From Branchiostoma lanceolatum (lineage: Eukaryota): a stretch of DNA of 64,000 nt. Positions 1 to 64,000 of the stretch are shown piece by piece (positions within the stretch are counted from its first letter, which is position 1; every line of letters starts with the position of its first letter). The notes under the pieces are model-generated. The model saw only the letters and a list, made by a program, of their open reading frames with translations, had not been told where the DNA came from and ran no database searches. The stretch spans positions 9,172,596-9,236,595 of the forward strand of contig NC_089740.1 in the NCBI RefSeq assembly GCF_035083965.1, read 5' to 3'. The translations under genes were made by a program, and so were the position numbers.

Positions 1-3000
1 ACACAAGAATAGAGACCACAAGACTTGTAATCTGCAGTTTAAATAGAAGCTGCTAGGGGGCTAATATTTAATGACCACTTGTATTTGTGTACCCAGATAT
101 CGTATCCTTACTTCTTTTCACATATATCGGTTGTATCGAACAAACTTATATTTACTCCCTCTATCTACAGTAACCCAAATGTAACGTTTTCTTATCCAAA
201 AAGACTAACCCATGCGGTAGTAGAGTCACGCGTCTTGCATTACTTGAGATTTCCTTGTAACCCATTTTCCCGCCAGACTGTTTTCCTAACTGTAAGACAT
301 AATGAAAGACTTGGCAGTGTTCCCGCCATGGGACTGGAGGGTCAAGTGGTTAAATGGCTGCAATTCGTCATGGCTCAGTCGTGACGTCACGGGCTGTCGT
401 CATGGCAACACGAACTACGTGTGTGGGGAACGTAAATCTACACAAACTTTCCAAACTGAAAAGGAATATTTTTCAATCTATCAATTGTACATAATGTCAA
501 AAGTAACAAAATTATTTAGTGTCATGACTTATGTACAACTTGAGCATTATAATTGTAATGCCTGAAGAGAAGTAAGTAGATATAAAAACTCCCTTTGAGT
601 TGACGTTATAATAACGTTAGTCAGCACTGTCAAACTTGTGTCGCAAAAAGTCACCCAAGTTGTATATTTGTTACTCCGTTGTACTGAAGTACAAAGGGCG
701 AGAAATTTAGAGCTTTCCAGGCCAAAGGTCAAATTTTTCGAACAATGGCGGCACCAGCTTATATCCGTGACCTTTTATTCGCTGCAATGCTACATTACAT
801 TTCAAATGGACGTTTCGTTGTTTATTGGGCGTTACCTCTAGTTGACGTTAAGTGGGCCGTACACGTCAAAAGTAAAGTCAAGTGTTTGTTATACGTGTTA
901 GTCTACATTAGTCAACTAAAATCATAGCCTAGAACCCAAGAAGAGTTCGTGGGTGGTACAAAGTAACAAATTAAGTCTAAGTTATGCTTGAAACTGGCCG
1001 TCGGAGGTTAAGCTTCGAAATGTCTAATTTAAGATTTCGTGACAGGGAAGTGAGAGTTAACAGTTTACACAACACAGAGGCATGATATATTACGTTCTTT
1101 TCTACAAAGCAAAGGGGATTCAATCCGTCTATGTATTGATAACTTTCTGGCTAACTTTCTCATGACTTATAGGAATAGGCGAACTATTCATCACAATTCA
1201 CAGCCAAACAATGACAGGGTAGCACTTTTATGTTTTAATCTTGCATTTCTCTATGGAATCGGTCTATTGAATAAACCATAATGATAGAATACTTTAGTTT
1301 GAACCCAGTATATATTGATTTACTAACCTGATGAAACTATTTACGGCCTAACCGTTATCTACAAGGTCAGTTTTTTTAACCTCTCCGTGTGTACGGTGTC
1401 TGTCATCGGGTCGTTTGTCTCGGCGCAAATTGGTTCCCTCAAGTTGTTGATCACATTCCGACACCACATTTTTCTGTCAGCGTCTCGAGTGAAAGTCAGT
1501 ATAACACTCTGGGTTCTGGTAACCGTCGCTGTCTCTCGCATGAAGCAGAAAGAGGTTTTTGTTCATTTCTCAAACTCGTGGTGAAGAGCTCATCGTGAAT
1601 GTCACGAACTAAAGAAAAACACTGTAAAAAATTTCAGGTTTTACAGTATCTTCTCAGTTTACAGCTTCGGTTATACAGTATAATTCGTTTTGAACTGTTC
1701 TTTGAAATTCATGAATTTTGTTCTCAGATAACTTTAAGCGTAACGTTACTTTGTCTAGATAAAAAGGGAGATGATTTTTCGTCCCTGGTATCTAAATGGC
1801 AGACCACAAGCCACAGAAGTATACTAGTCTAACAGTAATCCTACCCAAAAGTCAAGGCAGTTTTCCATCTGTGGTTTGTAGGATTTGTGTTTCTTATATG
1901 AGCCGTCTGGCGTGGGTGTATGTCAGCGGTCATGGGCAATGACGTCATGTGTCAGCTAACAAAGTCTTGTTACCTTATAAGGAGTGATGTTAGACTCACC
2001 TGGCCGAATGGGGGAGGGGGGCACCAGATGCCCTTGACTCGTACACGTACCTTTGACCTTCATGACTTCTCTTTGCATAAAGCGGCCGTCAAGAGAGAAC
2101 GACGGGGGTTCAATTCATGTCAAACTTTCAGATTTTTGTCTTGTATTGGTCTTCATTTTCAAAATTTTGTTTAAGCTTTCTTGTTTAAAACTTTAGGTTT
2201 ACCAAAAGCAGTAGTTACTAGTAGATAGGCAGGCGCTCATGTGGCAAATTGTATGATGTAATATGATCAGTTGTCGTCGCGTGCCTGCAAAACTGGTATG
2301 TTACGCCGAAAAGCGGTAACACCGGTTGAGTTATACAAAAAAAGAAGAACGGACATGACATTGTATTTTCTATACCGGACGGGTAGGGTACTCTACTGTT
2401 TACGCTAACAGAAAGGATATATCGCTTCAGGCAGTAGCAATGACTTAGTGTTTTGACTTTCTTTGTATCACATCTGGAACAATAGCAAGTCAAAACATGA
2501 CCTCATGAACAGTCGCTGTTTGGCTAACAACTTTGCAAGAACTTCATGATTAAAAAAGGAAATCCCATCGTGATTTCTGCAAAGAGATGGCACAGAGTTC
2601 CAGATACTGTATCCGTCTTTTTATCAGTCAAATCTTGAAAGTAGATGATTTCATCTTTACTGGTATTGTATCATTTTTGCATACGTATCAAAATGATCAA
2701 AGTTACTCGTGACAGGCGTGGTAATTTTGGTGATAGTAAAATGGACGAAAAAAGAAGTTTCCACTTTTCTGACCTCAAAAAGAAATCGGTAGATATATCG
2801 CCGTGCGTTGGTAATAACTACCAGTGTGGCCATCTCTACTTATAACATACAGTGTCCAAACACTCAGGGCATTCCTACATCTTAGTGAAGCCTTTCAACG
2901 TTTTCACAAACTACAGATAATGTTTTCTCTTTCGCCGGGTACAAATACTACGGTTCAATCCGTTTTTGTCTCTGTGTGTTTTGCTAAACACGCAGAAGGA

Positions 3001-4439
3001 ACAGAGATGTTATTTTCTCACACGGTGACAGAAATTCGTAACATAGCAGACATTTTAGTCTAAGGAAACCAAACTACTACTGCATGTACTAGGGATATAA
3101 AGGCAGAGTACGAAGAAATACAGAACGGAAGGTCATATATGACAGCGACTCTTTACAAGCGTATTTCCTATCGTGCAGAATTACTTTAGGGTCTGTTCAT
3201 AATTGTCGACTCGTACCTTTACTGCAGCAAATTGAGGGTCCTGTATTTACGTATTGGGGCAATTGTAGGTGCGTCCTACAAAATGTCGTATTGTGACCTG
3301 AAAAAGTTGTTATAGATAGCCGTTTTTTTTCTGAAAGTCCTTTGAAAATATATTATCACAGATGTGGCATCGCCTTTCCTTGGTCTCGCCCTTTGCAATA
3401 GCGCTTGGCATAGTTGGACAGCACTGGCTGTATGTATAGCAAACAGAAGCCAAAGTGATAAGCTAGAGGATAAAAATAAAAGCCAATTATTGCTTCTTGG
3501 TGAGAGTACCCATATCAATTGCCCTTATACGTTTCTTTTACCACGATCTGCCGTCTTTTATGCGGTATACAGGGCCTGCATTCTCTGTCAGTGAGGTCAT
3601 GAAATCTGAGTCTGCGCCGAAAGGCTTGGTACAATAGGTTGGTAGGGCTGCCGCCATGCTTTAAAGCATTGAAGTGGTGTGTGAAGTGCCCTACAGCTGA
3701 AACCGTTAGGGACGAACCGTTCCTGTATTTGTAGGGGCGAATTTGTACGTTTCGAACGAAGACGTCAAACCTCTGCATGTAAAAGAACCCAACACGCTTA
3801 TCGAGAAGAGTAGGGGTGACCCGGTGTGCTTGACCAAATTAGGGACATCAAAGGTTAATACAGTCTCGGTGCCTTTCATTGGATAACCAAACGTCTTTTT
3901 ATTAGGACTGTACGCGTAACGGTAGGGTTTAAAACAAAAATGTCATTTAATGACGCCAAGATGTAGAATAACCCCGTAACAAGCTACGATGGCCGATAGA
4001 CAGATATAACATCACCCAGAAACGTAACTAATTAAAACTACACCCCAATCGTGATATTTATGAACTGTCCCCAAGCGCGCTTGAGCCCCCTTAAAATGTA
4101 GGATATCTAACCAATCAGATAAAGGAAAATCCCACTTTAATCCTGCCCAGATCCTTCCCGCATTCAGGAACACTCAGGGACGGGTTTTCTTGGATACTGA
4201 GTTTTTACAGAGTGAGGTAACCGTGTACGTGGTGAAAGTCAGGAAGTCGGCTGCTGGAATCTTGTAGAAGCGCCGCTATACGGACTCTTGTGGCATAACA
4301 GCCAAGCGCCTGTACTCTAAACTGTTACGTTGCAAATACCATGTTGCACCCGACAATACAATCATGTAGATACTATGCTTTTTTAAGGACGTCCAAGGGG
4401 TGCAGCCGATGTTGTCTTCCTCCTTTCGCAAAGAAGGTC

Positions 4440-4580
4440 AACATGTTTTTGGATCCGTTTGTGGATAGAATAGTTTGAGAAGTTGTGAATGCATCTTAAT
4501 TAATGATATTTGGTATGAAGGTAGGTGTCGGCAAAATGAGGTCCAAATATGGCCCCCTAGTAGTTTACTATGGTACTGCA
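4440..4580. repeat. Dispersed SINE-like repeat, copy 1 (partial)
   Basis: Contains tgatatttggtatgaaggtaggtgtcggcaaaatgaggtc...ggccccctagtagtttactatggtactgca, shared with 11700-11830 and 30990-31100. Confidence 0.45.
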
Positions 4581-4659
4581 ACATAACTTATTACGATATG
4601 TATTTCTGGTAAAACAAACAACAAACTAACTAACTGTCATCATTTTCACACCTCTGCAG

Positions 4660-4974
4660 GGTTTGCGCAGACGCCTGTAGCTGTTGCAGTTAGCGCGGCG
4701 GACGGTGACGTCGCTTCTCTCCGGTGCGACCATGACGCCAGGCCCGGGGAGATCAGAGCCTTCAAGTGGACGAAAGGGCGCGAAATCATCTACTTCATGG
4801 CCCTGGACGGCGTAGTGACACCCCCGGGCCCCGAATACGCAGATAGAGTCACCATAGTGGACCAGATAAATCTCAGAATAGAGGATTTGACGTTGGAGGA
4901 TATGGGGCAGTACATATGTACTGTGACAGTGGGAAACTCGGAGGGGATAGCTGTGGTGGATCTCGATGTCTTAG
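4660..4974 (+). CDS. Ig-superfamily membrane protein, exon encoding V-set Ig domain
   Basis: Acceptor ctctgcag|GG and donor TTAG|gtaaga, phase 1-1. Translates ..FAQTPVAVAVSAADGDVASLRCDHDARPGEIRAFKWTKGREIIYFMALDGVV..RIEDLTLEDMGQYICTVTVGNSEGIAVVDLDVL, which has the C..W..DxGxYxC Ig signature. Contains ORF 4797-4997. Confidence 0.7.
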
Positions 4975-5366
4975 GTAAGAAAATAACACTGTTCTAACCA
5001 TAGATAAACAATATAACTTAAGAGTTTTCACGTTCTTGTAAATTAAATCCTTCTTCGGTAATAGGTGATTCTACAAACGTCAAGTTTGTTTAACGTGCCG
5101 TGTGAAAAGTTTCTTATAACTACGTTTCGTAACTTGTTAAGTACAAAGTACAAAGGCTAAGGTTTTGAAAGTGGCATTTGAACCTGCTTCCAATTCTTTT
5201 TAATTCCGTTTCTCTTTAAACGATGTGTGCAAATGTTATGTTTGAATTAGCCAACTATACCTTGGTAATTCTATTTTCTGGCGGTGGGTACGTGGAGGTA
5301 TACACTCTTCGAGTGTCCTTTTCTTTGTTTAATTTCCCTAAATTTGCATATTTGCTCACTTTCCAG

Positions 5367-5579
5367 TCCTCCCAAGTAGACCGGTCCTCACCACCTACCT
5401 GAACGGTGTGGTGGTGAACCTGGGAACGACATCTCTCCCTCTGGACGCAGAGCTGACGTTGGAGTGCACGTCTAACGGTGGGAAACCACCCGCGGAGCTC
5501 TCCTGGTACATCGACGACGTGCAGGTGGACAGCAGTTTGTACACATACAACAGCACCGCGGATCCAGAGACAAATATAG
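5367..5579 (+). CDS. Ig-superfamily membrane protein, exon encoding first half of C2-set Ig domain
   Basis: Acceptor ttccag|TC and donor ATAG|gtagga, phase 1-1. Translates ..VLTTYLNGVVVNLGTTSLPLDAELTLECTSNGGKPPAELSWYIDDVQVDSSLYTYNSTADPETNI. Overlaps ORF 5408-5743. Confidence 0.7.
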
Positions 5580-6170
5580 GTAGGAAGTGCAAACCAGCGG
5601 TAGTGACTATGATTTTCAAACTGCAGGTTTTAAAGTTTTTTGGAAGGTGTACTGTCACAATCTTTTTCTACTCCTGGGAGTTCGAATATCGTTTTTGTCG
5701 CTCACCCGAATTTCACGCCACTGGAATGGGTTGCAGTCCTTAGGCCGTTGTCCACTGTTCATTGTTCTTGTCGAAATGATTCATGGACATATTACCGGTA
5801 CAATGAACCTGTAAATACTGTACACAGCATCTGTCTATCTGTCTGCTCCTACAACAGCACCGCAGATCCCGATCGATACAGATATAAGTAGGGAGTACAA
5901 ACAAGCCGAAGTGAACATGATTTTCAAAACTGACAGGATTTCTGAAGAAGACATTTTGCCTTAAAAGTTGTTTATAACGATTTAGGCAAAACATTGAGGG
6001 GACAACAAAGATGACTTGAAAGTTGACGAGCACGCTGTTTTGAAATTGGAGGAAGTGCACTATCACAAATTTTGTTTACAGTATTGGGAGTTCGAATCCC
6101 GACTGCCGTCGCTCACCCAAATTTCACGCTACTGGAAAGGATTGCAGTCCTCAGAACGGGACGTTAAGCC
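5560..6170 (+). repeat. Tandem segmental duplication (about 300 bp x2) spanning the 3' end of the Ig C2 exon and intron; includes tRNA-B-box-like GGTTCGAATCC segments
   Basis: 5560-5760 matches 5845-6170. Shared strings: caacagcaccgc[g/a]gatcc..., gtgaacatgattttcaaa..., gggagttcgaat[a/c]cg..., tcgctcaccc[g/a]aatttcacgc[c/t]actggaa[t/a]gg[g/a]ttgcagtcct. Confidence 0.6.
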
Positions 6171-6314
6171 GTGGTTCATTTTTCAGTGTGCTTACTGTCC
6201 TCGCCCTCGGGTCTGACTTCTCTGTCACGACCCGTGAAATGATCAGCTGGTTGGAGATCTTCACTAAAGGACTTTCTTTCACCTCCACAAACTATTCGTC
6301 CCTTTACCCTACAG

Positions 6315-6452
6315 GTGACGCCGTGTCCAGACTAACACACCTGGTGTCCCTGAGTGATCACCTGGCGAAGTACGAGTGCGAGTCGTCAGGACCCATCCCG
6401 CCTCTGCAGACTCAGAGGAGCGTGGGTGTACTCATCAGGCTCAGCATTTACG
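6315..6452 (+). CDS. Ig-superfamily membrane protein, exon encoding second half of C2-set Ig domain
   Basis: Acceptor ccctacag|GT and donor TACG|gtgggt, phase 1-1. Translates GDAVSRLTHLVSLSDHLAKYECESSGPIPPLQTQRSVGVLIRLSIY, which has the YxC Ig motif. Lies in ORF 6188-6538. Confidence 0.65.
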
Positions 6453-6649
6453 GTGGGTGTGGGGTCTTGCTTGAGGAAAAATTGAGAGATCTTGCTAACA
6501 TTATCATTTTAAACAAAAACACGACCAAGTATAGGTAACTTTGTCTTCTTCTTAATCAAAGCTGTACTGAAAGCGTTGGTCTGTTTGGCGAGGGAGTCTA
6601 CAAATGCAAACATGTTATGTTTGTTAAAATCAGAATTGATACGATTTCA

Positions 6650-6935
6650 GAACTTAAGAACAGCTAATAAGTAACACAGAAGAGTTGATAATGAATGAAC
6701 TAGTGAACAAGTTAATATCGATGCCGGTGTGCTTAATGTAGTCAATGAAACGATCGATTGGTTAATGAGTCAACATTGATGCTAGTGTGGCTATGCAGTT
6801 AATAAATTTATGATCTATTGGTTGATGAGTTGATAATAGTGTGATTTAAGTAGTTAATGAAATGTTCCATTGGTTAATGAGTTAATATCGGTAACAGTGT
6901 GGTTTATGTAGTTACTATCCCTGTACTAACTGTGA
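6650..6935. repeat. Minisatellite (about 60 bp unit, about 5 copies) in Ig-gene intron
   Basis: Repeating gttaatgagt[c/t]aa[c/t]at[c/t]g[a/g]tg[c/a]..agtgtgg[c/t]t[a/t]atg[c/t]agtt.at..units between 6650 and 6930. Confidence 0.55.
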
Positions 6936-7597
6936 TCCGCTCTTCCCACTAGACACCACCCTCCCTCCGGTGATCACACCCCGGCCAACGACGGAAGAAG
7001 GTTAATAATAACATTTTTCACTCGCCTTACACTGCACGAAATCAGATCTTTACGCACGATTAAAGAGTTTCGTAAATGAGACCTAAAGATTTACTCACAA
7101 GACGACATAACTATTGCACCACTTGGTGATAAAGCGCTTGTCTATATCTGATCCATTTGCATACTGAAAATATTATTAATACAACTTCAAAATTCGCACT
7201 GTGTTACTATGGTTAAATGCTGTGGCATATTTATATTCAACCTATCTAGCGATTCATGTTATTTCCCATCGCGTGATGCATTGTTCTTGCTCGAGCTCCC
7301 TTTTTTGCTGACGCCTCAAGTGCGCAGCTAACAAAAACAACATATTGTCATTAGCTTCGCCAAGAAGGATACGAATATTTTTTCAGTAGCGTTTGTGATT
7401 GTGTTGTGCGTTTGTTTAACAGTGTAACTCAATAAGCTATTGATGGATTGCTATGGAATTTTGTATGTACATGTAGTTGGGTGCAACAATACAAAGGATA
7501 ACTTTGACGATTGGCTTCCTCGCGCCGTTTTGTAGTATCGTATTGGAACGACCCGTTTGGGTATCATATTTTTATCGCTTGATCTGCCCCCCTCTAG

Positions 7598-7771
7598 ATA
7601 TAGCAATCGTCGCACCACAAGAGGCTGACAGCTCACTTGGAGTCCCAAGCATTATCGGCATCATTGTGGGGATCGTCGCTGCAGTAGCGCTCCTAGCGGC
7701 CATCATAGTTATCCTACTGCAGAACAGAAAACGCCGAAACAAGGATCACACCTATGTCGTCAACCCCGACA
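7598..7771 (+). CDS. Ig-superfamily membrane protein, transmembrane exon
   Basis: Acceptor ccctctag|AT and donor GACA|gtaagt, phase 1-1. Translates DIAIVAPQEADSSLGVPSIIGIIVGIVAAVALLAAIIVILLQNRKRRNKDHTYVVNPD, a hydrophobic TM helix followed by a basic stop-transfer stretch. Lies in ORF 7477-7800. Confidence 0.7.
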
Positions 7772-8379
7772 GTAAGTGTTGTACTCAGAAACTTCGCTAG
7801 ATGCGGTTATTACCTTACAGTATCGCTCCCTTGAGTTGCCATCAAAGTTACCATGGTACAGAACAGGAAACGGCAAAACAAGAATCACGCTTATGTCGTC
7901 AGCCATGACAATAAGTCTTGTACTCAGAAACATCGCAAGACCTGTTTGATATGTAAAGACTAAGTGGCAATATCGTAATCATGACATTACTATTAACATG
8001 ACGCTGAGCAATTTAGGTTTGATACTAAAGACCTAAATATAGGGTTCCTTCTTTCGTTCGAGCTACACAAAGAGATATAGAAAGAGAAAATAAAGAGAAA
8101 ACTTGATAGATTAAGTTATAGGGTGAACGTTATTGGGTACAGTCAAAGACAATTGAAGGGGCATGTTGAAAACGATAATGTAGGTGGTTACTTTAGACGG
8201 CATTGAGCATCTCAGGGAGTGCCAAAAAGTAGCTATAAAGGCCAGGAAGGTGGTCCTTATGCCGAGATGGTCACTAGAACAGGTTTGAATGTCTCTTTAT
8301 TCATCAATTCATTGGGCAATGGTTAGTTGAGTTGTTTGCTTTTTTGTGCTCAACGCTGACCGCGCCTTTCATCTTGCAG

Positions 8380-8519
8380 AACCGGCCCATGACGGCGAGC
8401 TCGGGAGGGAGCCTGACGGGTACCGGAACGCGACCTTCGATCACGCAGCGCCCCCTACCGGAACTGCACCTCCGCCCTACACGGACGACCTGAGGAGAAG
8501 CCATCTGTGGGGGTCAGAG
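8380..8519 (+). CDS. Ig-superfamily membrane protein, cytoplasmic exon with PPPY motif
   Basis: Acceptor cttgcag|AA, phase 1. Translates KPAHDGELGREPDGYRNATFDHAAPPTGTAPPPYTDDLRRSHLWGSE. Proposed donor GAG|gtcagt, but the frame also reads through to a stop at 8576, so the 3' end is uncertain. Lies in ORF 8346-8576. Confidence 0.5.
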
Positions 8520-8967
8520 GTCAGTTCTCGAGTTATATTCACAGACGTACAGGAAGAAGATGTTGACATTAATTAGTTTCGAAATGTGAACACGCAGATC
8601 ACACGTTTGTTGAAGCGAACTCCTTTTTACGAGTAATCAGTTCTTCGATAATTTTTTAGATAGGACGCAGACTAGCTCAACCTTCGCATCCTGTCAGTCT
8701 CCAGTTACAACTTAGCCCTGAAACAAATTTCGACCCGGGCCAGTGGTAACAAATTTGAACACACAACAAGACAAACAAACAGATAGAAAACAAAGAAGCA
8801 AACAGACCGACAGCAATACCTCTGTTTTCATGCAGGTGACAAAAGAAGTCAATGCAGTAAAAGAACGAAATATATAACCAGTACTAATACCTCGAATCGC
8901 GATATCGGAGGTAAATTGTTTACTGATGACTGACTTTCACTGACTGATTGTTCTCTTCTGTCGTCAG

Positions 8968-9087
8968 GACGAGCTGTCAATCAACCAGTTCATGCAGCCT
9001 GATACGTCATCCATCCTACAGTTCCCATCCGACTTCTACCAGGACCAGCTACCCAAGCTCCCTCACCCTGAGGAGACCGACATCTAG
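8968..9087 (+). CDS. Ig-superfamily membrane protein, putative terminal exon ending ...ETDI (class I PDZ-ligand-like)
   Basis: Acceptor tctgtcgtcag|GAC, phase 0. Translates DELSINQFMQPDTSSILQFPSDFYQDQLPKLPHPEETDI then TAG at 9085-9087. It is open and in phase with the proposed donor at 8519. Confidence 0.45.
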   Translation, partial: DELSINQFMQPDTSSILQFPSDFYQDQLPKLPHPEETDI

Positions 9088-9139
9088 CTAGTTCTACTAT
9101 AACTGCACCCTTCTCCTGTATGGGTCTTTTCACGATTCC

Positions 9140-9298
9140 CATTGCATGATGGGAGACGCGGGGCACTATGGGTAGCTTATGTTGTAAACACTGTTGTTAC
9201 CACGGTAACACGTATGCAGTGTATGCATAGCATGTCATGGTAATGATATTGCTTTCCTCTGAGCTACCCATAGGGCCCCGCGCTTCCCAGCATGCAAT
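9140..9298. mobile_element. MITE-like element, family copy A (terminal inverted repeats about 35 bp)
   Basis: Left arm attgcatgatgggagacgcggggcactatgggtagc. Right arm gctacccatagggccccgcgcttcccagcatgcaat, which is its reverse complement with a few mismatches. AT-rich core containing catggtaatga. Confidence 0.6.
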
Positions 9299-10659
9299 GA
9301 GAGCTGTGCAAAGGTCTATAGTCTACAGTTTGGATGAATGGGGCTCACGCCCTTTTACAAGACGTTACAGATACCGTTTAAGAAACAAAGATTAATAAGG
9401 AAAGCATTTTTATCTGGAGAATGTTGGTCAGAGCAAATGCCCCGTGTTCTTTGCAAAGTGTGGTTGTAGAGATCATTCACATATCGTCCTGTCTTTTCTA
9501 CTTTTAGACGTTTGATATTTTTTGCTGGCTGTAAACATATAACGTGTTCTTCAAAACGTTAGTTGTGCCAAAGTTCTTAAGATAAAGTCCTTTAACAGCA
9601 GCATGTACGATTTTAGATAGGGTAAGTTGCTAAGTAAAGATAATTAGGTGCTGGAGAGAGAAAAGAATAGAACGGTTGTTTATATTTTGTTTTTCTTTTG
9701 GAGCTGCTTTACCATATGTTTGCAATCTCTGCTTTTCTGCTAGCTTCTTTTTGTAAACGATGTGTTTTCTTCTGCTTAAAACACTGTTTTGCATAAAAGT
9801 ATCTAAAGTAGCATTGATTAGGTTTTTAGAGATATGAATGATATGCTTGTACATTTTTGCACATAAACGAGTTTGGATATGGCATATGATTTGTATATTA
9901 TGATGATGTTGGCATATTTGCATAAAATATATGTTCAATCTACTTAGTTGTATGTTTGTGAATTATTAGAATCATTGGACAAATAGGTGAGTTTTCATTT
10001 TTCCTGAAATTCTATTTTTACTATCTTATATCGCATCGCTTACTTTGAACGCTGCTGGCCATTTGTAATCATGTATATTTCATTCACAAGTGTGTGCCTT
10101 AGTACAAATGCGATCCGAATAGCAGGTTCTATTTCACGTACGACGACCAGGAGTTAATTACACATAGAATGTGTTCGAACGTTGATGAAGGTTAGACATC
10201 CAGGTAATAAGATACGCCAAAAATAATTACTCAAATGTGTATGAACGATATTTCTAGTTGCCTTTCTATGTTGCAAGATATTAGTGTCACATAAATCCAC
10301 TGTTTGGGAGACAGTTAATAATCGTCATTTGCCTGCTTAGAGTTTTGTTTAAGAATCGACAGAAAAAAGATACTAAGAAATCCTGAAAAGAACCAGTTTA
10401 CATTCTAGATCCGAATCAGGGTCAATCCATGTAGTCTCTAAGCAGACCCAACGGTTGCAAATACCGTATCCAACTGACAGAAGGTGCCTGACAACTTCTC
10501 TGGCTGATAGGAGCTTCTCTAGCTCTGGCTAGCTTGTACGATTTTGGCACCGTGGAGATCTGCTTGGAGATTACAATCCATAGCCAATTTACCCTAATGT
10601 ACACTCTAAGCTGAATGACGCGTGAAAGGCACTTAATCCACGAGATCTAGAACTTCATG

Positions 10660-10812
10660 CTTTTCACTGATCCCATGGCATACTGGGAAACGCATGGCAC
10701 TATGGGTAGCGCTGGAAGCAAACAACATCAATACCATGACGTCACAATGCGTATGCAGCGCATGCGCACTGTGTCCGGTATGCGTTTCCCAACATACATT
10801 GGGATCCATGCA
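10660..10812. mobile_element. MITE-like element, family copy B (right TIR partly degraded)
   Basis: Starts cccatggcatactgggaaacgcatggcactatgggtagcg and ends ggtatgcgtttcccaacatacattgggatcc. Shares the ctgggaaacgc..ggcact.tgggtagc terminus with copies A and C. Confidence 0.5.
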
Positions 10813-11635
10813 AATGTTTTTGATGTGAAACATTCGGATCTATTATGAATCGGATTTTTGCAATTCGAATTTCGATTAACACTGTATACATGTAAAATCG
10901 CTTACACACGGTCTGGGATGTGTCCATGTTTATTTGTAATCTGTTGTACCATATCACATGCTTGCTAGAAGATTTATATATAAGTTAGATTATACAGGTG
11001 CTTCGGTAGTTATGCGTTAAAGCAACTGTTGTACGCACACCTTTTGAAAATATATTGCATTTTTGCACAATGTTGTGATCTTTACTTCTACTGCGTCTGT
11101 GTCAATCTATGGAATATTGTGAGAATATGACATTTGAATTGGAAGTACTCATTTCTTATCTTAGTCGTTTAAGTCATACGTTTTCATTAAAGTCGTTAAA
11201 GCCAAGGTTAAATGAGGATGAAAAAATAAAACCCCTTTGCGAGCCTTCCGCGATTACCCCATTCACGGAAAGACCGAAAGTTAGCAATTTGACGGTCGTT
11301 TTAACGCTTTTTCTAAGCGCGGCCGGGAGCGGTACTGCAGATTAGGCTCTATTAGGGTATATACTACGGACTTGTAAACATCTGAAATACGCACGGTATC
11401 AGCCTTCGGTCCTACGAACACTCTGCCAGGCAGATCCGGACGTCTTCACATACATTTGGAATGACTTCGCGATTTTAAGAAACACGAGTTGACATTAAAA
11501 AAAAATACTTTTGAGGCGCCGCGCGAGGAGCCATATGTAGCACCCTTGCCGCCCGTTGAAGCGCCACCTATGTTCATGCAGACACATAGCAAATACTAGC
11601 TTATAGACTGGTTATCTCCATGAAAAAGGGAGATA

Positions 11636-11830
11636 TTGTTTTGGGCCTGTCTGTGTGTGTGTCTGTGTGTCTTTGTGTCAGTCTGTGTGTTTGTGTTTCC
11701 GGATTTTTGTAGTCAGCATAACTTAAGAACCTCTGGATGGATTATGATGATATTTGGCATGTGGGTAGGTGTTGGGAAGTCAAGGGTCAAGGTCGGTATT
11801 AGGCCCCCTGTTATTTGAACTTGGTACTGC
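11636..11830. repeat. Dispersed SINE-like repeat, copy 2 (with 5' (GT)n-rich head)
   Basis: A (GT)n-like tract at 11636-11700, then cataacttaagaacctctggatggattatgatgatatttggcatgtgggtaggtgttgg..ggccccctgttatttgaacttggtactgcag. Confidence 0.5.
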
Positions 11831-14036
11831 AGCAGAACGTTTTTTTTGTATCTTTTTACCTGTTTGTTATATCGTGGGAATGATTGGATCCATCGCGCGT
11901 TGTGCCAAACGACAAAATAGTAGTCAACGATGGAAATGGGCTGTATAGGCGGGAATAGAATAAGTATCGAAATGCTGGAGTTAAGTCCATTAGAAAACAA
12001 TCATAGTGATCCCCCAAAACGTGACAATACATCAGCTAAATATCAAAACCTAAGGTCGTGCAGCATCTACAAAGTCGCTAGGGGGCTATAATCTAACCAT
12101 TTCTTCATCAATACCTACCAAATACCAAACATCATAAAGACTCATCCATAACTTTCCGAGTTATAGTTTTCACAAACACACAGACATCCACATATAGACC
12201 CGAGAACGCATTCTTCCTGGCGTAGGTGATAAGAGTACAAACAAATCCACATAAATGTCACATGCCTGCGTTTTAAGAGAGATCCAATAGGGGGCGTTTA
12301 GCTGTCGACCCTCTTGATGCCATCGATACTTTGCACTCGGTACCCACCGGTACCAGTCATGTGCAGGTCGCGCCACATTAAGTTGTCCTATCGCACAAGA
12401 AGATCTCTTAGACTAAGTAAACAAAGCAGTATAGCACGTGTGATCAAACAATCGGTGTTATTTGGAGAGCAGTACCTCAACAGTAATCTCCAAGCAGATC
12501 TACACGGTGCACCGAAAATCGTTTATGCTAGTCAGATAAGCTCCAGTCAGCCAGATAAGCTCCAGTCCGCACCGTACTGCTTGGACATTACCTCAACAGC
12601 TTTGATACATGCCCAGAACACACGACAAGCCAGCCCACAGGTATATATTATACTGTAGAGAAATTTGATACTTTTATCATGAAAAATATTACCGCTTTCA
12701 AGTGACCTATCTGTAGGATACAATAGTATATTGTAGCTAGCATTTTGCCGTTTGTTGTTGCTAACCTAAAATCTTGAAATACTTGATCGTTGGACTATAA
12801 CCTTATAGCAGTTATAGCAGTAATCGTTATTGGTATAACAAAAGTACGGCGACTTTCGTAGGGTCTTTTACAACTATACAGTACATACAAACGACCACGT
12901 GGATACAAACGAATCAACTTAGTAAGGTAAATATATGGATAAATTAACATAACATTAAGTTGAACGTTTACAGTCTACTGATTCTAAGGTATGAAAAATT
13001 TTGATGTATTTACCTACTTGTACACAATAATCTATCTAGTATATTTCCACCTAGAATGCGATTGATTTTATCTGTAGGATTACATATGAAAAATTCTTTT
13101 AGCAAGCGGATTGTAACAAGTGATCAGCTTTGAGCGTTTATCATCATATCGTATACAACCAATGATAAAGAAAAGATCATATTTAATCTCTTTTGGACAA
13201 AATGGGAAATTTTTAATGATATTTTCCGATTTCTACGTTCAATTTATGGCTACAGGTTCGTGTACTATATGTGCGAGAGCAATGTTTATGTAAAGAATGC
13301 ACAACAATGTTTGATTTAGTAGAGCTCACTACGCATAAGATTTAACTGACTGTAATAACGTATCGGATACCACTAGATGTTTTGTGCAATTTTGTTAGAA
13401 ACAGAGCTATTTTACCGATTATAAATACAATTTGGTGAGATTATATTTTGATGAGATAATATAGATCGATTCAACACCTGCACCTAACCTTGTACCCGTC
13501 CGAGCCAAGTACAAAGTATACACAGTGTTAAGAGGGTCGACAGTTATATTTGTTTGCTTCGCATAACGGATAATCCACCTTTGAGCGTAACACACCAGAT
13601 TTGTACCTTAAGTACCAGCTGAATAAAATCGAGAATAAAACTTAACATCCTAATTACTAATACAATAAAGGCTAGCATAAGTCCTTGATATAGTGTTACA
13701 ATCGACTGGGGCTAATTATAAGTTTCGGTATTTTTTCCAATGACAAAGGCAGTATTTTATACCTGGTGGGTTTGATCTACTCACATCAGAAAGGGGCGTG
13801 GTGGGTTCACGTACGTGCTTGAGGTGTGACTTTCTTCAAACAAGTGACCTCCATCTTAATCTCCAATCTGGGAGGACGTCCCGAACTATGTACTCATCTT
13901 TCCCTTAAGTGTCGAGTGAGGGAATTGATGTGACTCCCTTTCCAAAGCCAGCAACAATGGGGCCTGCTTTTATGTCTTATTTTTCGGGTCTGTTTTTAGC
14001 TTTCCCTTTGACCCCTCTCGTTGGACAGAGTTCAAA

Positions 14037-14111
14037 ATGGCGGACGCAGCGACAAAAGCCGAACAGCACGTGTTGGTCAAGAGTGTGGACATGCCTGATG
14101 ATGCAATCAAG
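14037..14111 (+). CDS. DHPS: deoxyhypusine synthase exon 1 (start codon)
   Basis: ATG at 14037 in caaaATGG context. Translates MADAATKAEQHVLVKSVDMPDDAIK, then donor AAG|gtaagt. Confidence 0.75.
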
Positions 14112-14608
14112 GTAAGTTTAGTAGAATAATGATAGAAAAATAAACACAATATCGCTAATTTATTACCAAATAAAAATGCATAATGATTGTCACCCACTGT
14201 CAGGACTTCAGATTCATGTGGCTTTTGCAAACTTCTCTACATTCTTTAAAAAAAAAGAGCTTATTTGTTCTTGGCCTATCCCTATGCTAGGCGCCGAAGG
14301 GCAAAGTTAGCGAGATCTTAGCAGCTGTTTAAATGTCTAGGATATTGGCACACTTCTACATCTAGACTTGCTTCACTACTCTGAATCAACAGAAATCAAG
14401 TTCAAGGCCATTCAAACGAGCGCTGGCTACCGCCTCGGCCATGTTGATGATGATAGAAAATCATTTCTGAAAGGATCTGACGAAATGGACCAATCAGCGC
14501 GATAGCACAAAATCCAGGCGATTTACACCTGCAATTTCAACTTTTGCATCCATTCCATTATCTATTGCGTATTTTTCCTGACTTGTTTGTTTTTCTACGG
14601 ATCTGCAG

Positions 14609-14725
14609 ATCGAAGGATATGACTTCAACTCAGGGGTGAACCTTGACGGAGTGGTCAAGCACTACCTGACCACAGGGTTCCAGGCCAGCAACTTCGGAAT
14701 GGCCATCGAGCAGATCAACAAAATG
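14609..14725 (+). CDS. DHPS: deoxyhypusine synthase exon 2
   Basis: Acceptor atctgcag|ATC and donor ATG|gtgagt. Translates IEGYDFNSGVNLDGVVKHYLTTGFQASNFGMAIEQINKM (compare human DHPS GYDFNRGVNY..TTGFQATNFGRAVQQVNAM). Confidence 0.85.
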
Positions 14726-15227
14726 GTGAGTTGAATCATATGCTTAACTTAATATCTATATACATCTTTATTGCACGTATCTAATTTTCTCTGAATTGTT
14801 TTATTTCCAATTTCAGCAGAGCACAAGAAGGTTTTAGAAGGCCTGGTCGCAATGCAAGAATTATCCAGAGCGAAAGACCTGTTGAGTCGAGGAGATCAAT
14901 TCATATCCCCAGAACGACTAAAACAAATAAACTGACTTTGTTTCTTCTATAAACGCGCAACCTTGTCAATGTCACTTTCTAGCTTTGTCAGTATCATGAT
15001 AGACCGACTGATCCGAAATGAAGCCCTTTCGTCAAAACGTAGAAATGCAAAATACAACGTCATGTAGAAAACATAAAGATGTGAAAATTTGCCGGACTTT
15101 AAGCTACTGCCTCATTGCTATGCTATCATTGTTTGAACTGCTATTGTGATTGACAGTCAGGATCGGTCTATTACCTGAAGTGCCTATTGAAGATGAAATT
15201 CAACACTTGTTGTTACCATGGTTGCAG

Positions 15228-15389
15228 CGAGAGCATAGGTCCAAGCCAGCCAATCTCAGCCCGGAGGAGGAGAAGCTGGACCCCATCTACCGGCCCCGGT
15301 CAGACTGCACCGTCTTCTTGGGCTACACCTCCAACCTGGTGTCGTCTGGAGTCCGGGAAACCATCAGGTTCTTGGCTCAGCATAGGATG
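15228..15389 (+). CDS. DHPS: deoxyhypusine synthase exon 3
   Basis: Acceptor gttgcag|CGA and donor ATG|gtgagt. Translates [54 protein letters not shown]. Lies in ORF 15150-15485. Confidence 0.85.
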
Positions 15390-15419
15390 GTGAGTAGGGC
15401 TGTGTACCTACAACCGGTA

Positions 15420-15760
15420 ACTGTTAAGGTACAGGTCCGTCCATCTAGTGTACCTGTACCTGTACCTATTACACTTTGTAGGTAACGTCCGTACCTGACC
15501 ATCTAGTGTACCTGTACCTGTACCTGTACCTGTATTTGTAAAATTGCTTAGGTACAGGTCTAAACCTGAACATCTGGTGTAGCAGTTCCTATGCCTATAC
15601 CTGTACATGTACAGGTAAAGGTACATGCATAGGTACAGGTACCTGTACCTATACATGTACCTGTACCTATACACGTATACCTGTACCTGCTTCTGTAAAA
15701 TTATTTTGCTATAGGTTCGGACCTGAATATCTGGTGTACCTGTACTGTACCTGAACAAAA
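15420..15760. repeat. Hexanucleotide (GTACCT/TACCTG)n minisatellite with about 120 bp higher-order units, DHPS intron 3
   Basis: Runs of gtacctgtacctgtacc interspersed with ..tgtaaaattgcttaggtacaggtctaaacctgaacatctggtg.. repeated about 3 times. Confidence 0.7.
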
Positions 15761-16073
15761 CTAAAACACCCTCCAAAGAGACAAATCGTAATTGAAAATG
15801 ACAATTTCTGCAATGATGCATTTCAATATTAGGTAAATCTCTATCATAAAACCTTCAAAAGTCTTGTTTCCATATCAAAACATCTAAATCCTCATACAAA
15901 GATGATAAATATCTCTAGAAAGAATAGTTGGGTGCAAGTATCATTTACAGATAATAGGCCAAACATGTTAAGGTACAGGTACTGGCCCGAACCTGCCCGC
16001 AACCATTATGCCTGTACCTGAAAAAGGTAGTAAAAAGCCATATTTAATATGTTTTGTTTTCATCTTGTTTCAG

Positions 16074-16185
16074 ATTGATTGCATTGTAACATCTGCAGGA
16101 GGGATTGAGGAAGACTTCATTAAGTGTCTCGCACCGACGTTTCTTGGAGACTTCTTCTTGAAGGGCAGGGACCTTCGACCGAAAG
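16074..16185 (+). CDS. DHPS: deoxyhypusine synthase exon 4
   Basis: Acceptor tttcag|ATT and donor AAAG|gtataa. Translates [38 protein letters not shown]. Lies in ORF 16008-16241. Confidence 0.85.
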
Positions 16186-16224
16186 GTATAAAGTCTCAGT
16201 TGAATACAATACTTGATGATACCC

Positions 16225-16380
16225 TACAATACATTGTTTAGCAGCATCTACTGTTTTTGTCAGATTCCACAACACAACATGGTGTCAGAAGTGGGATTTT
16301 CATCCACGGACCCTTCTTTGTTGGGTTACATAGCTGTGCAAGCACTGCATGCAGTAAGGAGTATTTCACTGGCAATGATG
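16225..16380. repeat. Dispersed repeat in DHPS intron 4 (paired with 18106-18290 in intron 7)
   Basis: Contains tttagcagcatctactgtttttgtcagattccacaacacaacatggtgtcagaagtgggattttcatccacggaccc.., about 85-90% identical to the intron 7 copy. Confidence 0.55.
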
Positions 16381-16668
16381 TAGTACAAAATGTAATAAAG
16401 TGTGTCTGATACACATAACGTTAGTACACACTACAAATGAAATACTGCTTTCTAGTACAAAATAGAATAGTGTGTGTAGTACATAAATAGTTGCTATGTG
16501 TTCAACAATTCAGCCCATTTGACTATTTCATTCTATTTTCCAGCAACCCAGATATTATGCTAGACACTACGGATTGGCAACAGCGAAAAAAATTCCTTTT
16601 ATCTGTCCTCTGTGCTTATGTTTCATCAAGTGATATCTGAATCTCTCCTTTTGCTTTGTTAACCTCAG

Positions 16669-16775
16669 GACTGAACAGGACAGGAAACCTTCTGGTGCCA
16701 AACGACAACTACTGTCTGTTCGAGGACTGGATCATGCCCATACTGGATCAGATGCTGGCGGAGCAAAAGGAACAG
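16669..16775 (+). CDS. DHPS: deoxyhypusine synthase exon 5
   Basis: Acceptor aacctcag|GA and donor CAG|gtgaga. Translates [35 protein letters not shown]. Confidence 0.85.
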
Positions 16776-17464
16776 GTGAGAAAGATATCACTTAAGAAGT
16801 GTGCCAAGTTTCGTTCCTCTTAGTTTATGGGAAACCTCACCTCATCTGACCCTTGGCCTCTTTGTGGGTCGTTTGGGCAACGTTAACATGACTAATCGCT
16901 CCACCATTCTCCTCCACCTCACTCTGTCATCCTCCTCTCTCATAGCTTCAGCTATGCTCTGTCCCGTCCATTCTTTCATGTTGCCCCCCCCCCCTTTACT
17001 TTGGGAAACCAGTAGATAGAAATTCATAACTATCTGCATCTGTATAGCCGATCTAACCACCCTTCAACGTAACACACCAGATCGGCAGGCACGCAGCGCG
17101 GCTGCAGCTCGTTGCATTACACTGATTGACCTGTCGACATGTCACCCCTAACCTTCACACATCAACAAATAGCTGCATGTTTTGTTAACATTTATCTAAT
17201 TTGGATACCCATGCTGTACTTAATGATGGCAACGAGTTCCACAACTGAATCTATATACATGTACGTGACTTATAGAGATATATAGCATGATACAAGTTGA
17301 ATTTCAGCTTTCAACAAAAACCAGAAATGGTTCGTACCAAACCTTTACTTAACAAATAATCTTGTACATTGAGAGAAACTGACAAATATAAGTGACTTTG
17401 CCATGTGAATTCATGAATCGATGTTCATGTTCATAACATATTATCCTAATTGCCTTAACTACAG

Positions 17465-17551
17465 GGTACTCTATGGACACCATCAAAAATGATCGCCCGC
17501 CTCGGGAAAGAAATCGACAACCCGGAGTCTATATACTACTGGTGCTACAAG
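17465..17551 (+). CDS. DHPS: deoxyhypusine synthase exon 6
   Basis: Acceptor ttaactacag|GGT and donor AAG|gtaaag. Translates [29 protein letters not shown]. Confidence 0.85.
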
Positions 17552-17759
17552 GTAAAGTATTTCATTCATTCAGGAATCATGTTTTCTCATAATGCAATAT
17601 GTTAAGATAGAACTATTTTCTATTTGCAAGGAAAATTATAATAGATTGACTTCATGATTCATGTTGTATTGATATACAGAAAAGTTACAACATATTCTGT
17701 GTTAGGTACTGTGATTCAGATTTTTACTTGTTCTATTTGTTTCTTTTCCTCGTTTTTAG

Positions 17760-17865
17760 AACGAGATCCCAGTGTTTAGCCCCGCCATTACTGACGGGTC
17801 TATCGGGGACATGCTGTTTATGCATGCCTACAAAAACCCGGGGCTGATTCTAGACATCGTGCATG
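17760..17865 (+). CDS. DHPS: deoxyhypusine synthase exon 7
   Basis: Acceptor cgtttttag|AAC and donor CATG|gtacgt. Translates [35 protein letters not shown]. Confidence 0.85.
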
Positions 17866-18105
17866 GTACGTCACCGTGTTTATATTTAGTCATCCCCAAG
17901 CCATATGGTGATTGGGTGGTGTAACAGGAATTAATTAATTATAAGATAGCTGATAGCCATCCCTTACATTCTGTGTGGCAGTATAGTCCAGTGCGAATGT
18001 TAAGTATAGTGTGCTGCAAGACACCGTGAAAGAAATAATACGACTTCTTCCACCACCGGGAAAGTGGTGAGCACACACAAGGTCTGTTGGTACTCACACA
18101 ATCCT

Positions 18106-18290
18106 ACAATACAAGGTTTAGCAGCATCTACTGTTTTTGTCAGATTCCACAACACAACATGGTGTCAGAATTGGGATTCTAATCCACGTTCCCATCTTTG
18201 TTGGGTCACATGGCTGTGCACCACAGTAGGGGATATTTCATTGCCAATGGTTTGTGTTCAACAACCATACTCTTTCTTGAAATAAGATAA
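18106..18290. repeat. Dispersed repeat in DHPS intron 7 (second copy)
   Basis: Contains gtttagcagcatctactgtttttgtcagattccacaacacaacatggtgtcagaattgggattctaatccacgttccc... Confidence 0.55.
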
Positions 18291-18416
18291 GTTAGAGTTG
18301 ATTGTTTAAGCAGAGAAAGATGTATGTATAAGTTTTAACTTTTTCTATGACTCCGCCGAAGATCGGCCCATTTGCCATTTGTTGACATTCTTCATTATTT
18401 GTTTTTTATTATACAG

Positions 18417-18520
18417 ATATAAAGATGATGGACAGCATAGCAGCTCACAGCAAGCACAGTGGGATGATTATAATGGGAGGCGGTTTGGTGAAGCATCACA
18501 TCCACAATGCCAATCAGATG
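18417..18520 (+). CDS. DHPS: deoxyhypusine synthase exon 8
   Basis: Acceptor ttattatacag|AT and donor ATG|gtaagt. Translates [35 protein letters not shown]. Lies in ORF 18425-18643. Confidence 0.85.
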
Positions 18521-18539
18521 GTAAGTTCGTTAAGCCCCC

Positions 18540-18850
18540 CTCTAACTCGACCCGCGGCACGCTGGCGGCTTCGCTGCGTCCTAAACTGGATTTGTGTTAC
18601 TCTTGACTTTATTATGGGGATATCATACAAAACGAACACGTAGGACCAAAAAGACAACAAAACACACAAAGCTTAAAAAGATTCGTTTTTTGTCGATAAA
18701 ATTCGTTGAGTGCTTTGTCTATTCGATCGGCCGCAGCAACGCCGCCAGCGTGCCGCGGGTCCAATGAGAGAGGGCCTTAAGGCCCCCATTCCACTAGACG
18801 GCGATCGCGCTACGATCTCGCTGCGACCTAAGTTGGGTCTGTGAAACCCT
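18540..18850. repeat. Foldback/inverted-repeat element in DHPS intron 8
   Basis: ctcgacccgcggcacgctggcggcttcgctgcg (18546-18578) is the reverse complement of cgcagcaacgccgccagcgtgccgcgggtc (18731-18760). The flanking 70 bp tails (gctgcgtcctaaactggatttgtg..ttgactttattatgggg) are directly repeated at 18815-18880. Confidence 0.5.
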
Positions 18851-19120
18851 TGACTTTATAATTGGAATATTATACAAAATATAAAAGTATCACTTATCTC
18901 TGGTTTCTTATACAGAAGGGCGGTGCTGACTAAGGAGGTATCCGATCAAAACTGTATTACGAACGATATAAGATATTCTTTGTGTAGCTGATACTGTAGT
19001 ATTTCTATCTTTAAATTTGATTTTTCAGAAGAGCGGTGTCGACTACGAAGAGACTGAATCAAGAAGAAATCCTATGTATTGTTGTTACATTTTTTCTATC
19101 TCTGCTTCCTTGATATACAG

Positions 19121-19246
19121 AAGGGCGGTGCCGACTACGGGGTGTTCATCAACACCGCTCAGGAGTTTGACGGGTCTGACGGGGGAGCCCGTCCGGACGA
19201 GGCCGTGTCCTGGGGAAAAATCAAGGAGAGCGCCAGGCCTGTCAAG
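19121..19246 (+). CDS. DHPS: deoxyhypusine synthase exon 9
   Basis: Acceptor gatatacag|AAG and donor AAG|gtaggg. Translates [42 protein letters not shown]. Lies in ORF 19079-19390. Confidence 0.85.
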
Positions 19247-19854
19247 GTAGGGGCGATGGAAACATCGATCATGCTTTTTTCGTACACAACCGTGTTACGT
19301 GACCTTAACGGAAGTGTGACGTCAGAGGTCAAGGTGGGTGACGTCACACATCCGCGAGAGTTATTTAGGCTTCGGGTCATTTCAATTTGAGTTAGATCAG
19401 AGTACTGATCGAAAGCTTGTTGTTAAGCGATTTACAACATCTTTACAGCGTCAATTATCGTCACAGATTAACCTTTGCCATTATGCCATTGTCATTATAT
19501 GTCAGTCATATTGATTGTACTATTAGTCATGTGAAGGGACCAAAACATAACGTATAAATCAAAATCATTTCATGGGACTCATCTTTCAAACACTTCAAGC
19601 TCTGCGAGTCAGGCCATAATTCAGTATTAATATTGCAGACATAGAGGTTAAAAAGGACGAAATCAAATCCTTAATATATCTATCTAATGCATTGTTTATA
19701 CTTCACAGCTAAGGGTTGGGGGGGGGGCATGGGCCACTCAAGCACTATCTGTACTAACGACATTAATTTAGTGCATGTTTTGTTTAGTTATTGATGTCTG
19801 TAGAGTGATATGGATGGTAAGCTTAACAATATTCTATCTTATTTTCTATTCCAG

Positions 19855-19947
19855 ATTTTCGCTGATGCTACCCTCGTGTTCCCCTTGCTTGTGTCACAAA
19901 CCTTTGCAAAGGACATCAAACCTCTGACTAACGGAACCCAAGACTAA
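19855..19947 (+). CDS. DHPS: deoxyhypusine synthase exon 10 (terminal, includes stop)
   Basis: Acceptor ttctattccag|ATT. Translates IFADATLVFPLLVSQTFAKDIKPLTNGTQD then TAA at 19945-19947. Confidence 0.8.
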   Translation: MFADATLVFPLLVSQTFAKDIKPLTNGTQD

Positions 19948-22220
19948 ACTGTGATGTCATTGTATCCAAATAACTGCTATATGCAGAGTTGATGATGTTT
20001 ACGTATTGAAAATTAAGGTATAGTATTGATTAAGTTTAAAGCAACTTTAATTGAAATGCTTGTTGTTATCCTATATCATTAATGCTGACTATAGTTTGTT
20101 GTTTATTGTTTGAAAGAGAAGAGCTCCATTAGTGACAGTATATACCTATGATATTTCACTGCTCTTCCTGGAGTCCTAAATCATACACATGACATACATA
20201 TCGCATTAGGTTGGAGTACACAATATATACATATACATGTATACACATATGTAGTGAACGCCAATGAGAATTTCCTTAAGCTTTATGTTTAGCTAACCAT
20301 TAAAGTAAAAAGTACCATTATTATACTGTACCAATTATAGGTCATTATGCTAAAAGAAAATCTCTGATTCCATAGTCTATATTACTAGTAGCACAAATGT
20401 GCTTTTGTTATCAAACTATATACTTTTAGGTGTAGTTCTCGATGGAAACTGGCGTAGTTTTAAGTGTTTGGTTTGAAGAGAAACTGGCTTAGTTTTAAGT
20501 GTTTGGTTTGAAGAGCAATATTGTTATGGAAAAAGGTCATAACCAATGTCCTCTAAGCAATATATTTCTTCTCTTTAAAGTGATTAAATGAATATACTTA
20601 ATCAATCAATAAAAGCTGTCTAATTCGATCATATCATGCTGTTACTCGGTCTATGTATCATCATTATTGGTGAAATAAAGTTGTTTAAAGTATCATTTTT
20701 GTTTCAAATGTTTAATCTTTTGTAACAATGTACAAAGAAAAATGAATACACTTTTGAGATGACTAAACTCTATTGGTAGTAATATATTACCTACACGTGT
20801 AACAATTTCTATGCCTCAATGAATGCAAGTTTCTACACCATAGACATAGTCCAAATCAATGACGACCTTTGCTTTACAATCCTGTCACGTGTTTCTAAAA
20901 ATATAATTACCTTGAGTTAGAATCTATTTAGTGCAAGGCCGTACGATGTTGCTTTGAAGGTCGCACAATATCAATGCAATCATAGGTCAAAATGGTTGAT
21001 TTCAAAGCAGAGGTTGAATTAAGGGAAAGATCGTTAACATATCGGTGCAAGTTTTCTGATAGTCGATCACTAAAAGGTCTGTAGATACCATAGAGAAAAC
21101 GACGCCTAATGGGACAAGGGGAGGGGCAACTATAAAAAAGATGTTGCTGTTCCTCCTTATTGAAGGGATCGGTTGCCAGGAAACTGGTACCTATCATAAT
21201 AAGGTAACGATCTGCATGGGAGGGAGGGGCTACCACAAACACTCTACGCTAGGTTTAGAAAGACAGTTGTTACATTAAGTTCGGCAGGCTGGCTTCGCTT
21301 TACCCTAATTTCAGACGCCAATTGCGTTACACCGTGACTACACGCGTACGCCACTACACGCCGTACGTCAAATTTGAACGGTCCGGCTACGAATTACGTG
21401 GCCGGAATCAAAACGGTTGATTACGCTCTACGAAAACCCTGCTTGGAGAGTAGAAATAGTACACGTGGTGCTTTCTCGAGTAAGTGGGCATAGGACGAAA
21501 TCTTATCATGTTTTTCTTAGACGGTGTTTACTGTGTGCAAACTCGGTGCAAGCCCGTACTAAGTGTCTACAATACTTAAAGGTCAAAGACCAACTTTGGT
21601 GCCACTTGCAGATCGCACGACACGCACGTGGTTTCTGCCGAACAACCTTTCTCTGACTTACCAAAAGGTCAATCGATCGTCAAATGGCAGGGAGACGATT
21701 TGTCCTGGGCAGCTCCCCGTTTGAATCGATGACAACCAATCAGTAAGAACATACATGTAATCAACGGTCATTGAGTCTACCCAGCGAGCTATTTGTAGCG
21801 AAGTTCACCCCGTAATCATCACATGAATATACGGGGCATTACTTTGTGAATCCGTGTTCATATATGCGTTCCGTGGCTGTGTGTGGACAAGGGTTTTAGG
21901 TACATAGTATACGAAGTTGTCGTGTTTGGATTGTGATGATATTTGTCACGTGCGTAGGTATTGCTAGCCCGGTCCGGAGGTGTCTATTGTGTGTGAGCCT
22001 CCAAGCGGCTTTCTTTAGTACTGTAGCGTAACTTCAGGTCCTTATATCTTATGTTATGGTATCGCAAATTCTTGATTTTATTTGGGTACCAAATAGCTTA
22101 TTGGGTGTACGTTTGGACATCCTATATAGCTTCTAGACAACTTTTTTCCGCCTATTTCTAAAGCTTTTTTCCTCTTTATATCTTGACGTCTTCCTCTTCC
22201 CTGAATTATAGCTTCTGAAG

Positions 22221-22368
22221 ATGTCTCAGGAGACGAAAGACGTCCGCAGTCTTGACGACGCCAGAGGTTACCTGGAGGAGTATTTCTCACCCCTGATGTG
22301 TGAGATTCCAGATGAAGGGCAATCTGGTCTTAAGTGCATCGACATTCTTCACGACGTCTTTAACAGCG
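22221..22368 (+). CDS. NNMT/INMT/PNMT-family N-methyltransferase (gene A) exon 1
   Basis: ATG at 22221. Translates MSQETKDVRSLDDARGYLEEYFSPLMCEIPDEGQSGLKCIDILHDVFNSG (compare NNMT FNPRDYLEKYY..). Donor AGCG|gtgatt, phase 1. Confidence 0.7.
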
Positions 22369-22865
22369 GTGATTAGGACAATTTAAGACACTGACTTGAG
22401 GATGTTCAGTCAGAATTTTGATAATTAAAGTTAACACTTCAGTCTGCTTGTATTTCTACTTTTCACGTCATTTGGTATATGCACAGTTCAAGGATGACAA
22501 GTTTGAAATGATAACGTTTATGCAATGCCCTTAGATTGGGACACCCGGCTTGAGACTTAAAACCAGGATAAAATGAAGGTGCATTATGTTTGGCTTTTAA
22601 GTACCTCAGGTACTCTTGCTTATATCATGCAAATTGTCCAAATACGTACTTAGTTTGCATAGTTAGTGAGTAAAATCCATAAGTCTATTTTGTTAGTAGG
22701 AACATATATATATATATTTATATATGCAATATATAACCTAGAGATGACGAGTAATAGATATCATAGCCAGGTATTCCTAACATGGAGAGATGATCAGAAG
22801 TACAGGTTAAACTGGTGATGAACTAGGTTCAATTTCTTAGTAATATCTATCTTTCTTTGGCGCAG

Positions 22866-22975
22866 GTGAAGTTAAAGGGAAGCGACTGATAGATGTCGGT
22901 TGTGGGCCAGCGATCTACCAGTTTATCAGCGCCAGTCGGTACTTCTCCGAGATCGTCTGCGCAGAGTACAGCGAG
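22866..22975 (+). CDS. N-methyltransferase gene A exon 2 (SAM-binding motif I)
   Basis: Acceptor ggcgcag|GT and donor GAG|gtatga. Translates GEVKGKRLIDVGCGPAIYQFISASRYFSEIVCAEYSE (compare NNMT [36 protein letters not shown]). Confidence 0.8.
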
Positions 22976-23520
22976 GTATGATGGGATACAAAATGGCGGT
23001 CATTCGCATTCTATTTAATATATATGAAAAACTATGGATGATTGGCGTACTGATAATGTCATGGTATTGTCCGTCTGTGCTGATTACAGTGATGTACAGG
23101 ATACTAATGATAATGTCATTGGGGTGTCACGATGTCTGTCGGCACTTCTGAGGTACTTTTGCCAGGATTGCCAAGCAATTGGCGGATTGCGATCCGCTTA
23201 ACTGCACATCCCATTTGCCAGCGTATTTGGTGCAATTATCCGGCTGGTTGGTAGTTCTTTGCATGATAAAGGTCAAATATATGGTCCTCCTAGCTGCTTT
23301 TCTTAGCAATGCAGTGGAACGTCTGGTTTTTATATCTTCATTCCTGGACATGCTATAGGTCTTTATGTTTGGGTGGAACATGTTGGGTCAAGAGGTGTGA
23401 AATTGGGTCCCCTAGCAGCTTTTTTTTGGAACTGCAGGGGCGTTTTTGAATGACATTTTGATGGGGGGATAACTAAAAGGAGTGCAAATGGATTTCATGA
23501 TTTTGTTCTGATATCGGTAG

Positions 23521-23618
23521 TCCGGTCGTGCAGAGATTGAGAAGTGGGTTGGTGGGGACCCAGACGCCTTCGACTGGAGTGAATATGTGCAGTACTTCTG
23601 TGACATGGAAGGGACCAG
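23521..23618 (+). CDS. N-methyltransferase gene A exon 3
   Basis: Acceptor atatcggtag|TCC and donor ACCAG|gtaaga. Translates SGRAEIEKWVGGDPDAFDWSEYVQYFCDMEGT. Confidence 0.75.
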
Positions 23619-23971
23619 GTAAGACTTCGATGTCGTTTCTCGGCCTTTTTTTGCCTTCAGATTTCCAACTTTTCTCTCTACCTTGTTTTTTTCTCTGTCT
23701 CCAAACAGATGTCGGGGTTTACAATAACATTTACTAACCAAGCGCTTTTCTGACATTTCCTCTTCATTCCCCAAGAGGAACTGAAATTCGCAAAAGCCGC
23801 ACTGTCAGAAAACAACTATCCACCCAACGTCTGCTTGGAAATTATTTAAATCATACTCTTTGGAGAGCCACAAGGGTGCAAAGGCCTCAGTCGTTTTGTG
23901 GAATCTAAGAATAATTTGTGTCGGTTCTTTTTAAAGAGCAATAGCACAGATAGTTTTCTCTATTTTTCCAG

Positions 23972-24127
23972 AGATATCTGGGAAGACCGTCAGAAGCAGC
24001 TTCGTCAGGCTATCAAGGCTGTAGTTCCGTGTGATGTCCACAAACCAAACCCTATAGAGCCGCTCCAGATGGAACCTTTCGACGTTGTTATGACGCTGTT
24101 CTGCATCGAAAACGCCTGCACCGACAG
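23972..24127 (+). CDS. N-methyltransferase gene A exon 4
   Basis: Acceptor tttttccag|AGA and donor GACAG|gtactg. Translates RDIWEDRQKQLRQAIKAVVPCDVHKPNPIEPLQMEPFDVVMTLFCIENACTD. Lies in ORF 23898-24134. Confidence 0.8.
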
Positions 24128-24704
24128 GTACTGAATCATGTTATTTTCCAGCATTTGGTACAATGAAGACACAATACAACAATAGCTTGTGCATCCTAAT
24201 TACACAGTCACAGTTGCATTTGGTGCGCTTGCCATATTAGATTATCTTGTAGCTAATTCGTTGCATGGTATATGCTAATACATTTAGAACCACCAAAGCA
24301 ATGTTCGTCTAGCAATCAAAATGTGGCCTTTGGGCAGGTTTTCTGTCCCTAAAACAGCACGAAAACAGTGGTTGATGATTGGGTATAATAGTTTATTGAG
24401 AGAAGATGATGTTGATGACAGGAGTCCGTTGGCAGGGAAGGTGATGTTGAAGGGGCAGATTTGGTTTATTATTCAATGTAATTATTTCGAAGAACTACAT
24501 TATTTTTGTTGAATACTATCACTTTCTATGCCTTCGTATGTTTTGATTGTAATGTGTGAAGACCACGGAAAGAATAGGCTCTTATGAGGCTTATTGTGGA
24601 TCTATCATATAGTAAATAAAACTCAAACTCAGGTATAATTTGTACCTTGTCCAATTGTGTGCAGTAAAGTTATTTTGAATGCTTGTATGTCGGTGTTTGT
24701 CACA

Positions 24705-24784
24705 GGAAATCGTACACGGTGGCTGTCCAGAACGTCTCCACCTTGTTGAAGCCTGGAGGGACACTTATTCTCCAGACATACATA
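24705..24784 (+). CDS. N-methyltransferase gene A exon 5
   Basis: Acceptor tttgtcacag|GAA and donor ATAG|gtagat. Translates RKSYTVAVQNVSTLLKPGGTLILQTYI. Confidence 0.75.
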
Positions 24785-25384
24785 GGTAGATTTCCCTAGC
24801 AACGTTGTCATAGCATCATAAAACAAATTTCCAAGGCATAAAATGGTACTGCTACAACTAATGATATTCTCCAAGTTTGACGTACGTCAGTTTGATAAGT
24901 AACTTTACTAGATATCCTGTTTTGTTGTCTATTTAATAGACGTATTTGTAAATTTAAAGATCTTCATACATTGCATCAAGTACATTAAATCGTTGCATCA
25001 TTCCTCAACGCAACTGCCTGCTTTTGTCGTTTATTTATTTGTTTTATTGAATAACATGAAAAAGTAAAGCTTACTAAAAGACACAAACTGCTATTATAAG
25101 CGTCACCACTGGAAAATGAACATTTAAAGCAACAATGATAAACACAAGCACGAAAACGAATAGTAATGCAGCATTGCTTTCTTTTCTCACGAAGGTGCAA
25201 GTTTCTATCATGCCGTTTGTTTGTTTGTGTGTTTCTTTTCATTGCGATATTGGACAGCACAAAAATGCCAGACACAAGCTGCTAATATCAGCATCACCTC
25301 TGCAAAATTGATTTTAAAACCAGAAATGATAAGTGCCAGTAGGAAAACGAATGGTAAGCAACGTTGCTTTGTTTTCTCACGAAG

Positions 25385-25575
25385 GTGCAAGCTTCTATGC
25401 AGTTGGTGGCGTCAGACACCCGACGGTGAAGCTTGACGTGGATTTTGTACTGCAGACGATCTCCGACGCAGGCTTTGATGACGTCAAGTGTTCGTACTAC
25501 CCTGCAGCTAAACGGGAGCACTACACAACTAGTGACGTCACTGCCCTGCTCCATCTAACCGCTAAGAAAATGTAA
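25385..25575 (+). CDS. N-methyltransferase gene A exon 6 (terminal, includes stop)
   Basis: Acceptor ttctcacgaag|GT. Translates GASFYAVGGVRHPTVKLDVDFVLQTISDAGFDDVKCSYYPAAKREHYTTSDVTALLHLTAKKM then TAA at 25573-25575. Lies in ORF 25333-25575. AATAAA about 50 bp downstream. Confidence 0.75.
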
Positions 25576-26309
25576 CGCAACAGCAGATGCCATCTGTTTA
25601 CAGATATGAAAATGACAAAAAGTAAATAAAAAGCTTTATCTAGTATCCCTCACCGGAGTACTCGGGGAGTACTGATGTAAGTTGATGATGATTATCTTTT
25701 GACGTAAACATGTATTTATCGTGTGGTTTAACTTACAAAATAAATGATAGCTGTTATCATTTTTCGCTTATTGTATACATTATTGCTGTCAAAATCATGT
25801 GCTGAGAACCCAGTGCAAAGCAAAAGTGATGCAGGCCAAGAGAAAATTGGAGTATCGAATAAAAGTACACGCGTAATCGCGTATACTGCAAACTGCGTGT
25901 TGTCTTTAATATTTTGCATATGGCGATTTATTATACCTTATTACTGAAAAACTGATAAGTCTATTCTGTCCAGTTTCTGATCGGTGTGGATGTTACCATA
26001 ACGTTGAATTACAAATTAATCCATTTACTTGACCTTCAAAAGAAAACTACCACAATTGCTAGATCATATAACGAAGTGTATTCTCGCGTCTAACTCTCGT
26101 GTGTTCACGCGTGAGGTGGTGTGTCACGAGATTAGTAAAGACATCTTTTCATCTTTTATCTGAAGCTGATAAGGCGGCGATATCTCCCAAATCCCGACTG
26201 ATACCAAACAAATCACATGGTATTGATTTTACACAGGTGAACACAGAGTATACACTGCGATAAGTAGTATGCATAATGGAACATACAAATGTAGCGTAAG
26301 TTTTCACGA

Positions 26310-26475
26310 GTCGCATTGCATGCTGGGAAACGCGAGGCACTTTGGGTAGCGCAGGGGACCGACAACGCGTATGCTGTACCCGTCCGGTCTATGTTGTCAT
26401 GGTAATGACGTTGGCTGTTCGAAGTACTAGTGCTACCCACAGTGCCCTGCGTTTCCCAGCTTGAAATGGGATCCG
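26310..26475. mobile_element. MITE-like element, family copy C (between the two convergent methyltransferase genes)
   Basis: Left arm cattgcatgctgggaaacgcgaggcactttgggtagc. Right arm gctacccacagtgccctgcgtttcccagcttgaaatgggatcc. Core contains catggtaatgacg. Confidence 0.6.
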
Positions 26476-26534
26476 AGAAAAGATCCATGGCCGTGTTGAA
26501 CATTTATATCTCTGTCATTACCTCTTGCTTTAAG

Positions 26535-26811
26535 TTAGATTTTCCTTCCTGTGACATGTAACATGCCCTTTATATCACTATAATGGCATTTTTCTCGCTG
26601 AGGAGTTTTGTACTCAGAAGTCTCCAGATCAGTGAAGCCAGCTTCCGAAAGGCTGGTCAGCACGAAGTCGGTGTCGAGACAGAGAGAATCCGGGGTCTTG
26701 TTACCCTCCTTGTCGACCCAATAGGTGACACCGATGTAGGTTTGTAAGATAAGATGGCCTCCTGGCTTGAGGAGGGAAGAGATGTTCCTTATAGCCTGGG
26801 CGTAAGCAGGC
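26535..26811 (-). CDS. N-methyltransferase gene B terminal exon (equals fused exons 5+6 of gene A; includes stop)
   Basis: Acceptor ttttttaag|GCC. Translates (R)PAYAQAIRNISSLLKPGGHLILQTYIGVTYWVDKEGNKTPDSLCLDTDFVLTSLSEAGFTDLETSEYKTPQREKCHYSDIKGMLHVTGRKI then TAA (plus-strand tta at 26535-26537). Confidence 0.65.
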
Positions 26812-27309
26812 CTTAAAAAAAGAAGAAATCCAAGACCTCATAATCCGTGACTTTTTGGATAGTTTCCGTGAATTTCATGTCTTCGTCGTTATTGTGAATT
26901 TATCGCTAATTCTGTCCATGCATTTTACTGACAGCCTTCGGGATTAACTTTGGGCCCGAGACAAGCCAACCTTTCCATCCTTTTAGTGCTAGTCTTCAGA
27001 TGCACCATCTTCCGCCCCACATCCTGTCACTCTACAATATCCAAATGCCTATGGACACGCTAGCACAAACACAGACCGAAAACAAGAGGTAATAAGCAGA
27101 AATATGCATACCAACGTTGAAAATGAAATATCGAGGGACTGGAAAAAACCTCACATGTTATAAGAGGAAAGAGGGGGCAGGTAAGTATTTTTACTCAATA
27201 TGTAGCACACTACACAGGAATAGGTAATAAGAATCATTGTCATCTATTCTTCTCTTGTTGACCCACTAACCAATGTAACCTAGAAAAGCAGAAAAGTACA
27301 TCTCAATAC

Positions 27310-27465
27310 CTCCCCTTGTCGTAACAGGCCGATTCCAGACAATAGGCAGACATGATGGCGTCGAACGGCTCAAACACAGCCGGATGAAGAGGGTTGGATT
27401 GGAACACGTCACACAGAACTGTGTCCTTAATGGCGCTTCGGAGCTGGTCCTGGCGAGATTCCCAA
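27310..27465 (-). CDS. N-methyltransferase gene B exon 4
   Basis: Acceptor tagtacaag|TTG and donor GGGAG|gtattg. Translates (S)WESRQDQLRSAIKDTVLCDVFQSNPLHPAVFEPFDAIMSAYCLESACYDKG. Also 156 nt, as in gene A exon 4. Confidence 0.7.
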
Positions 27466-27736
27466 CTTGTACTAAATGGCAAAAATAGAAAATTATAAAT
27501 TCACTAAAACACAGAACAGAACAAGTTGAGACACATATAAATTAGGCCAAGTCATGAAATGCATACAGTGAGCTCGCTTTGAAGGCTTGGTATAAATACT
27601 TCAGGAATGAGGAAAATTGGTTTTAGTGATACAAAACATGCAGAATGATATCAGGAATGCAAATATTATCATAAGTAGTGTTCCAAAAAGATAATGTCTT
27701 AGGATTATCACTGATCAAACTCATGATTCTCCCTAC

Positions 27737-27834
27737 CTCGTAGCCTCCAATCCAGTTACGTGCTTGACGAATGGGCTCCAATCAAACGCATGCGTATTAC
27801 CATCCTTCCATTTCTTTATTTCTGCCAAGGCTCC
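27737..27834 (-). CDS. N-methyltransferase gene B exon 3
   Basis: Acceptor ttttttag|GGA and donor ACGAG|gtaggg. Translates GALAEIKKWKDGNTHAFDWSPFVKHVTGLEAT. Also 98 nt, as in gene A exon 3. Confidence 0.7.
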
Positions 27835-28082
27835 CTAAAAAAGATGATAGTACGCTCACCATCAAAAAAAGACGTATTCTGATTCTATCTTAAGTAAATG
27901 TCGATGTAGAGTGTTTGGGAATGATATGGCTTGGAAGAGAGAGAGAGAGATTGTTATCAGATGGAAAGATAGATGGATGGATAGATATATAGATACTATT
28001 GTAGATAGATAGATTTATGAAATACATTTATGCAATGTTTGTAATTTTTGTAATTCTGGACTATTTTCTGGACTATTTATAC

Positions 28083-28192
28083 CTTATGAAAGTCCGAGCA
28101 AATGATCTCCGGAAAAACTCGACTGCCGCTGACCAGTTGGTACACTGTCGGACCTGATCCGATGTCCAGTAGTCTTCTTCCAAAACCACTGC
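28083..28192 (-). CDS. N-methyltransferase gene B exon 2 (SAM-binding motif I)
   Basis: Acceptor gttgttgcag|GC and donor AAG|gtataa. Translates GSGFGRRLLDIGSGPTVYQLVSGSRVFPEIICSDFHK. Same length (110 nt) and phase as gene A exon 2. Lies in ORF 28077-28334. Confidence 0.8.
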
Positions 28193-28822
28193 CTGCAACA
28201 ACAGCGATAAGGTACAATCGGCTCCGTCCCTGAGGCGTCACAAAGATGTGTTGATTTCGTAGACCAAATAATACGTGACTAATAAACCTGGTTTGTAGTC
28301 TCTCCCAGGTCTGTAGGTTGGGTTTCCTGTGCAATTTTAGCTTGTATCTGGCGTTACCAATATCTACATAATAAAAGTCTGGCTGCTTTACTAAGAAAAT
28401 CCACTTTCTTTAAGGCTTACCTGTTCGACGTCAAAGACGGTATCTCACTGGACTGTATGCGCCAAATTACGCTCGCCTAGCAACTTTAAATTTGCGAATT
28501 TTAGCCGATTTTTCCTTGCGTTCACGCTGCCTTGCGACGCACTGTGGAAATACGTGACCTCTACTAATAAAATGGCAAATACAAATCAGATACAAGATGA
28601 CTGGAAACCGACGTGTTGCCACTGAATTAAAACCAAATATACAATGATTAAGATTCATCAAAAATAACTTTGCAGTAATTGTACCGTTTCGCCGATTGCC
28701 ATGTTTTTGAAAATCTTTACACGACAAATCGGCGCCGATATTGGCGAATACTTTGAGCAATTTGTCAGCCCAGTGACCTATCCGTTTAAGAAGTCGCGTA
28801 TTTGCTAATTTGTATTGTGTAC

Positions 28823-28979
28823 CTTCAAGTTGGCTAAATGTCCGGTGAAATTGCGCCATACTCCACGGCATCCATTCCCCTTCATCCGGGCACTTCGCCC
28901 CCGTTAGATCGGAGAAGAAGTAGTCGAGGTACTCTCGGGCACTCTTGAAATATTCGTATTCTTCTTCTTCTGAAGACAT
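28823..28979 (-). CDS. N-methyltransferase gene B (paralog, minus strand) exon 1
   Basis: ATG at 28979 (plus-strand cat 28977-28979). Translates MSSEEEEYEYFKSAREYLDYFFSDLTGAKCPDEGEWMPWSMAQFHRTFSQLEG. Donor GAAG|gtacac. Lies in ORF 28467-28979. Confidence 0.7.
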
Positions 28980-30984
28980 CCTAGCTCTGCCCTTAGATAG
29001 TATTTCTGAATGTGCTGGTGTGTTCCGCCGAAGCTAATTATATTGGCTTTGCAATCCAGGAGCACATGAGGTACGAAGGTCAATATCACGATATACACGA
29101 GAGCTGTATTTGTTTGATGTCTCCTAGTCTTAATTGTAAGATCAAAGAGGCTTAAAAAAGAAATTGATACTAGGATGGGTATGGGGAGGTCATTTCTTGT
29201 CTCTCAATGTCGGATTTTGGTGAGAGAATTTGAAAATGTATCCGACGAGGTATGAACAATTTTTGTGTGGAAAACACTTCAACCTTTTCGCATTGGTGAC
29301 AAAGGTGAAGGTGGCACAAGGACGTTCTAGGCACCGAATGTCAGCATTGACAAATCGTCTCCCTGCGATTTGACATCCTATTGACATTATGGTAAATTCA
29401 GTGAAAGGTTGTTTGGTAGAAATCACGTTGGCGTCGTGCGAGTGGCACTTTTTTTTATTAAAACGACAGCAAGGTTTCTAGTAGTTGCATTTCTTATGTC
29501 AATCGCCAGATGGCGCCATTGAGCAGTAATCTAATGACAATAGTACATACATACATTCATAATACGGATAAACGTTTAATTCTAATCTAACGTCTTTGTA
29601 AAAGTATGAGCCAAACGAATACCACTATATTGATTGGCCCCTTAAAAGACAAGTTGGCAATAGATAGGAAAGGCATAAATATTCATATTGACATACTTTG
29701 CATATGGTTGAAAAAATAAACATGCAAACTGTGTACTAATCACTATATCTAAAAACATAAATAAACACGCAAAACCTTAACATATCTCTTAAAAGCAAGG
29801 TAAAAAAAGAAACGATTACCATAGATTTTCACGGATACTAATTCATAAAAGTGATTACAATATACTAAGTACTAGGATACAATCTCTTCAACAAACAATA
29901 GATACTGTAAAAAACACAATCAATGTAACACAACTACAGCTCTGTGATTTAAAACAATAAGACAATAATAAAACAGGTGATCATAGCTACTTTCATTGTG
30001 ATTGGATGCATTCATCTTTTTAGATGGGGATGTAAAGCCGGCAGCTCCATGATTGGATAAGCTTCGGGTATAAAACCTCTGCAGGTAAAAGAACCCAACA
30101 CACTTATAGGGGTGACCTAGCGTGCTTGGTAGAAAAAGCAAGCCATAGCAAATCTTCATTAAACTAATACTAGCTACTTGAAAATCCATCATGCTTGATC
30201 TCAGTTGAAGATGGCTGCTTTACCTCATTTACTACCTTGGAACTACTATATATATATTTGAAGAGCAGAGTATGTACAGTCTTCAGATCTGTTTGTATCA
30301 TTTGTTTTCTACCCAGTATCCAAAATGCAAGATGGGAGTACATGCATAAAGCTGTATCACCACTTTGGAAAAGTATGTGGAGAGGGAGAGAAATATTCTG
30401 CAGTTGTTGGCAAATCCAATGGCTTTAAGGTAGCAGAACACAGTTTTCGGCCTATGGGGATTTCTATAGTTAAGGGCCACAAAGGGCTTCGACGCGGTAA
30501 AAATGATAGTGCGGTGCACTTGAGAAATACAAAAAATGAATATGTTTGAGTTTAGGGTACAACCTACAAATAACTCAAAAACTAAAAAATTCTGTTGGCG
30601 TATTGGCTCCTCATGCCCACTTTGAAACAGCGCTCTGCAAGAGGTCACTGAACTGCAGCCGACTCACCCTGAGAGGCGGTTGCATAAGAAGGCGCATTTA
30701 CAAACAAAGCAAAAAAAGTCCACCATCCAAATCCTACAGTCTAAAAGCCGACATATTTCTACACCACACAGCACAGTTTACACATGGATGCCTCTCACAT
30801 GCGACTTTCTGCCTAGTCTTCAAGAGTTTGGGCTGCACTACATTTTGTACCCGTGTCATAGCCCCCGGGGGGCACAGAGAAATACTGTGTTCTGCGACCT
30901 TAACTTGACTTTGGCATGGTATGTTTTGGACTTTGTTGCCAGCACCTTATCACCAGCGAGAAAAAGGTTGCTAACAAATTTTGG

Positions 30985-31100
30985 TGTCATTTCTTTCTTT
31001 CTTTGTGTGTGTGTGGACAGTATAACTTGAGAACCTGAGGATGGATCTGTATGACATTTACCATGTAGGTAAGTGTCAGCAAAATGAAGGACAAGTCTGC
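30985..31100. repeat. Dispersed SINE-like repeat, copy 3
   Basis: Contains ctttctttgtgtgtgtgtggacagtataacttgagaacctgaggatggatctgtatgacatttaccatgtaggtaagtgtcagcaaaatgaagg, homologous to copy 2. Confidence 0.5.
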
Positions 31101-31186
31101 CCCTACCAGCTTTCTATGCTTAGCTACAGCAGAACTCATGTTCTCAAGACATTTTGGATTTTCTTCATCTGCATACTTGGGACAAG

Positions 31187-32818
31187 TTAAAAGGTCCCAT
31201 CCATATCTTTTCTCCTATTGTGAGTGTTCATGTGGCGGTTCAGTTCAAAGGTGCGCTTAAAGCCAGCCTGGCAGAGTTCGCACTTGAAGGGCCGTTCCTC
31301 CGTGTGGCGAAACAGGTTGTGCTGCGACAGGTTACTCTTCGTTTTGAATGAGATCTGACACATCTCGCACCGAAACGGCTTGTCACTGATCTCCCGCTGT
31401 TCAGTAAAAGACGTACCGGCAATTACAACCGATGGGGGCGTGTCGGATGAACCCTGTGCTGCCGTGAAGTTTAGGCTGTGGGAAACGAGATGGCGGTCGA
31501 GCTCGTAGCTGCGGCGGAAAGCTGCCGGGCAGATGTGGCACTTGAAGGGCTGCATGCAGTTGTGTACGGAGAGTCGATGCTGCTGTAGAGAGCTCTGGCT
31601 GGAAAACAGGACTCCGCATTCGTCACACAGAACAATGGTGCCCTGCATCACATCTGCTTGGACGTCTGCGCTTGCTCCCAGTGTGGTCTGCAAAAGGACA
31701 TGTTGGTTTCCAACAAAGCGGTCATGTGATGCCAAACTTCTAGAACCCTCACGTGACACCTCTCCTGTTACATCAGGCCGCCGGTTGTCTTCTGACCCCT
31801 GGCCTTCAACCTCATCCAAGATGGCAGTGCTGTCTGATGTGCAAGAGAGCTCCAGTGACCCCATTGTGTCCTCCTGTGAGGTCGTTCTGTTGCCATGGTG
31901 ACCTTGGTTGCTATGGCCATCCTCTACATCAGAGGACAACCTTGCAGAAGGTGACCCACTGCTTGTCTTGAATCGTTTTGTTCTGAGGGAAGCTTGTTGG
32001 CTTCCTTCTTCTGAGTTCCGATTCTCTTGCGATCTGAACGTGGACGTGAATGCCCCATCGTTTTCTTGAGAGCAGGATGTGACTTCATTGTCTTCGTTTT
32101 CTATCTTCACCACAACGGCAGACCTGACGCCATCCCTGTCTCTTTGAGAGAGCCTGTTGGGATTAAAGGTCAACTCCCTGTTGTCATTAGAACATGGACT
32201 CCACTCTGATGTTTCACGTATGACAGCCTGTCTGCTAGGCTCAGGCGAGAAGCTCATAGGAATCCTTGGTGCATTTTTCGTGCCGGATTGACCGGAACTT
32301 GGACGGGATTCGCTCTGTGTAGACTGTCGGTTCTCGGATACGTTCAAGGTAGATGATGTGGCTGCTTTTGCTGTGCATTCTTGTAGCATTGTGCTTAACA
32401 CCGGGTAGCCAAGCTTGCACCTACTGTCGTCTTGCGACCCACTAGAAGGGGACACAGACCCCAAAGGGCTTGACACGCTCGAGCTCTGCCTGTTACCAAC
32501 GTCGCTACTTGTCGAGTGAACGTTTCTCGCTCCGCTAACCTCGGGCGGTGGGCGCAGGGCTGCAGCCAGAAACGTACTGCAGTTGTTGAGTATGTCCATC
32601 ACTTGGAGAAAGTTTGCCGCGTTGTTTGTCTCCAGGGCGTTCTCAATGGTGAGGTTGAGCTCGGAGGTGTACACGAAGTCTAACACGACAGCTACACCCT
32701 GTGGAGTCAGGCCTGGTAGTGTGATCTTGTCGGTTGTATTGTTGGAGAGGACAGATGCGAAGTAGCCGGAGGAGCCACAGAGTATACACTTGTGAGCCCA
32801 GAAGACATAGTCCTGTAC
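31187..32818 (-). CDS. BTB/POZ zinc-finger protein, large terminal exon (rest of BTB domain, Ser-rich linker, 4 C2H2 fingers, stop)
   Basis: Acceptor caatcattcag|GTA, phase 0. Translates VQDYVFWAHKCILCGSSGYFASVLSNNTTDKITLPGLTPQGVAVVLDFVYTSELNLTIENALETNNAANFLQVMDILNN.., which continues the BTB fold. Four C2H2 fingers are at the C-terminus: CDECGVLFSSQSSLQQHRLSVH, FKCHICPAAFRRSYELDRHLVSH, FRCEMCQISFKTKSNLSQHNLFRH, FKCELCQAGFKRTFELNRHMNTH. Contains ORF 31187-32686. Confidence 0.7.
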   Translation of the reverse strand, partial: VQDYVFWAHKCILCGSSGYFASVLSNNTTDKITLPGLTPQGVAVVLDFVYTSELNLTIENALETNNAANFLQVMDILNNCSTFLAAALRPPPEVSGARNVHSTSSDVGNRQSSSVSSPLGSVSPSSGSQDDSRCKLGYPVLSTMLQECTAKAATSSTLNVSENRQSTQSESRPSSGQSGTKNAPRIPMSFSPEPSRQAVIRETSEWSPCSNDNRELTFNPNRLSQRDRDGVRSAVVVKIENEDNEVTSCSQENDGAFTSTFRSQENRNSEEGSQQASLRTKRFKTSSGSPSARLSSDVEDGHSNQGHHGNRTTSQEDTMGSLELSCTSDSTAILDEVEGQGSEDNRRPDVTGEVSREGSRSLASHDRFVGNQHVLLQTTLGASADVQADVMQGTIVLCDECGVLFSSQSSLQQHRLSVHNCMQPFKCHICPAAFRRSYELDRHLVSHSLNFTAAQGSSDTPPSVVIAGTSFTEQREISDKPFRCEMCQISFKTKSNLSQHNLFRHTEERPFKCELCQAGFKRTFELNRHMNTHNRRKDMDGTF

Positions 32819-33561
32819 CTGAATGATTGGATGAATGAATGAACTTTATTGTACAACAGTTGTACAAGGTAAACAGTATGGCAAGTTCTGGCATCAGTTG
32901 GTGCTTATTTCAACAACCATACAATGTTTTTATCTCTTTCCAGTGCCAAATTATTTTTTTTGTGGTAGGAATAACATTTTCTTTATTACAGTAACAAAAT
33001 ATATCAAAAAGTTGAGTGTAAGTCTATTCATGTACGGTACCTGTACATTTCAGTATTTTGGAACTGGACCTAGATAATTTTAGCCCAACCTCGACTAATT
33101 CATGCTCCTATCGGCTGGCCCGACAGTTACTAATCCCAACTTAGTCCCCACCAGCAAAAGTTTGCGTAAACACAGGCTAATCTTCGCACTATACTGACTA
33201 ATGGCACACATCCCTGGTGTGAGTAGTAAGTGGTAATTTGGTACTCTCCAAGCAGAGGTTGGATTTTGGCTTGTTTTTGACATCAACTTACTAGTAGGCT
33301 ATTTTGTTGGGCTAAATCTATTTTGTCCTAGTTTATTTCGGCCGCCAGGTTTATTAGGTATTGATTGATGCTTCTGTCTGCTTGCTCTAGGTTGCTGTTG
33401 GCGGTTGAAAGAAACCTTTGACCAAATATCAAGCCTGACAAAAAACAACTAGTTATAGAATAATTATTGTCAAAAACAAGACAGACCCTAACCTCTGCTT
33501 GGAGAGTGGTAATTTGGGATCTTTCTTATAAGCTGTGATTGGCTGATTGAATGATGCGTAC

Positions 33562-33669
33562 CTGGATTGCGATGTCGCAGAGTTGGTGCCCCGCTCGGCG
33601 CTGCTGGTTCAGCCGGCGCAGCACGTTCTGGGCGTGGTCGGGGTACAGGTGTTTCTGGTGTGTTGCCAT
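33562..33669 (-). CDS. BTB/POZ zinc-finger protein, first coding exon (N-terminal part of BTB domain)
   Basis: ATG at 33669 (plus-strand cat 33667-33669). Translates MATHQKHLYPDHAQNVLRRLNQQRRAGHQLCDIAIQ. Donor CAG|gtacgc, phase 0. Coordinates are good to about 1 nt. Confidence 0.6.
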
Positions 33670-33827
33670 GGTGATCACTGGACATCAGTTTTATTGCACC
33701 TGCAAATTATGTAAACACTTTTACTATCAATATTGAGGGTTACCAAGTACTGTACAGGGGAGATGAAGCCTGGGATGTTCTAAACAATATTTGAGCGCAA
33801 ATACCTACCCTTATTAATAACTGGTGA

Positions 33828-33843
33828 TATCACACACTCTCAC

Positions 33844-33875
<32 letters not shown>

Positions 33876-33892
33876 TTACACACAAATGCAAT
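33828..33892. repeat. (CA)n microsatellite
   Basis: cacactctcacacacacacacacacacacaaacacacacacacttacacacaaa. Confidence 0.8.
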
Positions 33893-35527
33893 TTTTGCAT
33901 GTTTGGAAAATACATGTATGTCGTGTAAAAAGAACATGCCCCTCCCACCATACTCACTGCACTGACTTACCCTGCAACATTTTGGGAAAAGACTTTTGTT
34001 TTGCATCCAAGTGAGATTCTTTGATTCCTGAAAACCATCCAGACACGACTCATACCCTGTAGTCTGAGTACTCAGTGCCTGCTATATGCTGTATGCATGT
34101 GCGACTGCGACCAACAGAAAATACAGGCCTACAAGGATTTGCCGCCCCCCTCCCCCTTTCATTCAAAACAACAACCAGAACGTCACCAAATATACTCCGA
34201 TTCCTGACAAACAAGCGTCCTCACTGTGTTAGATGTTCCAGTTCCTCTTCATAGAAGTGACCTCCACTGCAAAGATTATGCAACGGGCAACCTGTAATAC
34301 AAAATTTCGATATTATAACGAAGCAAGGAAATTTGGACAGATTTACAGAAAGGCTTTCAGGGTCAAAGGTGAAAGGAATATACCAAAACCACTGAGTTGG
34401 GGGGAATCTCGAGAGAAAATGTTAGGTGACCACACTAGATACTTCATTTAAGACAAAGTGCTAGGAGTAGAGAAAATCTTAATCTATCGTTGTAAAACGG
34501 TTAATATCAATATCGTGTGATGCACAGAAGAAAATACTGGTCACAAGAAGGCAAATGGGCTATACCAATCGTTGAAGGGGGGTAAACATTCATTTATTTA
34601 CCAACCTGATGACACTATTAAGGATGTTGTTCACTTATAAGTTTACCACGAAACAATTTGAAACGGTTGCAAGCGGCAATTTTCGCCATTTTTGCTCAAT
34701 TTTTATCGTAACGTTATGATTATATGAACTGTATTGTTTAATCCATTTTCATGATAAGTTTGGCATATAGTCTGCGGTATATTAGGACTGAGCACGGAGG
34801 CAATATTAGGAAATTAAGGCCATTGATTAAAGCTGATTGAAAAATTACAGATTCCATAAAAACTTAATCACATTGATTAGTGTGCATGCTAAATTGTCAC
34901 GAAAGCATGGCAACCTAGATTAGCGTCATGGTAAGCATCTATACATAAACTAGAGTTCCACAAGCTCTAGCTTTATATCCTAGTCTGTATGACGCAAACT
35001 CCGGGTACCCGGTTACGGGCGGCTGCATGACTTAAAAAGCGCGATTAAAATCAGGCTATCAATTTATAACCTTTCCAGACTGATTTCACCTGAATAAGGT
35101 CTTCATGTACAACCTACGTATCCCAAATTGTTCGAAGTATGACATTTTATCATAACAAAGAATATTGAAGTATTTCTTCAGCAATTGTAAATGAAACCCG
35201 GCCACAGTATTCATGTTATATATATGCCTGATAATGTTCAAGAATGAAAGTCTTAGACTAGTAATACACCACTAATGGATTATTTTCTGCTTGATTATGC
35301 AAATTAGGTCTTCATTTGTATAATCTATATTTGTCGATGTTTCTCTCTTTCTCAATTATATTGTTTTGTTCAATGCTCTTTTGTTTCAACGTAACTGTTA
35401 ACTCTATTACAACAAGTCGTAGAAAACTCTGTTACAACTTGTAAAAGAAATATATTATGACCATAGTGGATACTCCTACCTGTTCTATTCTTGCAGTTCA
35501 TCCAGTGATATCAAGTCAGTATGTACT

Positions 35528-36016
35528 ATGTTAAGGTCCAGAATTACCAATATGTATATTCAAACTTTCTGTCACAATTTGAGTATTGATACTGGCAAGC
35601 TAAGGTTTTATAAGACATGCAAAACAACTTATTCCATGGAAAAATATTTAGAATTAGATAACTTCAATTTACGCTCTGCAATTAGCAAAATTAGAATTGG
35701 TGCCTATCCCCTTAAACTTGAAAAAGGGCGGTACAAGCCTGAACTTACCTGTGTGCAAAAGAATTTGTATATAATATACTGCATGTCAAACAAGGTGGAA
35801 GACGAAACACATTTTATGTCAAGTTGCCCACTCTACGACCACGAAAGAAATGAGCTCTTTAAAGAGGCCACCACATTTCATCCTAATTTCTCCACGTTTT
35901 CAGACGAAAAGAAAACTACTCTCCTCTTAACATCACAAAAACCACATATCAACGTTACAGAAAAAGTGGGATCATTCGTCTTCCACTGTCTCGGGAAAAG
36001 AAGTCGAACCCAATAG
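35528..36016 (+). mobile_element. Non-LTR retrotransposon (LINE) ORF2 C-terminal fragment
   Basis: ORF 35528-36016 contains ..CMSNKVEDETHFMSSCPLYDHERNELF.., a C-x(n)-H-x4-C-type Cys/His knuckle typical of the 3' end of LINE ORF2. No RT core is present in the window, so this is a truncated relic. Confidence 0.35.
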
Positions 36017-37169
36017 GTTAGAACCTAGTGGCAATAGTTAAGAATAGAGTAGTCATATGTTATACTGTTCATTATTGTCTGTCTGTCCACACCGTGTTAC
36101 ATGTACATGTACTTGCAATTAGCCTACGGGCAGGAATTTGCAATAAACTTTCATTGTTTCGTGTGTAAACATTTAACATCTGAACAAACGGCAACGAAAA
36201 CATAACCTTCTTGGCCGGCAAATGTAAAAGAAATATACAAAATGTAACAGGATGCGTTTGCATGAAGACTTTAGCTACAAATGTAGGGCGCCGGCATTTT
36301 TGCGTTTACCGTTTGGAGATTGAAGTTAAGACTTTAGGCTACTAATTCAACTGTGTGATCATACGTTAGCAATAGCTTATTCCAGTGAGATCATTTGGTA
36401 ATATGGTTTAATATACGCACACAACCCAATTCTAATACATAACGTCAACGTTCAGTATCGTTGTCATGCAAGAGTTATTGTTATTAAATTGGTACAAAGA
36501 ACGTTAATACACAGTGATGTACAGAACTGATTTGATAAACTGCATTCACGTCACAATGAAATTATATTTTCTGTGATCTATTTCCTTTACTGAGAGATCC
36601 CTGAAAACACGTTCAAAGAAGAATTATCGCCTAAATTGTTTGCTGCAACATTTGATTACCAAAGCGGATCAAATTTAGAATAACCTTTCGGAACATCAGT
36701 CAGTGACGTATTATTAATTATGGAACTATATTGATCGCCGCAAACTAACAACATAAGATAAACATATGGTCCTTTGATATGATCACGTTTCTAATAAGCT
36801 TTCAGAACTACATACGCATGTGTACTCTGCCTGTGGGCTGTGGAGAGAGGAAGCGGCGACAGCTTGTGCACCAGGGCCAATGAAGTATGGTATATGACCT
36901 GATTTAAAAACTAACGCACGCACTTTTAAGCAAATTCTAGTGTTCCCAAAGACGAAACATCAAAAGGAAGCAGATGTGGCATGGTGTATCATATCACTTG
37001 CCAAAGTCAGAATTGTTGAACAGAGGTCCTTGTAGCCTGGTCACCAGTCTCTATAGCTACGGGTCGAATAGAAGTATTTTCCTGGGCCCAGTCTGCTATA
37101 TTGACACGTTTCTGTTAGTGTCATAAAATAGCGATAATCGGTTCTATTCAGTGAACGAAGTTGACGGAA

Positions 37170-37814
37170 TCTACGGAGGAGAGCTGACCAAAGACTAACA
37201 GCAACGATGAGATATTTGAACGTTGAAAACGTAAACAACAGAGACGGGGGCGACATAGGTTATCTGGTACCCGCTGCTGTGGTAGTCGGTTTCATTTTGT
37301 GAACAAGGTTGATGGAGATAAGAGAGGAGAGCAGACCAAAGACTGGCAGCAACGATGATACATTTAAACGCTGATGAATCGTCCCCATTACTTTACAGCT
37401 AACAATATGTCTTAGAGCTGGTTATTCATAAACGCATGGATAGCCCATTAGGACCTTCGTCATCAGAGAAAAAAGCAGACCAAAGACTGGAAGCAATGAT
37501 GATACATTTGAACGATGAGACGGTCCCTTAAAACATCGTCATTCAGATTTCGTTAGCAGCCAATCACGAACAGCTTACCATGTGTCTTAGAGAAATTAGG
37601 ACCTTCGTCATCAGAAAGTAGAGCCGACGAAAGACTGGCAGCAATGTTTAGACATTTGAACGATGAGACGGTCCCTTATAAAACATCGCCATTCAGATTT
37701 GTTTCGTAGCCAATCACGAACAGCTTACTTTTCGTCTTAGAGCTGGTTGTTCGTAGACGTATAAATAGTGCATTAGGACCTTCGTCACCCGAAAACAGAA
37801 GACTGGCAGCAACG
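37170..37814 (+). repeat. Tandem array (about 145 bp unit, 4-5 copies) of promoter/5'-end-like modules ending in the real start of the prokineticin-like gene
   Basis: Units begin at about 37190, 37337, 37480, 37625 and 37797. Each has gac[c/g]aaagactgg[c/a]agcaa[c/t]gatgat, then a CCAAT motif (agccaatcacgaacagcttac) and a TATA-like motif (cccttaTAAAAcatcg). The last unit carries the ATGATG of exon 1. Confidence 0.65.
37700..37814 (+). promoter_or_regulatory. Core promoter of the prokineticin-like gene (CCAAT about 37710, TATAAATA 37760-37767)
   Basis: agCCAATcacgaa and acgTATAAATAgtg lie 50-105 bp upstream of the ATG at 37815. The same module recurs in the upstream tandem repeats. Confidence 0.4.
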
Positions 37815-37907
37815 ATGATGGTGGACCAAGCTTGGCGTGCGGCCGCGGCAACGATTCTTCTTACTCAGCTGGTTCTACAAGGATCGGGAGCTATCGTCAT
37901 GACTGGG
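37815..37907 (+). CDS. prokineticin/Bv8 (AVIT)-like peptide gene exon 1 (signal peptide plus AIVMTG)
   Basis: ATGATG at 37815 and TATAAATA at 37760. Translates MMVDQAWRAAAATILLTQLVLQGSG|AIVMTG, a hydrophobic signal peptide followed by an AVITGA-like motif. Donor GGG|gtaggt, phase 0. Confidence 0.55.
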
Positions 37908-39871
37908 GTAGGTTTGCGCTGTTTCATACACCACTCCCCAACTTCATCAATCATTCTCTTCGTCCCTAGAGTAATATTCAAAGCATAAATCCTAGTCTTT
38001 CACGGGATAAATTGTATTCCGCTACCTTTCTTACTCATACAATAATAACATCATCTTCGTTCCCAGTATAATATTCAAGGCAGTAAACCATATTTACTAG
38101 ACCAATAGTCTTGTTCCAAGTCTTTCTTGTCTCCCGTCACTCTGTTCTTGTTCATGTTGTATCAGGTGTGCGTCTCTTTTCCTTCCGGATCTAGGAAACC
38201 TTGTGTCAAAATGGTATCTAAAACATTTAGTCGACAAGCGATGCTTGTTATTGACGATATATCCTAGATGTGCATGTCATATATATATACAAGCGTAACA
38301 GCCTTGAATAGATCACGAATATCATTTCTTAAATTATGTATATTCTCGGATCGAAACGCCCCAATATGTTACACATAGAGAAGATTTGTAACATACAACA
38401 CATACAATACCGTCAATCAGTCTGTTGTTAGACCAAAAAATGTAATAAAATGATCTACTGAACAAGCAAGCAATCATATATGACACGTTTGAAATTTTCC
38501 TGGTCGTGGATTTGGTAAAGTGGTTCATTCACCATACAGTTGTTTACAATATGTTTGCCAACTTTCAATGGTACGGTTATCAGTAATTTCTCGTCAGGGT
38601 CTGTGTTTGCCCGATATTGAAATCTAGATGAAATATACTGAAATGGCCATTCAGTCTATGACATTTATTCATCAAAAATTCCCTACATTCCTTGTTCATT
38701 AGAAATTCTCAAAATTCTTTGTTATTTACAAATTCCTTGTGCCACATATTCATCTATTAGATGGGTTGGGTATACTCCAAGGCAATATGTCTTCACATGT
38801 GCCAACACGTTGATCCCATTGAACAGGATGCTTAAGTTAAGAAGTTATTGACTGTAAGGAGCCATTGACGTCTATCTGAACACCTCTTAAACATAATGGA
38901 CGTCAACAAAGTGCTGTTAATGCGAAGCCCATTGCGGCTGGAGTGGTCTTGTGTGAAGAAGCGTTAATGACTACAATCACTAACGTCCTACGCAAGGTCA
39001 TTATTGATGAACATAATTTCACGTTGCTCAAGAAGACGTGGGATTTTATAATCACCACTTTGATTGCAATTTACGACAATTTATGGCAATTTACGTCCAA
39101 TTCATATTCCAACACGTCATCGTTTCAATCCTCTATCTACATGATATTGTGACGCTTGGTTGAAATCACATTTACATCAATGTTTTTGCGTACGAGTACG
39201 GCGACGTAATTCTATTATTGTTCAAAAAAGGGCCTGCCTACCCCGAGGCATTACCTACAAACTTAGTAATACGATCTATTCATCTTTCCTTAATGTCATC
39301 TCCTACTCTGGTCAGAGTAATTCGAATACATTAAGACGCTTTGAAAATCTATAATGAAGCTCATGATTGAATCTATACCAAGTTATCTGAGAATTAACAG
39401 ACGTTTAAGATGACGTCCGGCGGCATCCTTATTCGGTGATCTAAGGAAACTGTTTTCATTCATATTTATAGAATATAGAACGCAGGACTCTTACTTATGT
39501 ACTGTATAGAAATGAATAAAAACTTCCAACAAGACATTCTTTTCTGGAAAATTGTAATGCATTTTGTAAACTTTGCTTTCGTTAATTCGAATACTCAACA
39601 AACTTTCAAGTAACGCCTTGGCCCTCTTAGAAAAATGACGCACTCACTTCAGTACCACGGGAAAGCAAGGGATTTTTTTTAGCCAGCGGTCACTACGGAG
39701 GCTGATACTCGTTGTTAGCAAGGGATTTGTTTTGAGCCAGCTGTCACTACGGAGGCTGGTACTCAGGCTATTTCAGTACTGGGTCAATGCAAATGACTTT
39801 ATACACGTTAAGATGTACTAGTATATCTATCAAGCCTCTTTATGATTTTATCATTTCTCACACCTATACAG

Positions 39872-40017
39872 GTGTGCCAAAATGATGTGGAGTGCATGGC
39901 AGGGCGAGGTGAAGGGTCATGCTGCGCTTCCTTCGTCAAATCCGGGATACTTTCAGGGATTCCTATCTGCAAACCGCCTGCAGGGGAAGGAGATGACTGT
40001 CACCTCATCCTTGAGGC
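39872..40017 (+). CDS. prokineticin/Bv8-like gene exon 2 (Cys 1-6)
   Basis: Acceptor cacctatacag|GTG and proposed donor GAGGC|gttagt, phase 2. Translates VCQNDVECMAGRGEGSCCASFVKSGILSGIPICKPPAGEGDDCHLILE (compare Bv8/PROK [36 protein letters not shown]). Lies in ORF 39842-40132. Confidence 0.7.
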
Positions 40018-40909
40018 GTTAGTTCTCCTTTTTCTGTTTGATATGCACTTGAACATATTAAAAACTATACATGTAGATGGGGTAAGAAGCAGGGTAAGAC
40101 TTTTTACGCCGAAGTGCGGTAATACGTTTTAGCTCCGTCTACATACTATGTTGTTGACATGCCGAGTGCTTTATTTATGTTTCCTTACACAAAATAAACA
40201 ACTAGATAAGATCTCTTACGTTTCAATAGACTTCAGAGCTGGTAGAAACAGTAAATTATCAAATTTGAAATTGTCTGACAGCTGGCTGAATTGAGGAGAC
40301 TATTAATTCACAGGGAGGAATTGCTTTTGTGTTAGTCTCTTTAACGGTCTGTGTTTTCGCAGTTATATGTTTTTTATATACTAGATACGTTCACCGTAGA
40401 GTGACAGGAAGTGACACATGTTATGTTGATCAAAACCTTATTTACATAATAAACGAACCACATTCAAACACAACGATAAGTATTGCTATCGAAACGATCT
40501 ACGATAAGTATTGCTATCGAAATATTTCACATATGAGAGTATGAAATATTTGAAAGGCCTGTATCAAAGTTGAATTACTAGTACAATTACCAGCAACACA
40601 AGTATTTGGACTTACCCAACTTATCGACTGATCAACCCAAGTCTTTATCAAGTGTCTCTACAATCCATTGTGATCTCTGTTATGTGACGTTATTGTATTT
40701 TCATTGGAATTGCAACAGTGCAATACACGTGGGACACAGGCAGCTATTGCTGGTGTCGTAACCTACACACATAGACGTTTTTTTACACTTGGCTGGAGTG
40801 GGAAAAGTCGACCTTATTGTGTCGGAGATTGCAGTTATCTTTAATACAGAAGACTTCTACCAACACAGATGGACTTTCAAGTGAAGTTGTTTGTGTTTTG
40901 TTTCCACAG

Positions 40910-41036
40910 CTTTGTCCCGTACCCGCACGACAGCCCGCGGTACTACTGGCAGTGTCCCTGCGGGCCGGGTTTGACCTGTCTGCCCGTCAAACGCGGGGAC
41001 GTCATCGGCAAATGCTGGAGGCCAAGACGTGGCTGA
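40910..41036 (+). CDS. prokineticin/Bv8-like gene exon 3 (Cys 7-10, stop)
   Basis: Acceptor tgttttgtttccacag|C, phase 2. Translates AFVPYPHDSPRYYWQCPCGPGLTCLPVKRGDVIGKCWRPRRG then TGA at 41034-41036 (compare PROK ..[22 protein letters not shown]..C). This frame is not in the ORF track because it is shorter than 60 aa. Confidence 0.65.
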
Positions 41037-41379
41037 CTTTAGCAACTTCTAATATCATTCGTAATGTAACAGGATCCAACTTTTGATTTTCCGACATAAC
41101 CAAATTTTCGACTAAACAGTACCATTGCTATTGTCCAAAAATGAGCAATCCACTGCTTTCACAAGATTACTTTATCAAGATTATTACAGTTTAACCTTGT
41201 CACATAATGAATAATTCTACAAACACAGATGGAATTTCAAGCCAAGATTTATCGTAGGTTTGAGACATTAGTAGTGCCATGTCTTCGATTAGCCATTACC
41301 CCAAACGCTGACATGAAAAATCCGTAGCTACAAATATGTGTCAAAGTGTGGGCAGCACTCAGCTTACAACATGGCGTAG

Positions 41380-42440
41380 GCATCGTAAGTGGACGATGGA
41401 TGATCTTTTACGACCTCTCTGACGTGCGTAATGTTTCAACACAATCTGTCCATATTCAACAGGACTGGTTGATTCTCGTTATTATCTGACCTTTACATTG
41501 TAACACACCAAGGCTAACATAAGACCTTTTGACGTAATGTTTTAACGGGTTCTGCCCCTTTTGTTCAGGTTCAGTTGATCTTTGTCACTATCTAACCTTA
41601 ATATTGTAACGTGCACCAAGGCTAACATTATTATTATTATTATTAAACGTATAATGACGTGTGGGCATAGACGATCGCAGTTATATCTCACGACTTTTTG
41701 ACGTACGCAATGTTTTAACAGGTTTTGTCTGGGCTAGTTTGATCTTCGTCATTATCTGACCTTATCATTGTAAAATGCATCAACGCTAACATCATTAGGT
41801 TCAGGACATACTGTGACATATTGCTATCAAGATGGTGCTTTGAATAAACTAAGATCTCTTGTTGACCCGCATTAGGTTTTATCAGATTCTGCCCATTCAT
41901 ATCAGGACTATTTGATCTTCGTCATTATCTGGCATAACCATGGTAAAATTCACCAATACCAACATCATTATCTCATCATATAGTCTTGACATTGCGCTAT
42001 CACCAAGAGGTCGAAAATGGACGATGTATGATCTTTTATGACCTTATTGACGTAGACAATGCATTAGCAGATTCCATCCATTTTTATCGGAACTGGGTGA
42101 TCTTAAGCTTCGTCATTATCTGACCTAACCTTTGTAAAATTCATCAATACCAACATTATTATCTCTGAGTCATCACATAGTGTGGGCATTGCACTTTTAC
42201 AAAGACGTCGAAAATGGACGATGTATGATCCTTTATGACCTCATTGACGTAGACGATACATTAGCAGATTCTTAAGGTTCATCATTATCTCATCATATAG
42301 TGTGGGCATTGCGCTATCACTAAGGTGTTGAAAATGGACGATCTTTCATGACCTCATGGACGTGGGAAATGCATTAGCAGATTCTATCCATCTTTGTCAA
42401 GACTAGTAGAGCTTCGTGATTATGTGGCATTGTAAAATAC
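41380..42440. repeat. Minisatellite/satellite-like tandem repeat (about 115 bp unit, about 9 copies) downstream of prokineticin-like gene
   Basis: Repeated units: ..gacct[c/t]..tgacgt[a/g][c/g][ag]caatg[tc]tt[ta]a[ac]a..t[ct]tg[tc]cc....ttgatct[tc]cgtcattatctgacct.a.c.ttgtaa[ac]a[tc][gt]ca[tc]caa[gt][gc]ctaacat[ct]att. Includes an (ATT)7 tract at 41628-41650. Confidence 0.65.
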
Positions 42441-43242
42441 ATTAACCTTGCCCTGCTTTCATAACTCGCTTGGTTCAAGAGCTAACGCTGATCGGTATGC
42501 TTATCGCAATGTTTATGTTATATTTTCAGATATAACGTCAGCCATCATGATTATGATAGTGGTTCGAAAAGTTATCCCAACACATGTAGTGTTCTTGTAT
42601 TCTGTGCAACATCCCCATTAACTTGATATGGGGCGTATCATCATCCTTCAAGCCAAGCGACATTTTTCGCACATCATTTAGATAGCCAGGGCTGTGTGAC
42701 AGCCTGCATGAACTATGGAAAGTCATCTATATAGAATAAAGTTAAATCCTGAATAATGAAATTGTCTGGCAAAGGCTTTTCTTTGTATTCATTTATTTGA
42801 AAACGAAATTTGATAGCTGCACAAATGCCGTCATAAGTGTTTGAAAGAACACCATCAGACTTCTCCTAGCATAATGCGTAGGTAAGTTGATCTACACGGC
42901 TCAATATAACAATAGAACCCTTAGATGAACCTCTTCATGGATACACATGGTTTTCTACGATCAGGTTATACAGCTAGGACTAGATTGATACTATGCTCTC
43001 TGTACACAGCCAATAACATTTACCTTCCAAAGTTTCTGTAATTCTTCCACAACCTTCCTCAAGGCAAAACTGAGTGGATCTACTGATAGGTGCAGAGGGA
43101 CTACCGAAACGATGGCAAGTGATATGTATTGGTCGTGTACTAAAATATTAATATCCATGCAGTGATCTACCAAACGGAAAGCACTATTCACAGATGTAGG
43201 ACTATTAATGAGTTGTAAGTAGCTAATGGTTCAACTACATGT

Positions 43243-43598
43243 TCAAGCGATGAGGGAGTATGCAATCATCATGGGTATCGCGAGAAACAGCGAGAAGAGG
43301 GACGAGATTTGAGAAGCGCCCCCTGTATATCCGTTCACCTCTGCCTCTGTGGTGTTGTGGCAGAAGTACCACATGTTCTCCACGTACTTTGTGAACTCTG
43401 AACCCTCGGGGTAGCCGTTGTTCCTGACCAGCTGTTTGAAGAAAACGGATGAAGCCTTCGGGTAGCGGGTGCGGGTGGGGTCGTTGAAGTCGACGTAGTG
43501 GAGACCGAATCGCTCGGAGTAGCCGGACAGCCACTCGAAGTTGTCCAGCAGGGACCAGGCGGTGTAGGCCTTCACCTTGACGTTGTCCACGTTGCTAG
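43243..43598 (-). CDS. GH1 copy 1 exon 10 (terminal; GPI-anchor-like tail; includes stop)
   Basis: Acceptor cactaccag|CT. Translates [118 protein letters not shown] then stop at 43243-43245. Lies in ORF 43243-43590. Confidence 0.85.
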
Positions 43599-44093
43599 CT
43601 GGTAGTGTAATGCAAAAACAACAATAGTTCCTTTGAAACTTTTTGATAATACTACATGCGGCAGACGGTACATTAGAAATAAAGTTTGGGAGTTAAAATA
43701 GTATATTATATCAACACAGCCAAAGCAAAACGTGCGAAATGTCTAAAAGAATCAAATTTTGCATGCATGTAGTTTAATGTATTCCAAAAAAATTATCTAA
43801 ATCTCTATTAAGATGCTTTCTGATGGTCAAAAGGAAACTCCCGCATAGATAAGATTTCAAAATATTTCAAATGATTTCATAGATGCCACTTATTGAAGAT
43901 GTAACACAATGCATTTGTACTTGTATCGAAGTTGCAGTATAAAGTATGTACATGCATCCTAATAGACCAATGATATGACACATGGTATTACAGGGCTTTC
44001 GTAAAGCATTTGTTCTATTCACAGTTGCTTTCTCTCTAAACCTAGCTCCTCAGATGATTACACTTAATTGAAAAGACGACTACGAACATGTAC

Positions 44094-44179
44094 CTTTCAT
44101 GACTTCATTGGTGTACATCATGTAGTAGCAGATCCTCTCCATATCCATCATGATGGCTGGGTCCTGGTCATGGTCAGAC
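44094..44179 (-). CDS. GH1 copy 1 exon 9
   Basis: Acceptor cactacag|G and donor GAAAG|gtacat. Translates RSDHDQDPAIMMDMERICYYMMYTNEVMK. Confidence 0.75.
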
Positions 44180-44649
44180 CTGTAGTGTGTCGTTGAAAAC
44201 ATACATTAAAACTCAATACGTATATCATCAAAGTCTGATTATAATGCAGTGTAAGGTATCAGGTTAAGGAATTGGCTCATGATTGGGGCTGCTTATACAT
44301 GTATGTATATATGTGATAGATTTTAGGAGGCGAAGAGTATCATTTCCATCCATATGGTTCTGGATCAACTTCTTGTCTACGCCGAATAACAGTTGCTCAA
44401 ACGTCTTGTCAATTTGGACGAACAATGCAAATTTGATTGCCTACCCTCCTTGAAGAGCTTGTACGGAAAGGCGTGCCCAAAGTAGAAACTGTCATAACAG
44501 GATACGTGGCATACTTAATTCAAAATTGTACCAAATACCAACATACAAATTCTGGCATGATACATCCACCACGGAGGTAAAAAGCTAAAGATTGAATTTC
44601 ACAATATGAAGGCTCCAAGTAGATCCTTGTTTTACGAAGAGCTGCTCAC

Positions 44650-44818
44650 CTTCCGTTTTCAGTGACGTAGATTTCCGGATCTCCGTACTCTTCCTTGATA
44701 AAGCCGAGGAGATTCCGGATTCCCCACGGAACGACGTACAGCCAGCTGGAGGCAGCACGCGGCCAGTCAGGCGCATGCCCAGTCCCCACATCTTTGTCTG
44801 TGTCGTAGTTGGGGTTTT
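44650..44818 (-). CDS. GH1 copy 1 exon 8 (nucleophile Glu in YVTENG)
   Basis: Acceptor tttgcacag|AA and donor GGAAG|gtgagc. Translates ENPNYDTDKDVGTGHAPDWPRAASSWLYVVPWGIRNLLGFIKEEYGDPEIYVTENG. Lies in ORF 44646-44840. Confidence 0.85.
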
Positions 44819-45108
44819 CTGTGCAAATGAAAAATGACAATCAAGAATCATGTTCACATTGAATATTGAAGGTTTTGTCCACACATAGCCTAGCCTAGGT
44901 GTTATCCTATTTCAGAGGAGCGAACTCTAACTGAAATAGACTGGCTTCTCACAACCCAGCGCCAACCTTAAATGGGAGTAGTGTAAAAGGTACTAAATGA
45001 ATTACTGGCTGGCTTAATGGCTCTCAACTGACAGGCCGACATGGTCTACGGGCTGAATGGATGAGCAGGCGAGCAGATGTATACCTCGATGACGCGTTTT
45101 TGACCTAC

Positions 45109-45268
45109 CTATTGGAGAACAGCAGGCGTCGGTCACCTCCACTGTGGTGTAGTGGTTCAGTCCGAAGAAGTCTCCGGTGCCGCTGATGGAGAGCTTCTGT
45201 TCCGGGGTGAACTCCGGGAGACGGGACGTGGTCCTCCCCTCCTCCTGAGCTTTCCTCGCCATCGTTGT
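45109..45268 (-). CDS. GH1 copy 1 exon 7
   Basis: Acceptor gcacgacatag|ACA and donor ATAG|gtaggt. Translates [53 protein letters not shown]. Lies in ORF 45014-45262. Confidence 0.8.
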
Positions 45269-45489
45269 CTATGTCGTGCAAAAAACACATTTGCCATAAA
45301 TACATTGTATTGAATGCTATTTGCAAGTAACATGAAAAAGACGAACAAATAACGAAGAACAGAAGCATCAACCACGAGAAAATAATGAGGCCGCTGCTTT
45401 AGACCGTTTTGGCAAAGACTAAAGCAGCCAACGTTTAAGATTTTAATATACAGGTACAAATTATTACAATTGATGAGAACATGTCGTAC

Positions 45490-45630
45490 CTTCATGACTT
45501 CCGGATAGTCGCCGTTCTTGTAGATCGGATGAGCGAACCAGCCCAGGAAGAACTGGACGTATCGGAGCGCTGCGTCAGCATCAGCCGGAGTCTTGGGTGT
45601 TCCCCAGTCACAGTTCAGGGTGATACCAAC
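45490..45630 (-). CDS. GH1 copy 1 exon 6
   Basis: Acceptor ctcttaag|GTT and donor ATGAAG|gtacga. Translates [47 protein letters not shown] (compare [28 protein letters not shown]). Lies within ORF 45157-46002. Confidence 0.85.
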
Positions 45631-45699
45631 CTTAAGAGGAAAACAGCACATACGTTCAGATAGTACAAGCGCATACAGAAAGCCACGAAGCAGTGTTCT

Positions 45700-45910
45700 G
45701 TGGGACATCTCTCTCTCTCTATCTCTCCCTCTCCCTCTCTCTCTCTCGCTCCCTCTCTCTCCCTCTCTTTCTCTCTTTTCTCTCTCCTCTCTCTTGCTTC
45801 TCTCTCTCTCGCTTCTCTCTCTCTCGCTTCTCTCTCTCTCGCTTCTCTCTCTCTCGCTTCTCTCTCGCTTCTCTCTCGCTTCTCTCTCTTTTCTCCCTCT
45901 CTTTCTCACT
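45700..45910. repeat. (CT)n / (CGCTTCTCTCTCTCT)n compound microsatellite in GH1 copy 1 intron 6
   Basis: ctctctctctatctctccctctccc...cgcttctctctctctcgcttctctctctct... It generates the spurious [10 protein letters not shown] and LSLSLS ORFs on both strands. Confidence 0.85.
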
Positions 45911-46075
45911 GTCTTCTCATCTCTCTTTTGATATATTAGATAGATAAACAGAGAGACTGGCATAGATAGCTTTGAATTTGGAGAGTAATAGACAAGGTAC
46001 AATATCTCCTTCTATGTTCACCAACAACCCCTATTCTATCAAAGGTGTGATATGTAGACAGCGATGGTATTTTAC

Positions 46076-46203
46076 CTGTCCACCCTGTGCGGCTCTGAAC
46101 TCGTCGTCGTATATGTGGTAGGCCTTGGCGTGAGACAGGATGATGTTATGGGCTGCTATGTACTGTCCTTCGGCCATGTCGTTATGCTGGGGGGCAAAGT
46201 TAC
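46076..46203 (-). CDS. GH1 copy 1 exon 5
   Basis: Acceptor gttctag|GT and donor GGACAG|gtaaaa. Translates GNFAPQHNDMAEGQYIAAHNIILSHAKAYHIYDDEFRAAQGGQ. Lies in ORF 46031-46225. Confidence 0.85.
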
Positions 46204-46324
46204 CTAGAACGACACAGCAAGACATTCAATAAAACACGTCAATCTACAAAGGTCTTTTCTAGAGTTCCTTAGTAGAAAATTATCTTTTTTTCATAAATAA
46301 AATATTGACACGACAGGATATCAT

Positions 46325-46409
46325 GACATTGCAGGTAGATACAAGTAGATAGATGGATAGATAGATAGATAGATAGATAGATAGACAGACAGATAGATAG
46401 ATAGATAGG

Positions 46410-46485
<76 letters not shown>

Positions 46486-46525
46486 CGGAGAGATAGACGG
46501 AGAGATAGACGGAGAAATAGACGGA
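46325..46525. repeat. (GATA)n microsatellite, about 45 units, GH1 copy 1 intron 4 (absent from copy 2)
   Basis: agatagatagatagatagacagacagatagatag... It generates the spurious [11 protein letters not shown] ORFs. Confidence 0.85.
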
Positions 46526-46582
46526 GAAATAATGGATACAATGCGATGTTATACGCATCTGAAAATAGATGAAAGTACCCAC

Positions 46583-46748
46583 CAATGCCATATCCGAGCC
46601 AGGCCGTGATCCAGGGTTCGTTGAATGTGATCCAGTACTTGACGCGATCCCCGAAGTTCTGGTAACAGAAGCGAGCGTAGTCTCCGAATAGATCGTGGAT
46701 CACGGTAGTGTTGGTGGTGTGGTTGTTGAGGAAGCCTCCGTACCTGTC
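46583..46748 (-). CDS. GH1 copy 1 exon 4 (acid/base catalytic Glu in TFNEP)
   Basis: Acceptor ttccag|GAC and donor ATTG|gtgggt. Translates [55 protein letters not shown]. Lies in ORF 46269-46703. Confidence 0.85.
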
Positions 46749-47388
46749 CTGGAATGGTGAAAATATAGATAATCAAATACAAGATGGTTCAATGACAGTG
46801 CGTGCCTTTAGAGAGTTTCTTTCTTGCAAGTAAAGCATCCGGGGTAATTCTGCAAATAAAAGTATGAAAAACGAAAATAGTGCAAATGCCTAAAATCGAT
46901 CGCTGTTGATCTTCAAAACCCTCCTCAGTCGGGCTGAATGCGCTCGGCAAACCCTCCCGCATCAGCCCTGCTCCTCTCCTGTCTGTTTCTGGCTCCTGGT
47001 GATGTTGCTCACACTTGTTCTAATTGATTAGTGAGCTAGCGTTTAAGGCACAGACAGCCGTTATTTTGTTCTGAACTAAAAGTAGCGATGTCAGACGTAA
47101 CCTGATTGGCTGATAGATTCTCAACGATATTTAAGCTTTCCGGTTTTCCAAGATAAGCTTCTGGCAATCCTCTGATGATGTTTGGTGGTGACGTCACCAG
47201 GAGCCAGAAACAGGCCAGAAAAGAGCATGGCTGATGTGGGAGGGTTTGCCGAGCGCATTCGGTGCTACTGAGGAGGGTAATCTTCAATCAAGTAAAGTTA
47301 GAACTTGATCTCTTTTAGATATTCTACTATCCCCTCAATTATTACTTACTATGGAATATTAATATGGATGGGTTTAAGATCAAAGTAC

Positions 47389-47516
47389 CTGTAGAACCTG
47401 CGGGAGATCCCAGTGGAACAGTGTCACCATCGGTTGGATGTCGTTGACTATCAACTCGTCGATGAGGGCGTTGTAGTAGCGGACGCCATCTTGGTTCACT
47501 CCATCTTGTTGCTCAC
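47389..47516 (-). CDS. GH1 copy 1 exon 3
   Basis: Acceptor ctcacag|GT and donor CAG|gtactt. Translates [43 protein letters not shown]. Lies in ORF 47380-47700. Confidence 0.85.
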
Positions 47517-48026
47517 CTGTGAGATGAAGTAAGTAAATGAGAAATTCTTGCCATTTGTGATAGGTCTTTGATTGAGACAACGTGACACATTGTGTATTTT
47601 GAGATAATATGTGACGGAAACAATGTATAAAACATAAAAAGTCAGGTCTACATAGCTGAGAAAGATACGGGAAAGCCATGTTGGTGACCATTGACCTCAC
47701 TCTAAAGCGTATGCGATAAAGATTGTAATCTAACTATTTTGGCTTAATAACTTCCACTCGTTAGGTTGGTGGAGAGCTATCAGAATCAAGTGTCCACCCC
47801 AACTTAATTAATCAATACTGCACAATTTTACCCTCACTCAGACTAGATATGTTTCCGTATGTTTGCGATTATGATGTTGTTGATGAAGACTATAGCTGTT
47901 GTGAGTCATTGAATGGCCGTTCATAAGTTGCTGTAGAGATTTATTACCAGCCTATTCGAATCATTAACTTTGTCCAAACTTTAGTGCCTATTTTTCGCCA
48001 CGCAGCATGCTATAGGGGAATCTTAC

Positions 48027-48140
48027 CTGTTGGGAATAGCCTGGGCCATGAGATCGAGAAGCGGTAATACTTCAGCCCCATCTGCTTCATCAGTGCTACA
48101 TCCTCCGGGTACTTGTGGTAGCTGTCACAGGCAACATCCC
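48027..48140 (-). CDS. GH1 copy 1 exon 2
   Basis: Acceptor tcttctccag|GG and donor ACAG|gtaaga. Translates [38 protein letters not shown]. Confidence 0.8.
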
Positions 48141-50785
48141 CTGGAGAAGACACACAATACCATTCATATTAGAAAGAGTGTCTACACTAAGCTGGTAAGA
48201 TATGGCTGGCCAACCTGGGATATTAATAAACACTGTGATGATGAGAATAGGAAACCTGAATTGTTGCTCTACATATGATTGTTAGGGGTTCTTCACAGCA
48301 CGGCGCTGCTGACATGGTGAGCTTTATGAGGTACGTTAAAAGGTTTGTATGTTTCATCTTCTAAGATTGGTCCAAGAGTTCAATTTTAGAAAATAAACTT
48401 ATTAAGTGTTAGTACATGTACAATGTAGGATTTTTGCTTTCGAAATCAGTAAAACTTTTCAAAAGTAAAGCAAGATCAAAGCTTAGCAATAAATGCGTAA
48501 CGTCACTCTCGTTGATACATGATTCAGAACCAAATGCGTACTTTTAAAAAGATGATAAATGACCTCAACACCGGTACCCTACACTTACACCCACTGCGTA
48601 CAGTATATACAGCGACTGAGATGATTCTTATATGTTTAGTTTCTTAGTTAAATCATCCAAACATTTTCATGCTAGCTCACGACTTGTACATTACACATTG
48701 CACGTCCAGCTTATCTTATCACGGATTAAAAATTGCGTAAAATCAATCAAGATGGCGTCATATCAAGGGATTTTGGACTCTAGTTTAAACTCTATTCAGT
48801 TCAAATTTGTTACCCAGTCAGTAGAAGGCTTGTCTTCCATGACAGGCAACATCGCCTAGTGTAAGACAACAACAACTATTATATACGTAACAGGCAACAT
48901 TCTTGTACGCTTAGTTTCTGAGTTTCATTTCCCTCAAATTCTTCATGATAGTTCACTCAATGCGCATAAGTCTAAGTTATCTGATCAGGGATAAATTATT
49001 GCGTAAAACCAACCAAGATGGCGTCATCCCGAAGGATTTTGAACTTTGGATACTAATTCAAACTCAAGTCAGGTAAAAATTCGTTGCCCGGCCAGTAGAG
49101 TGCTTGTCTTCTGGGAGGGGGGCACGAAGACGTGTAAACAATGGCATCGCAGTAACAACACGTTCCTAATCAGGTCTGTCAAACGGCGTCGTTTATCTCA
49201 AAGGAACTCGTGTTTAACTCCATCATTAATGCGTTTATTAACAAGGGGGCGTGTCCTTGGCACGTTAGCAGCTAAAGGTTGTATAATAGGGTCATTGTGC
49301 AAGTGTACACATGATAGCGGGGACGCGGACCTTGACACCGTATGACACGTTCCCAGGAAACTTTATACAGAAGTGTAGCTGTGTAATTGACACATATTCA
49401 TGTATTTCACTGCGAAAGGTGTGAGTAATTGGTCTTTATCTGTTTAAGCCAAACATCCTCAAAGCCTATTTACCCGACTCTCGATAAGTGGGTTGTTTTT
49501 CACTAATGTAAACACAAGCCGCTCCGCGCAGGTTTAAAATCCTTTATGCAACCCTACGTGGTTTAATCGTACCGCGATTCATCGATCTCAGCTGTTTATT
49601 GTGTCATATCTCTTGTACAAAATGCACGTGGCAATGCACATGTTCAAATTCGGGTCTGTCGACCATTGGAATCATTGATTTTGGTGATTACGTAAGTCAT
49701 TCAGCATCATTCAGCATGATGTAACATTGCTCTCTCACTAGACCATGAAAAAGCTTTGTCATTTCAACTCAGCACTTTCCTTTGTTCTCAAAATTATCGT
49801 GGACGTGTCACATTGTTCCCTGGTTGAAGTCTTTACTGGACATACTGTAAATGCAGAAATGTGCCGGGATTACATTTGGCGGGGGGGGGGGCGGTAGAAA
49901 TCTTCGGTGGTTTTGAGTTCATGCTTGAAAGAATAGTATCGCTACAGTAACACAATGGAACGGCTTTTCGCAGTGGGTTTAAGTTCGCGATAAAGAGTTC
50001 ACCGCAAAAAACAGCGAAAATAAAACCATGGCGAACATTTCTGCTTTTACAGTATATGCTTCTCCATTTCTCTCAGCACGTTTCCAGTGGTATAGTAGGT
50101 GTGTTGACACGTATGCAACGTTCCATCTACAACAAGGCCGGCAATGAACCCGTCAAACTGTCAAGATTGGAGCTTTTTCACAGCTAGCCTTTCAAGAATA
50201 AACTGCTGCTGAAAAGAACTACAGCCAATGCTAACTGTTGTACGATATAACAAAGGGACAGGGCGAGGGGGAGGGGGTGAGAAAAGATTGACAGAGGTGG
50301 AAAGAGAAAACGGGTTCATAGGTGCTCATTGTTCTTAAACAGCTTTTTAAAACATATGACTTAAGCTAGAGGTGTCTTGCTTGATCTCCTACTTTTACCG
50401 TCTCTGAATCTAGTTTGGTTAAACATCCTACAAACAGGTAAACTTTCCATAGCTTTCTCAAGGCCGTATGTTGCCAATCCACTCTCTTTTACATGGTATT
50501 GGAAGGCGGAGCCCAGCCTGGAATCCAGACCTATTATGATAGCTCCCGAGTCTCGGGAGCTCTAATAGGTCTGGATTCCAGGCTAGGCGGAGCCCATCCG
50601 TCTCGTTCCATCACCTTCTACCTCCTCAACCGAAGTCAGGTACCCATTGTTACCCCTAGGTGGAGTCAGGTACCCATTTACACCTGAGGTTTACATGTAA
50701 GTCATGTTAAGTGCCTTTCTCATTGACAATTGTGCATTGACAACATACGATAACTTTCAAAACAGTGGACGAAGAAGACTTTTAC

Positions 50786-51023
50786 CTGTATCTTGGTTGT
50801 TAACTCTGCCCTGGTGTGCGAGTGTGTCCCAGATGGACGGACCTTTGTCACTGACGTTCCAGGCGCCTTCTATCTGGTACGCTGCCGTTGCCGAACTCCA
50901 GATGAAGTCCTGCGGAAATGTTCCCTTCAGTAGAGCATCTCTCTCCTTGTCGTATGCTCCATTAACGGGAGCAAAGGCGAGGGTAACCCCGAGAAGGAAG
51001 TTAAAGAACTTTCTTGGTGCCAT
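50786..51023 (-). CDS. GH1 (lactase-like beta-glycosidase) copy 1 exon 1
   Basis: ATG at 51023 (plus-strand cat 51021-51023). Translates [22 protein letters not shown]|[57 protein letters not shown], a signal peptide plus the GH1 N-terminal motif. Donor ACAG|gtaaaa. Lies in ORF 50757-51128. Confidence 0.8.
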
Positions 51024-52581
51024 GATAGAACCGTCGGCTGCCAGGGATAAGGACAAATAAGCTCTAGTCTGATACCCAACGGCCCAAATAGGCAAACGCT
51101 GGGGCCACTTTGTGGTTTTCATCAACACTGATAATTCATAGCATTTTATTTATGAAAAATCGTTTTTCAGAATCACTTACTTCCTTTGCATATGGTCACG
51201 GTCCATATGTCCAATGAAAGCTCAACTAACTTCCCAAAATTCAGAAATTTCATTTGTCCAAAAAAACTTTCATAGACGATGGATACATTTTCTGACATAC
51301 GTGATATCTCCATCCACAGCCTCGAATGCCACTTGTCCAATAGTGTCCTCAACTAGTTTTAAATTTATTATCTGACAGTACAAAGGTTATCGGGATTTGA
51401 AGGTTTGTTGGCTCACTGTTCAAACCGCGACGTTTGGTGACATCACGCCGTCCTCCCACTTTGTAAACACAGTGTCACTGCACAAATATAAAGGCTTACT
51501 TATTATTTGATGTGGTTAAAGCAATCTACTTTTGATAGCTTTGTATTCAAACCGACGTGCTGGCATTTGAAGAGTTGCAAAGAGGGGGGTATGGCCAATT
51601 GCCAACAGAGTTCGTCATTGCTAGGTGATTGACGTCAGCAGCCTGTGTGCATGTTCAACGTCTATCCAACTAGGACTACTTTGGACACTCATGGGGACAG
51701 CAATGTCTTTGAACTGTATTTGAACAACAGTTCAAACACACACCTTGGCACAATTCTTTACCACAGTCATCATAGATCATGATCGCATGTCGTCAAACAG
51801 CCGGAAAAAAGGTAACAGACCGCGCATTGGTCTTTGTGGAAGAGCTGATCTTTCTCCCCTATAGGTTGAACATTTGGTTCTACCCGCGCTTTGTTTGAAG
51901 AAGAATGGCGCTTTGAACAACCCGGACGACATAGGGTAGTGCTACGTTATCATTCAGAAAAGTGTACATGGTAAAATGTTGCAAGACAAGTGGTTGATAA
52001 GATCATGAAAGTTCTTTGCTGGTTAATTGGGCAACAAAAGCAATTATATAAGCCTCTGCAGTGTTAGATATCCATGTCCACCGCATAAGTACAAAATAGA
52101 ATTGCAATGAAAACATTTCAAGGCGCTTGAATTAAGTACAGCTACTAACACCATCTACGTCGATAATCCACCTGCTCAATCGATGACGCAACAGACCACT
52201 CCGAATACCGCGAGAAACATCTATATAGAATAGAGTACAACACTGAATAATGGAATTGTCAGACCAATGATTTTTCTATATTCATTTATTTGAAAAAAAA
52301 GTAATAGCTGCACAAATGCCGTCATTAGTGTTTAAAAAACACCATCAAGACTCGTCCTAGCATAAGGCGTAGGTAAGTTGATCTACATGGCTCAATATAA
52401 CAAATAGAACAATCAATCTCCGATCAGTCTTAATGCGGATGTTTCTCTCTCTGTCAGTAATTCGTATTGGTTATGTACTAAAATCTTAATACCCATGAAG
52501 TGATCTACCAAAACGTAAAGCACTATTCACAAATGCAGGACTATGAACGAGTTGTAAGTACCTAATGGTTTAACTACATGT

Positions 52582-52937
52582 TCAAGCGATTAGGGGGTAT
52601 GCAATCATCATGGGTATCGCGAGAAACAGCGAGAACAGGGACGAGATTTGAGAAGCGCCCCCTGTATACCCGTTCACCTCTGCCTCTGTGGTGTTGTGGC
52701 AGAAGTACCACATGTTCTCCACGTACTTGGTGAACTCTGAACCCTCGGGGTAGCCGTTGTTCCTGACCAGCTGTTTGAAGAAGACGGAAGAAGCCTTCGG
52801 GTAGCGGGTGCGGGTGGGGTCGTTGAAGTTGACGTAGTGGAGACCGAATCGCTCGGAGTAGCCGGACAGCCACTCGAAGTTGTCCAGCAGGGACCAGGCA
52901 GTGTAGGCCTTCACTTTGACGCTGTCCAGGTTACTAG
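52582..52937 (-). CDS. GH1 copy 2 exon 10 (terminal; GPI-anchor-like tail; includes stop)
   Basis: Translates [118 protein letters not shown] then stop. Lies in ORF 52582-52962. Confidence 0.85.
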
Positions 52938-53499
52938 CTGGTAGTGGAATGAAAAACAACAATCATGATGTTAGGCATATTGTATAGGAAGTTGAATAGT
53001 GCAGATCTGGTAGTCAAGGGAAGTTCCTGCACCATTTTTAGAATTTCGTCGGCAGTGCATTGTTTCGAATTCGAAGATTTGGTAAAAAGTGTCCAACTGA
53101 CCAAAAAAAGGACCTATTGTGACATGGATTTTCGTAGCTTGAGGAGGTCTATCAAAAACGTACTCAGTTGGTGTGCCTGTTTCCAAATCTACCAGAAAGG
53201 TCCCAAAAAGATGGCAAGAAGTTGAGTTTGCTCGAGTCCAGAGTTGTCCCACACGTGTGACAAGTATACTCAATATAATACAGTTTGCACAGGTTAAGGA
53301 TAAGGGCGTCTCAGTGTTTGTTATCAATGGATTAATAAGACCAGATAAAGCAAAAGAATTAACAAAAAAAACCTTTCACAGGGATATGAGGTCTCTTAAT
53401 ATTACGCTATCTGTTGTAACTCATTGGTTTCTTTTCAAATATTCCCTGTTAGAGAAACAGAATGATGAAAAAGACATCTGCTTAACTACGAACATGTAC

Positions 53500-53585
53500 C
53501 TTTCATGACCTCATTGGTGTACATCATGTAGTAGCAGATCCTCTCCATGTCCATCATGATGGCTGGGTCCTGGTCATGGTCAGAC
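53500..53585 (-). CDS. GH1 copy 2 exon 9
   Basis: Translates RSDHDQDPAIMMDMERICYYMMYTNEVMK. Lies in ORF 53486-53668. Acceptor tgctag|G and donor GAAAG|gtacat. Confidence 0.8.
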
Positions 53586-53979
53586 CTAGCATATCGTTGA
53601 AAACATGGAATAAGAGTTATATAAGAATAGCATTTGGTATTAGAGCCTGTAGAGTATGCTATAGTCAAGGGACTGACAGCAATCTGTGTTGGCTACGGGC
53701 TCAACAAATCTTCTGTACTTTTAAAAGCTTGATGCTACATTTTTTTTTCCATTGATATGCCCCCTCCTTGCCAAAATGAAAGATCAGAATTTCGAATTAC
53801 AGAATTCTCCGAAGTATTTATTGGATATTCATGATATGATATACAAAATGTACAGCCTTTTAGGCCCATCAAAACATACTAACATACACATACTACAACA
53901 ATACATGAAGGAAAATGCTATATGAATGTCAACGAATGAAATTTGCAAGCAATTACTTGTGGTTAGAAAAGCTGCTCAC

Positions 53980-54148
53980 CTTCCGTTTTCAGTGACGTAG
54001 ATTTCCGGATCTCCGTACTCTTCCTTGATCCAGCCGAGGAGATTCCGGATTCCCCACGGAACGACGTACAGCCAGCTGGAGGCGGCTCGGGGCCAGTCAG
54101 GCGCATGCCCAGTCCCTATATCCTTGTCCGAGTCGTAGTTGGGGTTTT
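53980..54148 (-). CDS. GH1 copy 2 exon 8 (YVTENG)
   Basis: Acceptor tttacacag|AA and donor GGAAG|gtgagc. Nearly identical to copy 1 exon 8 (..DSDKDIGTGHAPDWPRAASSWLYVVPWGIRNLLGWIKEEYGDPEIYVTENG). Confidence 0.8.
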
Positions 54149-54578
54149 CTGTGTAAAGGAAAAATAAGAATCAAGAATCATGTCCACATTGAATATTGAA
54201 GGTCTTATCCACACATAGCCGATCATGGCCTCCCTAAATTCTCCATACCATAGTTGGAAATTAGTCGTGAGAAAGGTCAGCTTTGGTTGCGAGCTGGCCG
54301 GCGAGGTTGCTTTAAATCTTTGAAAGTCGTCTGTGCCAGCCGCTTATAAATATTAACAAATCCAAGTCTATGAGAGGAGCGAACTCGAACTAGAATAGAC
54401 TGGCTACTCGCAACCCAGCGCCAGACTTAGATGGAAGTAGTGAAAAGTTGTGAGAACGTCCTGAATGTGTCACTCGCCGGCTTTATGGCTCTCAACTGAC
54501 AGGCCGACATGGCCGACAGGCTGAAAGGACATGAGCAGGCGAGCAGATGTATATCTCGGTGACACGTTTTTGACCTAC

Positions 54579-54738
54579 CTATTGGAGTACAGCAGGTGTC
54601 GGTCACCTCCACTGTGGTGTAGTGGTTCAGTCCGAAGAAGTCTCCGGTGCCGCTGATGTAGGCCTTCTGTTCCGGGGTGAACTCCGGGAGACGGGACGTG
54701 GTCCTCCCCTCCTCCTGAGCTTTCCTCGTCATCGTTGT
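54579..54738 (-). CDS. GH1 copy 2 exon 7
   Basis: Translates [53 protein letters not shown]. Lies in ORF 54427-54732. Acceptor ttcctacatag and donor ATAG|gtaggt. Confidence 0.8.
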
Positions 54739-55074
54739 CTATGTAGGAAAAATACGCGCTTTTACTGTACCCTGTCATTTCTTATGTTTACCCTTAAGGA
54801 AGGGAAACGTATTATGGTTACATGGTGACAGTAGACGCCCTGTTGTGTTTGATTTCATCATGTAGCACGTGCATGCTTGTCACCATATATTTGTAATCAA
54901 ATGAATGGATTTGATAAGAATAAACTGTAGCGTAGTCTGTTTTGCCGGTGTCTCCTGTGACAGATTCTCCAGCGAACCAACATCGGAGGCATCAACAGCG
55001 GCAGACCGTCTTCAAAGACGAAAGTAGCCTACGATTAAGATCTTACAAGAAAAATTGATGAGAACGTGTCGTAC

Positions 55075-55215
55075 CTTCATCACTTCCGGATAGTCGCCGT
55101 TCTTGAAGATCGGGTGGGCGAACCAGCCCATGGAGAACTGGATATAACGGATCGCTGCGTCAGCATCGCCCGGAGTCTTGGGCGTACCCCAGTCACAGTT
55201 GAGGGTGATGCCAAC
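55075..55215 (-). CDS. GH1 copy 2 exon 6
   Basis: Acceptor ctctatag|GTT and donor GATGAAG|gtacga. Orthologous to copy 1 exon 6 ([47 protein letters not shown]-like). 141 nt. Confidence 0.75.
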
Positions 55216-55289
55216 CTATAGAGTAAAACAGAACATTAGATCAAATAGTTCGATGCACTAACAGAAAGCCACGAAGCATTGTTTTGTGG

Positions 55290-55316
55290 GCCGTCTCTCT
55301 CTCTCTCTCTCTCTCT

Positions 55317-55364
<48 letters not shown>

Positions 55365-55410
55365 ATTTCTCTCTCTTTTTGCCCTCTCTTTCTCGCTATC
55401 TTTTCTCTCT
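55290..55410. repeat. (CT)n microsatellite in GH1 copy 2 intron 6
   Basis: ctctctctctctctctctctagctctctctctctctctct... Confidence 0.85.
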
Positions 55411-55587
55411 CTCTCCCTCACTCCTTTGAGGAATGATAGATATACACGAGAGACTGGTATTAATAGTCTTGAATTTGAGGAGTCACAGACAAGGTACAGT
55501 AGTTCTGCCTCGTGTATTGCAAACGGCGACAATAACCATCCTATATTTTTACGTTGCCATGTTATGTAGACAGTGAGGATATTTCAC

Positions 55588-55715
55588 CTGTCCATTCTGT
55601 GCGGCTCTGAACTCGTCGTCATAGATATGGTAGGCCTTGGCGTGGGACAGGATGATGTTGTGGGCTGCTTTGTACTGTCCTTCGGCCGGCTCGTTATGCT
55701 GGGGGGCAAAGTTAC
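55588..55715 (-). CDS. GH1 copy 2 exon 5
   Basis: Translates GNFAPQHNEPAEGQYKAAHNIILSHAKAYHIYDDEFRAAQNGQ. Lies in ORF 55549-55755. Acceptor cttgccag and donor GGACAG|gtgaaa. Confidence 0.85.
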
Positions 55716-56207
55716 CTGGCAAGAAACAGAAAGACTTGCTATAAAACATGTTCAACTACGGAAGTCCTCCCCTATTATAAAATTGATATTAAGCCAATGT
55801 GAGGAACATTGATGCGAAAAGATATCATGACATCAAAAGCCGATAGAAAATTAGATAATACTGTAGGGAGATTGCTAATAAAAGTATAAGTGCCTTTTTA
55901 ATATATACAGTTCTTCACATGTAAGGGTAATGCATGACATCTACAAAAAGAAAGGCTATTCGATCTTCATTGAAACCGCATTGGCAAAGCTCTACCGGTC
56001 TAATGCATGTAAACGATGCCCAGCTATTGCCAACATTTTCAGATCATCATCATCATCGGTCCTCCCCTTGACCAAGGAGGTTTTATATAAAACTTTACCT
56101 TAACGAGGTCCAGCAAGCGAAGTTTACCTTCCAGAACTGCTTGTCGTTCATTGCAGAGTTTTTGTAGTAACACAGAAGATAACCCACCCTAAGATGAAAG
56201 TACCCAC

Positions 56208-56373
56208 CAACGCCATATCCGAGCCAGGACGTGATCCAGGGTTCGTTGAATGTGATCCAGTACTTGACGCGATCCCCAAAGTTCTGGTAACAGAAGCGAG
56301 CGTAGTCTCCGAACAGATCGTGGATCACGGTAGTGTTGGTGGTGTGGTTGTTGAGGAAGCCTCCGTACCTGTC
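56208..56373 (-). CDS. GH1 copy 2 exon 4 (TFNEP)
   Basis: Translates [55 protein letters not shown]. Lies in ORF 56095-56328. Acceptor ctttacag and donor GTTG|gtgggt. Confidence 0.85.
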
Positions 56374-57209
56374 CTGTAAAGGTGAAAATATGAATAATCA
56401 AATAAAAGTCGGTTCAATGACAGTACGTGTCTTTAGGGAGTTTCTTTCCTGTAAATGAAGCATCGGTGTGATACTGCCAATAAAAGTATTTTAAATGTGC
56501 TTTCTAAGATCAAGGAGGTTTTCCTTGGCAAGATGCAACAGTGTTCGAATTAACACGGTGGTTTCGCACGGGTGCCAGGTTCACCGTCATCTGTATGGTG
56601 TATGTGCTGATTGTCTGCAATGATTGTTTGAGCCTTCTTAAAGTATAATAGTAGTGAACTCATGATTACAAACGTATGCCTTCTGCCAAGCTTTTCGAGA
56701 CATCTTCAGATATGACTGGATGCAAAACCAAAAAGTTAGTATGCCTAACATTGATCGCTGTTGATCTTCAAAACTTCGTCGGTCGCGCTGAATGCGCTCA
56801 GCAAACCCTCCATCAGCTCTGTTCTTGTCGGCCTTTTTGCTCCTGGCGACATTACTTATAGTTGCTCATGAATGATTAATGAGCTAGCCGTATTTTGTTC
56901 TGAACCAAAAGTAGCGATGTAAGACGTAACCTGATTGGCTGATAGCATCCCAGCGACCTTTGCGTTTTTCAAGATAAGCTTCTGCTAATCCTCTGATTGG
57001 CTGAACGCTGTTTGGCTTCTGATGTCGCCAGCTGCAGGAGCCAGAAAAAATTGGCCGGAGAAGAGCAGGGCTGATGCGGAAGGGTTTGCCGAGCGCATTC
57101 AGCCCAGCTGGGGAGGGTGATCTTCAAGAATATAAACTTAGAACTTGATTTCTTTTAGATAGTCTACTATCCCCTCAATTTATTGTGGATGGGTTCAAGA
57201 TCAAAGTAC

Positions 57210-57337
57210 CTGTAGAATCTGCGGAAGGTCCCAGTGGAACAGTGTGACCATCGGTTGGATGTCATTGGCTATCAACTCGTTGATAAGGGCGTTGTAGTAG
57301 CGGACGCCATCTTGGTTCACGCCATCTTGTTGCTCAC
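57210..57337 (-). CDS. GH1 copy 2 exon 3
   Basis: Translates [43 protein letters not shown]. Lies in ORF 57201-57434. Acceptor ctcacag and donor CAG|gtactt. Confidence 0.85.
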
Positions 57338-57754
57338 CTGTGAGATGAAGTAGTAAGTAATAAAAAAACGTGATACAGTAGGTAATTTTTAAAGATATTA
57401 TGTGACAAGGTATATATAAGGTACACATAGACAAAGATACGAGGAAGCCACGTTGGTGGCATGTGACCTCACTCTAAAGCGATGGATATATCTAATCTAA
57501 CTAAATCGAGCTAGCTGTCAGAAGCTAGTGTCCACCCCACCTCTATCAATCAATACTGCGCCAGTTTACCCTCACTCATACCGGATAAGATATGGTATGC
57601 TTGCGGCTGCAATGTTGTTGATGAAAACTAAGCTGCTGTGAGTCGTTGAATGACTATCGAAATGGTGTAAACTACTGTAGAGATAACCAGCATATTCTAG
57701 TCATTGACTATATGCCTAAACTCCAGTGCCTTTTGATCGCCATGTAGCATGCTA

Positions 57755-57904
<150 letters not shown>

Positions 57905-58959
57905 TTAGATTGCAGAGATCATAAAGTACTGCCGCCCAAGCTTAAGCTGGCAAGATATGGCTGTTAAAACAAATTATGAGAATACAAGGGTTGAAATGTT
58001 GCCCTATATATGGCTGTAAGGGTCCCCCCCCCCCCCAGATATCACACGCCGCAATACTCATGGTGATATCATGAGGTATACGCTAAAAGGTCTGTGTGTT
58101 TTCGTCTTCTAAGACTGGACCTTGAATTTGATTTTAGAAAATAAACGTGTTAAGTTTTAGAACACGTACAATGTAAGCTTACATTGATATAGAACTAAAT
58201 GCGTACTTTTATAAGAATGATAAATGAAGTCAATACCCTGCACTGATCACACCCACTGCGTACAGTGTATATAGCGACTATTATTATATGCTTAGTTTCC
58301 TACTTTAATCATAACAAAATTCATGATAGCTCAGGACTTTTACACTGCACGCCACCCACAAGTCCAGCTTATCTTACGTAAGATTACGTAAAATCAATCA
58401 AGATGACGTCATGCCGAGGGTTTTTGAACTTTGGATTCTAGTTTAAACTCTGGTCAGGTAAAAAGTCATTACCCGGTCAGTAAAGTGCTTGTCTTTTGGG
58501 AGGGGGGGGGGGGGGGCACGAAGTCGTGTTAACAATGGCATCGCAGTAACAACACGTTCCTAATCAGGTCTGTCGATCAAACGGCGTCGTTTATCTCAAA
58601 AGGACTCGTGTTTAATTCCATCATTAATGCGTTTATTAACAAGGGGGCGTGTCCTTGGCACGTTAGCAGCTAAAGGTTGTATAATAGGGTCATTGTGCAA
58701 GTGTACACATGATAGCGGGGACGCGGACCTTGACACCGTATGACACGTTTTCAAGAAACTTTAACGAATGCACAGAAGTGTAGTAATTGGCACGTATTCA
58801 TGTATTTCACTGCAAAAGGTGTAAGTAATTAGTTTTTATCTGTTAAAGCCAAACATTCTCAAAGCCTATTTACCCGACTCTGGATAAGTGGGTTGTTTTT
58901 CACTAATGTAAGCAATAACCGCTCCGCGCAGGTTTAAAATCCGCTTAAAAGTGGCTCAA

Positions 58960-59102
58960 TCGTACCGCGATACTAGCCTGGGTGCCAGCCTTTTTAGCTT
59001 CCGTACGCTACACAAGCTCCGCTCCTCGAGCTTGGGTAGCGCAGTGGAGCTAGGGTAGCGGACGGAAGCTAAAAAGGCTGGCACTCAGGCTACCGCGATA
59101 CC
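58960..59102. repeat. Near-perfect palindrome/foldback insertion (about 65 bp arms) in GH1 copy 2 intron 1, absent at the homologous site of copy 1
   Basis: cgcgatactagcctgggtgccagcctttttagcttccgtacgcta...tagcggacggaagctaaaaaggctggcactcaggctaccgcgata. The copy 1 homologous region around 49540-49600 lacks it. Confidence 0.6.
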
Positions 59103-60271
59103 ACTTTGCTGCTTTTGCATATTGTGCAATATTTCCTTTACAAAATGCACGTGGCAATGCACATTCAGAAATTCGGGTCATCCTTCAAAAAAGGACCTTT
59201 AGAATCATTGATTTTGGTGATTACGTAAGCCATGGCTATGAGCATGATGTAACATTGCTCTCTCACTAGACCATGAAAAAGCTTTGTCATTTCAACTCAG
59301 CACTTTCCTTTGTTCTCAAAATCATCATGAACGTACCACACTGTTCCCTCATTGAAGTATATACGGGGCATACTACAAATGAAGAAATGTTAACCGGGAT
59401 TACATTTCGCGGTTGGGAGAAAATCTTCAGTGGTTTTGGGTTCGCGTTTGAAACAACTGTGGCGCTACAGTAACACAATGGAATGGCTTTTCGTGGTGGA
59501 TTTAAGTTCGCGGTAAAGAGTTCATCGCGAAAACGTGAAACCACAGCGAACATTTCTCCATTTACAGTATATGCTTCTCCATTTCTGTCAGTCCGTTCCC
59601 AGTGGTACAGTAGGTGTGTCGGCACGAAGGTAACGTTATATCTACAATGAGGCTGACAATAAAACAATAAAACTGCCAAGACTGTCGCCTTTTCACAGCT
59701 AGCCTTTCAAGATCAGGGTTAAACGGTTGATAGAAGGGCAACCATCCTGAAACAGATCTCTAACCGTGCTAGCCAGAGAGGGAAATGGAGGAAATTTGCA
59801 GTCACCTGTGCAAAAGCAGCAAACCGATGACAACGATGATGAAAATGACTTCAGCCAAAATATTAATGCTAACTGGTTTATAGAATGGTGCTCATTGTTC
59901 TTTAAAAAGCTTAAAACATAAGAAATAAGTCTGTGGTGTCTTGTTATATCTCCTACTTTCACCGTCTCTGAATCAAGTCTAGTCAAACATCCTGACCAGA
60001 CTATGTTCAGAGGTATAGGTCCCATGACCTTCTTTAAAAGGTTGGAGGCTGTGGATCCACACTCTTTGACGTGGTATCGGAAGGGGAGCCCATCCCTACG
60101 TCTTCCACCGCCTTAACTCACCCAACCGAAGTCAGGTACTTATTTTACCCCTGGACGGAGTCAGGTAACCATTTACACATGAGGCTGAAGTCATGTTAAG
60201 TGCCTTTCTCATTGACAATTGTGCAACAACATACAGTAACTTTCAAAACGGAGGACGAAGAAGACTTTTAC

Positions 60272-60509
60272 CTGTATCTTGGTTGTAAACTCTGCCCTGA
60301 TGTGCGAGTGTGTCCCAGACGGACGGACCTTTGTCACTGACGTTCCAGGCGCCTTCTATCTGGTACGCAGCCGTTGCCGAACTCCAGATGAAATCTTGCG
60401 GAAATGTTCCCTTCAGTAGAGCATCTCTCTCCTTGTCGTACGCCCCATTAATGGGAGTTAAGGCGAGGGTGACCCCTAGAAGTAAGCTAAAGACCTTTCT
60501 TGGCTCCAT
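60272..60509 (-). CDS. GH1 copy 2 exon 1
   Basis: ATG at 60509 (plus-strand cat 60507-60509). Translates [79 protein letters not shown]. Donor ACAG|gtaaaa. Lies in ORF 60243-60563. Confidence 0.8.
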
Positions 60510-61639
60510 GATAGAACCGTCGGCTGCCAGGGACAAGGACAAATTGACCTCTCTAATGCCCAACGGCCCTTAAACGCAGAAGCGGGGACTATTTTCTGGT
60601 TTTCATCAACACTGATAATTCATTATGATGGATTCAAAGGAATAACGCTCGTTTATCAAAATAACTTAATGTTCTTGCATTTTGCCAAATATTGTCGAGT
60701 AAGAACAGGCAGCTGACTCAAAAGTTTCAGAAAGTTTAGTCGACAAAAAGAATTCTCCTAGACGATTGCTACATTTTCGGACATACATGATATCCTCATC
60801 CACACCCTCAAATATCGCTTACCCAATAGTGTCCTTAACTTATTCTAAATTCATTACCTGACAGTACAAAGGTTATCGGGATTTGAAGGTTTGTTGGCTC
60901 ATTGTTCAAACCGCGACGTTTGGTGACACCGCGCCGTCATCTCACCACACCACTGCACAAATGTAAAGGCTTACTTATTGTTTGATGACGTAAAAGCAAT
61001 CTACCTCTGATAGCTTTGTATTCAAACCGACTCGCTGCTGGCATTTGATGGGTTGCATAGAGGGGGTTATGACCAATCGCCAACAGAGTTCGTCATTGTT
61101 AGGTGATTGACGTCAGCGTTAGTGTGAATGTTCGAGCTAGTACTACTGTAGCCACTCATGTGGACAATTTGTCTTTGAACTGTATTTGAAGCAAAAATAC
61201 TCAAGTGAGCGACAATAGGTCACCCAGGCACACCATAGTTATCATAAATCATACTCGCACGCCGCCAAACAGCCGGAGAAAAGGTTGTACAGACCTGTTA
61301 GACCATGCATTGCTCTTTGTAGAGGAGCTGATATTTCTCTGAACATTTGGCTCTGTGCGCGCTTTTTTAAAGGAAAATGGCACTTTGAACAACTCGGACG
61401 ACAATGAGTAGTGCTACGTTATTATCCCGAAAGGCGCAGAACAAGACGGTAAAATGTTACATGTAGTTATAAGATCATGAATGTTCCATTGGTTAATTGA
61501 GCAACAAGAGCAGCCTTTGCTGTGTCAGATACATCTATGTCAACGGCACAAGTATAAGATAAAATTCCAATGAAAACATTTCAAGGGCGATTGAAATAAG
61601 TACAGCTAATAGCACCATCTACGTCGATCATCCACCTGC

Positions 61640-61992
61640 TCAATCGATAAAGCAACAGACCACTCCCAATATCGCGAGAAACAGCGAGAACGGGGACGAG
61701 ATTTGAGAAGCGCCCCCTGTATATCCGTTCACCTCTGCCTCTGTGGTGTTGTGGCAGAAGTACCACATGTTCTCCACGTACTTGGTGAACTCTGAACCCT
61801 CGGGGTAGCCGTTGTTCCTGACCAGCTGTTTGTAGAAGACGGAGGAAGCCTTCGGGTAGCGGGTGCGGTCGGGGTCGTTGAAGTCGACATAGTAAAGGCC
61901 GAAACGCACAGTGTAGCCGGGTAGCCACTCATACCCGTCCATGAGAGACCAGGCGGTGAAGGCCTTCACCTTAACATTGTCCAGGTTGTAAG
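61640..61992 (-). CDS. GH1 copy 3 exon 10 (terminal; hydrophobic tail; includes stop)
   Basis: Acceptor tctgccag|CT. Translates [117 protein letters not shown] then stop. Lies in ORF 61640-61969. Confidence 0.75.
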
Positions 61993-62349
61993 CTGGCAGA
62001 AAAAAAAGATTTATTAGTTAATTACATTATCAAATTAGCTAGCCATCATATTCAAATGAGGTTTTAGGTAATGAAGGCATTAGTTCAGAATAGTTACCAT
62101 CATGGAGATAATTTGATATCTAGCAATGATCGGAGAGTCACGGCAAAAGTGCGAAAGATTTTCAAGATATGGTACAGATTCCACTCATTGAGCAAGGAAC
62201 ATGACATGTGTGTGTCAATTTCCTATAATGTAATATGACTATATCAATGTAATCATAATAAGTTATAAGTGCATGTTTAGTATCAGTGCAAACATTTTCC
62301 ATGATATAAGTGCTAAAGGTGTTGGAAAACGTTCAGTCAGAGCAGATAC

Positions 62350-62435
62350 CTTTCATAACCTCGTTGGTGTGCGTCATGTAGGAACAGATCCGGTCCATGT
62401 CCATAAGGATTGCTGGGTCCCGGTCGTGGTCAGGC
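62350..62435 (-). CDS. GH1 copy 3 exon 9
   Basis: Acceptor ctacaccag|G and donor GAAAG|gtatct. Translates RPDHDRDPAILMDMDRICSYMTHTNEVMK. Confidence 0.7.
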
Positions 62436-62930
62436 CTGGTGTAGAGTGAGGAAATGAGGAATGGATGGTTAAATAGTGCAGTGTGAAGAAATAAAGGGAT
62501 GCATCGTCAAAGAAGAAGCCATCAGGTATGGTCTTAAATGTATATGTTTGCTGTTGTGTACAATGCTAGAATTTTGACATTGTTGATAATCATATAATGC
62601 AGTGGACTGTTTCATCATTCGAAAGCTGTTAATAGACGACTACATTAATTCTATTTCATGGTGACCAGGGAGAAATAGAGAATTAAACAATAGAAGGAAA
62701 GCACATCAGTATTGGCCTGGATGCCAGACTGTTTCCAGGGCCAGCATACCCCCAAGGAAATTTTACCACAGCTCCCCAAGTTTGACCCTGCTCTAAGTCA
62801 GGAGGCTGTCTCAAAATTTCCTCGGGGGCATTTTAGCTCTGGAGCCGAGGAGCTGGCCTATGTAGGCTCTAGGAACAGTCTGCCGTCCAGGTTACATCAA
62901 TATAAGAGGATGGCGATAGAAACCACTCAC

Positions 62931-63099
62931 CTTCCGTTTTCCGTTATGTAGACATCCGGATCTCCGTACTCGTCCCTGATGAAACCCAGGAGTTTCCGGA
63001 TTCCCCAGGGAACAGTGTACAGCCAGGTGAAAGGCGTTTGTGGCCAATCAGCCGCATGTCCCTTCTCAACATCCATGTCACTGAAGTAGTTGGGATTTT
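62931..63099 (-). CDS. GH1 copy 3 exon 8 (ITENG nucleophile motif)
   Basis: Acceptor cttccttag|AA and donor GGAAG|gtgagt. Translates ENPNYFSDMDVEKGHAADWPQTPFTWLYTVPWGIRKLLGFIRDEYGDPDVYITENG. Confidence 0.7.
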
Positions 63100-63846
63100 C
63101 TAAGGAAGTATATTAAGGTTGTTAATTGTAGTAAAAAGTATTAGAAGACCTATGAACATTATAGAATGTTACAAACATAGATAAAAGCATTTAAGACAAA
63201 CTTCACCCTATCTGGTACACAGAGCGATATTTTCTATATACTGTTGTCATGCCCGACTACTATATCCATGTACATAGGTCAATTTCTCCCTAAATCATTC
63301 GAAAAGCGAGACAGAATTACCCATACATGACTACATATTGTAACAAATAAACTGGTTTCGAAAATATTTTGTACTTAGAATTGTAGGATCGATTAGCCTT
63401 GTAGACCAGATTGTTGATTTCATGCCATACATTGTACCATGTACGATTGTTGAGCAATAAAGTTCACTTCACTTCACTTTAAAGATCGTTCGGTCTTCTT
63501 CATGAACATTACGGTGTATGGTTAAATGTTGCAAGAACTACTGACGAACTACAAGTTATCCTGTGCATCTGTATCTGTTTAGCCGGTATAACAGGCAACA
63601 TCTTCGAAGCCACGAGGCGCACAGAGGCAGCTGGATACATTACACCAAGGAGGTTATATAAAACCTAACCTTTGCACATCTTACTGCAAGCATTGTTCAA
63701 AGCTAGTCAGTGAGTTCAAAGCCTTCATGTACAGGTCGCAACATAAAATGTCATGTATGAGTTGACCGACAACTAATTAGTGCATCAGAGGACTATAATT
63801 CCTAACGTAATGTTAACCTTCGAGCAATAGATGACCTTTGACCAAC

Positions 63847-64000
63847 CTGTCACAATATGGCCTGAGTCAGCCACCTCCACAGTGGTGTAGTAGTTCAGGG
63901 CGAAGAAGTCGGAGGTTCGGTTGATGTAGGCCTTCTGCTCCGGAGTAAACTCTGGCAGACGGGACGAGTTTCTTCCCTCTTCTCGCCCTTTCCTCGTCAT
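63847..64000 (-). CDS. GH1 copy 3 exon 7 (5' end truncated by window end)
   Basis: Translates (TT)[51 protein letters not shown]. Donor ACAG|gttggt. Lies in ORF 63785-64000. Exons 1-6 of this copy lie beyond 64000. Confidence 0.7.

What the first reader, a model, noticed from the sequence alone, without database searches (positions are those of the whole stretch)
37170..37814. Four to five tandem copies of a promoter-plus-start-codon module immediately upstream of the prokineticin-like gene
The roughly 145-bp unit is repeated head-to-tail and ends in the real exon 1. Each unit carries a CCAAT box (agccaatcacgaacagcttac), a TATA-like element (cccttaTAAAAcatcg, or TATAAATA in the last unit) and the ATGATG start context (gactggcagcaacgATGAT). 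In the upstream units the ATGATG is followed by ATACATTTGAACGATGAGACGGTCCCTTAA, a short ORF. The units are either tandem alternative promoters and TSSs, or, if transcribed from an upstream unit, a string of uORFs that would repress translation. Tandem promoter amplification in front of a cytokine-like gene is unusual and could give copy-number-dependent expression or polymorphism.
Basis: seen in the sequence. Interest (0 to 1): 0.6.

Follow-up and report, generated by a model that had tools for sequence, protein, structure and literature searches.

The report
Conserved tandem promoter copies, amphioxus prokineticin gene
The amphioxus prokineticin-like gene is preceded by a head-to-tail array of about five diverged copies of its own proximal promoter and start codon; the array is real, present in three lancelet species and variable in copy number, but it resembles tandem boundary duplications already known in amphioxus, and no transcript data could be consulted to show what the extra copies do.

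Summary
The repeat is real. Five copies of the core AAGACTGGCAGCAACGATGAT lie 144-168 bp apart (37191-37819), and the last one supplies the ATG at 37815. The window is Branchiostoma lanceolatum. The gene is a 3-exon prokineticin-family gene, 100% identical to the NCBI model.

In the window only 2 of 5 units have CCAAT, and only the last has a TATA box in a usable position.

The same array abuts the ATG in all 7 haplotypes examined, from B. lanceolatum, B. floridae and B. belcheri. A second B. lanceolatum assembly carries 203 bp more, which adds one core and two CCAAT boxes. The unit occurs nowhere else in about 220 kb examined, and not at the paralogue.

Units differ between species by 20-33%, against 39% at 4-fold sites of the neighbouring gene. 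Upstream units keep the NF-Y-type CCAAT box (7/8) but not TATA (3/8) or the ATG (about half).

Best reading (0.5): tandem duplication of the proximal promoter, with one working promoter next to the CDS and the upstream copies acting as extra transcription-factor-site modules. Main rival (0.3): a neutral "mirage"-type amphioxus minisatellite. The TSS is unmapped. Moderate interest; a new variant of a known kind.

The parts
37135..37211 (+). Distal partial unit a0, degenerate, ending in core copy 37191-37211 (AAGACTAACAGCAACGATGAG)
   Evidence: Direct-repeat family D2 links 37135-37226 to 37283-37374 at 77%. Unit HMM hit 37176-37210, E=2.4e-4.
37212..37359 (+). Unit a (148 bp), an old diverged unit with no CCAAT box and no ACGGTCCC block; ends in core 37339-37359
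   Evidence: Unit HMM hit 37213-37358, E=4.5e-18. Motif table.
37360..37503 (+). Unit b (144 bp), a fusion unit. It corresponds to the 5' end of unit b plus the 3' part of unit b2 in the other haplotype. The 203-bp deletion point is at about 37394. CCAAT is lost. Ends in core 37483-37503.
   Evidence: Global alignment with L001 shows a single 203-bp gap at window 37394 / L001 9377, and 97.7% identity elsewhere.
37504..37651 (+). Unit c (148 bp). It has GATGAGACGGTCCC, an NF-Y-type CCAAT box at 37560-37564 (AGCCAATCA) and CTTCGTCATCAG. The ~30-bp block that carries the -30 element is deleted. Ends in core 37631-37651 (CAATGTTTAG).
   Evidence: Unit HMM E=3.8e-40.
37652..37819 (+). Unit d (168 bp), the proximal promoter. 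CCAAT is at 37710-37714 and TATAAATA at 37760-37767. The predicted start is near the CA at 37786-37787, inferred from TATA spacing and not measured. The leader is about 28 nt and the ATG is at 37815. Repeat homology ends after ATGAT (37819).
   Evidence: Sequence. Unit HMM 37652-37818, E=9.5e-45. Alignment.
37815..37907 (+). Exon 1 CDS (31 codons): signal peptide plus AIVMTG; donor GT at 37908
   Evidence: The spliced product is 100% identical to P0001.
39872..40017 (+). Exon 2 (146 nt) with the first six cysteines of the prokineticin domain
40910..41036 (+). Exon 3 CDS to the stop codon (TGA at 41034-41036), with the last four cysteines

Best explanation
The ~150-175-bp segment from about -165 to +5 of the start codon is the gene's proximal promoter, short leader and ATG.

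Its parts, 5' to 3', are:
- the block GATGA(A/G)ACGGTCCCTTAAA;
- a CGTCA half-site;
- an NF-Y-type CCAAT box, AGCCAATCA;
- an ACGT-containing -30 element, which is TATAAATA only in B. lanceolatum;
- the block CTTCGTCA(T/C)C;
- the leader and the ATG.

This segment was duplicated head-to-tail, most parsimoniously before the three Branchiostoma species split. The array has since been turned over by unequal exchange, deletion and partial homogenisation.

Only the copy that abuts the coding sequence is proposed to act as the promoter. The two to four better-preserved upstream copies have largely lost the -30 element and often the ATG. They keep the CCAAT box and other short blocks at roughly nucleosome-length spacing. 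The proposal is that they add transcription-factor sites, like a repeated proximal enhancer, so that changes in copy number would change output.

Shown: the structure, the boundary at the ATG, presence in 3 species and 7 haplotypes, the copy-number difference, the motif-retention pattern, and lower-than-neutral divergence.

Inferred: the TSS position, factor binding, any effect on expression, and that the conservation is due to selection.
For: 1. The unit profile hits only the arrays that end at ATG +4..+7 in every haplotype: window; L001; L002 and L007 (B. floridae); L003, L008 and L009 (B. belcheri). E-values run from 1e-16 to 1e-48. It hits nothing else in the window or in nine 7.6-24 kb loci, including the paralogue loci L004-L006.

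2. The array is the main conserved non-coding block at the locus. In a 3-species alignment the flanks and introns show 20-51% identity, mostly 30-45. The array shows 59-68% for B. lanceolatum vs B. floridae in 6 of the 7 100-bp bins. Exon 1 shows 80%. BLAST finds almost nothing else alignable with B. belcheri outside the exons.

3. Full-length units of different species are 67-80% identical over 110-180 aligned nt. 4-fold sites of the neighbouring BTB-ZF gene differ by 39% (201 sites) between B. lanceolatum and B. floridae.

4. In B. floridae the upstream units are no closer to their own proximal unit (70-78%) than to B. lanceolatum units (67-79%). Recent conversion from the proximal unit therefore does not explain their preservation there.

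5. Retention is selective in the 8 non-degenerate upstream units: CCAAT 7/8, ACGGTCCC 6/8, CTTCGTCATCAG 6/8, TATA-like 3/8, core ATG about half. AGCCAATCATAA is the best-conserved block among upstream units (0.81).

6. One block, CATCAGAGAAAAGAGCAGACCAAAG, is conserved among upstream units of different species (0.60-0.71). It is not conserved among the three proximal units (0.08-0.22). The upstream copies are therefore not simply decaying or converted images of the proximal one.

7. CpG observed/expected is about 1.0-1.1 in the array in all species, against 0.46-0.80 for the loci as a whole. This support is weak.

8. Precedent: five ~150-bp tandem promoter repeats in Phaseolus G564, each carrying a working cis-regulatory module and conserved between two species (PMC4441743).

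That AGCCAATCA matches the NF-Y consensus is from my own knowledge. It was not tested.
Against: - No TSS, CAGE, RNA-seq, ATAC or ChIP data could be consulted, so the single-TSS claim rests on TATA/CCAAT geometry in one species.
- The -30 element is not a TATA box in the proximal unit of B. floridae (TGACGTAACATC) or B. belcheri (GACGTGTAGATAG).
- Species-specific variants shared by several units show concerted evolution. Examples are TGAGTGGCAT in B. belcheri and GGACCTTCG in B. lanceolatum. Concerted evolution can keep copies alike without selection on each one.
- Within-species diversity in the array (1-8%) is no lower than in the adjacent intron.
- One B. lanceolatum haplotype has lost 203 bp, including two of four CCAAT boxes. 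The distal copies are therefore dispensable at least in heterozygotes.
- The most distal units are clearly decaying.
- The motif-conservation arguments are partly post hoc. The best block was chosen among about 30 windows.
Confidence: 0.5

Rival explanations
1. Neutral 'mirage'-type minisatellite. Amphioxus genes are prone to tandem duplication of short segments that span a gene-feature boundary. Here the segment happens to be the promoter/ATG boundary. Only the last copy matters. The upstream copies are passengers, kept recognisable by unequal exchange and conversion with the constrained proximal copy.
For: - Mirages are documented in amphioxus Adh3, TnC, globin and PGBD5 genes.
- In globin BflGb6 the units are 150-160 bp. 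The authentic copy sits at one end, haplotypes carry 3 versus 6 copies, and there is concerted evolution with the edge units excluded (PMC3087553; PMC3902484). Topology, unit size and behaviour are the same here.
- Copy number differs between haplotypes here.
- Distal units are the most diverged.
- Several units share species-specific variants.
- Polymorphism in the array is not reduced relative to the intron.
Against: - Unit identities are far lower (61-88% among the full-length units) than in reported mirages (81-100%).
- The array is present at the same place in three species that split about 72-87 Mya by one estimate (PMC6305399). Neutral sites have meanwhile diverged by 39%.
- B. floridae upstream units are no closer to their own proximal unit than to B. 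lanceolatum units.
- One block is conserved among upstream units but not in proximal ones.
- Copy number is identical in the 2 B. floridae and the 3 B. belcheri haplotypes.
Confidence: 0.3
2. Tandem alternative promoters. Several units initiate transcription. Transcripts from upstream units read through the downstream units and carry multiple uATGs and uORFs that lower translation of the prokineticin ORF.
For: - Each well-preserved unit keeps the would-be initiator/leader block CTTCGTCATCAGAG...AGACCAAAGACTGG. This block is better conserved in upstream units than in the proximal one.
- L001 unit b has CATAAATA and B. floridae unit a has TATAAAC at the -30 position.
- A 13-codon ORF, M(K/R)RSLK(S/T)SSF(R/K)F*, recurs from the second ATG of units in all three species. 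Its stop falls at the same codon in 5 of 8 copies.
Against: - A TATA-like element is present in only 3 of 8 upstream units, and the -30 block is deleted in window unit c.
- The core uATG is lost in most B. floridae units: CGATTGA, AATAATAAA.
- The two recurrent short ORFs overlap in different frames.
- Changes by codon position are 8/8/12, which is no coding signature.
- The shared stop is the TTAG of the conserved CCAAT flank TTAGCAGCCAAT, so conservation at the DNA level explains it.
- No transcript contig carrying the protein was on record besides genome assemblies.
Confidence: 0.13
3. Classical mirage inside a 5'-UTR intron. The ATG exon would not be the first exon. The conserved CAG|CAA(C/T)GATG just before the ATG would be a 3' splice site, and the array would be a tandem duplication of an intron/exon boundary.
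For: - An AG lies 2-6 nt before the ATG in all three species: TGGCAG|CAACGATG, TGACAG|CAATGATG, CTTGCAG|CAATGATG.
- All previously described mirages span splice sites.
Against: - The 20 nt before that AG are purine-rich in B. lanceolatum (GAAAACAGAAGACTGGCAG) and B. floridae. The two real acceptors of this gene have strong pyrimidine tracts: tcatttctcacacctatacag and tgttttgtttccacag.
- CCAAT at about -105 and TATAAATA at -55 from the ATG fit a promoter.
- From my own knowledge, vertebrate prokineticin genes start translation in exon 1.
Confidence: 0.04
4. Copy of a dispersed repeat or transposable element, or an assembly artefact, unrelated to the gene.
For: - The whole genome could not be searched with the tools available.
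- Unit length is typical of satellite monomers.
Against: - There is no other copy in the 64-kb window or in nine other amphioxus loci, about 220 kb in all.
- There is no tRNA or Rfam match.
- The array sits at the orthologous position, ending at the ATG, in seven independently assembled haplotypes. This holds even in B. belcheri, where the upstream neighbour gene differs.
Confidence: 0.03

Closest known systems
Amphioxus 'mirage' minisatellites (Adh3, troponin C, globins BflGb6/BflGb9, PGBD5)
   Same: - Same animal group.
- Head-to-tail copies of a short segment that straddles a gene-feature boundary, with the authentic copy at the gene-proximal end.
- Unit size: 150-160 bp in BflGb6 and 157 bp in BflGb9, against 144-175 bp for most units here.
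- Copy number differs between haplotypes, and there is concerted evolution with diverged edge units (PMC3087553; PMC3902484).
   Different: - Described mirages span exon/intron boundaries. This one spans the 5' flank/start-codon boundary and contains the promoter.
- Reported units are 81-100% identical and considered unstable. Here the full-length units are 61-88% identical.
- This array is shared by three species and has the same copy number in all B. floridae and all B. belcheri haplotypes seen.
Tandem ~150-bp promoter repeats of the Phaseolus G564 gene
   Same: - About five ~150-bp repeats lie directly upstream of one gene.
- Each repeat carries the same set of short cis elements with some differences.
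- The repeats are conserved in a sister species and absent from related genes (PMC4441743).
- This is the closest precedent for how the array may work.
   Different: - It is a plant gene.
- The repeats there are upstream modules and are not reported to include the start codon.
- Function there was shown by reporter assays. Here nothing is tested.
- Conservation there spans about 2 My, against tens of My here.
Tandem promoter duplication of Tetrahymena MTT5
   Same: Duplication of a promoter segment carrying repeated factor-site motifs, discussed as a cause of higher expression (PMC4862169).
   Different: Two copies of 416 bp at 96% identity, which makes it a young duplication. It does not reach the start codon, and cross-species conservation is not shown.
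Spacer promoters and enhancer repeats of Xenopus and Drosophila rDNA; promoter VNTRs and yeast promoter tandem repeats (from my own knowledge, not checked here)
   Same: Upstream tandem copies derived from the gene promoter that raise or tune transcription from the gene-proximal promoter. Copy number is variable.
   Different: The rDNA cases use RNA polymerase I in multicopy genes. VNTRs usually have much shorter units and do not reproduce the whole promoter plus start codon.

Membership tests
Amphioxus mirage minisatellite | Minisatellite-like head-to-tail repeats within or at an amphioxus gene, with the authentic copy at one end of the array | tested here: met
   Five cores at 144-168-bp spacing, with the last copy continuing into the CDS.
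Amphioxus mirage minisatellite | The repeat unit spans an exon/intron boundary (splice site) | tested here: not met
   The unit spans the 5' flank/leader/ATG. The only candidate acceptor (CAG|CAACGATG) lacks a pyrimidine tract, unlike the gene's two real acceptors. cDNA would settle it.
Amphioxus mirage minisatellite | Length instability: a different copy number in different haplotypes | tested here: met
   A 203-bp indel gives 5 versus 6 cores between the window and L001. No whole-unit difference was seen among 2 B. floridae or 3 B. belcheri haplotypes.
Amphioxus mirage minisatellite | Concerted evolution within the array, with edge units excluded | tested here: met
   B. belcheri units b, c and d cluster together. 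B. lanceolatum units b2, c and d are 83-88% alike. The distal units a are the most diverged.
Amphioxus mirage minisatellite | High identity between units (81-100% in BflGb6), that is a young array | tested here: not met
   61-88% within a species among the full-length units. Between-species identity is similar to within-species identity in B. floridae.
Tandem promoter repeats acting as repeated cis-regulatory modules (G564 type) | A ~150-bp unit repeated in tandem in the proximal upstream region, each copy carrying the same short motifs | tested here: met
   CCAAT in 7 of 8, ACGGTCCC in 6 of 8 and CTTCGTCATCAG in 6 of 8 upstream units.
Tandem promoter repeats acting as repeated cis-regulatory modules (G564 type) | Repeats conserved in related species and absent from related genes | tested here: met
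   Present in 3 species and 7 haplotypes. Absent at the paralogue loci L004-L006.
Tandem promoter repeats acting as repeated cis-regulatory modules (G564 type) | Individual repeats drive or enhance transcription in reporter assays | not testable with these tools
   Needs an experiment.
uORF-mediated translational control | The uATGs lie inside the transcribed leader | not testable with these tools
   No TSS or cDNA data were reachable. Only genome contigs carry the protein.
uORF-mediated translational control | uATG or uORF conserved across species, with a coding signature if peptide-dependent | tested here: not met
   The core uATG is kept in about half of the upstream units. Codon-position changes are 8/8/12.
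Prokineticin/AVIT family (identity of the gene) | Prokineticin domain match above Pfam's threshold, with ten cysteines | tested here: met
   PF06607: 52 bits against a 21.6 cut-off, E=9e-14. Ten Cys in the spliced product.
Prokineticin/AVIT family (identity of the gene) | Mature N-terminus AVITGA (required for receptor activation in vertebrates; from my own knowledge) | tested here: not met
   The sequence is AIVMTGVC, or AIIMTGVC in B. floridae. This is one residue longer. The signal-peptide cleavage site was not predicted.

The most novel reading that the evidence does not exclude
A boundary duplication of the amphioxus 'mirage' type captured an entire proximal promoter plus start codon. It has been kept as a multi-copy array since before the Branchiostoma species split (about 87 Mya by one estimate). 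The upstream copies would be under their own selective constraint: a CCAAT box, plus a block conserved only in upstream copies. On this reading, promoter copies have been converted into a repeated enhancer whose dose is polymorphic. This would make an otherwise 'junk' class of lancelet minisatellites a source of conserved cis-regulatory architecture.
Probability: 0.35. Interest if true: 0.55.

Novelty: new variant of a known kind. Interest (0 to 1): 0.4.

Why it matters
If the upstream copies are functional, this is a clean natural case of a regulatory array built by tandem duplication of a complete proximal promoter. It offers a built-in allelic series (5 versus 6 cores, and 2 versus 4 CCAAT boxes, in one species) and three species for comparison. 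It sits in front of a homologue of the vertebrate prokineticins. It would also extend the amphioxus 'mirage' phenomenon from splice junctions to the promoter/start-codon boundary, and show that such arrays can persist for tens of millions of years. If the copies are neutral, the finding is a further, unusually old, example of a known lancelet minisatellite habit. It is also a caution for gene and TSS annotation, because repeated ATG-containing pseudo-starts sit upstream of the real one.

Tried and rejected
- Rfam at permissive threshold, and tRNA scan, over 36000-39000: nothing. The units are therefore not a known RNA gene or a tRNA-derived SINE.
- Unit BLAST and profile against the whole window and all fetched loci: no dispersed copies.
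- tblastn of the protein: no second prokineticin gene and no duplicated exon-1 coding sequence in the window.
- Paralogue loci (P0005, P0006): a single-copy promoter of different sequence and no array. The unit is not a family-wide promoter module.
- Transcript evidence: the protein and its cluster members are on record only from genome assemblies. No 5' UTR could be read.
- Within-species diversity of the array against its flanks: no reduction, so uninformative.
- Positional orthology of units between species: the neighbour-joining tree and identity matrix do not resolve it.
- Coding test of the recurrent short ORFs: no signal.
- CpG observed/expected: the array is not depleted, but neither is intron 1, so the support is only weak.
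- One literature query was too broad and returned nothing useful.
- The original mirage paper (PMC117041) is not held. It is cited only through PMC3087553 and PMC3902484.
- PMC5430900 gave no dates with my search terms.
- The bacterial promoter/terminator scanner, the structure tools and the prokaryotic or viral collections were not used, because they do not apply to an animal promoter.
Full report
**What is in the sequence**

Reading 36800-38400 and running the repeat finders shows a head-to-tail array directly 5' of an ATG at 37815.

- The most sharply repeated piece is the 21-mer AAGACTGGCAGCAACGATGAT. It lies at 37191, 37339, 37483, 37631 and 37799, with spacing 148, 144, 148 and 168.
- With up to 3 mismatches it is found 4 times in the 64-kb window, against 0.00 expected.
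- Units 37447-37592 and 37595-37742 are 86% identical (E=1.7e-44).
- The more distal units are only 61-77% like the others. That is why TRF reports just two copies.
- Homology begins weakly at about 37135 and ends after ATGAT at 37819, five bases into the coding sequence.
- With the register starting after ATGAT, the array is a partial unit (37135-37211) followed by four full units: a 37212-37359, b 37360-37503, c 37504-37651 and d 37652-37819.

**The gene and the organism**

- Cysteine-rich ORF fragments downstream and the splice sites give a three-exon gene: 37815-37907, 39872-40017 and 40910-41036.
- The 121-aa product is 100% identical over its full length to the NCBI protein 'prokineticin Bm8-f-like [Branchiostoma lanceolatum]'.
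- It matches Pfam Prokineticin PF06607 at E=9e-14.
- Orthologues exist in B. floridae (81% identity) and B. belcheri (77%).
- A 43%-identical paralogue also exists.

- CCAAT (AGCCAATCACGAACAGCT) is present only in units c and d (37560, 37710).
- The 'cccttaTAAAAcatcg' element occurs once (37672-87). It lies upstream of the CCAAT box rather than about 30 bp before a start. In the other haplotype it reads TTAAA.
- A TATA box in a sensible position (TATAAATA, 37760-67, 55 bp before the ATG) exists only in unit d. The corresponding block is deleted in unit c and reads CATAAACGCATGGATAG in unit b.
- ATGATG occurs at 37496 and 37815 only.
- Each unit opens different short ORFs.
- So the units are copies of a promoter-plus-start-codon module, but in the window only the last one is intact.
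- In unit d the geometry is that of an ordinary proximal promoter. CCAAT lies about 105 bp and TATA 55 bp before the ATG. There is a CA about 27 bp after the TATA, and the leader is about 28 nt. The TSS is inferred, not measured.

**Other haplotypes and species**

I fetched the encoding contigs for the protein, its orthologues and their cluster members:
- a second B. lanceolatum assembly (L001, 92-98% identical to the window in the long aligned blocks outside repeats and indels);
- two B. floridae haplotypes (L002, L007);
- three B. belcheri haplotypes (L003, L008, L009).

A profile built from the units hits, in every one of them, a run of units that ends at ATG +4 to +7, and essentially nothing else. 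There were no hits in the rest of the window, in the flanks, or in the three paralogue loci, about 220 kb in total. The paralogue has a single-copy promoter of different sequence.

- The array is therefore not an assembly artefact.
- As far as I could sample, it is not a dispersed repeat, and it is not a feature of the gene family.
- It is tied to this orthologue. This holds even in B. belcheri, where the upstream neighbouring gene is different.
- By one phylogenomic estimate the basal split within Branchiostoma is about 87 Mya, and B. lanceolatum/B. floridae split about 72 Mya. Older estimates are larger (PMC6305399).

**Copy-number variation**

- A global alignment of the window array with L001 is 97.7% identical, apart from one 203-bp gap in the window at 37394.
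- L001 therefore has six cores and four CCAAT boxes. The window has five cores and two CCAAT boxes.
- Window unit b is the fusion of L001 units b and b2. The junction falls in the CCAAT region.
- No whole-unit differences were seen among the B. floridae or B. belcheri haplotypes.

**How the units evolve**

- Pairwise unit identities within species are:
  - B. lanceolatum: 83-88% for b2, c and d; 73-75% for b against those three; 67-71% for a against the others;
  - B. floridae: 69-78%;
  - B. belcheri: 75-82%.
- Between species the full-length units are 67-80% identical. The three proximal units are 75-79% alike.
- 4-fold degenerate sites in the neighbouring BTB-zinc-finger gene differ by 39% between B. 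lanceolatum and B. floridae (201 sites).
- In a three-species alignment the surrounding non-coding DNA sits at 20-51% identity, mostly 30-45. The array sits at 59-68% in 6 of 7 100-bp bins and exon 1 at 80%.
- BLAST finds little else alignable outside the exons.
- Units within a species share species-specific variants, so there is concerted evolution.
- Even so, B. floridae upstream units are no closer to their own proximal unit than to B. lanceolatum units.
- The most distal units in each species are clearly decayed.

**What is kept in the upstream copies**

- In the eight non-degenerate upstream units (one haplotype per species), CCAAT is kept in 7, ACGGTCCC in 6 and CTTCGTCATCAG in 6. A TATA-like element is kept in 3 and the core ATG in about half.
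- The proximal units of B. floridae and B. belcheri have no TATA box at all. What is shared at -30 is an ACGT-containing element.
- A sliding comparison restricted to between-species pairs gives these conservation values:

| Block | Among upstream units | Among proximal units |
|---|---|---|
| AGCCAATCATAA | 0.81 | 0.89 |
| CAGCAATGATGA (start codon) | 0.52 | 0.94 |
| CATCAGAGAAAAGAGCAGACCAAAG | 0.60-0.71 | 0.08-0.22 |

- The last block is the strongest indication that the upstream copies are not just fading or converted images of the working promoter.
- The choice of block is post hoc, however, and the sample is small.

**Short ORFs**

- The second ATG of nearly every unit opens a recurrent 13-codon ORF, M(K/R)RSLK(S/T)SSF(R/K)F*, in all three species. 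This includes the proximal unit, at about -150.
- Substitutions fall 8/8/12 on the three codon positions.
- Its shared stop is the TTAG of the conserved CCAAT flank.
- I see no evidence for a conserved peptide.

**Other checks**

- There is no Rfam or tRNA match.
- CpG observed/expected is about 1.0-1.1 in the array in all species, against 0.46-0.80 for the loci as a whole. Intron 1 is similar, so this is weak support for an unmethylated regulatory region.
- Polymorphism within species is no lower in the array than in the intron.
- A candidate 3' splice site just before the ATG lacks a pyrimidine tract.

**Comparison with what is known**

- Amphioxus genes are known for 'mirages'. These are minisatellite-like tandem duplications that span exon/intron boundaries, described in Adh3, troponin C, globins and PGBD5.
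- In globin BflGb6 the units are 150-160 bp. The authentic copy lies at one end, haplotypes carry 3 versus 6 copies, and concerted evolution spares the edge units (PMC3087553; PMC3902484).
- The present array has the same topology, unit size and behaviour. It differs in three ways: it spans the promoter/start-codon boundary instead of a splice site; it is much more diverged; and it is shared by three species.
- It fails two of the five mirage features I could test. I therefore treat it as a variant, not a member.
- Functionally, the nearest documented precedent is the Phaseolus G564 gene. It has five ~150-bp tandem promoter repeats, each carrying a working cis-regulatory module, and they are conserved in a sister species (PMC4441743).
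- A 416-bp tandem promoter duplication is discussed for Tetrahymena MTT5 (PMC4862169).
- rDNA spacer promoters are a further analogy, from my own knowledge.

**Verdict**

- Most likely (0.5): this is an old tandem duplication of the proximal promoter. One working promoter lies next to the CDS, and the upstream copies serve as extra transcription-factor-site modules.
- Main rival (0.3): a neutral mirage-type minisatellite.
- Tandem TSSs with uORF leaders (0.13) cannot be excluded without transcript 5' ends.
- Interest is moderate. The structure is tidy, conserved and polymorphic, and it offers an easy experiment. It belongs to known kinds of phenomena, and its function is unproven.

Noticed in passing
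window approx. 38835-38920 and 39027-39117 (L001 11020-11103 and 11212-11301): Two short blocks in intron 1 are alignable between species at 72-78% identity. The first aligns to both B. floridae and B. belcheri, the second to B. floridae only. They are otherwise surrounded by unalignable intron. They may be an intronic regulatory element.
   Followed up: no
window 37889-37907 and 39872-39877; alignment A2: The predicted mature N-terminus is AIVMTGVC (AIIMTGVC in B. floridae). This is one residue longer than the vertebrate AVITGAC motif, and it is conserved in three species. The paralogue P0005 has AMVITG. Exon 1 ends right after ...TG, as I recall for vertebrate prokineticin genes.
   Followed up: partly
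window 37515-37556, 37663-37740; L002 9366, 9568, 9692, 9853; L003 9508, 9683, 9851: A short ORF M(K/R)RSLK(S/T)SSF(R/K)F recurs from the second ATG of almost every unit in all three species. It is 13 codons long, with the stop at the same codon, in 5 of 8 copies compared. There is no codon-position signature (8/8/12), so it is probably a by-product of a conserved DNA block.
   Followed up: yes
window 37811-37818 and 37659-37666 (and the same pair in each unit): The 8-mer AACGATGA occurs twice per unit, at the core ATG and 16 nt downstream. In B. belcheri unit c the two copies are collapsed into one. This suggests microhomology-mediated deletion inside the array.
   Followed up: partly
window upstream of about 36100; L002/L007 upstream of about -900; L003/L009 upstream of about -1100 relative to the ATG: Haplotypes of the same species become unalignable a short distance upstream of the array, indicating large indels or structural variants. 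The array and the gene remain collinear.
   Followed up: no
L003 and L008 (B. belcheri) against L001 and L002: The upstream neighbour differs. It is a CTP-transferase-like gene in B. belcheri, but a divergently oriented BTB/zinc-finger gene in B. lanceolatum and B. floridae. A rearrangement breakpoint therefore lies just upstream of the array.
   Followed up: no
window 41917-42271: A 197-bp tandem repeat, 1.8 copies at 85% identity, lies about 0.9 kb 3' of the prokineticin stop codon. It sits between this gene and the convergent glycosyl-hydrolase-1 gene.
   Followed up: no
L004 9780-9900; L005 and L006 9800-9900: The paralogue's single-copy promoter carries TGACGTCA (TGACGTAA in L005/L006) and CACGTCA next to GATAAAT. 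ACGT-core sites next to a TATA-like element are thus shared in kind with the array unit (GACGTATAAATA), although the sequences do not align.
   Followed up: no
window 45708-45926, 46346-46531, 55294-55423: Long (TC)n, (TAGA)n and 12-mer microsatellites, unrelated to the finding.
   Followed up: no

Follow-up and report, generated by a model that had tools for sequence, protein, structure and literature searches.

A three-exon Branchiostoma lanceolatum gene that probably encodes a secreted prokineticin-family peptide with an altered AVIT-type N-terminus

The locus raises the question whether the coding segments between positions 37815 and 41036 of the window, the whole 64-kb stretch of Branchiostoma lanceolatum DNA that was analysed, form a functional prokineticin gene, and which type of prokineticin such a gene would encode. 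Splicing of the three exons proposed by the sequence-only reading (37815-37907, 39872-40017 and 40910-41036, forward strand, GT-AG introns) yielded 366 nt and reproduced its protein, given there as about 121 aa, exactly at 121 aa. The coding part of exon 1 (37815..37907) specifies residues 1-31, that is a predicted signal peptide (residues 1 to about 25 or 26) and (A)IVMTG, and ends in phase 0 at the donor GGG/gtaggt. Behind intron 1 (37908..39871, 1964 bp) and the acceptor tatacag, exon 2 (39872..40017, 146 nt) begins with V32, ends two bases into A80, carries Cys1 to Cys6 and closes in phase 2 at the donor GAGGC/gttagt. Intron 2 (40018..40909, 892 bp), about 267 bp longer in the other haplotype, leads over the acceptor ttccacag to the coding part of exon 3 (40910..41036), which starts with the third base of A80, closes with G121 and the stop codon TGA (41034-41036) and contributes Cys7 to Cys10, the motifs PYP, YYWQCPCG and RGD, and a basic tail, RPRRG. 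An E-box, CACGTG, in intron 2 (about 40727) was discarded, a single copy being the chance expectation. The exon 2 donor had been pointed out as weak; it reads the same in the two B. lanceolatum haplotypes and in B. floridae, the reading frame is kept, and both deposited protein records contain the same 121 aa. Identical proteins are on deposit as XP_066269997.1 ("prokineticin Bm8-f-like"), CAH1251863.1 ("PROK1") and UniProt A0A8J9ZDU9. The gene is already known and not new, because RefSeq, GenBank and UniProt already call the identical protein prokineticin-like; since the databases name it, it adds nothing unexpected. The locus is probably a functional three-exon gene for a secreted prokineticin-family peptide. 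A tblastn search for further paralogues within the 64-kb window returned the three exons alone, and an Rfam scan of the whole window had zero matches.

The family assignment was examined with the profile that the earlier reading had recommended. The protein matched Pfam Prokineticin (PF06607) with E = 9e-14 and 52 bits, far above the gathering cut-off of 21.6 bits, and covered profile positions 5-90 of 97. The Pfam models Colipase_C (E = 0.12) and MIT-like atracotoxin (E = 0.21) stayed below significance for this protein. Among solved structures, the best relatives by sequence (HMMER) were MIT1 (1imt, 2e-8) and Bv8 (2kra, 4e-8). Ten cysteines were counted behind the signal peptide, as predicted, and each of them fills an invariant column when the protein is aligned with members from vertebrates and lancelets. 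The spacing is C-x5-C-x8-CC-x14-C-x9-C-x20-C-x-C-x5-C-x11-C; the order of prokineticin, Bv8 and MIT1 had been recognized correctly, while three of the loop lengths first given (x13, x10 and x10) had to be corrected to x14, x9 and x11. PROK1 and MIT1 have the identical order with the spacing x5, x4, 0, x11, x9, x17, x1, x5, x9, and four loops are 2-4 residues longer in the lancelet protein. Members of PF06607 adopt a colipase-type fold with the disulfides I-IV, II-V, III-VI, VII-IX and VIII-X; by homology, the mature peptide of about 95-96 residues would take up this fold with its ten cysteines forming five disulfides. An AlphaFold2 model from a 55-sequence alignment reached a mean pLDDT of 68.5, a moderate confidence; an earlier run with the three orthologues alone (pLDDT 58.5) was set aside. 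Foldseek searches of the PDB with this model placed MIT1, Dickkopf and colipase on top, with weak E-values of about 0.01-0.06 and TM-scores of 0.4-0.56. In sequence as well as in fold searches, the lancelet protein comes closest to MIT1 and Bv8; in Foldseek, MIT1 is followed by 3s2k_C, 1eth_B and 1lpb_A, which represent colipase and the Dickkopf C-terminal domain. These proteins probably have the fold class in common with the lancelet protein, but they serve other functions, lack an AVIT-like N-terminus and show no significant sequence-family match to it.

Vertebrate PK1/EG-VEGF and PK2, frog Bv8 and mamba MIT1 likewise consist of a signal peptide, a hydrophobic x-V-x-T-G-x segment and Cys1 directly after it. 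Common to the lancelet protein and to the vertebrate and MIT1 AVIT proteins are the ten cysteines in the same order, D36, G44/G46-x-CCA, CH and R-x4-CPC. Identity to vertebrate prokineticins and MIT1 is only about 32-38 %, and a neighbour-joining tree separated the lancelet from the vertebrate sequences with 100 % bootstrap. Differences to the vertebrate AVIT proteins are the N-terminus (A)IVMTGV, the replaced Trp24 (with Phe52 two residues past CCA, in the same loop) and the basic tail ending in Gly. The gene structure resembles vertebrate PROK genes in having three coding exons, an intron 1 in phase 0 past ..TG, and an intron 2 that lies six residues past Cys6. Vertebrate exon 1 encodes the signal peptide as well as the initial five mature residues and ends with ..TG in phase 0 (PMC8877203). 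Direct comparison with the loci of Tinamus (bird) PROK1 and Nanorana (frog) PROK2 bore out the supposed agreement of the exon boundaries for intron 1 in position and phase (..MTG/gt in the lancelet, ..ITG/gt in both vertebrates, phase 0 throughout), but for intron 2 in the residue alone: the lancelet intron lies at Cys6+6 (Ala80) after the second base of the codon, phase 2, the vertebrate intron behind ..CHxxxxK in phase 0. This offset, one nucleotide earlier in the lancelet, may reflect a slide by one nucleotide, or else an effect of the alignment. The chordate-type layout of signal peptide, AVIT-like motif at the end of exon 1 and 10-Cys domain is confirmed as older than vertebrates.

The activity of vertebrate prokineticins depends on their N-terminus: AVITG and Trp24 are required for receptor activation, AVITG occupies a transmembrane site, and Trp24, a surface residue, is necessary for affinity to the receptor (PMC8877203). 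In the lancelet gene, the codons I27-V28-M29-T30-G31 (37893..37907, forward strand) line up with A-V-I-T-G in vertebrate prokineticins (HMMER against MIT1/Bv8; MAFFT), and V32, the first codon of exon 2, is the counterpart of Ala6 of AVITGA. The description of AIVMTG as a half-conserved hexapeptide was right in recognizing an AVIT-like motif and wrong in its register, as I27-V-M-T-G-V32 is the segment that aligns with AVITGA. Identity to AVITG is incomplete; (A)-I-V-M-T-G-V-C keeps V, T and G only, but agrees with the looser pattern of lancelets, x-[VI]-[IVLM]-T-G-x-C. The alignment column of Trp24 holds Ile, the nearest aromatic residue being Phe52. The small-residue (-3,-1) rule allows cleavage between Gly25 and Ala26 as well as between Ala26 and Ile27, and the register of IVMTGV with AVITGA in the family alignments suggests the latter. 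By this rule and the family register, the signal peptide would be removed after Ala26, with Gly25 as the less likely site.

For secretion, cleavage site, receptor and physiological role we infer the following course of action. Cleavage would expose the short hydrophobic N-terminus I-V-M-T-G-V directly ahead of Cys1. By analogy to vertebrate prokineticins, this free N-terminus may enter the transmembrane pocket of a rhodopsin-type GPCR of the PKR-like group, and the disulfide-rich core may touch the extracellular loops of the receptor. The altered motif, with Ile and Met for Ala and Ile and without Trp24, would most likely tune which receptor paralogue is engaged. Counted against an agonist of this type are the missing exact AVITG and the replaced Trp24, changes which in vertebrate proteins reduce or reverse agonist activity (PMC8877203).

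The peptide does not stand alone in lancelets. In an exhaustive HMM search about 24 clusters exclusive to Branchiostoma outranked every vertebrate match, which places the gene in a large expansion of prokineticin-like ligands, at least 24 clusters (50 % identity), that is specific to lancelets. The paralogues, annotated in RefSeq as 'prokineticin Bm8-e-like', 'toxin MIT1-like' or 'prokineticin Bo8-like' (P0124 and P0125 are examples), have 29-41 % identity to the window protein and share with it the long Cys2-Cys3 loop C[IM]xx[RK]GxGxCC, CK after Cys5, PYP, R-x-[FY]W-x-CPCG, a terminal [IVL]-G-x-C, the overall length and the layout of the precursor. They differ among each other in the N-terminal motif (VVVVTG, MVVTG, AVITG, LVLTG and others); many conform to x-[VI]-[IVLM]-T-G-x-C, and in P0135 the AVITG is perfect. 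Many paralogues possess a Trp two residues past CCA, where the window protein has Phe, and some carry a long acidic C-terminal extension that is absent from the window protein. On the receptor side, about 20 PKR-like GPCRs have been reported for B. floridae (PMC2246102); lancelets have multiplied prokineticin ligands in parallel with this published expansion. The searchable literature yielded receptor and general neuropeptide surveys only and no dedicated work on lancelet prokineticin ligands. It is conceivable, if on the unlikely side, that the ligands (at least 24 clusters) and the PKR-like GPCRs (about 20) co-expanded into a many-to-many system in which x-V-x-T-G sets the specificity; this paralogue, which carries Ile and Met substitutions in an N-terminus that may be one residue longer and which lacks Trp24, would then be a natural selective ligand or an endogenous antagonist. 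If true, the determinants of prokineticin receptor activation would become testable across natural variants. The natural N-terminal variants could in any case help to ask what it is in the AVIT motif that a prokineticin receptor reads.

An unlikely alternative to a receptor agonist is a natural antagonist or biased ligand, formed by a cut after Gly25 that would leave A-I-V-M-T-G-V-C, one residue longer than the AVITGAC register. Vertebrate Bv8/PK proteins with one N-terminal residue added or substituted, or with Trp24 replaced, become antagonists or partial agonists (PMC8877203), and the window protein has an altered motif and no Trp24; cut after Gly25, it would resemble these extended or substituted forms. 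Gly25 at position -1 together with Gly23 at -3 makes an acceptable cleavage site, but cleavage behind Ala26 is just as acceptable and brings the family register back. The nearest paralogue, P0124 (SSA/VVVVTGVC), apparently also has seven residues ahead of Cys1, and therefore the six-residue register is not universal. The orthologues in B. floridae and B. belcheri, with 81 % and 77 % identity, allowed a comparison of the N-terminal segment across three Branchiostoma species: AIVMTG, AIIMTG and AIVMTG. This conservation fits an agonist equally well. Moreover, the amphioxus receptors have co-diverged, so the rules of vertebrate pharmacology need not transfer to them.

Crustacean astakine has been reported to act on haematopoietic cells by another route, and large lineage-specific expansion, as in the lancelet prokineticin-like ligands, is a pattern that families of immune or defence genes show as well. 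That the gene encodes an astakine-like peptide, or another cytokine or defence peptide of the colipase fold, which works without a prokineticin-type GPCR, or else an integrin ligand acting by its RGD, is quite unlikely. The colipase fold is common to functionally unrelated proteins, and Dickkopf and colipase were among the fold matches; the corresponding profile searches, however, with colipase and MIT-like atracotoxin, were not significant, as given above. Arthropod astakines are likewise secreted invertebrate cytokines with a prokineticin domain and the same cysteine framework, but they lack an AVIT-type N-terminus and have their own internal signatures (PMC11521371); two signature sequences within the domain have been given for astakines (Ericsson and Soderhall 2018). 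Unlike astakines, the window protein retains the chordate-type N-terminal motif, with V-x-T-G directly before Cys1, encoded by the last codons of exon 1 just as in the PROK genes of vertebrates. Of the assignment as "invertebrate prokineticin/astakine-type", the prokineticin part holds and the astakine part is rejected on account of the retained AVIT-like N-terminus: the protein is of the chordate prokineticin type. The RGD (R108-G109-D110, 40992..41000, forward strand) is present between Cys9 and Cys10, where it had been noticed, and B. lanceolatum shares it with B. floridae, two species out of the three. Little weight can be put on it, for B. belcheri has RGE and the paralogues have [RK]-G-[GS] at this site (RGG, KGS, RGS), within a wider motif [RK]-G-x-x-[IVL]-G-x-C. 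The RGD is not kept among the orthologues as expected of an integrin ligand; because of the RGE in B. belcheri and the general [RK]-G-x pattern it is probably incidental, and a functional integrin motif was dropped as the main reading.

The preferred reading, a functional gene for a secreted prokineticin-family ligand, agrees with the evolution of the locus. Gene order is shared with B. floridae (methyltransferase, BTB zinc finger, PROK, GH1). In comparison to this species, the exons are the sole well-conserved islands with 85-88 % identity (exon 2 87.6 %, exon 3 85.3 %), and the introns are mostly unalignable. The two B. lanceolatum haplotypes differ at 6 of 366 nt of the coding sequence, and all six differences are synonymous. 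Against B. floridae, a dN of 0.097 and a dS of 0.487 gave a dN/dS of 0.20; the coding sequence is under purifying selection. The B. belcheri orthologue, known here from its protein record alone, is deposited as a full-length protein of 122 aa. That the gene is a decaying or unexpressed paralogue whose open reading frame survived by chance is hardly credible: the exon 2 donor GTTAGT falls short of the optimal consensus, but reading frame and splice sites are intact in both haplotypes and in B. floridae, the B. belcheri protein is complete, substitutions are constrained as described, all ten cysteines and the motif are conserved, and the promoter contains CCAAT and TATA motifs.

The region directly upstream of the start codon is a tandem array of five diverged units of about 148 bp (37063..37814, forward strand), with the 5'UTR/start-codon segment AAGACTGGCAGCAACGATGA repeated at the end of every unit; five matches to this anchor were observed versus zero expected by chance. 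The real open reading frame is reached from the last unit only. Six copies occur in the second B. lanceolatum haplotype, and B. floridae possesses a related array. A dispersed repeat or transposon as source of the units was rejected, with GAVACGGTCCCTTA confined to the promoter array. The last unit contains a candidate CCAAT box in AGCCAATCA (37710..37714, forward strand), a motif match also seen in unit 4 (37558) and in B. floridae, and a candidate TATA box, TATAAATA (37760..37767, forward strand), a motif match 55 bp 5' of the ATG and restricted to this unit. The gene model predicts a transcript start close to 37790 and polyadenylation behind ATTAAA (41642) or AATAAA (41843). Intron 1 shares two conserved blocks with B. 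floridae, at about 38824-38925 and at 39036-39125; one of them contains a CRE-like TGACGTC.

Three open segments at 37815-41036 on the plus strand are linked via canonical splice sites, and translation of the 366-nt coding sequence reproduced exactly the 121-aa protein proposed by the sequence-only reading. Exon 1 (37815-37907, +) ends with ATGACTGGG at the donor gtaggt in phase 0, exon 2 (39872-40017, +) follows the acceptor tatacag and ends with CCTTGAGGC at the donor gttagt in phase 2, and exon 3 (40910-41036, +) follows the acceptor ttccacag and terminates in TGA. Brute-force modelling of three-exon GT-AG genes arrived at the same exon structure for both the other B. lanceolatum haplotype and B. 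floridae. The weak exon 2 donor (GAGGC/gttagt), for which support had been sought, was identical in all three loci. A protein search found an identical 121-aa B. lanceolatum entry (XP_066269997.1, "prokineticin Bm8-f-like"; CAH1251863.1, "PROK1"; UniProt A0A8J9ZDU9), both deposited protein records being the same product, and orthologues in B. floridae (81 % identity) and B. belcheri (77 %). This is a genuine lancelet prokineticin-like gene that has to be seen as already known, because the identical protein is annotated under a prokineticin-like name. Literature searches turned up no dedicated study of the prokineticin ligands of lancelets. The gene order of NNMT-like methyltransferase, BTB zinc-finger gene, PROK and glycoside hydrolase family 1 is common to B. 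lanceolatum and B. floridae. At the PROK locus the window shares ~96.5 % identity with assembly GCA_927797965.1 and therefore represents another haplotype or assembly; the overall difference between the two haplotypes is ~3.5 %. No paralogue of the protein was present elsewhere in the 64 kb.

The main interpretation of the earlier reading, a gene for a prokineticin-type secreted peptide, was correct in view of the Pfam Prokineticin match (PF06607, E=9e-14, 52 bits, gathering score 21.6), the ten cysteines and an AVIT-like N-terminus. All ten cysteines lie downstream of the signal peptide in the spacing C-x5-C-x8-CC-x14-C-x9-C-x20-C-x-C-x5-C-x11-C; the number had been predicted correctly, while three loops were slightly miscounted (x13, x10 and x10 for x14, x9 and x11). 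Human PROK1 and mamba MIT1 have the same cysteine order with spacings of x5, x4, 0, x11, x9, x17, x1, x5 and x9, thus four loops are 2-4 residues longer in the lancelet protein. The Colipase_C and MIT-like atracotoxin models of Pfam had no significant match. Among solved structures, only MIT1 (1imt, 2e-8) and Bv8 (2kra, 4e-8) matched significantly by sequence. An AlphaFold2 model from 55 sequences reached moderate confidence (pLDDT 68.5), and its best Foldseek matches in the PDB were MIT1, Dickkopf-1 and colipase; at weak E-values, the top matches of this predicted model fall into the colipase-fold group.

The exon boundaries had been claimed to coincide with those of vertebrate PROK genes. 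The exon structures of PROK1 of a bird (Tinamus guttatus) and PROK2 of a frog (Nanorana parkeri), solved in the same way as the lancelet gene, have an exon 1 ending in ..AVITG in phase 0 and an exon 2 of 126 nt ending in ..SHK, also in phase 0. Exon 1 of mammalian PK1 has the same content (PMC8877203). For intron 1 the claim was exact, with the lancelet exon ending in ..MTG at the same position and phase. Intron 2 is off by one nucleotide: the lancelet exon 2 ends within the Ala80 codon, which aligns with the vertebrate Lys (Cys6+6), one nucleotide earlier and hence in phase 2 instead of phase 0.

The N-terminus resembles a signal peptide: the basic residue Arg8 is followed by a hydrophobic core (A9-L21), for which the AlphaFold2 model predicts a helix. 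The following segment is kept in the three Branchiostoma species (AIVMTG, AIIMTG, AIVMTG). It had been read as the counterpart of AVITGA; the AVIT-like motif was confirmed, in a register shifted by one residue. HMMER pairs V28-M-T-G-V-C33 with V2-I-T-G-A-C7 of MIT1 and Bv8, and MAFFT alignments including vertebrate sequences and 21 lancelet paralogues place I27-V-M-T-G-V on A-V-I-T-G-A. The significance of the "half-conserved hexapeptide" is limited. Small residues at -1/-3 make cleavage acceptable at both Gly25/Ala26 and Ala26/Ile27. In most lancelet paralogues a plausible cleavage leaves six residues before Cys1 (SKA/MVVTGVC, SQA/MVITGVC, VSG/AVITGVC, IRA/IIITGAC); the close paralogue P0124 (SSA/VVVVTGVC) seemingly has seven. 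Because of this prevalence and the alignment register, cleavage after Ala26 is favoured, only modestly, with a predicted mature N-terminus of IVMTGV.

When 1.84 billion representative proteins were searched exhaustively with an HMM profile of the three orthologues, 40 matched. Members were looked up for 30 clusters: 28 held Branchiostoma only, one was a shark and one an ENA sequence. About 24 Branchiostoma clusters scored better than the first vertebrate match, a shark "toxin MIT1-like" protein (1.5e-7). Lancelet-specific traits common to these paralogues and the window protein are an extended loop between Cys2 and Cys3, CK past Cys5, PYP and [FY]W-x-CPCG. In a neighbour-joining tree, lancelet and vertebrate sequences were split with 100 % bootstrap; the closest paralogues were P0125 and P0124, and another one, P0135, has a perfect AVITG. 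The modestly interesting aspects are limited to this family-wide ligand expansion and the N-terminal motif variation. The older gene model of the B. floridae paralogue P0128 (XP_002599266.1, outside the window) contains several tandem copies of VCKSDSECMAAKGDD, the start of exon 2, which may reflect a true amplification of an exon fragment or an artefact of the assembly or the annotation.

According to a published survey (PMC2246102), B. floridae has ~20 GPCRs resembling prokineticin receptors. By analogy to the vertebrate family (PMC8877203), the peptide would be secreted and its signal peptide removed adjoining the motif; the free hydrophobic N-terminus would enter the transmembrane pocket of a prokineticin receptor-like GPCR, and the folded core would contact the extracellular loops. 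Which of the paralogous receptors is engaged probably depends on the divergent motif. Trp24, important for the receptor affinity of vertebrate peptides (PMC8877203), is not conserved. Phe52, two residues past CCA, is invariant in the three orthologues, and many lancelet paralogues have Trp there. The absent Trp24 and an extended N-terminus would suit a natural antagonist, which we consider less likely than such a receptor ligand. Also less likely is a non-GPCR role, astakine-like or integrin-related. The AVIT signature is chordate-specific, astakines lack it and the ambulacrarian signature differs (PMC11521371; PMC6188537). The RGD noted earlier is present at 40992-41000. The site is RGD in B. 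floridae, RGE in B. belcheri and RGG, KGS or RGS in paralogues, as part of a wider [RK]-G-x-x-[IVL]-G-x-C motif, so the RGD appears incidental and of limited significance. The C-terminus of each of the three orthologues is Arg-Gly, preceded by a basic tail (RPRRG, GPGRG, RLRRG; window 41019-41033); that this Gly could be an amidation donor is speculation based on sequence.

A pseudogene is less likely, and the selection data argue strongly against it: all six coding differences between the B. lanceolatum haplotypes (366 positions) are synonymous, and the comparison to B. floridae gave dN 0.097 and dS 0.487 (ratio 0.20; 0.17 for the mature part). Interspecies identity was 88 % in exon 2 and 85 % in exon 3, with most intron sequence unalignable. 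The gene is intact and under selection, encoding a prokineticin-domain precursor, and several lines of sequence evidence indicate a real gene.

Promoter, 5'UTR and start codon lie within a tandem array of diverged ~148-bp units (37063-37821; 9174-10004 in the other haplotype, L001; 9300-10010 in the B. floridae locus, L002). The segment AAGACTGGCAGCAACGATGA occurs in five copies, with none expected by chance. TATAAATA and the continuation into the ORF are confined to the last unit, hence the ATGs of the upstream copies are decoys. Copy number is polymorphic, with six array copies in the other haplotype. A related array in B. floridae contains repeats of the motifs ACGGTCCCTTA and AGCCAATCA. 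Two blocks of intron 1 (38824-38925 and 39036-39125; L002 10701-11040) share 73-78 % identity between B. lanceolatum and B. floridae, the remainder being unalignable. One contains an invariant GCCATTGACGTC (CRE-like TGACGTC), the other a duplicated CAATTTACG motif and TATTCCAACACGT; both are candidate intronic regulatory elements. A local ~56-bp tandem duplication in intron 1 (AGCAAGGGATTT..AGCCAGC.GTCACTACGGAGGCTG.TACTC, 39655-39775) was spotted by eye, and intron 2 has a ~267-bp indel between the haplotypes (40840-40867; L001 13022-13316).

Upstream on the minus strand are the terminal part of a methyltransferase gene of the NNMT/PNMT/TEMT type (~28470-29460, from a gene call on the matching assembly) and a BTB/POZ and C2H2 zinc-finger gene (29460-34720; ORF 31187-32686). 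For a stretch of the latter (31127-32822), the other haplotype has a second aligning position (82 %), which probably reflects internal zinc-finger repeats. An ATG-initiated ORF of 162 aa (35528-36016, +) had no Pfam match; it may not code for protein, or may belong to a degraded element. Downstream, GH1-related (lactase/klotho-like) segments on the minus strand (~42700-50060, 52460-59570, 61670-64000) occur two to three times with 80-95 % identity among themselves, which suggests that a glycoside hydrolase family 1 gene was duplicated in tandem; Pfam Glyco_hydro_1 is matched by an ORF at 45157-46002.

Follow-up and report, generated by a model that had tools for sequence, protein, structure and literature searches.

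Does the cluster of family 1 glycoside hydrolase (GH1) sequence on this contig of the European amphioxus, Branchiostoma lanceolatum, encode separate genes or a single multidomain protein, and how did its copies arise? The 64,000-nucleotide stretch analysed (the window; all positions refer to it and all features described are on the minus strand) harbours two GH1 genes in full, each with 10 exons and 561 codons, together with exons 7-10 of a third, between positions 43243 and 64000. tblastn with amphioxus GH1 protein queries gave 10, 10 and 4 exon matches, confined to this interval and to the minus strand, and Pfam Glyco_hydro_1 was matched (E=3e-157), bearing out the head-to-tail GH1 array proposed in a first-pass annotation. 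Its count of three complete or near-complete genes held for copies 1 and 2, which are complete; copy 3 is represented by exons 7-10 only. The best explanation of the locus, and in our view a very probable one, is three separate tandem genes with one GH1 domain each. This is an ordinary lineage-specific GH1 expansion, real and intact, which public annotations already list.

Copy 1 (43243-51023; tblastn, splice refinement and Pfam) starts with an ATG at 51023 and has its exons 1-5 at 51023-50786, 48140-48027, 47516-47389, 46748-46583 and 46203-46076, and exons 6-10 at 45630-45490, 45268-45109, 44818-44650, 44179-44094 and 43598-43243. Copy 2 (52582-60509; tblastn and splice refinement), likewise of 561 codons plus stop, has exons 1-5 at 60509-60272, 57882-57769, 57337-57210, 56373-56208 and 55715-55588, and exons 6-10 at 55215-55075, 54738-54579, 54148-53980, 53585-53500 and 52937-52582; its amino acid identity to ENA protein P0124 is 98.8%. 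The coding exons of both copies are equal in length (238/114/128/166/128/141/160/169/86/356 nt) and therefore in intron phase, and exons 7-10 of copy 3 fit the same pattern, in agreement with the shared 10-exon structure and phases described earlier. Every intron in copies 1 and 2 and in copy 3 exons 7-10 is GT-AG; the spliced models contain no stops or frameshifts, and copies 1 and 2 each retain an unbroken 561-codon ORF. Protein motif strings previously quoted for the copies are present in these models, and a primate lactase-phlorizin hydrolase (LPH) string that had been offered for comparison was found in P0116.

The 3' part of copy 3 (61640-64000; tblastn and splice refinement) consists of exon 7, truncated where the window ends (64000-63847), exon 8 (63099-62931), exon 9 (62435-62350) and exon 10 (61992-61640, including the stop), amounting to 253 of about 564 residues. 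The complete 10-exon copy 3 is found at 10025-17386 of the allelic locus (L001) in the independent assembly BraLan3, which has exactly three copies in the same order as the window and no GH1 match within 10 kb upstream of copy 3. The array, which had been expected to continue past the window, ends at three copies.

Each gene encodes a single GH1 domain, preceded by a signal peptide of its own and ending in a hydrophobic tail. By inspection, the hydrophobic N-termini of copies 1 and 2 contain a 22-residue signal peptide with a putative cleavage site before AYD (50958-51023 and 60444-60509, respectively). The 18-residue tail at the end of copy 1 follows GGASQISS (43246-43299), has a mean Kyte-Doolittle value of 2.17 and is GPI-signal-like; that of copy 2 (52585-52638) differs from it at one amino acid, with a Ka of 0 across the last 50 codons. 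In each protein a short extra helix follows the barrel, then a Gly/Ala/Ser-rich linker and the terminal tail. An AlphaFold model of P0002, which is 94-97% identical to the copies, has a pLDDT of 87.7, a low-confidence N-terminal helix, and a helix at 548-570 after a disordered linker; it superposes on 8in1, a termite enzyme and human GBA3 with an rmsd of 1.4-1.5 Å. As judged from its residues, the tail looks like a signal for GPI anchoring, in contrast to vertebrate LPH with its transmembrane anchor, though it could instead be a C-terminal transmembrane helix without cytosolic residues.

Catalytic and glycone-binding residues are present, including both catalytic glutamates in copies 1 and 2: Glu204 is encoded at 46617-46619 in copy 1 (GAA, within WITFNEP) and 56242-56244 in copy 2, and Glu412 at 44658-44660 (GAA, within YVTENG) and 53988-53990. 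Copies 1 and 2 most likely function as retaining beta-glycosidases, in which Glu204 (TFNEP) would serve as acid/base and Glu412 (YVTENG) as nucleophile in a double displacement. They would pass through the ER to the cell surface and stay attached there to the outside of the membrane, probably via a GPI anchor, with dietary beta-glucosides or beta-galactosides as candidate substrates in the gut or hepatic caecum.

The earlier proposal that all copies keep both glutamates, and are probably active enzymes rather than pseudogenes, agrees with the apparently functional sequences of copies 1 and 2 but fails for copy 3, which lacks the acid/base Glu. Its nucleophile Glu is retained (62939-62941, within YITENG) but the acid/base position is Asp (TFNDP, codon GAT at L001 13445-13447, outside the window), as read in the matching RefSeq and ENA proteins and in the allelic DNA; the TFNEP ascribed to copy 3 is not visible in the window because exon 4 of this copy lies beyond 64000. 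The Glu-to-Asp change is common to the copy 3 lineage of B. lanceolatum, B. floridae, the B. floridae x B. japonicum hybrid and B. belcheri. Amino acid identity of copy 3 to copies 1 and 2 is 63-69% in exon 7, 88% in exon 10 and about 80% across exons 8-10, higher than the 70-75% first estimated for the latter.

It is possible, if somewhat unlikely, that copy 3 is a Klotho/LCTL-type binding protein or pseudo-enzyme with no glycosidase activity, so that the array combines enzymes with a non-enzyme. The persistence of the Asp across the Branchiostoma sequences compared points this way, as does the faster divergence of the copy 3 (A) lineage than of the B lineage of copies 1 and 2 (82.6% amino acid identity of copy 3 to unit A versus 89% of copies 1 and 2 to the B. 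floridae-hybrid unit B), and the Klotho family provides a precedent in GH1-like proteins without catalytic glutamates (PMC5715364). Against it, the nucleophile and all glycone-binding residues are retained, and a Ka/Ks of about 0.3 between copy 3 and copies 1 and 2 fits a constrained enzyme. Aspartate is, moreover, still a carboxylate, and GH1 E-to-D mutants usually keep some activity. We favour copy 3 as a member of an older paralogue lineage that keeps its nucleophile and sugar-binding residues but has Asp for the acid/base Glu; given that substitution, it would be either an enzyme of much reduced speed or changed activity, or else a protein that binds its ligand.

RefSeq fuses the three units into one 1625-aa B. 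lanceolatum protein (XP_066270991.1), and on this reading they would be exons of one gene for an LPH-like three-domain protein, in which the internal tails and signal peptides would be either removed by splicing or translated through. We consider this improbable. The model does hold stretches of all three units exactly: 250 in-window residues of copy 3 up to ...GVVCC (at position 312; the last three residues, FID, are absent), copy 2 up to ...YPEGSE, and copy 1 from DALLKG to the C-terminus. Its copy 2-copy 1 joint (52736 to 50940, ...YPEGSE|DALLKG...) is GT-AG, in frame and at domain borders, removing precisely the anchor and signal peptide, but is weak, with the donor GA|gttcac and a purine-rich acceptor. 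The sole copy 3-copy 2 joint that gives the RefSeq peptide is a non-canonical TT..AA, which translates 5'UTR and leaves an internal tail and signal peptide in place. From the stop of copy 3 as far as the ATG of copy 2, neither AATAAA nor ATTAAA was found in the window or in L001, as a single gene would predict; copy 2, however, has its own AATAAA (52285-52290, 291 nt past its stop), which is positionally homologous to the one in copy 1 (42792-42797, 445 nt past the stop). Both public annotations include transcripts or models joining exons across copies, and ENA isoforms mix exons of the copies, always in genomic order; yet the chimeric isoforms switch copies in paralogue-identical stretches without a GT donor, the expected appearance of transcript-assembly errors, and stand-alone 561-aa models are also in ENA. 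Molluscs, Ciona and fish commonly have GH1 proteins of two domains, but each unit here has its own ATG, signal peptide, stop and hydrophobic tail, and in the internal units these elements are preserved as coding sequence across paralogues, alleles and species, the upstream unit of B. floridae retaining its tail. Three separate genes remain our preferred reading, from which read-through or fusion products may also be made, given the cross-copy models and the in-frame GT-AG joint.

Copies 1 and 2 lie in adjoining duplication units, delimited by self-blastn and boundary alignments. Unit 1 (42723-52217, 9495 bp) comprises upstream intergenic sequence and copy 1, followed by some 520 bp of 3' flank; unit 2 (52218-61681, 9464 bp) has its upstream end inside copy 3 exon 10. 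Alignment of 61780-61480 with 52316-52016, and of both 3' flanks, placed the joint at ...TTCTATATAGATG|TTTCTCGCGG... (52218|52217), with a 2 bp microhomology (TG). A relic of the 3' end of the copy 3 coding sequence, stop included, identified by flank alignments and translation and reading MFLAVFGVVCCVID*, starts at this joint downstream of copy 2 (52177-52221), and the same relic is present in the second assembly at L001 27030.

The reported exon identity of about 95% and duplication of about 9.4 kb were reproduced (94.3% nt and 93.4% aa identity over the CDS, 89-98% by exon; offset 9339-9486 bp), and the introns and promoter regions singled out earlier are alignable (48998-49578 with 58383-58971 at 87%; 50589-52219 with 60085-61683 at 79%). 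These likenesses, with the equal exon lengths, had been read as a very recent duplication, the 94% exon identity reflecting youth alone, but that age is contradicted by the non-coding divergence and is very improbable. Intron identity is only 47-85%, with numerous indels; the units match at about 80% of some 8300 aligned positions, against 95-96% for alleles between the two assemblies, and this contrast holds in both assemblies; Ks is 0.168 (Ka/Ks 0.19); both independent assemblies have the duplication and joint relic; and identity is patchy, as conversion would give. Selection and gene conversion account in part for the high exon identity. Heterozygosity is high in amphioxus and assemblies often contain duplicated haplotypes by mistake, but it is exceedingly improbable that two haplotypes of one gene were assembled in tandem: non-coding divergence is about 20% between the units and 4-5% between alleles, a roughly fivefold difference, both units are matched by separate alleles in the other assembly, and the joint and relic are found in both.

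The three genes stem from at least two rounds of duplication, as originally suggested: an old event, preceding the B. lanceolatum/B. floridae split, giving the A (copy 3) and B lineages (A-type and B-type units are 74-79% identical in amino acids); and a later tandem duplication of a 9.5-kb segment, which began 43 nt ahead of the copy 3 stop and ended about 520 bp beyond the B gene, giving copies 2 and 1, probably by a non-homologous, microhomology-mediated event. B. floridae appears to lack the third copy, as judged only from two-unit gene models.

A 199 nt tract of exon 10, encoding a 64-residue segment (43276-43474 in copy 1, 52615-52813 in copy 2 and 61670-61868 in copy 3), has been homogenised among all three copies by gene conversion. 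Copies 2 and 3 have 4 differences in the 199 nt of the tract, whereas the adjoining 124 nt upstream have 30 (Fisher p=3e-10), and their Ks is 0.04 in the tract and 0.4-1.1 elsewhere; paralogues differ at 1-9 sites in the tract and alleles at 3-4. All three B. lanceolatum copies have NGYTGGAS where both B. floridae units have NGLIGGAS. Short conversion tracts since the duplication have kept parts of the paralogues alike, most clearly in this segment for the stalk and anchor signal. Copy 1 also carries a haplotype-specific mosaic across exon 3, intron 3 and exon 4 (46596-48067), where alleles are 82-89% identical or unalignable and the window copy is nearer to copy 2; the protein is mosaic at residues 130, 134, 171, 188 and 192.

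The best match of solved structure is the second domain of Aplysia kurodai akuBGL (PDB 8IN1; 513 bits, 49% identity, rmsd 1.5 Å), and identity to the second domain of the Corbicula japonica beta-glucosidase (P0032) is 53%; the second domain has the two catalytic Glu. These are secreted gut enzymes of algae-feeding marine animals, with two GH1 domains per chain and without such a hydrophobic tail, whereas each amphioxus gene encodes a single domain plus a tail. Likeness to LPH, LCTL and Klotho had been proposed, and public annotations do label the amphioxus genes LCT or LPH-like. Vertebrate LPH/LCT GH1 domains are 46-49% identical, sharing motifs such as GWFAHPI(F/Y)KNGDY, and a Ciona beta-glucosidase and the bivalve Corbicula enzyme 52-53%. 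LPH, also extracellular and membrane-bound, is one chain of four GH1 repeats with a type I transmembrane helix and cytosolic tail (fish LCT P0093 ends ...LLIVSRKRSKKRKNDP), in contrast to three single-domain genes with tails at the very C-terminus. Human GBA3 (KLrP) is 45% identical (rmsd 1.4 Å) with both catalytic Glu but has no signal peptide or anchor.

Echinoderm and hemichordate single-domain 'cytosolic beta-glucosidase-like' or 'lactase-like' proteins and other amphioxus GH1 paralogues are 52-57% identical. The former share the amphioxus order of signal peptide, GH1, small-residue linker and terminal hydrophobic stretch, and those called cytosolic are, despite the name, not so. The amphioxus paralogues, which are located on other chromosomes, share the post-barrel motif E.T..V..MW..C with the three copies, and in some a KEEL or KDEL end replaces the tail. 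LCTL (also KLPH or gamma-Klotho) has a like layout of signal peptide, single GH1 domain and C-terminal membrane anchor. Human LCTL presumably carries at its acid/base position a change resembling the Glu-to-Asp of copy 3. LCTL has a transmembrane helix and short cytosolic tail, and copies 1 and 2 differ from it by keeping both glutamates; it is described as GH1-like, its active site being atypical (PMC5715364, citing Ito 2002). Alpha- and beta-Klotho, FGF co-receptors that are GH1-derived, extracellular and membrane-bound, are only about 38% identical and have two domains, each without a catalytic Glu. With a single GH1 domain, its own signal peptide and a tail, the amphioxus architecture is thus nearer to LCTL and the invertebrate single-domain enzymes than to LPH (four domains) or Klotho (two).

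When the window was searched by tblastn with amphioxus GH1 proteins, matches were confined to the minus strand between 43243 and 64000, where they fell into three collinear exon sets of 10, 10 and 4 exons. Splice refinement yielded an uninterrupted coding sequence of 561 codons in 10 coding exons for both copy 1 (51023–43243, minus strand) and copy 2 (60509–52582, minus strand), and the introns of both copies were GT-AG throughout (9/9). Exon lengths are the same in these two copies (238, 114, 128, 166, 128, 141, 160, 169, 86 and 356 nt) and their intron phases are therefore identical. The 3' part of copy 3 (64000–61640, minus strand) comprises exon 7, which is cut at the window edge, and exons 8–10; the lengths and phases of the copy 3 exons in the window match those of copies 1 and 2. 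The central proposal of the first-pass annotation, that this is a real tandem trio of GH1 genes in amphioxus, stands: the spliced models of copies 1 and 2 are free of frameshifts and stops, and the Pfam Glyco_hydro_1 profile is matched with E=3e-157. Its further suggestion that the array probably continues was not borne out. The allelic locus in the independent BraLan3 assembly (L001; OV696704.1:6630425-6675971) has the same gene order as the window (copy 3, copy 2, copy 1), with no extra GH1 match in the 10-kb flanks upstream of copy 3 and downstream of copy 1. The GH1 array has three members, and beyond the window lies only the remaining ~5.3 kb of copy 3, carrying exons 1–6.

All sequence and fold criteria applied place the three genes in GH1. 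Pfam PF00232 aligns over residues 33–503 (profile positions 2–452 of 453; E=3.1e-157). The AlphaFold model of database protein P0002, a 94–97% identical proxy (pLDDT 87.7, pTM 0.86), forms a (beta/alpha)8 barrel that superposes on solved GH1 enzymes (8in1, termite and human) at an rmsd of 1.4–1.5 A, with a Foldseek E of 4.6e-59 against 8in1. The nearest solved structure is this same entry, a beta-glucosidase with two domains from the sea hare Aplysia kurodai (second domain, 513 bits), followed in the structure-database ranking by the Klothos, termite beta-glucosidase and human cytosolic beta-glucosidase. The acid/base Glu204 (WITFNEP) is encoded at 46617–46619 in copy 1 and 56242–56244 in copy 2, and the nucleophile Glu412 (YVTENG) at 44658–44660 and 53988–53990 respectively, all on the minus strand; the copy 3 nucleophile Glu (YITENG) also lies in the window, at 62939–62941 (minus strand). 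The glycone-binding residues are present in all three copies: Gln (YQIEG), His (HWDLP), Tyr (N(H/Y)Y) and Trp/Glu/Trp (AWSL..(F/Y)EW). Judged from these residues, copies 1 and 2 are probably retaining beta-glycosidases, which would use the standard double-displacement mechanism with Glu204 as acid/base and Glu412 as nucleophile; their substrate and tissue may be suggested purely by analogy with LPH and the gut enzymes of molluscs and insects.

The claim that every copy keeps both catalytic glutamates holds for copies 1 and 2 and is wrong for copy 3, because copy 3 reads WITFNDP, with Asp in place of the acid/base Glu. Exon 4 of copy 3 falls outside the window, and the residue was read from the RefSeq protein XP_066270991.1, the ENA proteins and the allelic BraLan3 DNA (GAT, L001 13445–13447), which agree. 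Units of the copy 3 type in B. floridae, B. belcheri and a B. floridae x B. japonicum hybrid also read NDP. Copy 3 retains its nucleophile and sugar-binding residues, and would be either an enzyme with slow or altered catalysis or a binding protein. Human LCTL presumably has Asp at the same acid/base position. The Klotho family is a known precedent (PMC5715364) for GH1 domains that have lost catalytic glutamates. Literature searches on amphioxus Klotho, the LCTL active site and KLPH found no paper on these amphioxus genes, returning general statements on human GH1 proteins only.

The top database hits of the GH1 models were B. lanceolatum 'LCT' proteins. RefSeq represents the locus by XP_066270991.1 (P0138), a 'lactase/phlorizin hydrolase-like' protein of 1625 aa that contains as exact substrings the portion of copy 3 inside the window, copy 2 as far as YPEGSE, and copy 1 from DALLKG to its end; in RefSeq the three units are therefore merged in a single protein. 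The ENA annotation of BraLan3 places 21 'LCT' proteins at the locus (CAH1251842-62), a set made up of stand-alone 561-aa models and many isoforms mixing exons from different copies. The copy 1 and copy 2 models were not found as separate exact entries in the protein collection.

The evidence favours three separate genes. Every unit has its own ATG, hydrophobic signal peptide, stop codon and terminal hydrophobic tail, and AATAAA occurs at homologous positions 445 nt past the copy 1 stop and 291 nt past the copy 2 stop. The segments that a fused gene would drop are conserved coding sequence: Ka is 0 over the last 50 codons of copy 2 by comparison with copy 1, and the stalk and tail are also retained in the upstream unit of B. 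floridae. Over the copy 3/copy 2 border, the RefSeq peptide can be obtained only through an 'intron' from 61651 to 60570 that ends TT..AA, a model in which the copy 2 5'UTR is translated and the tail and signal peptide stay inside the protein. The RefSeq joint between copies 2 and 1 (52736 to 50940) is GT-AG and in frame with weak sites, and cuts out exactly the anchor and signal peptide; between copy 3 and copy 2, neither AATAAA nor ATTAAA was found in either assembly. Because of this in-frame joint and the lack of a poly(A) signal in copy 3, genuine read-through products keep a small chance; the 1625-aa protein most likely results from fusion of three genes by the annotation pipeline. On the same grounds, doubt falls on the many ENA isoforms with exons from different copies. 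These isoforms change copy inside stretches that are identical between the paralogues and have no GT donor, which is the pattern that transcript-assembly errors would give. An additional intron in copy 3 exon 1, between DKER and DALLKG, would account for these chimeric isoforms and was rejected, as L001 shows an unbroken exon with no GT at that point.

Tandem GH1 units have been fused or intermixed by gene prediction in three Branchiostoma annotations, as models of 1625, 1272 and 970 aa. The public proteins affected are XP_066270991.1, XP_078578131.1 (P0121, with apparent retained-intron insertions), database protein P0001 and ENA CAH1251842-62. The B. belcheri protein P0047 is an apparent mosaic, copy 3-type (NDP) in exons 4–6 and copy 1/2-type in exons 7–8, and is either a chimeric gene model or the result of gene conversion in that species. 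The practical value of the present analysis lies in annotation, through correction of the fused RefSeq model.

The duplication that gave rise to copies 1 and 2 had been described as very recent, a dating that we revise. The two coding sequences are 94.3% identical (93.4% at the protein level) with Ks=0.168 and Ka/Ks=0.19, and their introns are just 47–85% identical with many indels. A four-way alignment with the BraLan3 alleles showed the duplicated segments holding copies 1 and 2 (units 1 and 2) to be ~80% identical in each haplotype, compared with an allelic identity of 95–96%. The duplication is several times older than allelic coalescence and is not 'very recent'. Amino acid identity, 93.4% between copies 1 and 2, is about 89% between these copies and the unit of their lineage (B-type) in the B. 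floridae hybrid, 82.6% between copy 3 and the unit of its own lineage (A-type), and 77–79% between copy 3 and copies 1/2; because of these values, the A/B split is placed before the species split. From the same sequence comparisons, the copy 1/copy 2 duplication would be either younger than the species split or homogenised.

The duplicated units lie head-to-tail, unit 1 at 42723–52217 and unit 2 at 52218–61681, and the joint at 52217/52218 reads TTCTATATAGATG up to the breakpoint and TTTCTCGCGG after it. Directly downstream of the copy 2 poly(A) signal is a relic of the last codons of copy 3 and its stop (52221–52177), reading MFLAVFGVVCCVID followed by the stop codon; the relic at the joint was also found in BraLan3 and is thus present in two assemblies. 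Together, the joint and the relic place the start of the duplicated segment 43 nt short of the copy 3 stop and its end ~520 bp beyond the ancestral B gene. Microhomology at the joint is limited to TG; from this we infer that the duplication probably arose by a non-homologous, microhomology-mediated event and not by unequal crossing-over between paralogues. Non-allelic homologous recombination, with copy 2 arising when copy 3 and the ancestral B gene crossed over unequally within exon 10, was rejected because the tail of copy 2 is B-type, as is its 3' flank with the poly(A) signal, and only then comes the copy 3 relic.

In exon 10, copies 3 and 2 first differ at 30 of 124 nt and then at only 4 of 199 nt (Fisher p=3e-10), and 3' of this 199-nt tract homology ends abruptly at divergent tails. 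The tract occupies 43276–43474 in copy 1, 52615–52813 in copy 2 and 61670–61868 in copy 3, with Ks of ~0.04 inside it versus 0.4–1.1 elsewhere. Among the three paralogues in the two assemblies, differences inside the tract number 1–9 between paralogues and 3–4 between alleles. All three B. lanceolatum copies read NGYTGGAS, and both B. floridae units NGLIGGAS. The stalk and putative anchor region is under concerted evolution through interlocus gene conversion. A second, haplotype-specific mosaic covers exon 3, intron 3 and exon 4 of copy 1 (46596–48067), where the alleles of the two assemblies are 82–89% identical or unalignable and the copy 1 of the window is nearer to copy 2; in the protein, the corresponding patches fall at residues 130, 134, 171, 188 and 192, with a copy 3-like patch at residues 224 and 231.

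Other features were noted within the introns. A block of ~475 bp in intron 1 (copy 1 49020–49495; copy 2 58407–58895) is 88–94% identical between the paralogues against a background of ~80%, and 98% identical between alleles; it has no Rfam hit and no counterpart in copy 3 intron 1 or anywhere else in the window. Candidate explanations are a conserved regulatory element of the intron and a further conversion patch. An element of ~85 bp, resembling a MITE, forms an inverted pair in copy 1 intron 3 (46918–47005 versus 47278–47191) and occurs once in copy 2 intron 3 (57118–57035), at 86–87% identity. The microsatellites in introns 4–5 of copies 1 and 2 (45708–45926, 55294–55423 and 46346–46509) comprise (TC)n at the homologous intron 5 site of both copies and (TAGA)41 solely in copy 1 intron 4, and these account for long spurious low-complexity ORFs.

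Each copy closes with a hydrophobic C-terminal tail. In the AlphaFold model of P0002, an additional helix after the barrel is confidently modelled (residues 521–535), followed by a disordered linker and a hydrophobic helix that closes the protein. The tail consists of small residues (a candidate omega site), a short polar spacer and 18 hydrophobic residues (mean hydropathy 2.1–2.2) with none beyond. These features are typical of a GPI-attachment signal, and the proteins may be GPI-anchored; the same C-terminal layout is found in echinoderm, crinoid and hemichordate homologues. Other amphioxus GH1 paralogues on other chromosomes (P0082, P0089, P0095 and P0096) have the post-barrel E.T..V..MW..C helix in common with the trio and end in KEEL or KDEL, with no hydrophobic tail. 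These endings suggest that they are ER-retained family members, despite the NCBI name 'cytosolic beta-glucosidase-like'.

Elsewhere in the window, a Cys-rich exon lies within 37395–40840, for example ORF 39842–40132 (plus strand) containing CQNDVECMAGRGEGSCCA and ICKPPAGEGDDCH. At the corresponding position in BraLan3 (L001 39192–42675), a 121-aa gene with a Pfam Prokineticin domain is annotated as the next gene downstream of copy 1. Between this prokineticin-like gene and copy 1 sit two short tandem arrays (37447–37742 and 41917–42271), with units of 148 and 197 bp in ~2 copies each at 85% identity. A deoxyhypusine synthase gene is represented by two exons (15150–15485 and 19079–19390, plus strand; Pfam DS E=2e-8 and 4e-16), and a ZBTB-type transcription factor gene by a large exon at 31187–32686 (minus strand), in which a long Ser-rich linker connects the end of a BTB/POZ domain to four C2H2 zinc fingers. 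An immunoglobulin C2-set exon (5408–5743) and an exon encoding a transmembrane segment followed by a basic stretch (7477–7800), both on the plus strand, probably belong to a single Ig-superfamily membrane protein gene. Outside the window, the gene upstream of copy 3 in BraLan3 (L001 1744–7574) has a 138-aa product with no Pfam hit and is not GH1. An Rfam scan of the whole window gave no match.

Two broader readings could both be true, at what we consider a low probability. By the first, copy 3 would represent a conserved amphioxus lineage of catalytically altered GH1 proteins (acid/base Glu to Asp) that adjoins active paralogues and is tied to them at the anchor end by gene conversion; copy 3 would then be a pre-vertebrate counterpart, possibly an orthologue, of an LCTL/Klotho-type 'glycosidase turned binding protein'. 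By the second, read-through of copy 3, whose 3' end lacks a canonical poly(A) signal, and the in-frame GT-AG joint linking YPEGSE to DALLKG would produce real multi-domain transcripts; the locus would then be a living intermediate toward the multi-domain LPH/Klotho architectures from tandem genes.

The trio is ordinary and already catalogued in ENA (CAH1251842-62, 'LCT') and in RefSeq under the same label; digestive glycosidases commonly undergo lineage-specific tandem expansion, and the weight of the trio as a discovery is small. Useful by-products are the RefSeq correction, the joint at nucleotide level, a clear conversion tract and the conserved Glu-to-Asp paralogue. In pairwise comparison, the amphioxus proteins share 52–57% identity with single-domain 'lactase-like' proteins of invertebrate deuterostomes, 52–53% with the second domains of a bivalve and a Ciona protein, 46–49% with vertebrate LPH domains and 38% with beta-Klotho. 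Vertebrate LPH has several GH1 repeats per polypeptide, whereas the amphioxus copies have one GH1 domain per gene. LPH also has a type I transmembrane helix and a cytosolic tail, as in fish LCT (P0093), where 18 residues including a basic RKRSKKRK run follow the hydrophobic stretch; in the amphioxus copies no residue follows it and the basic run is absent. Alpha- and beta-Klotho have two GH1-like domains, each without one catalytic Glu, in contrast to the single-domain amphioxus genes, of which copies 1 and 2 have both. GBA3, the human cytosolic beta-glucosidase, differs from the amphioxus copies, which have a signal peptide. LCTL/KLPH (gamma-Klotho) is alike in layout, with a signal peptide, a single GH1 domain and a putative C-terminal membrane anchor, although its atypical active site, in which a catalytic Glu is replaced, is not shared by copies 1 and 2; the acid/base residue of copy 3 is Asp. 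The layout of the amphioxus copies is the same as that of single-domain 'lactase-like' proteins of invertebrate deuterostomes. For the origins of LPH, LCTL and Klotho, the locus provides a nucleotide-resolved tandem GH1 duplication in the closest invertebrate outgroup lineage, together with ongoing conversion among the copies and a conserved paralogue with an altered catalytic residue.

Follow-up and report, generated by a model that had tools for sequence, protein, structure and literature searches.

In vertebrates, LPH is a GH1 enzyme of the brush border (PMC10824415). Its single chain of 1927 aa contains several GH1 repeats and is attached to the membrane through its C-terminus; in the LPH sequences compared here (P0175, P0111 and P0129) a strong helix is followed by 12–23 further residues which form a basic cytoplasmic tail. 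LCTL (KLPH, gamma-Klotho) has a single GH1 domain together with a signal peptide and a hydrophobic C-terminus, and the stalk that follows its ..NGFP.. motif contains a conserved Trp and Cys. The LCTL helix is 22 residues long (IVVPTVCTLCILLSAVLLMFLL) and near-invariant from lamprey to mammals, as is the combination of the helix sequence EIVVPTVCTLCILLSAVLLMFLL with a following RRQS, RKRN or RRRN. After the helix there are about four residues, mostly basic or polar (RRQS, RKRN, RRRN, RGRL), with QTQS or QSQS in two carnivores.

Other surface hydrolases are held by a lipid. Mammalian intestinal alkaline phosphatase, trehalase and membrane dipeptidase are GPI-anchored digestive ectoenzymes, and GPI-anchored GH13 alpha-glucosidases are found in the mosquito midgut. 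GPI signals are said, following work by Galian et al. in 2012, to require marginal hydrophobicity. Their sequence has been described as a small residue at the omega site, an omega+1 residue other than Pro and a small omega+2 residue, with a hydrophilic spacer of 8–12 residues and 15–20 hydrophobic residues thereafter; about 10 unstructured residues lie upstream of omega (PMC10491789). In an incomplete literature collection no paper was found that describes a GPI-anchored animal GH1 protein, and none of relevance on amphioxus, LCTL or Klotho that addresses the anchor.

Here, a stretch of 64,000 nucleotides from the amphioxus Branchiostoma lanceolatum (NC_089740.1, positions 9,172,596–9,236,595; hereafter the window) is analysed. 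A sequence-only reading of this DNA had proposed that it encodes three lactase-like enzymes which end in GPI attachment signals rather than membrane-spanning helices with cytoplasmic tails.

Gene structure of the GH1 cluster

The window has a GC content of about 41% and the split genes of a eukaryotic sequence. It contains three tandem GH1 genes on the minus strand (Table 1); no fourth copy was found within the 64 kb by blastn between the repeat units or by tblastn with the retrieved homologues. Copies 1 and 2 could each be rebuilt as 10 exons encoding 561 aa, with every intron GT-AG. Exon 1 of copy 3 lies outside the window, beyond position 64000, and reads M..ETGTFVNYFLLVISLVIIPVNG in the RefSeq protein XP_066270991.1 (P0173). 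Residues 31–561 of copy 1 are identical to residues 1095–1625 of this protein, and the first 511 residues of copy 2 are identical to its domain 2. RefSeq names the locus lactase/phlorizin hydrolase-like, and a full-length protein search matched Branchiostoma lanceolatum proteins at 94% identity.

Copy 1 matches the Pfam GH1 profile (PF00232) over residues 33–505, spanning profile positions 2–452 of 453 (E=1.5e-159; 531.8 bits against a cut-off of 22.6). The motifs TFNEP, with the acid/base E204, and YVTENG, with the nucleophile E412, are present in both copies 1 and 2, and N203, E204, P205, E412, N413 and G414 are invariant in an alignment of 22 sequences. The amphioxus enzymes share with LPH a GH1 domain bearing both catalytic Glu motifs and, by prediction, a C-terminal membrane attachment; unlike LPH, their ORFs are single-domain and lack cytoplasmic residues.

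As read from the sequence, the 22-aa signal peptide of copy 1 opens with a basic n-region that leads into a hydrophobic core, and has V at -3 and G at -1. By inspection copy 2 likewise has a 22-aa signal peptide, in which the n-region is basic, the core hydrophobic and the residues at -3 and -1 small. In an AF2 model of copy 1, pLDDT is below 50 over residues 1–22. These two are the only signal-peptide exons in the window. The sequence-only reading had ascribed one signal peptide to all three copies; this holds for copies 1 and 2, save that their sequences differ, while the corresponding exon of copy 3 falls beyond the window.

Table 1. Positions of features in the window (position 1 is its first nucleotide)
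Feature	Position	Strand	Remarks
Copy 1 GH1 gene, CDS span	43243..51023	-	ATG 51023, stop 43243, 561 aa
Copy 1 exons 1–5	51023-50786, 48140-48027, 47516-47389, 46748-46583, 46203-46076	-	
Copy 1 exons 6–10	45630-45490, 45268-45109, 44818-44650, 44179-44094, 43598-43243	-	
Copy 1 signal peptide, 22 aa	50958..51023	-	cleavage probable after VNG
Copy 1 stalk helix, residues 511–525	43399..43443	-	between GH1 barrel and linker; AF2
Copy 1 tail	43246-43330	-	28 aa, then TGA; direct translation
Copy 1 candidate omega cluster G536-G537-A538-S539	43312..43323	-	rule test: G536 (GGA) or G537 (GAS)
Copy 1 short polar spacer Q540-I-S-S543	43300..43311	-	from sequence; inside segment 528–550 with pLDDT below 50
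Copy 1 hydrophobic segment, 18 aa	43246..43299	-	stop codon 43245-43243 directly after
Copy 1 AATAAA	42792..42797	-	446 nt after stop; motif scan
Copy 2 GH1 gene, CDS span	52582..60509	-	ATG 60509, stop 52582, 561 aa, 10 exons
Copy 2 last exon	52937-52582	-	
Copy 2 tail	52585-52660	-	25 aa, then TGA; direct translation
Copy 2 GGAS cluster	52651-52662	-	
Copy 2 hydrophobic segment, 18 residues	52585-52638	-	runs to C-terminus
Copy 2 AATAAA	52285-52290	-	292 nt after stop; motif scan
Relic copy-3-type tail ORF, MFLAVFGVVCCVID then stop	52176..52220	-	about 360 bp downstream of copy 2 stop
Copy 3 GH1 gene, 3' part (exons 7–10)	61640..64000	-	stop 61640; exon peptides located
Copy 3 tail, GASQISSPFSLFLAILGVVCCFID	61643-61715	-	then TGA; direct translation
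Copy 3 GGAS cluster	61706-61717	-	
Copy 3 rest of tail	61643-61705	-	

Anatomy of the C-terminal tails

Every tail forms the end of the final exon in a GH1 gene of 10 exons, and direct translation of the minus strand returned exactly the endings that the sequence-only reading had quoted, each followed by TGA. In copies 1 and 2 the hydrophobic run continues to the C-terminus with no cytoplasmic residues, as had been claimed for all three proteins. In copy 3, the run of 16–17 residues is followed by a charged terminal Asp. No Arg or Lys follows the run in any of the copies, and GGASQ, immediately preceding the remainder of the tail, is invariant in the 5/5 amphioxus tails compared.

The last 19 residues of copy 1 have a mean Kyte-Doolittle value of 2.01, against only 0.96 for the best 19-mer of the mature enzyme. 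When random 19-mers were drawn at the composition of the mature protein, 1.5e-5 of draws were uncharged with a mean of at least 1.9. Judged by these two comparisons, the tail is not due to chance.

The strictly polar spacer, QISS or SQISS, is only 4–5 residues long, so that in a GPI signal part of the hydrophobic run would have to act as spacer; if LFS is counted the spacer has 8 residues and leaves 15 hydrophobic ones. Two features of the tails run counter to a GPI reading: the spacer is shorter than the 8–12 residues described for GPI signals (PMC10491789), and copy 3 ends in Asp.

Upstream of the tail, the stalk after ..NGFP.. contains the same conserved Trp and Cys as that of LCTL, and the spacing from Trp to Cys is similar in amphioxus paralogues and vertebrate LCTL. 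Since a stalk helix with Trp and Cys is common to both, LCTL is the closest known architecture. The AF2 model of copy 1, built on the 22-sequence alignment (pTM 0.85), places helix 511–525 against the domain, with a mean pLDDT of 90 for residues 511–520 and 62 for residues 521–530. Directly after this helix, residues 528–550 have a pLDDT below 50, and the omega cluster lies inside this segment; the linker upstream of omega is probably disordered, judging by the model.

A second type of tail in copy 3

Copy 3 is identical to copies 1 and 2 through ..SLFLAI and diverges completely thereafter. The nine residues at its end have no homology to those of the other copies and are encoded by unrelated DNA; they are hydrophobic nonetheless. 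Of the reading positions in intergenic DNA, no more than about 0.7% would give such a hydrophobic ending.

A counterpart of this ending lies within the window. Alignment of copy 3 (61540-61720) with the region downstream of copy 2 (52080-52260) shows that the ending LGVVCCFID and its stop are homologous to the relic ORF MFLAVFGVVCCVID and its stop; blastn pairs 61563-61683 of copy 3 with 52100-52219 of copy 2. No relic ORF is present downstream of copy 1. A repeat of about 14–15 bp, TGTTTCTCGCG[A/G]TA, is found both at the start of the relic ORF and inside the tail exons, which indicates that the copies came to differ when about 395 bp were deleted or inserted at this repeat. In a B. floridae × B. 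japonicum model the upstream domain ends ..LFLAMLLAICFFFN.., which by eye resembles the copy-3-type ending; both tail types may therefore be old.

Use of the relic as an alternative 3' exon was considered. It has an acceptor-like TATATAG^ATG (boundaries are marked ^), but splicing to it from the in-frame GAG^GTGAAC would give ..TTEAE-MFLAVFGVVCCVID without an omega region, and copy 1 has no such ORF after its stop. The idea was rejected as unsupported.

Position of the termini

The GPI question depends on the stops being the true ends of the proteins, and the sequence-only reading had taken 43243 as the terminus of copy 1. This agrees with the annotation, in which no transcript model adds a downstream exon encoding a cytoplasmic tail. 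The 20 BraLan3 isoforms retrieved (within the range CAH1251842–CAH1251862) have the endings ..AYSLIA, ..AYPLIA or ..VVCCFID, at the three stops, and the end of one of them, CAH1251855.1 (P0170), is identical to that of copy 3. No exon past the stops occurs in the annotated isoforms of the retrieved BraLan3 set, and the RefSeq model ends at these stops as well. Over the final ~50 codons of copies 1 and 2, the only donor-like sites matching at least 7 of 9 consensus positions are A/CAA^GTACGT at 43388 and 52727, which lie upstream of the stalk and are used by no model.

XP_066270991.1, at 1625 aa, nevertheless fuses copies 3, 2 and 1. If this model were correct, the stops would not be true termini and the copies would supply the exons of a single LPH-like protein with several domains, from which the internal tails and signal peptides are spliced out. 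Two-domain GH1 proteins are indeed common in molluscs, tunicates and fishes, and many BraLan3 isoforms join a copy-3-type first exon to the tail of copy 1 or copy 2. A donor-like CAG^GTGGAT lies just past the copy 3 stop, and the motif scan found neither AATAAA nor ATTAAA between copy 3 and copy 2. The rearrangement in copy 3 also removed its polyadenylation signal, which may explain read-through and the chimeric transcript models.

The junctions of the fused model argue against it. By our own reading, joining copy 3 to copy 2 (..GVVCC^GPLGIREV..) requires 15 nt to be dropped, TTTATCGATTGAGCA, including an in-frame TGA, after which the 5'UTR and signal peptide of copy 2 are translated in mid-protein. 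The junction from copy 2 to copy 1 (PEGSE^DALLKG) uses the donor AGA^GTTCAC, which by our own count matches 3/9 consensus positions, below the 7-of-9 cut-off. Each copy moreover has its own start codon, intact signal peptide, tail and stop codon, and even the fused model ends in the tail of copy 1, so that the GPI question would stay. A single multi-domain protein is considered highly improbable. On the sequence of its junctions the RefSeq merge of the three genes looks artificial, and the locus is accordingly treated here as three separate genes, a signal peptide and a tail belonging to each.

Comparison with GPI signals and membrane anchors

The tails were compared with GPI signals by a home-made strict rule test, which demands omega among G/A/S/N/D/C, omega+2 among G/A/S, a spacer of 3–10 residues, and a tail of at least 11 residues with a mean Kyte-Doolittle value of at least 1.6 and a core without charge. 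As positive controls, the tails of established GPI proteins (n=10) were used. Copies 1–3 pass the test with omega = G and 23–25 residues removed, as does the B. floridae × B. japonicum orthologue. Among the tails of established GPI proteins 6/10 pass, compared with 0/3 LPH-type membrane anchors and 0/4 soluble or KDEL-type homologues. Either G-G-A or G-A-S within TGGAS provides the small omega, the non-Pro omega+1 and the small omega+2. In anatomy, the amphioxus signals resemble the tails of PLAP, PrP, FOLR1 and CD73, which served as controls.

The Hessa-scale sum of the best 19-mer ranges from +0.3 to +2.3 kcal/mol in the three amphioxus copies (+0.9 in copy 1). The control GPI signals range from +0.25 to +7.3 kcal/mol, and the helices of LPH from -1.3 to -4.5 kcal/mol. 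The predicted hydrophobicity of the tails is thus marginal and fits the requirement of a GPI signal. The earlier description of these tails as canonical GPI signals fits the omega cluster, the hydrophobic run, the lack of basic stop-transfer residues and the rule test; for the spacer, the fit depends on counting LFS as part of it.

The same segment could instead be an uncleaved membrane-spanning anchor, giving a type I protein whose cytoplasmic tail is all but absent, as in a pared-down LCTL. The layout is colinear with that of vertebrate LCTL (GH1 domain, stalk helix with Cys, linker, hydrophobic C-terminus), LCTL itself extends only four residues past its helix, and with ISS included the 21 uncharged residues could just span the membrane. 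A hemichordate homologue (P0149) even has a clear helix followed by 14–15 residues with a basic REKK cluster, a true cytoplasmic tail. Yet the amphioxus segment contains Pro, Ser and Tyr and is followed by no basic residue, its Hessa-scale sums are positive where those of LPH anchors are negative, and it is preceded by the invariant GGAS, with the spacing that an omega site calls for. An uncleaved anchor is the leading alternative and, on balance, unlikely.

Set against LCTL, the amphioxus tails are shorter and less hydrophobic, evolve fast, lack basic residues and follow a GGAS cluster. A helix of 20 or more strongly hydrophobic residues with basic cytoplasmic residues behind it, which defines the vertebrate type I membrane form, is seen in the LCTL and LPH comparators but in none of the three copies. 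The contrast that the sequence-only reading had drawn with vertebrate membrane anchors is therefore real as regards basic stop-transfer residues and the strength of the helix. It is smaller than was claimed, because LCTL has so few residues past its helix.

Evolution of the tail

Comparison with the B. floridae × B. japonicum orthologue, which also has a GPI-like tail, shows that the parts of the protein evolve at different rates. Identity is 91.5% in the mature GH1 domain, 92.6% in the stalk and 87.5% in the omega region, but 63% in the hydrophobic tail and 64% in the N-terminal signal peptide. The tail evolves like the N-terminal signal peptide, and the two ends of the protein behave like removable targeting signals. 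A tail evolving as fast as a signal peptide is the pattern expected where a segment is cut off and nothing but its composition is under constraint; an uncleaved anchor fits this less well, the LCTL helix being near-invariant. In an exhaustive search of a representative set with the last exon, similarity rarely extended beyond query residue ~80, which indicates that the tail sequence is not conserved outside amphioxus.

C-terminal endings in related GH1 proteins

A panel of single-domain deuterostome homologues (n=15) included the amphioxus paralogues P0119, P0127, P0128, P0131, P0133 and P0180 as well as sequences from acorn worms (P0138, P0150), crinoids (P0145, P0148, P0151) and sea urchins (P0146, P0152, P0154). 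In 14/15 of them 10 residues or fewer follow the most hydrophobic 19-mer, and 10/15 pass the rule test. LCTL-like homologues from oysters have the same type of C-terminal ending. Invertebrate single-domain GH1 proteins (amphioxus paralogues, sea urchins, crinoids, acorn worms and oysters) share an architecture in which the hydrophobic run reaches the end of the protein or comes near it, while the tail sequences themselves are unalignable between lineages and some paralogues end in KDEL or KEEL. By this sequence comparison the amphioxus proteins are no outliers, and a GPI-like ending is not very unusual outside vertebrates. The sequence-only reading, which had called the architecture unusual, overstated the case.

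In two amphioxus paralogues (P0136 and P0143) the tail is replaced by KEEL or KDEL, an ending of the ER-retrieval type, and the GH1 family therefore uses different C-terminal sorting signals. There is a further reading, in which the tail would serve neither for stable anchoring nor for GPI attachment but as a retention or quality-control element, or would be clipped to free a soluble luminal enzyme. The omega-like cluster and the length of the tail are, however, conserved across paralogues and species, the type of ending is common to several phyla, and nothing in the data points specifically to such a mechanism. We regard retention or clipping as improbable.

A wider proposal concerns the origin of the two forms of anchoring. 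GPI may be the ancestral surface anchor of deuterostome, perhaps bilaterian, GH1 proteins, the helices of LCTL, LPH and Klotho being vertebrate innovations; the amphioxus cluster would then show an exchange of tails in progress, two unrelated hydrophobic ends having been swapped at the ~14–15 bp repeat. This is possible but doubtful. If the helices were a vertebrate innovation, they could have enabled partnerships mediated by the helix, such as that of Klotho with FGF receptors.

Proposed mode of attachment and its significance

The most likely reading of the sequence is that the three proteins are GPI-anchored cell-surface beta-glycosidases, and we consider it probable. Each of the three genes would encode a catalytically competent single-domain GH1 beta-glycosidase, which would enter the ER by means of a cleavable N-terminal signal peptide. 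The GPI signal is predicted to consist, in order, of a linker (residues ~526–535), an omega site within GGAS (G536 or G537), a polar spacer and a marginally hydrophobic tail of 15–18 residues. GPI transamidase would then remove the last 23–25 residues and attach the enzyme to the GPI lipid, leaving it exposed at the plasma membrane's outer face. The analogy of brush-border hydrolases makes it probable that this is the apical membrane of cells in the gut or hepatic caecum, where the enzymes may have a digestive role. The gene structure, the GH1 domain with its catalytic Glu motifs, the anatomy of the tails and their pattern of conservation are observed directly; cleavage, lipid attachment and location are what these features suggest.

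The proposed attachment and role as surface hydrolases would be those of the GPI-anchored digestive ectoenzymes. The catalytic folds of the latter are unrelated to that of GH1, and their GPI anchors are established experimentally, whereas those of the amphioxus enzymes are predicted.

The amphioxus enzymes would, if so anchored, be a modest variation on a known enzyme family, and the proteins can already be found in public databases. Switches between GPI and membrane-spanning anchors are well known in other families, and for this reason the result is not very surprising. For annotation, the consequence is a practical one: the RefSeq model merges three genes, and users of amphioxus GH1 or 'LCT' annotation should take the locus as three genes. 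If the GPI anchor were confirmed, GH1 beta-glycosidases would join the surface hydrolases held by GPI, and orthologous enzymes would be seen to have switched between lipid anchoring and a membrane helix at the invertebrate–vertebrate boundary. Confirmation would also bear on the origin of the membrane helices in LCTL, LPH and the Klotho co-receptors.

Apparent exchange of tails between copies

The hydrophobic C-termini (tails) of the tandem GH1 beta-glycosidase copies are read as candidate GPI signals. A relic ORF that encodes a tail of the copy 3 type lies downstream of the copy 2 stop (see the table). A deletion or insertion of ~395 bp, with its breakpoint at a repeat of ~14–15 bp, TGTTTCTCGCG[A/G]TA, appears to have swapped the last 9–10 codons between GH1 copies. 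No relic tail ORF of the copy 3 type was found downstream of copy 1.

Features of the GH1 array and its surroundings
Feature	Position (window)	Strand	Remarks
Open exon, 499 aa	31187-32686	minus	End of BTB domain and C2H2 zinc fingers; Pfam matches
Stalk helix, copy 1 residues 511-525	43399-43443	minus	Past GH1 barrel
NNHTTNTT loop	~46700-46725 (copy 1), ~56325-56350 (copy 2)		Exon 4
Relic ORF MFLAVFGVVCCVID, then stop	52176-52220	minus	Copy-3-type tail; ~360 bp downstream of copy 2 stop
Copy 3 tail region	61643-61690	minus	Compared with relic
Donor-like site CAG/GTGGAT	4 nt past copy 3 stop	minus	Cut after CAG
Fusion junctions of XP_066270991.1	near 61636-61650/60567 and 52730/50940	minus	

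The fusion model and transcripts across the array

The RefSeq protein XP_066270991.1 (‘lactase/phlorizin hydrolase-like’, 1625 aa; P0173) joins all three tandem GH1 genes (window 43243-64000, minus strand). On our reading of the sequence, one junction requires that 15 nt containing an in-frame TGA be skipped, beyond which 5'UTR and signal peptide are translated; the donor of the other matches the consensus at 3 of 9 positions. The fusion looks like an annotation artefact.

Between the copy 3 stop and copy 2 (60600-61639, minus strand) neither AATAAA nor ATTAAA is present. Together with the donor-like site past that stop and the many isoforms of BraLan3, the public B. lanceolatum annotation, in which a first exon of the copy 3 type is combined with the tail of copy 1 or copy 2, the missing poly(A) motif suggests read-through or inter-copy splicing in the array.

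Introns and neighbouring genes

The introns of copies 1 and 2 contain long simple-sequence tracts (45700-45950, 46300-46550 and 55280-55450), which appear in ORF lists as SLSLSL, RERERE and YLSIYLSI runs and vary in length between the two copies. A predicted BTB–zinc-finger gene adjoins the array. On the plus strand, the stretches ~15150-19400 and ~5400-8600 contain ORF fragments of putative deoxyhypusine synthase exons and, further upstream, exons in which immunoglobulin-like and transmembrane-like stretches occur (..IIGIIVGIVAAVALLAAIIVILLQNRKRRNK).

Glycosylation loop, stalk and other C-termini

The loop NNHTTNTT (residues ~168–175), which holds two overlapping N-glycosylation sequons in copies 1 and 2, is also found in copy 3, as read from P0173, and so occurs in every B. 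lanceolatum copy of the array; the model from B. floridae x B. japonicum has slightly altered forms of it (NNLTTNST, NNHTTNST). In the predicted structure of copy 1, mean pLDDT for the stalk, the segment between GH1 barrel and linker, is 90 at residues 511–520 and 62 at 521–530. Its Trp and Cys also occur in amphioxus paralogues and in the vertebrate lactase-like protein LCTL (..SWHxKAxETCS..), and the segment ..MWRKCRGS.. is retained in the GH1 paralogues P0136 from B. lanceolatum and P0143 from B. floridae. Helix 511–525 may be a conserved stalk, and its Cys may be disulfide-bonded. P0136 and P0143 lack a hydrophobic tail and end in KEEL or KDEL, a putative ER-retrieval-type C-terminus within the same GH1 family.
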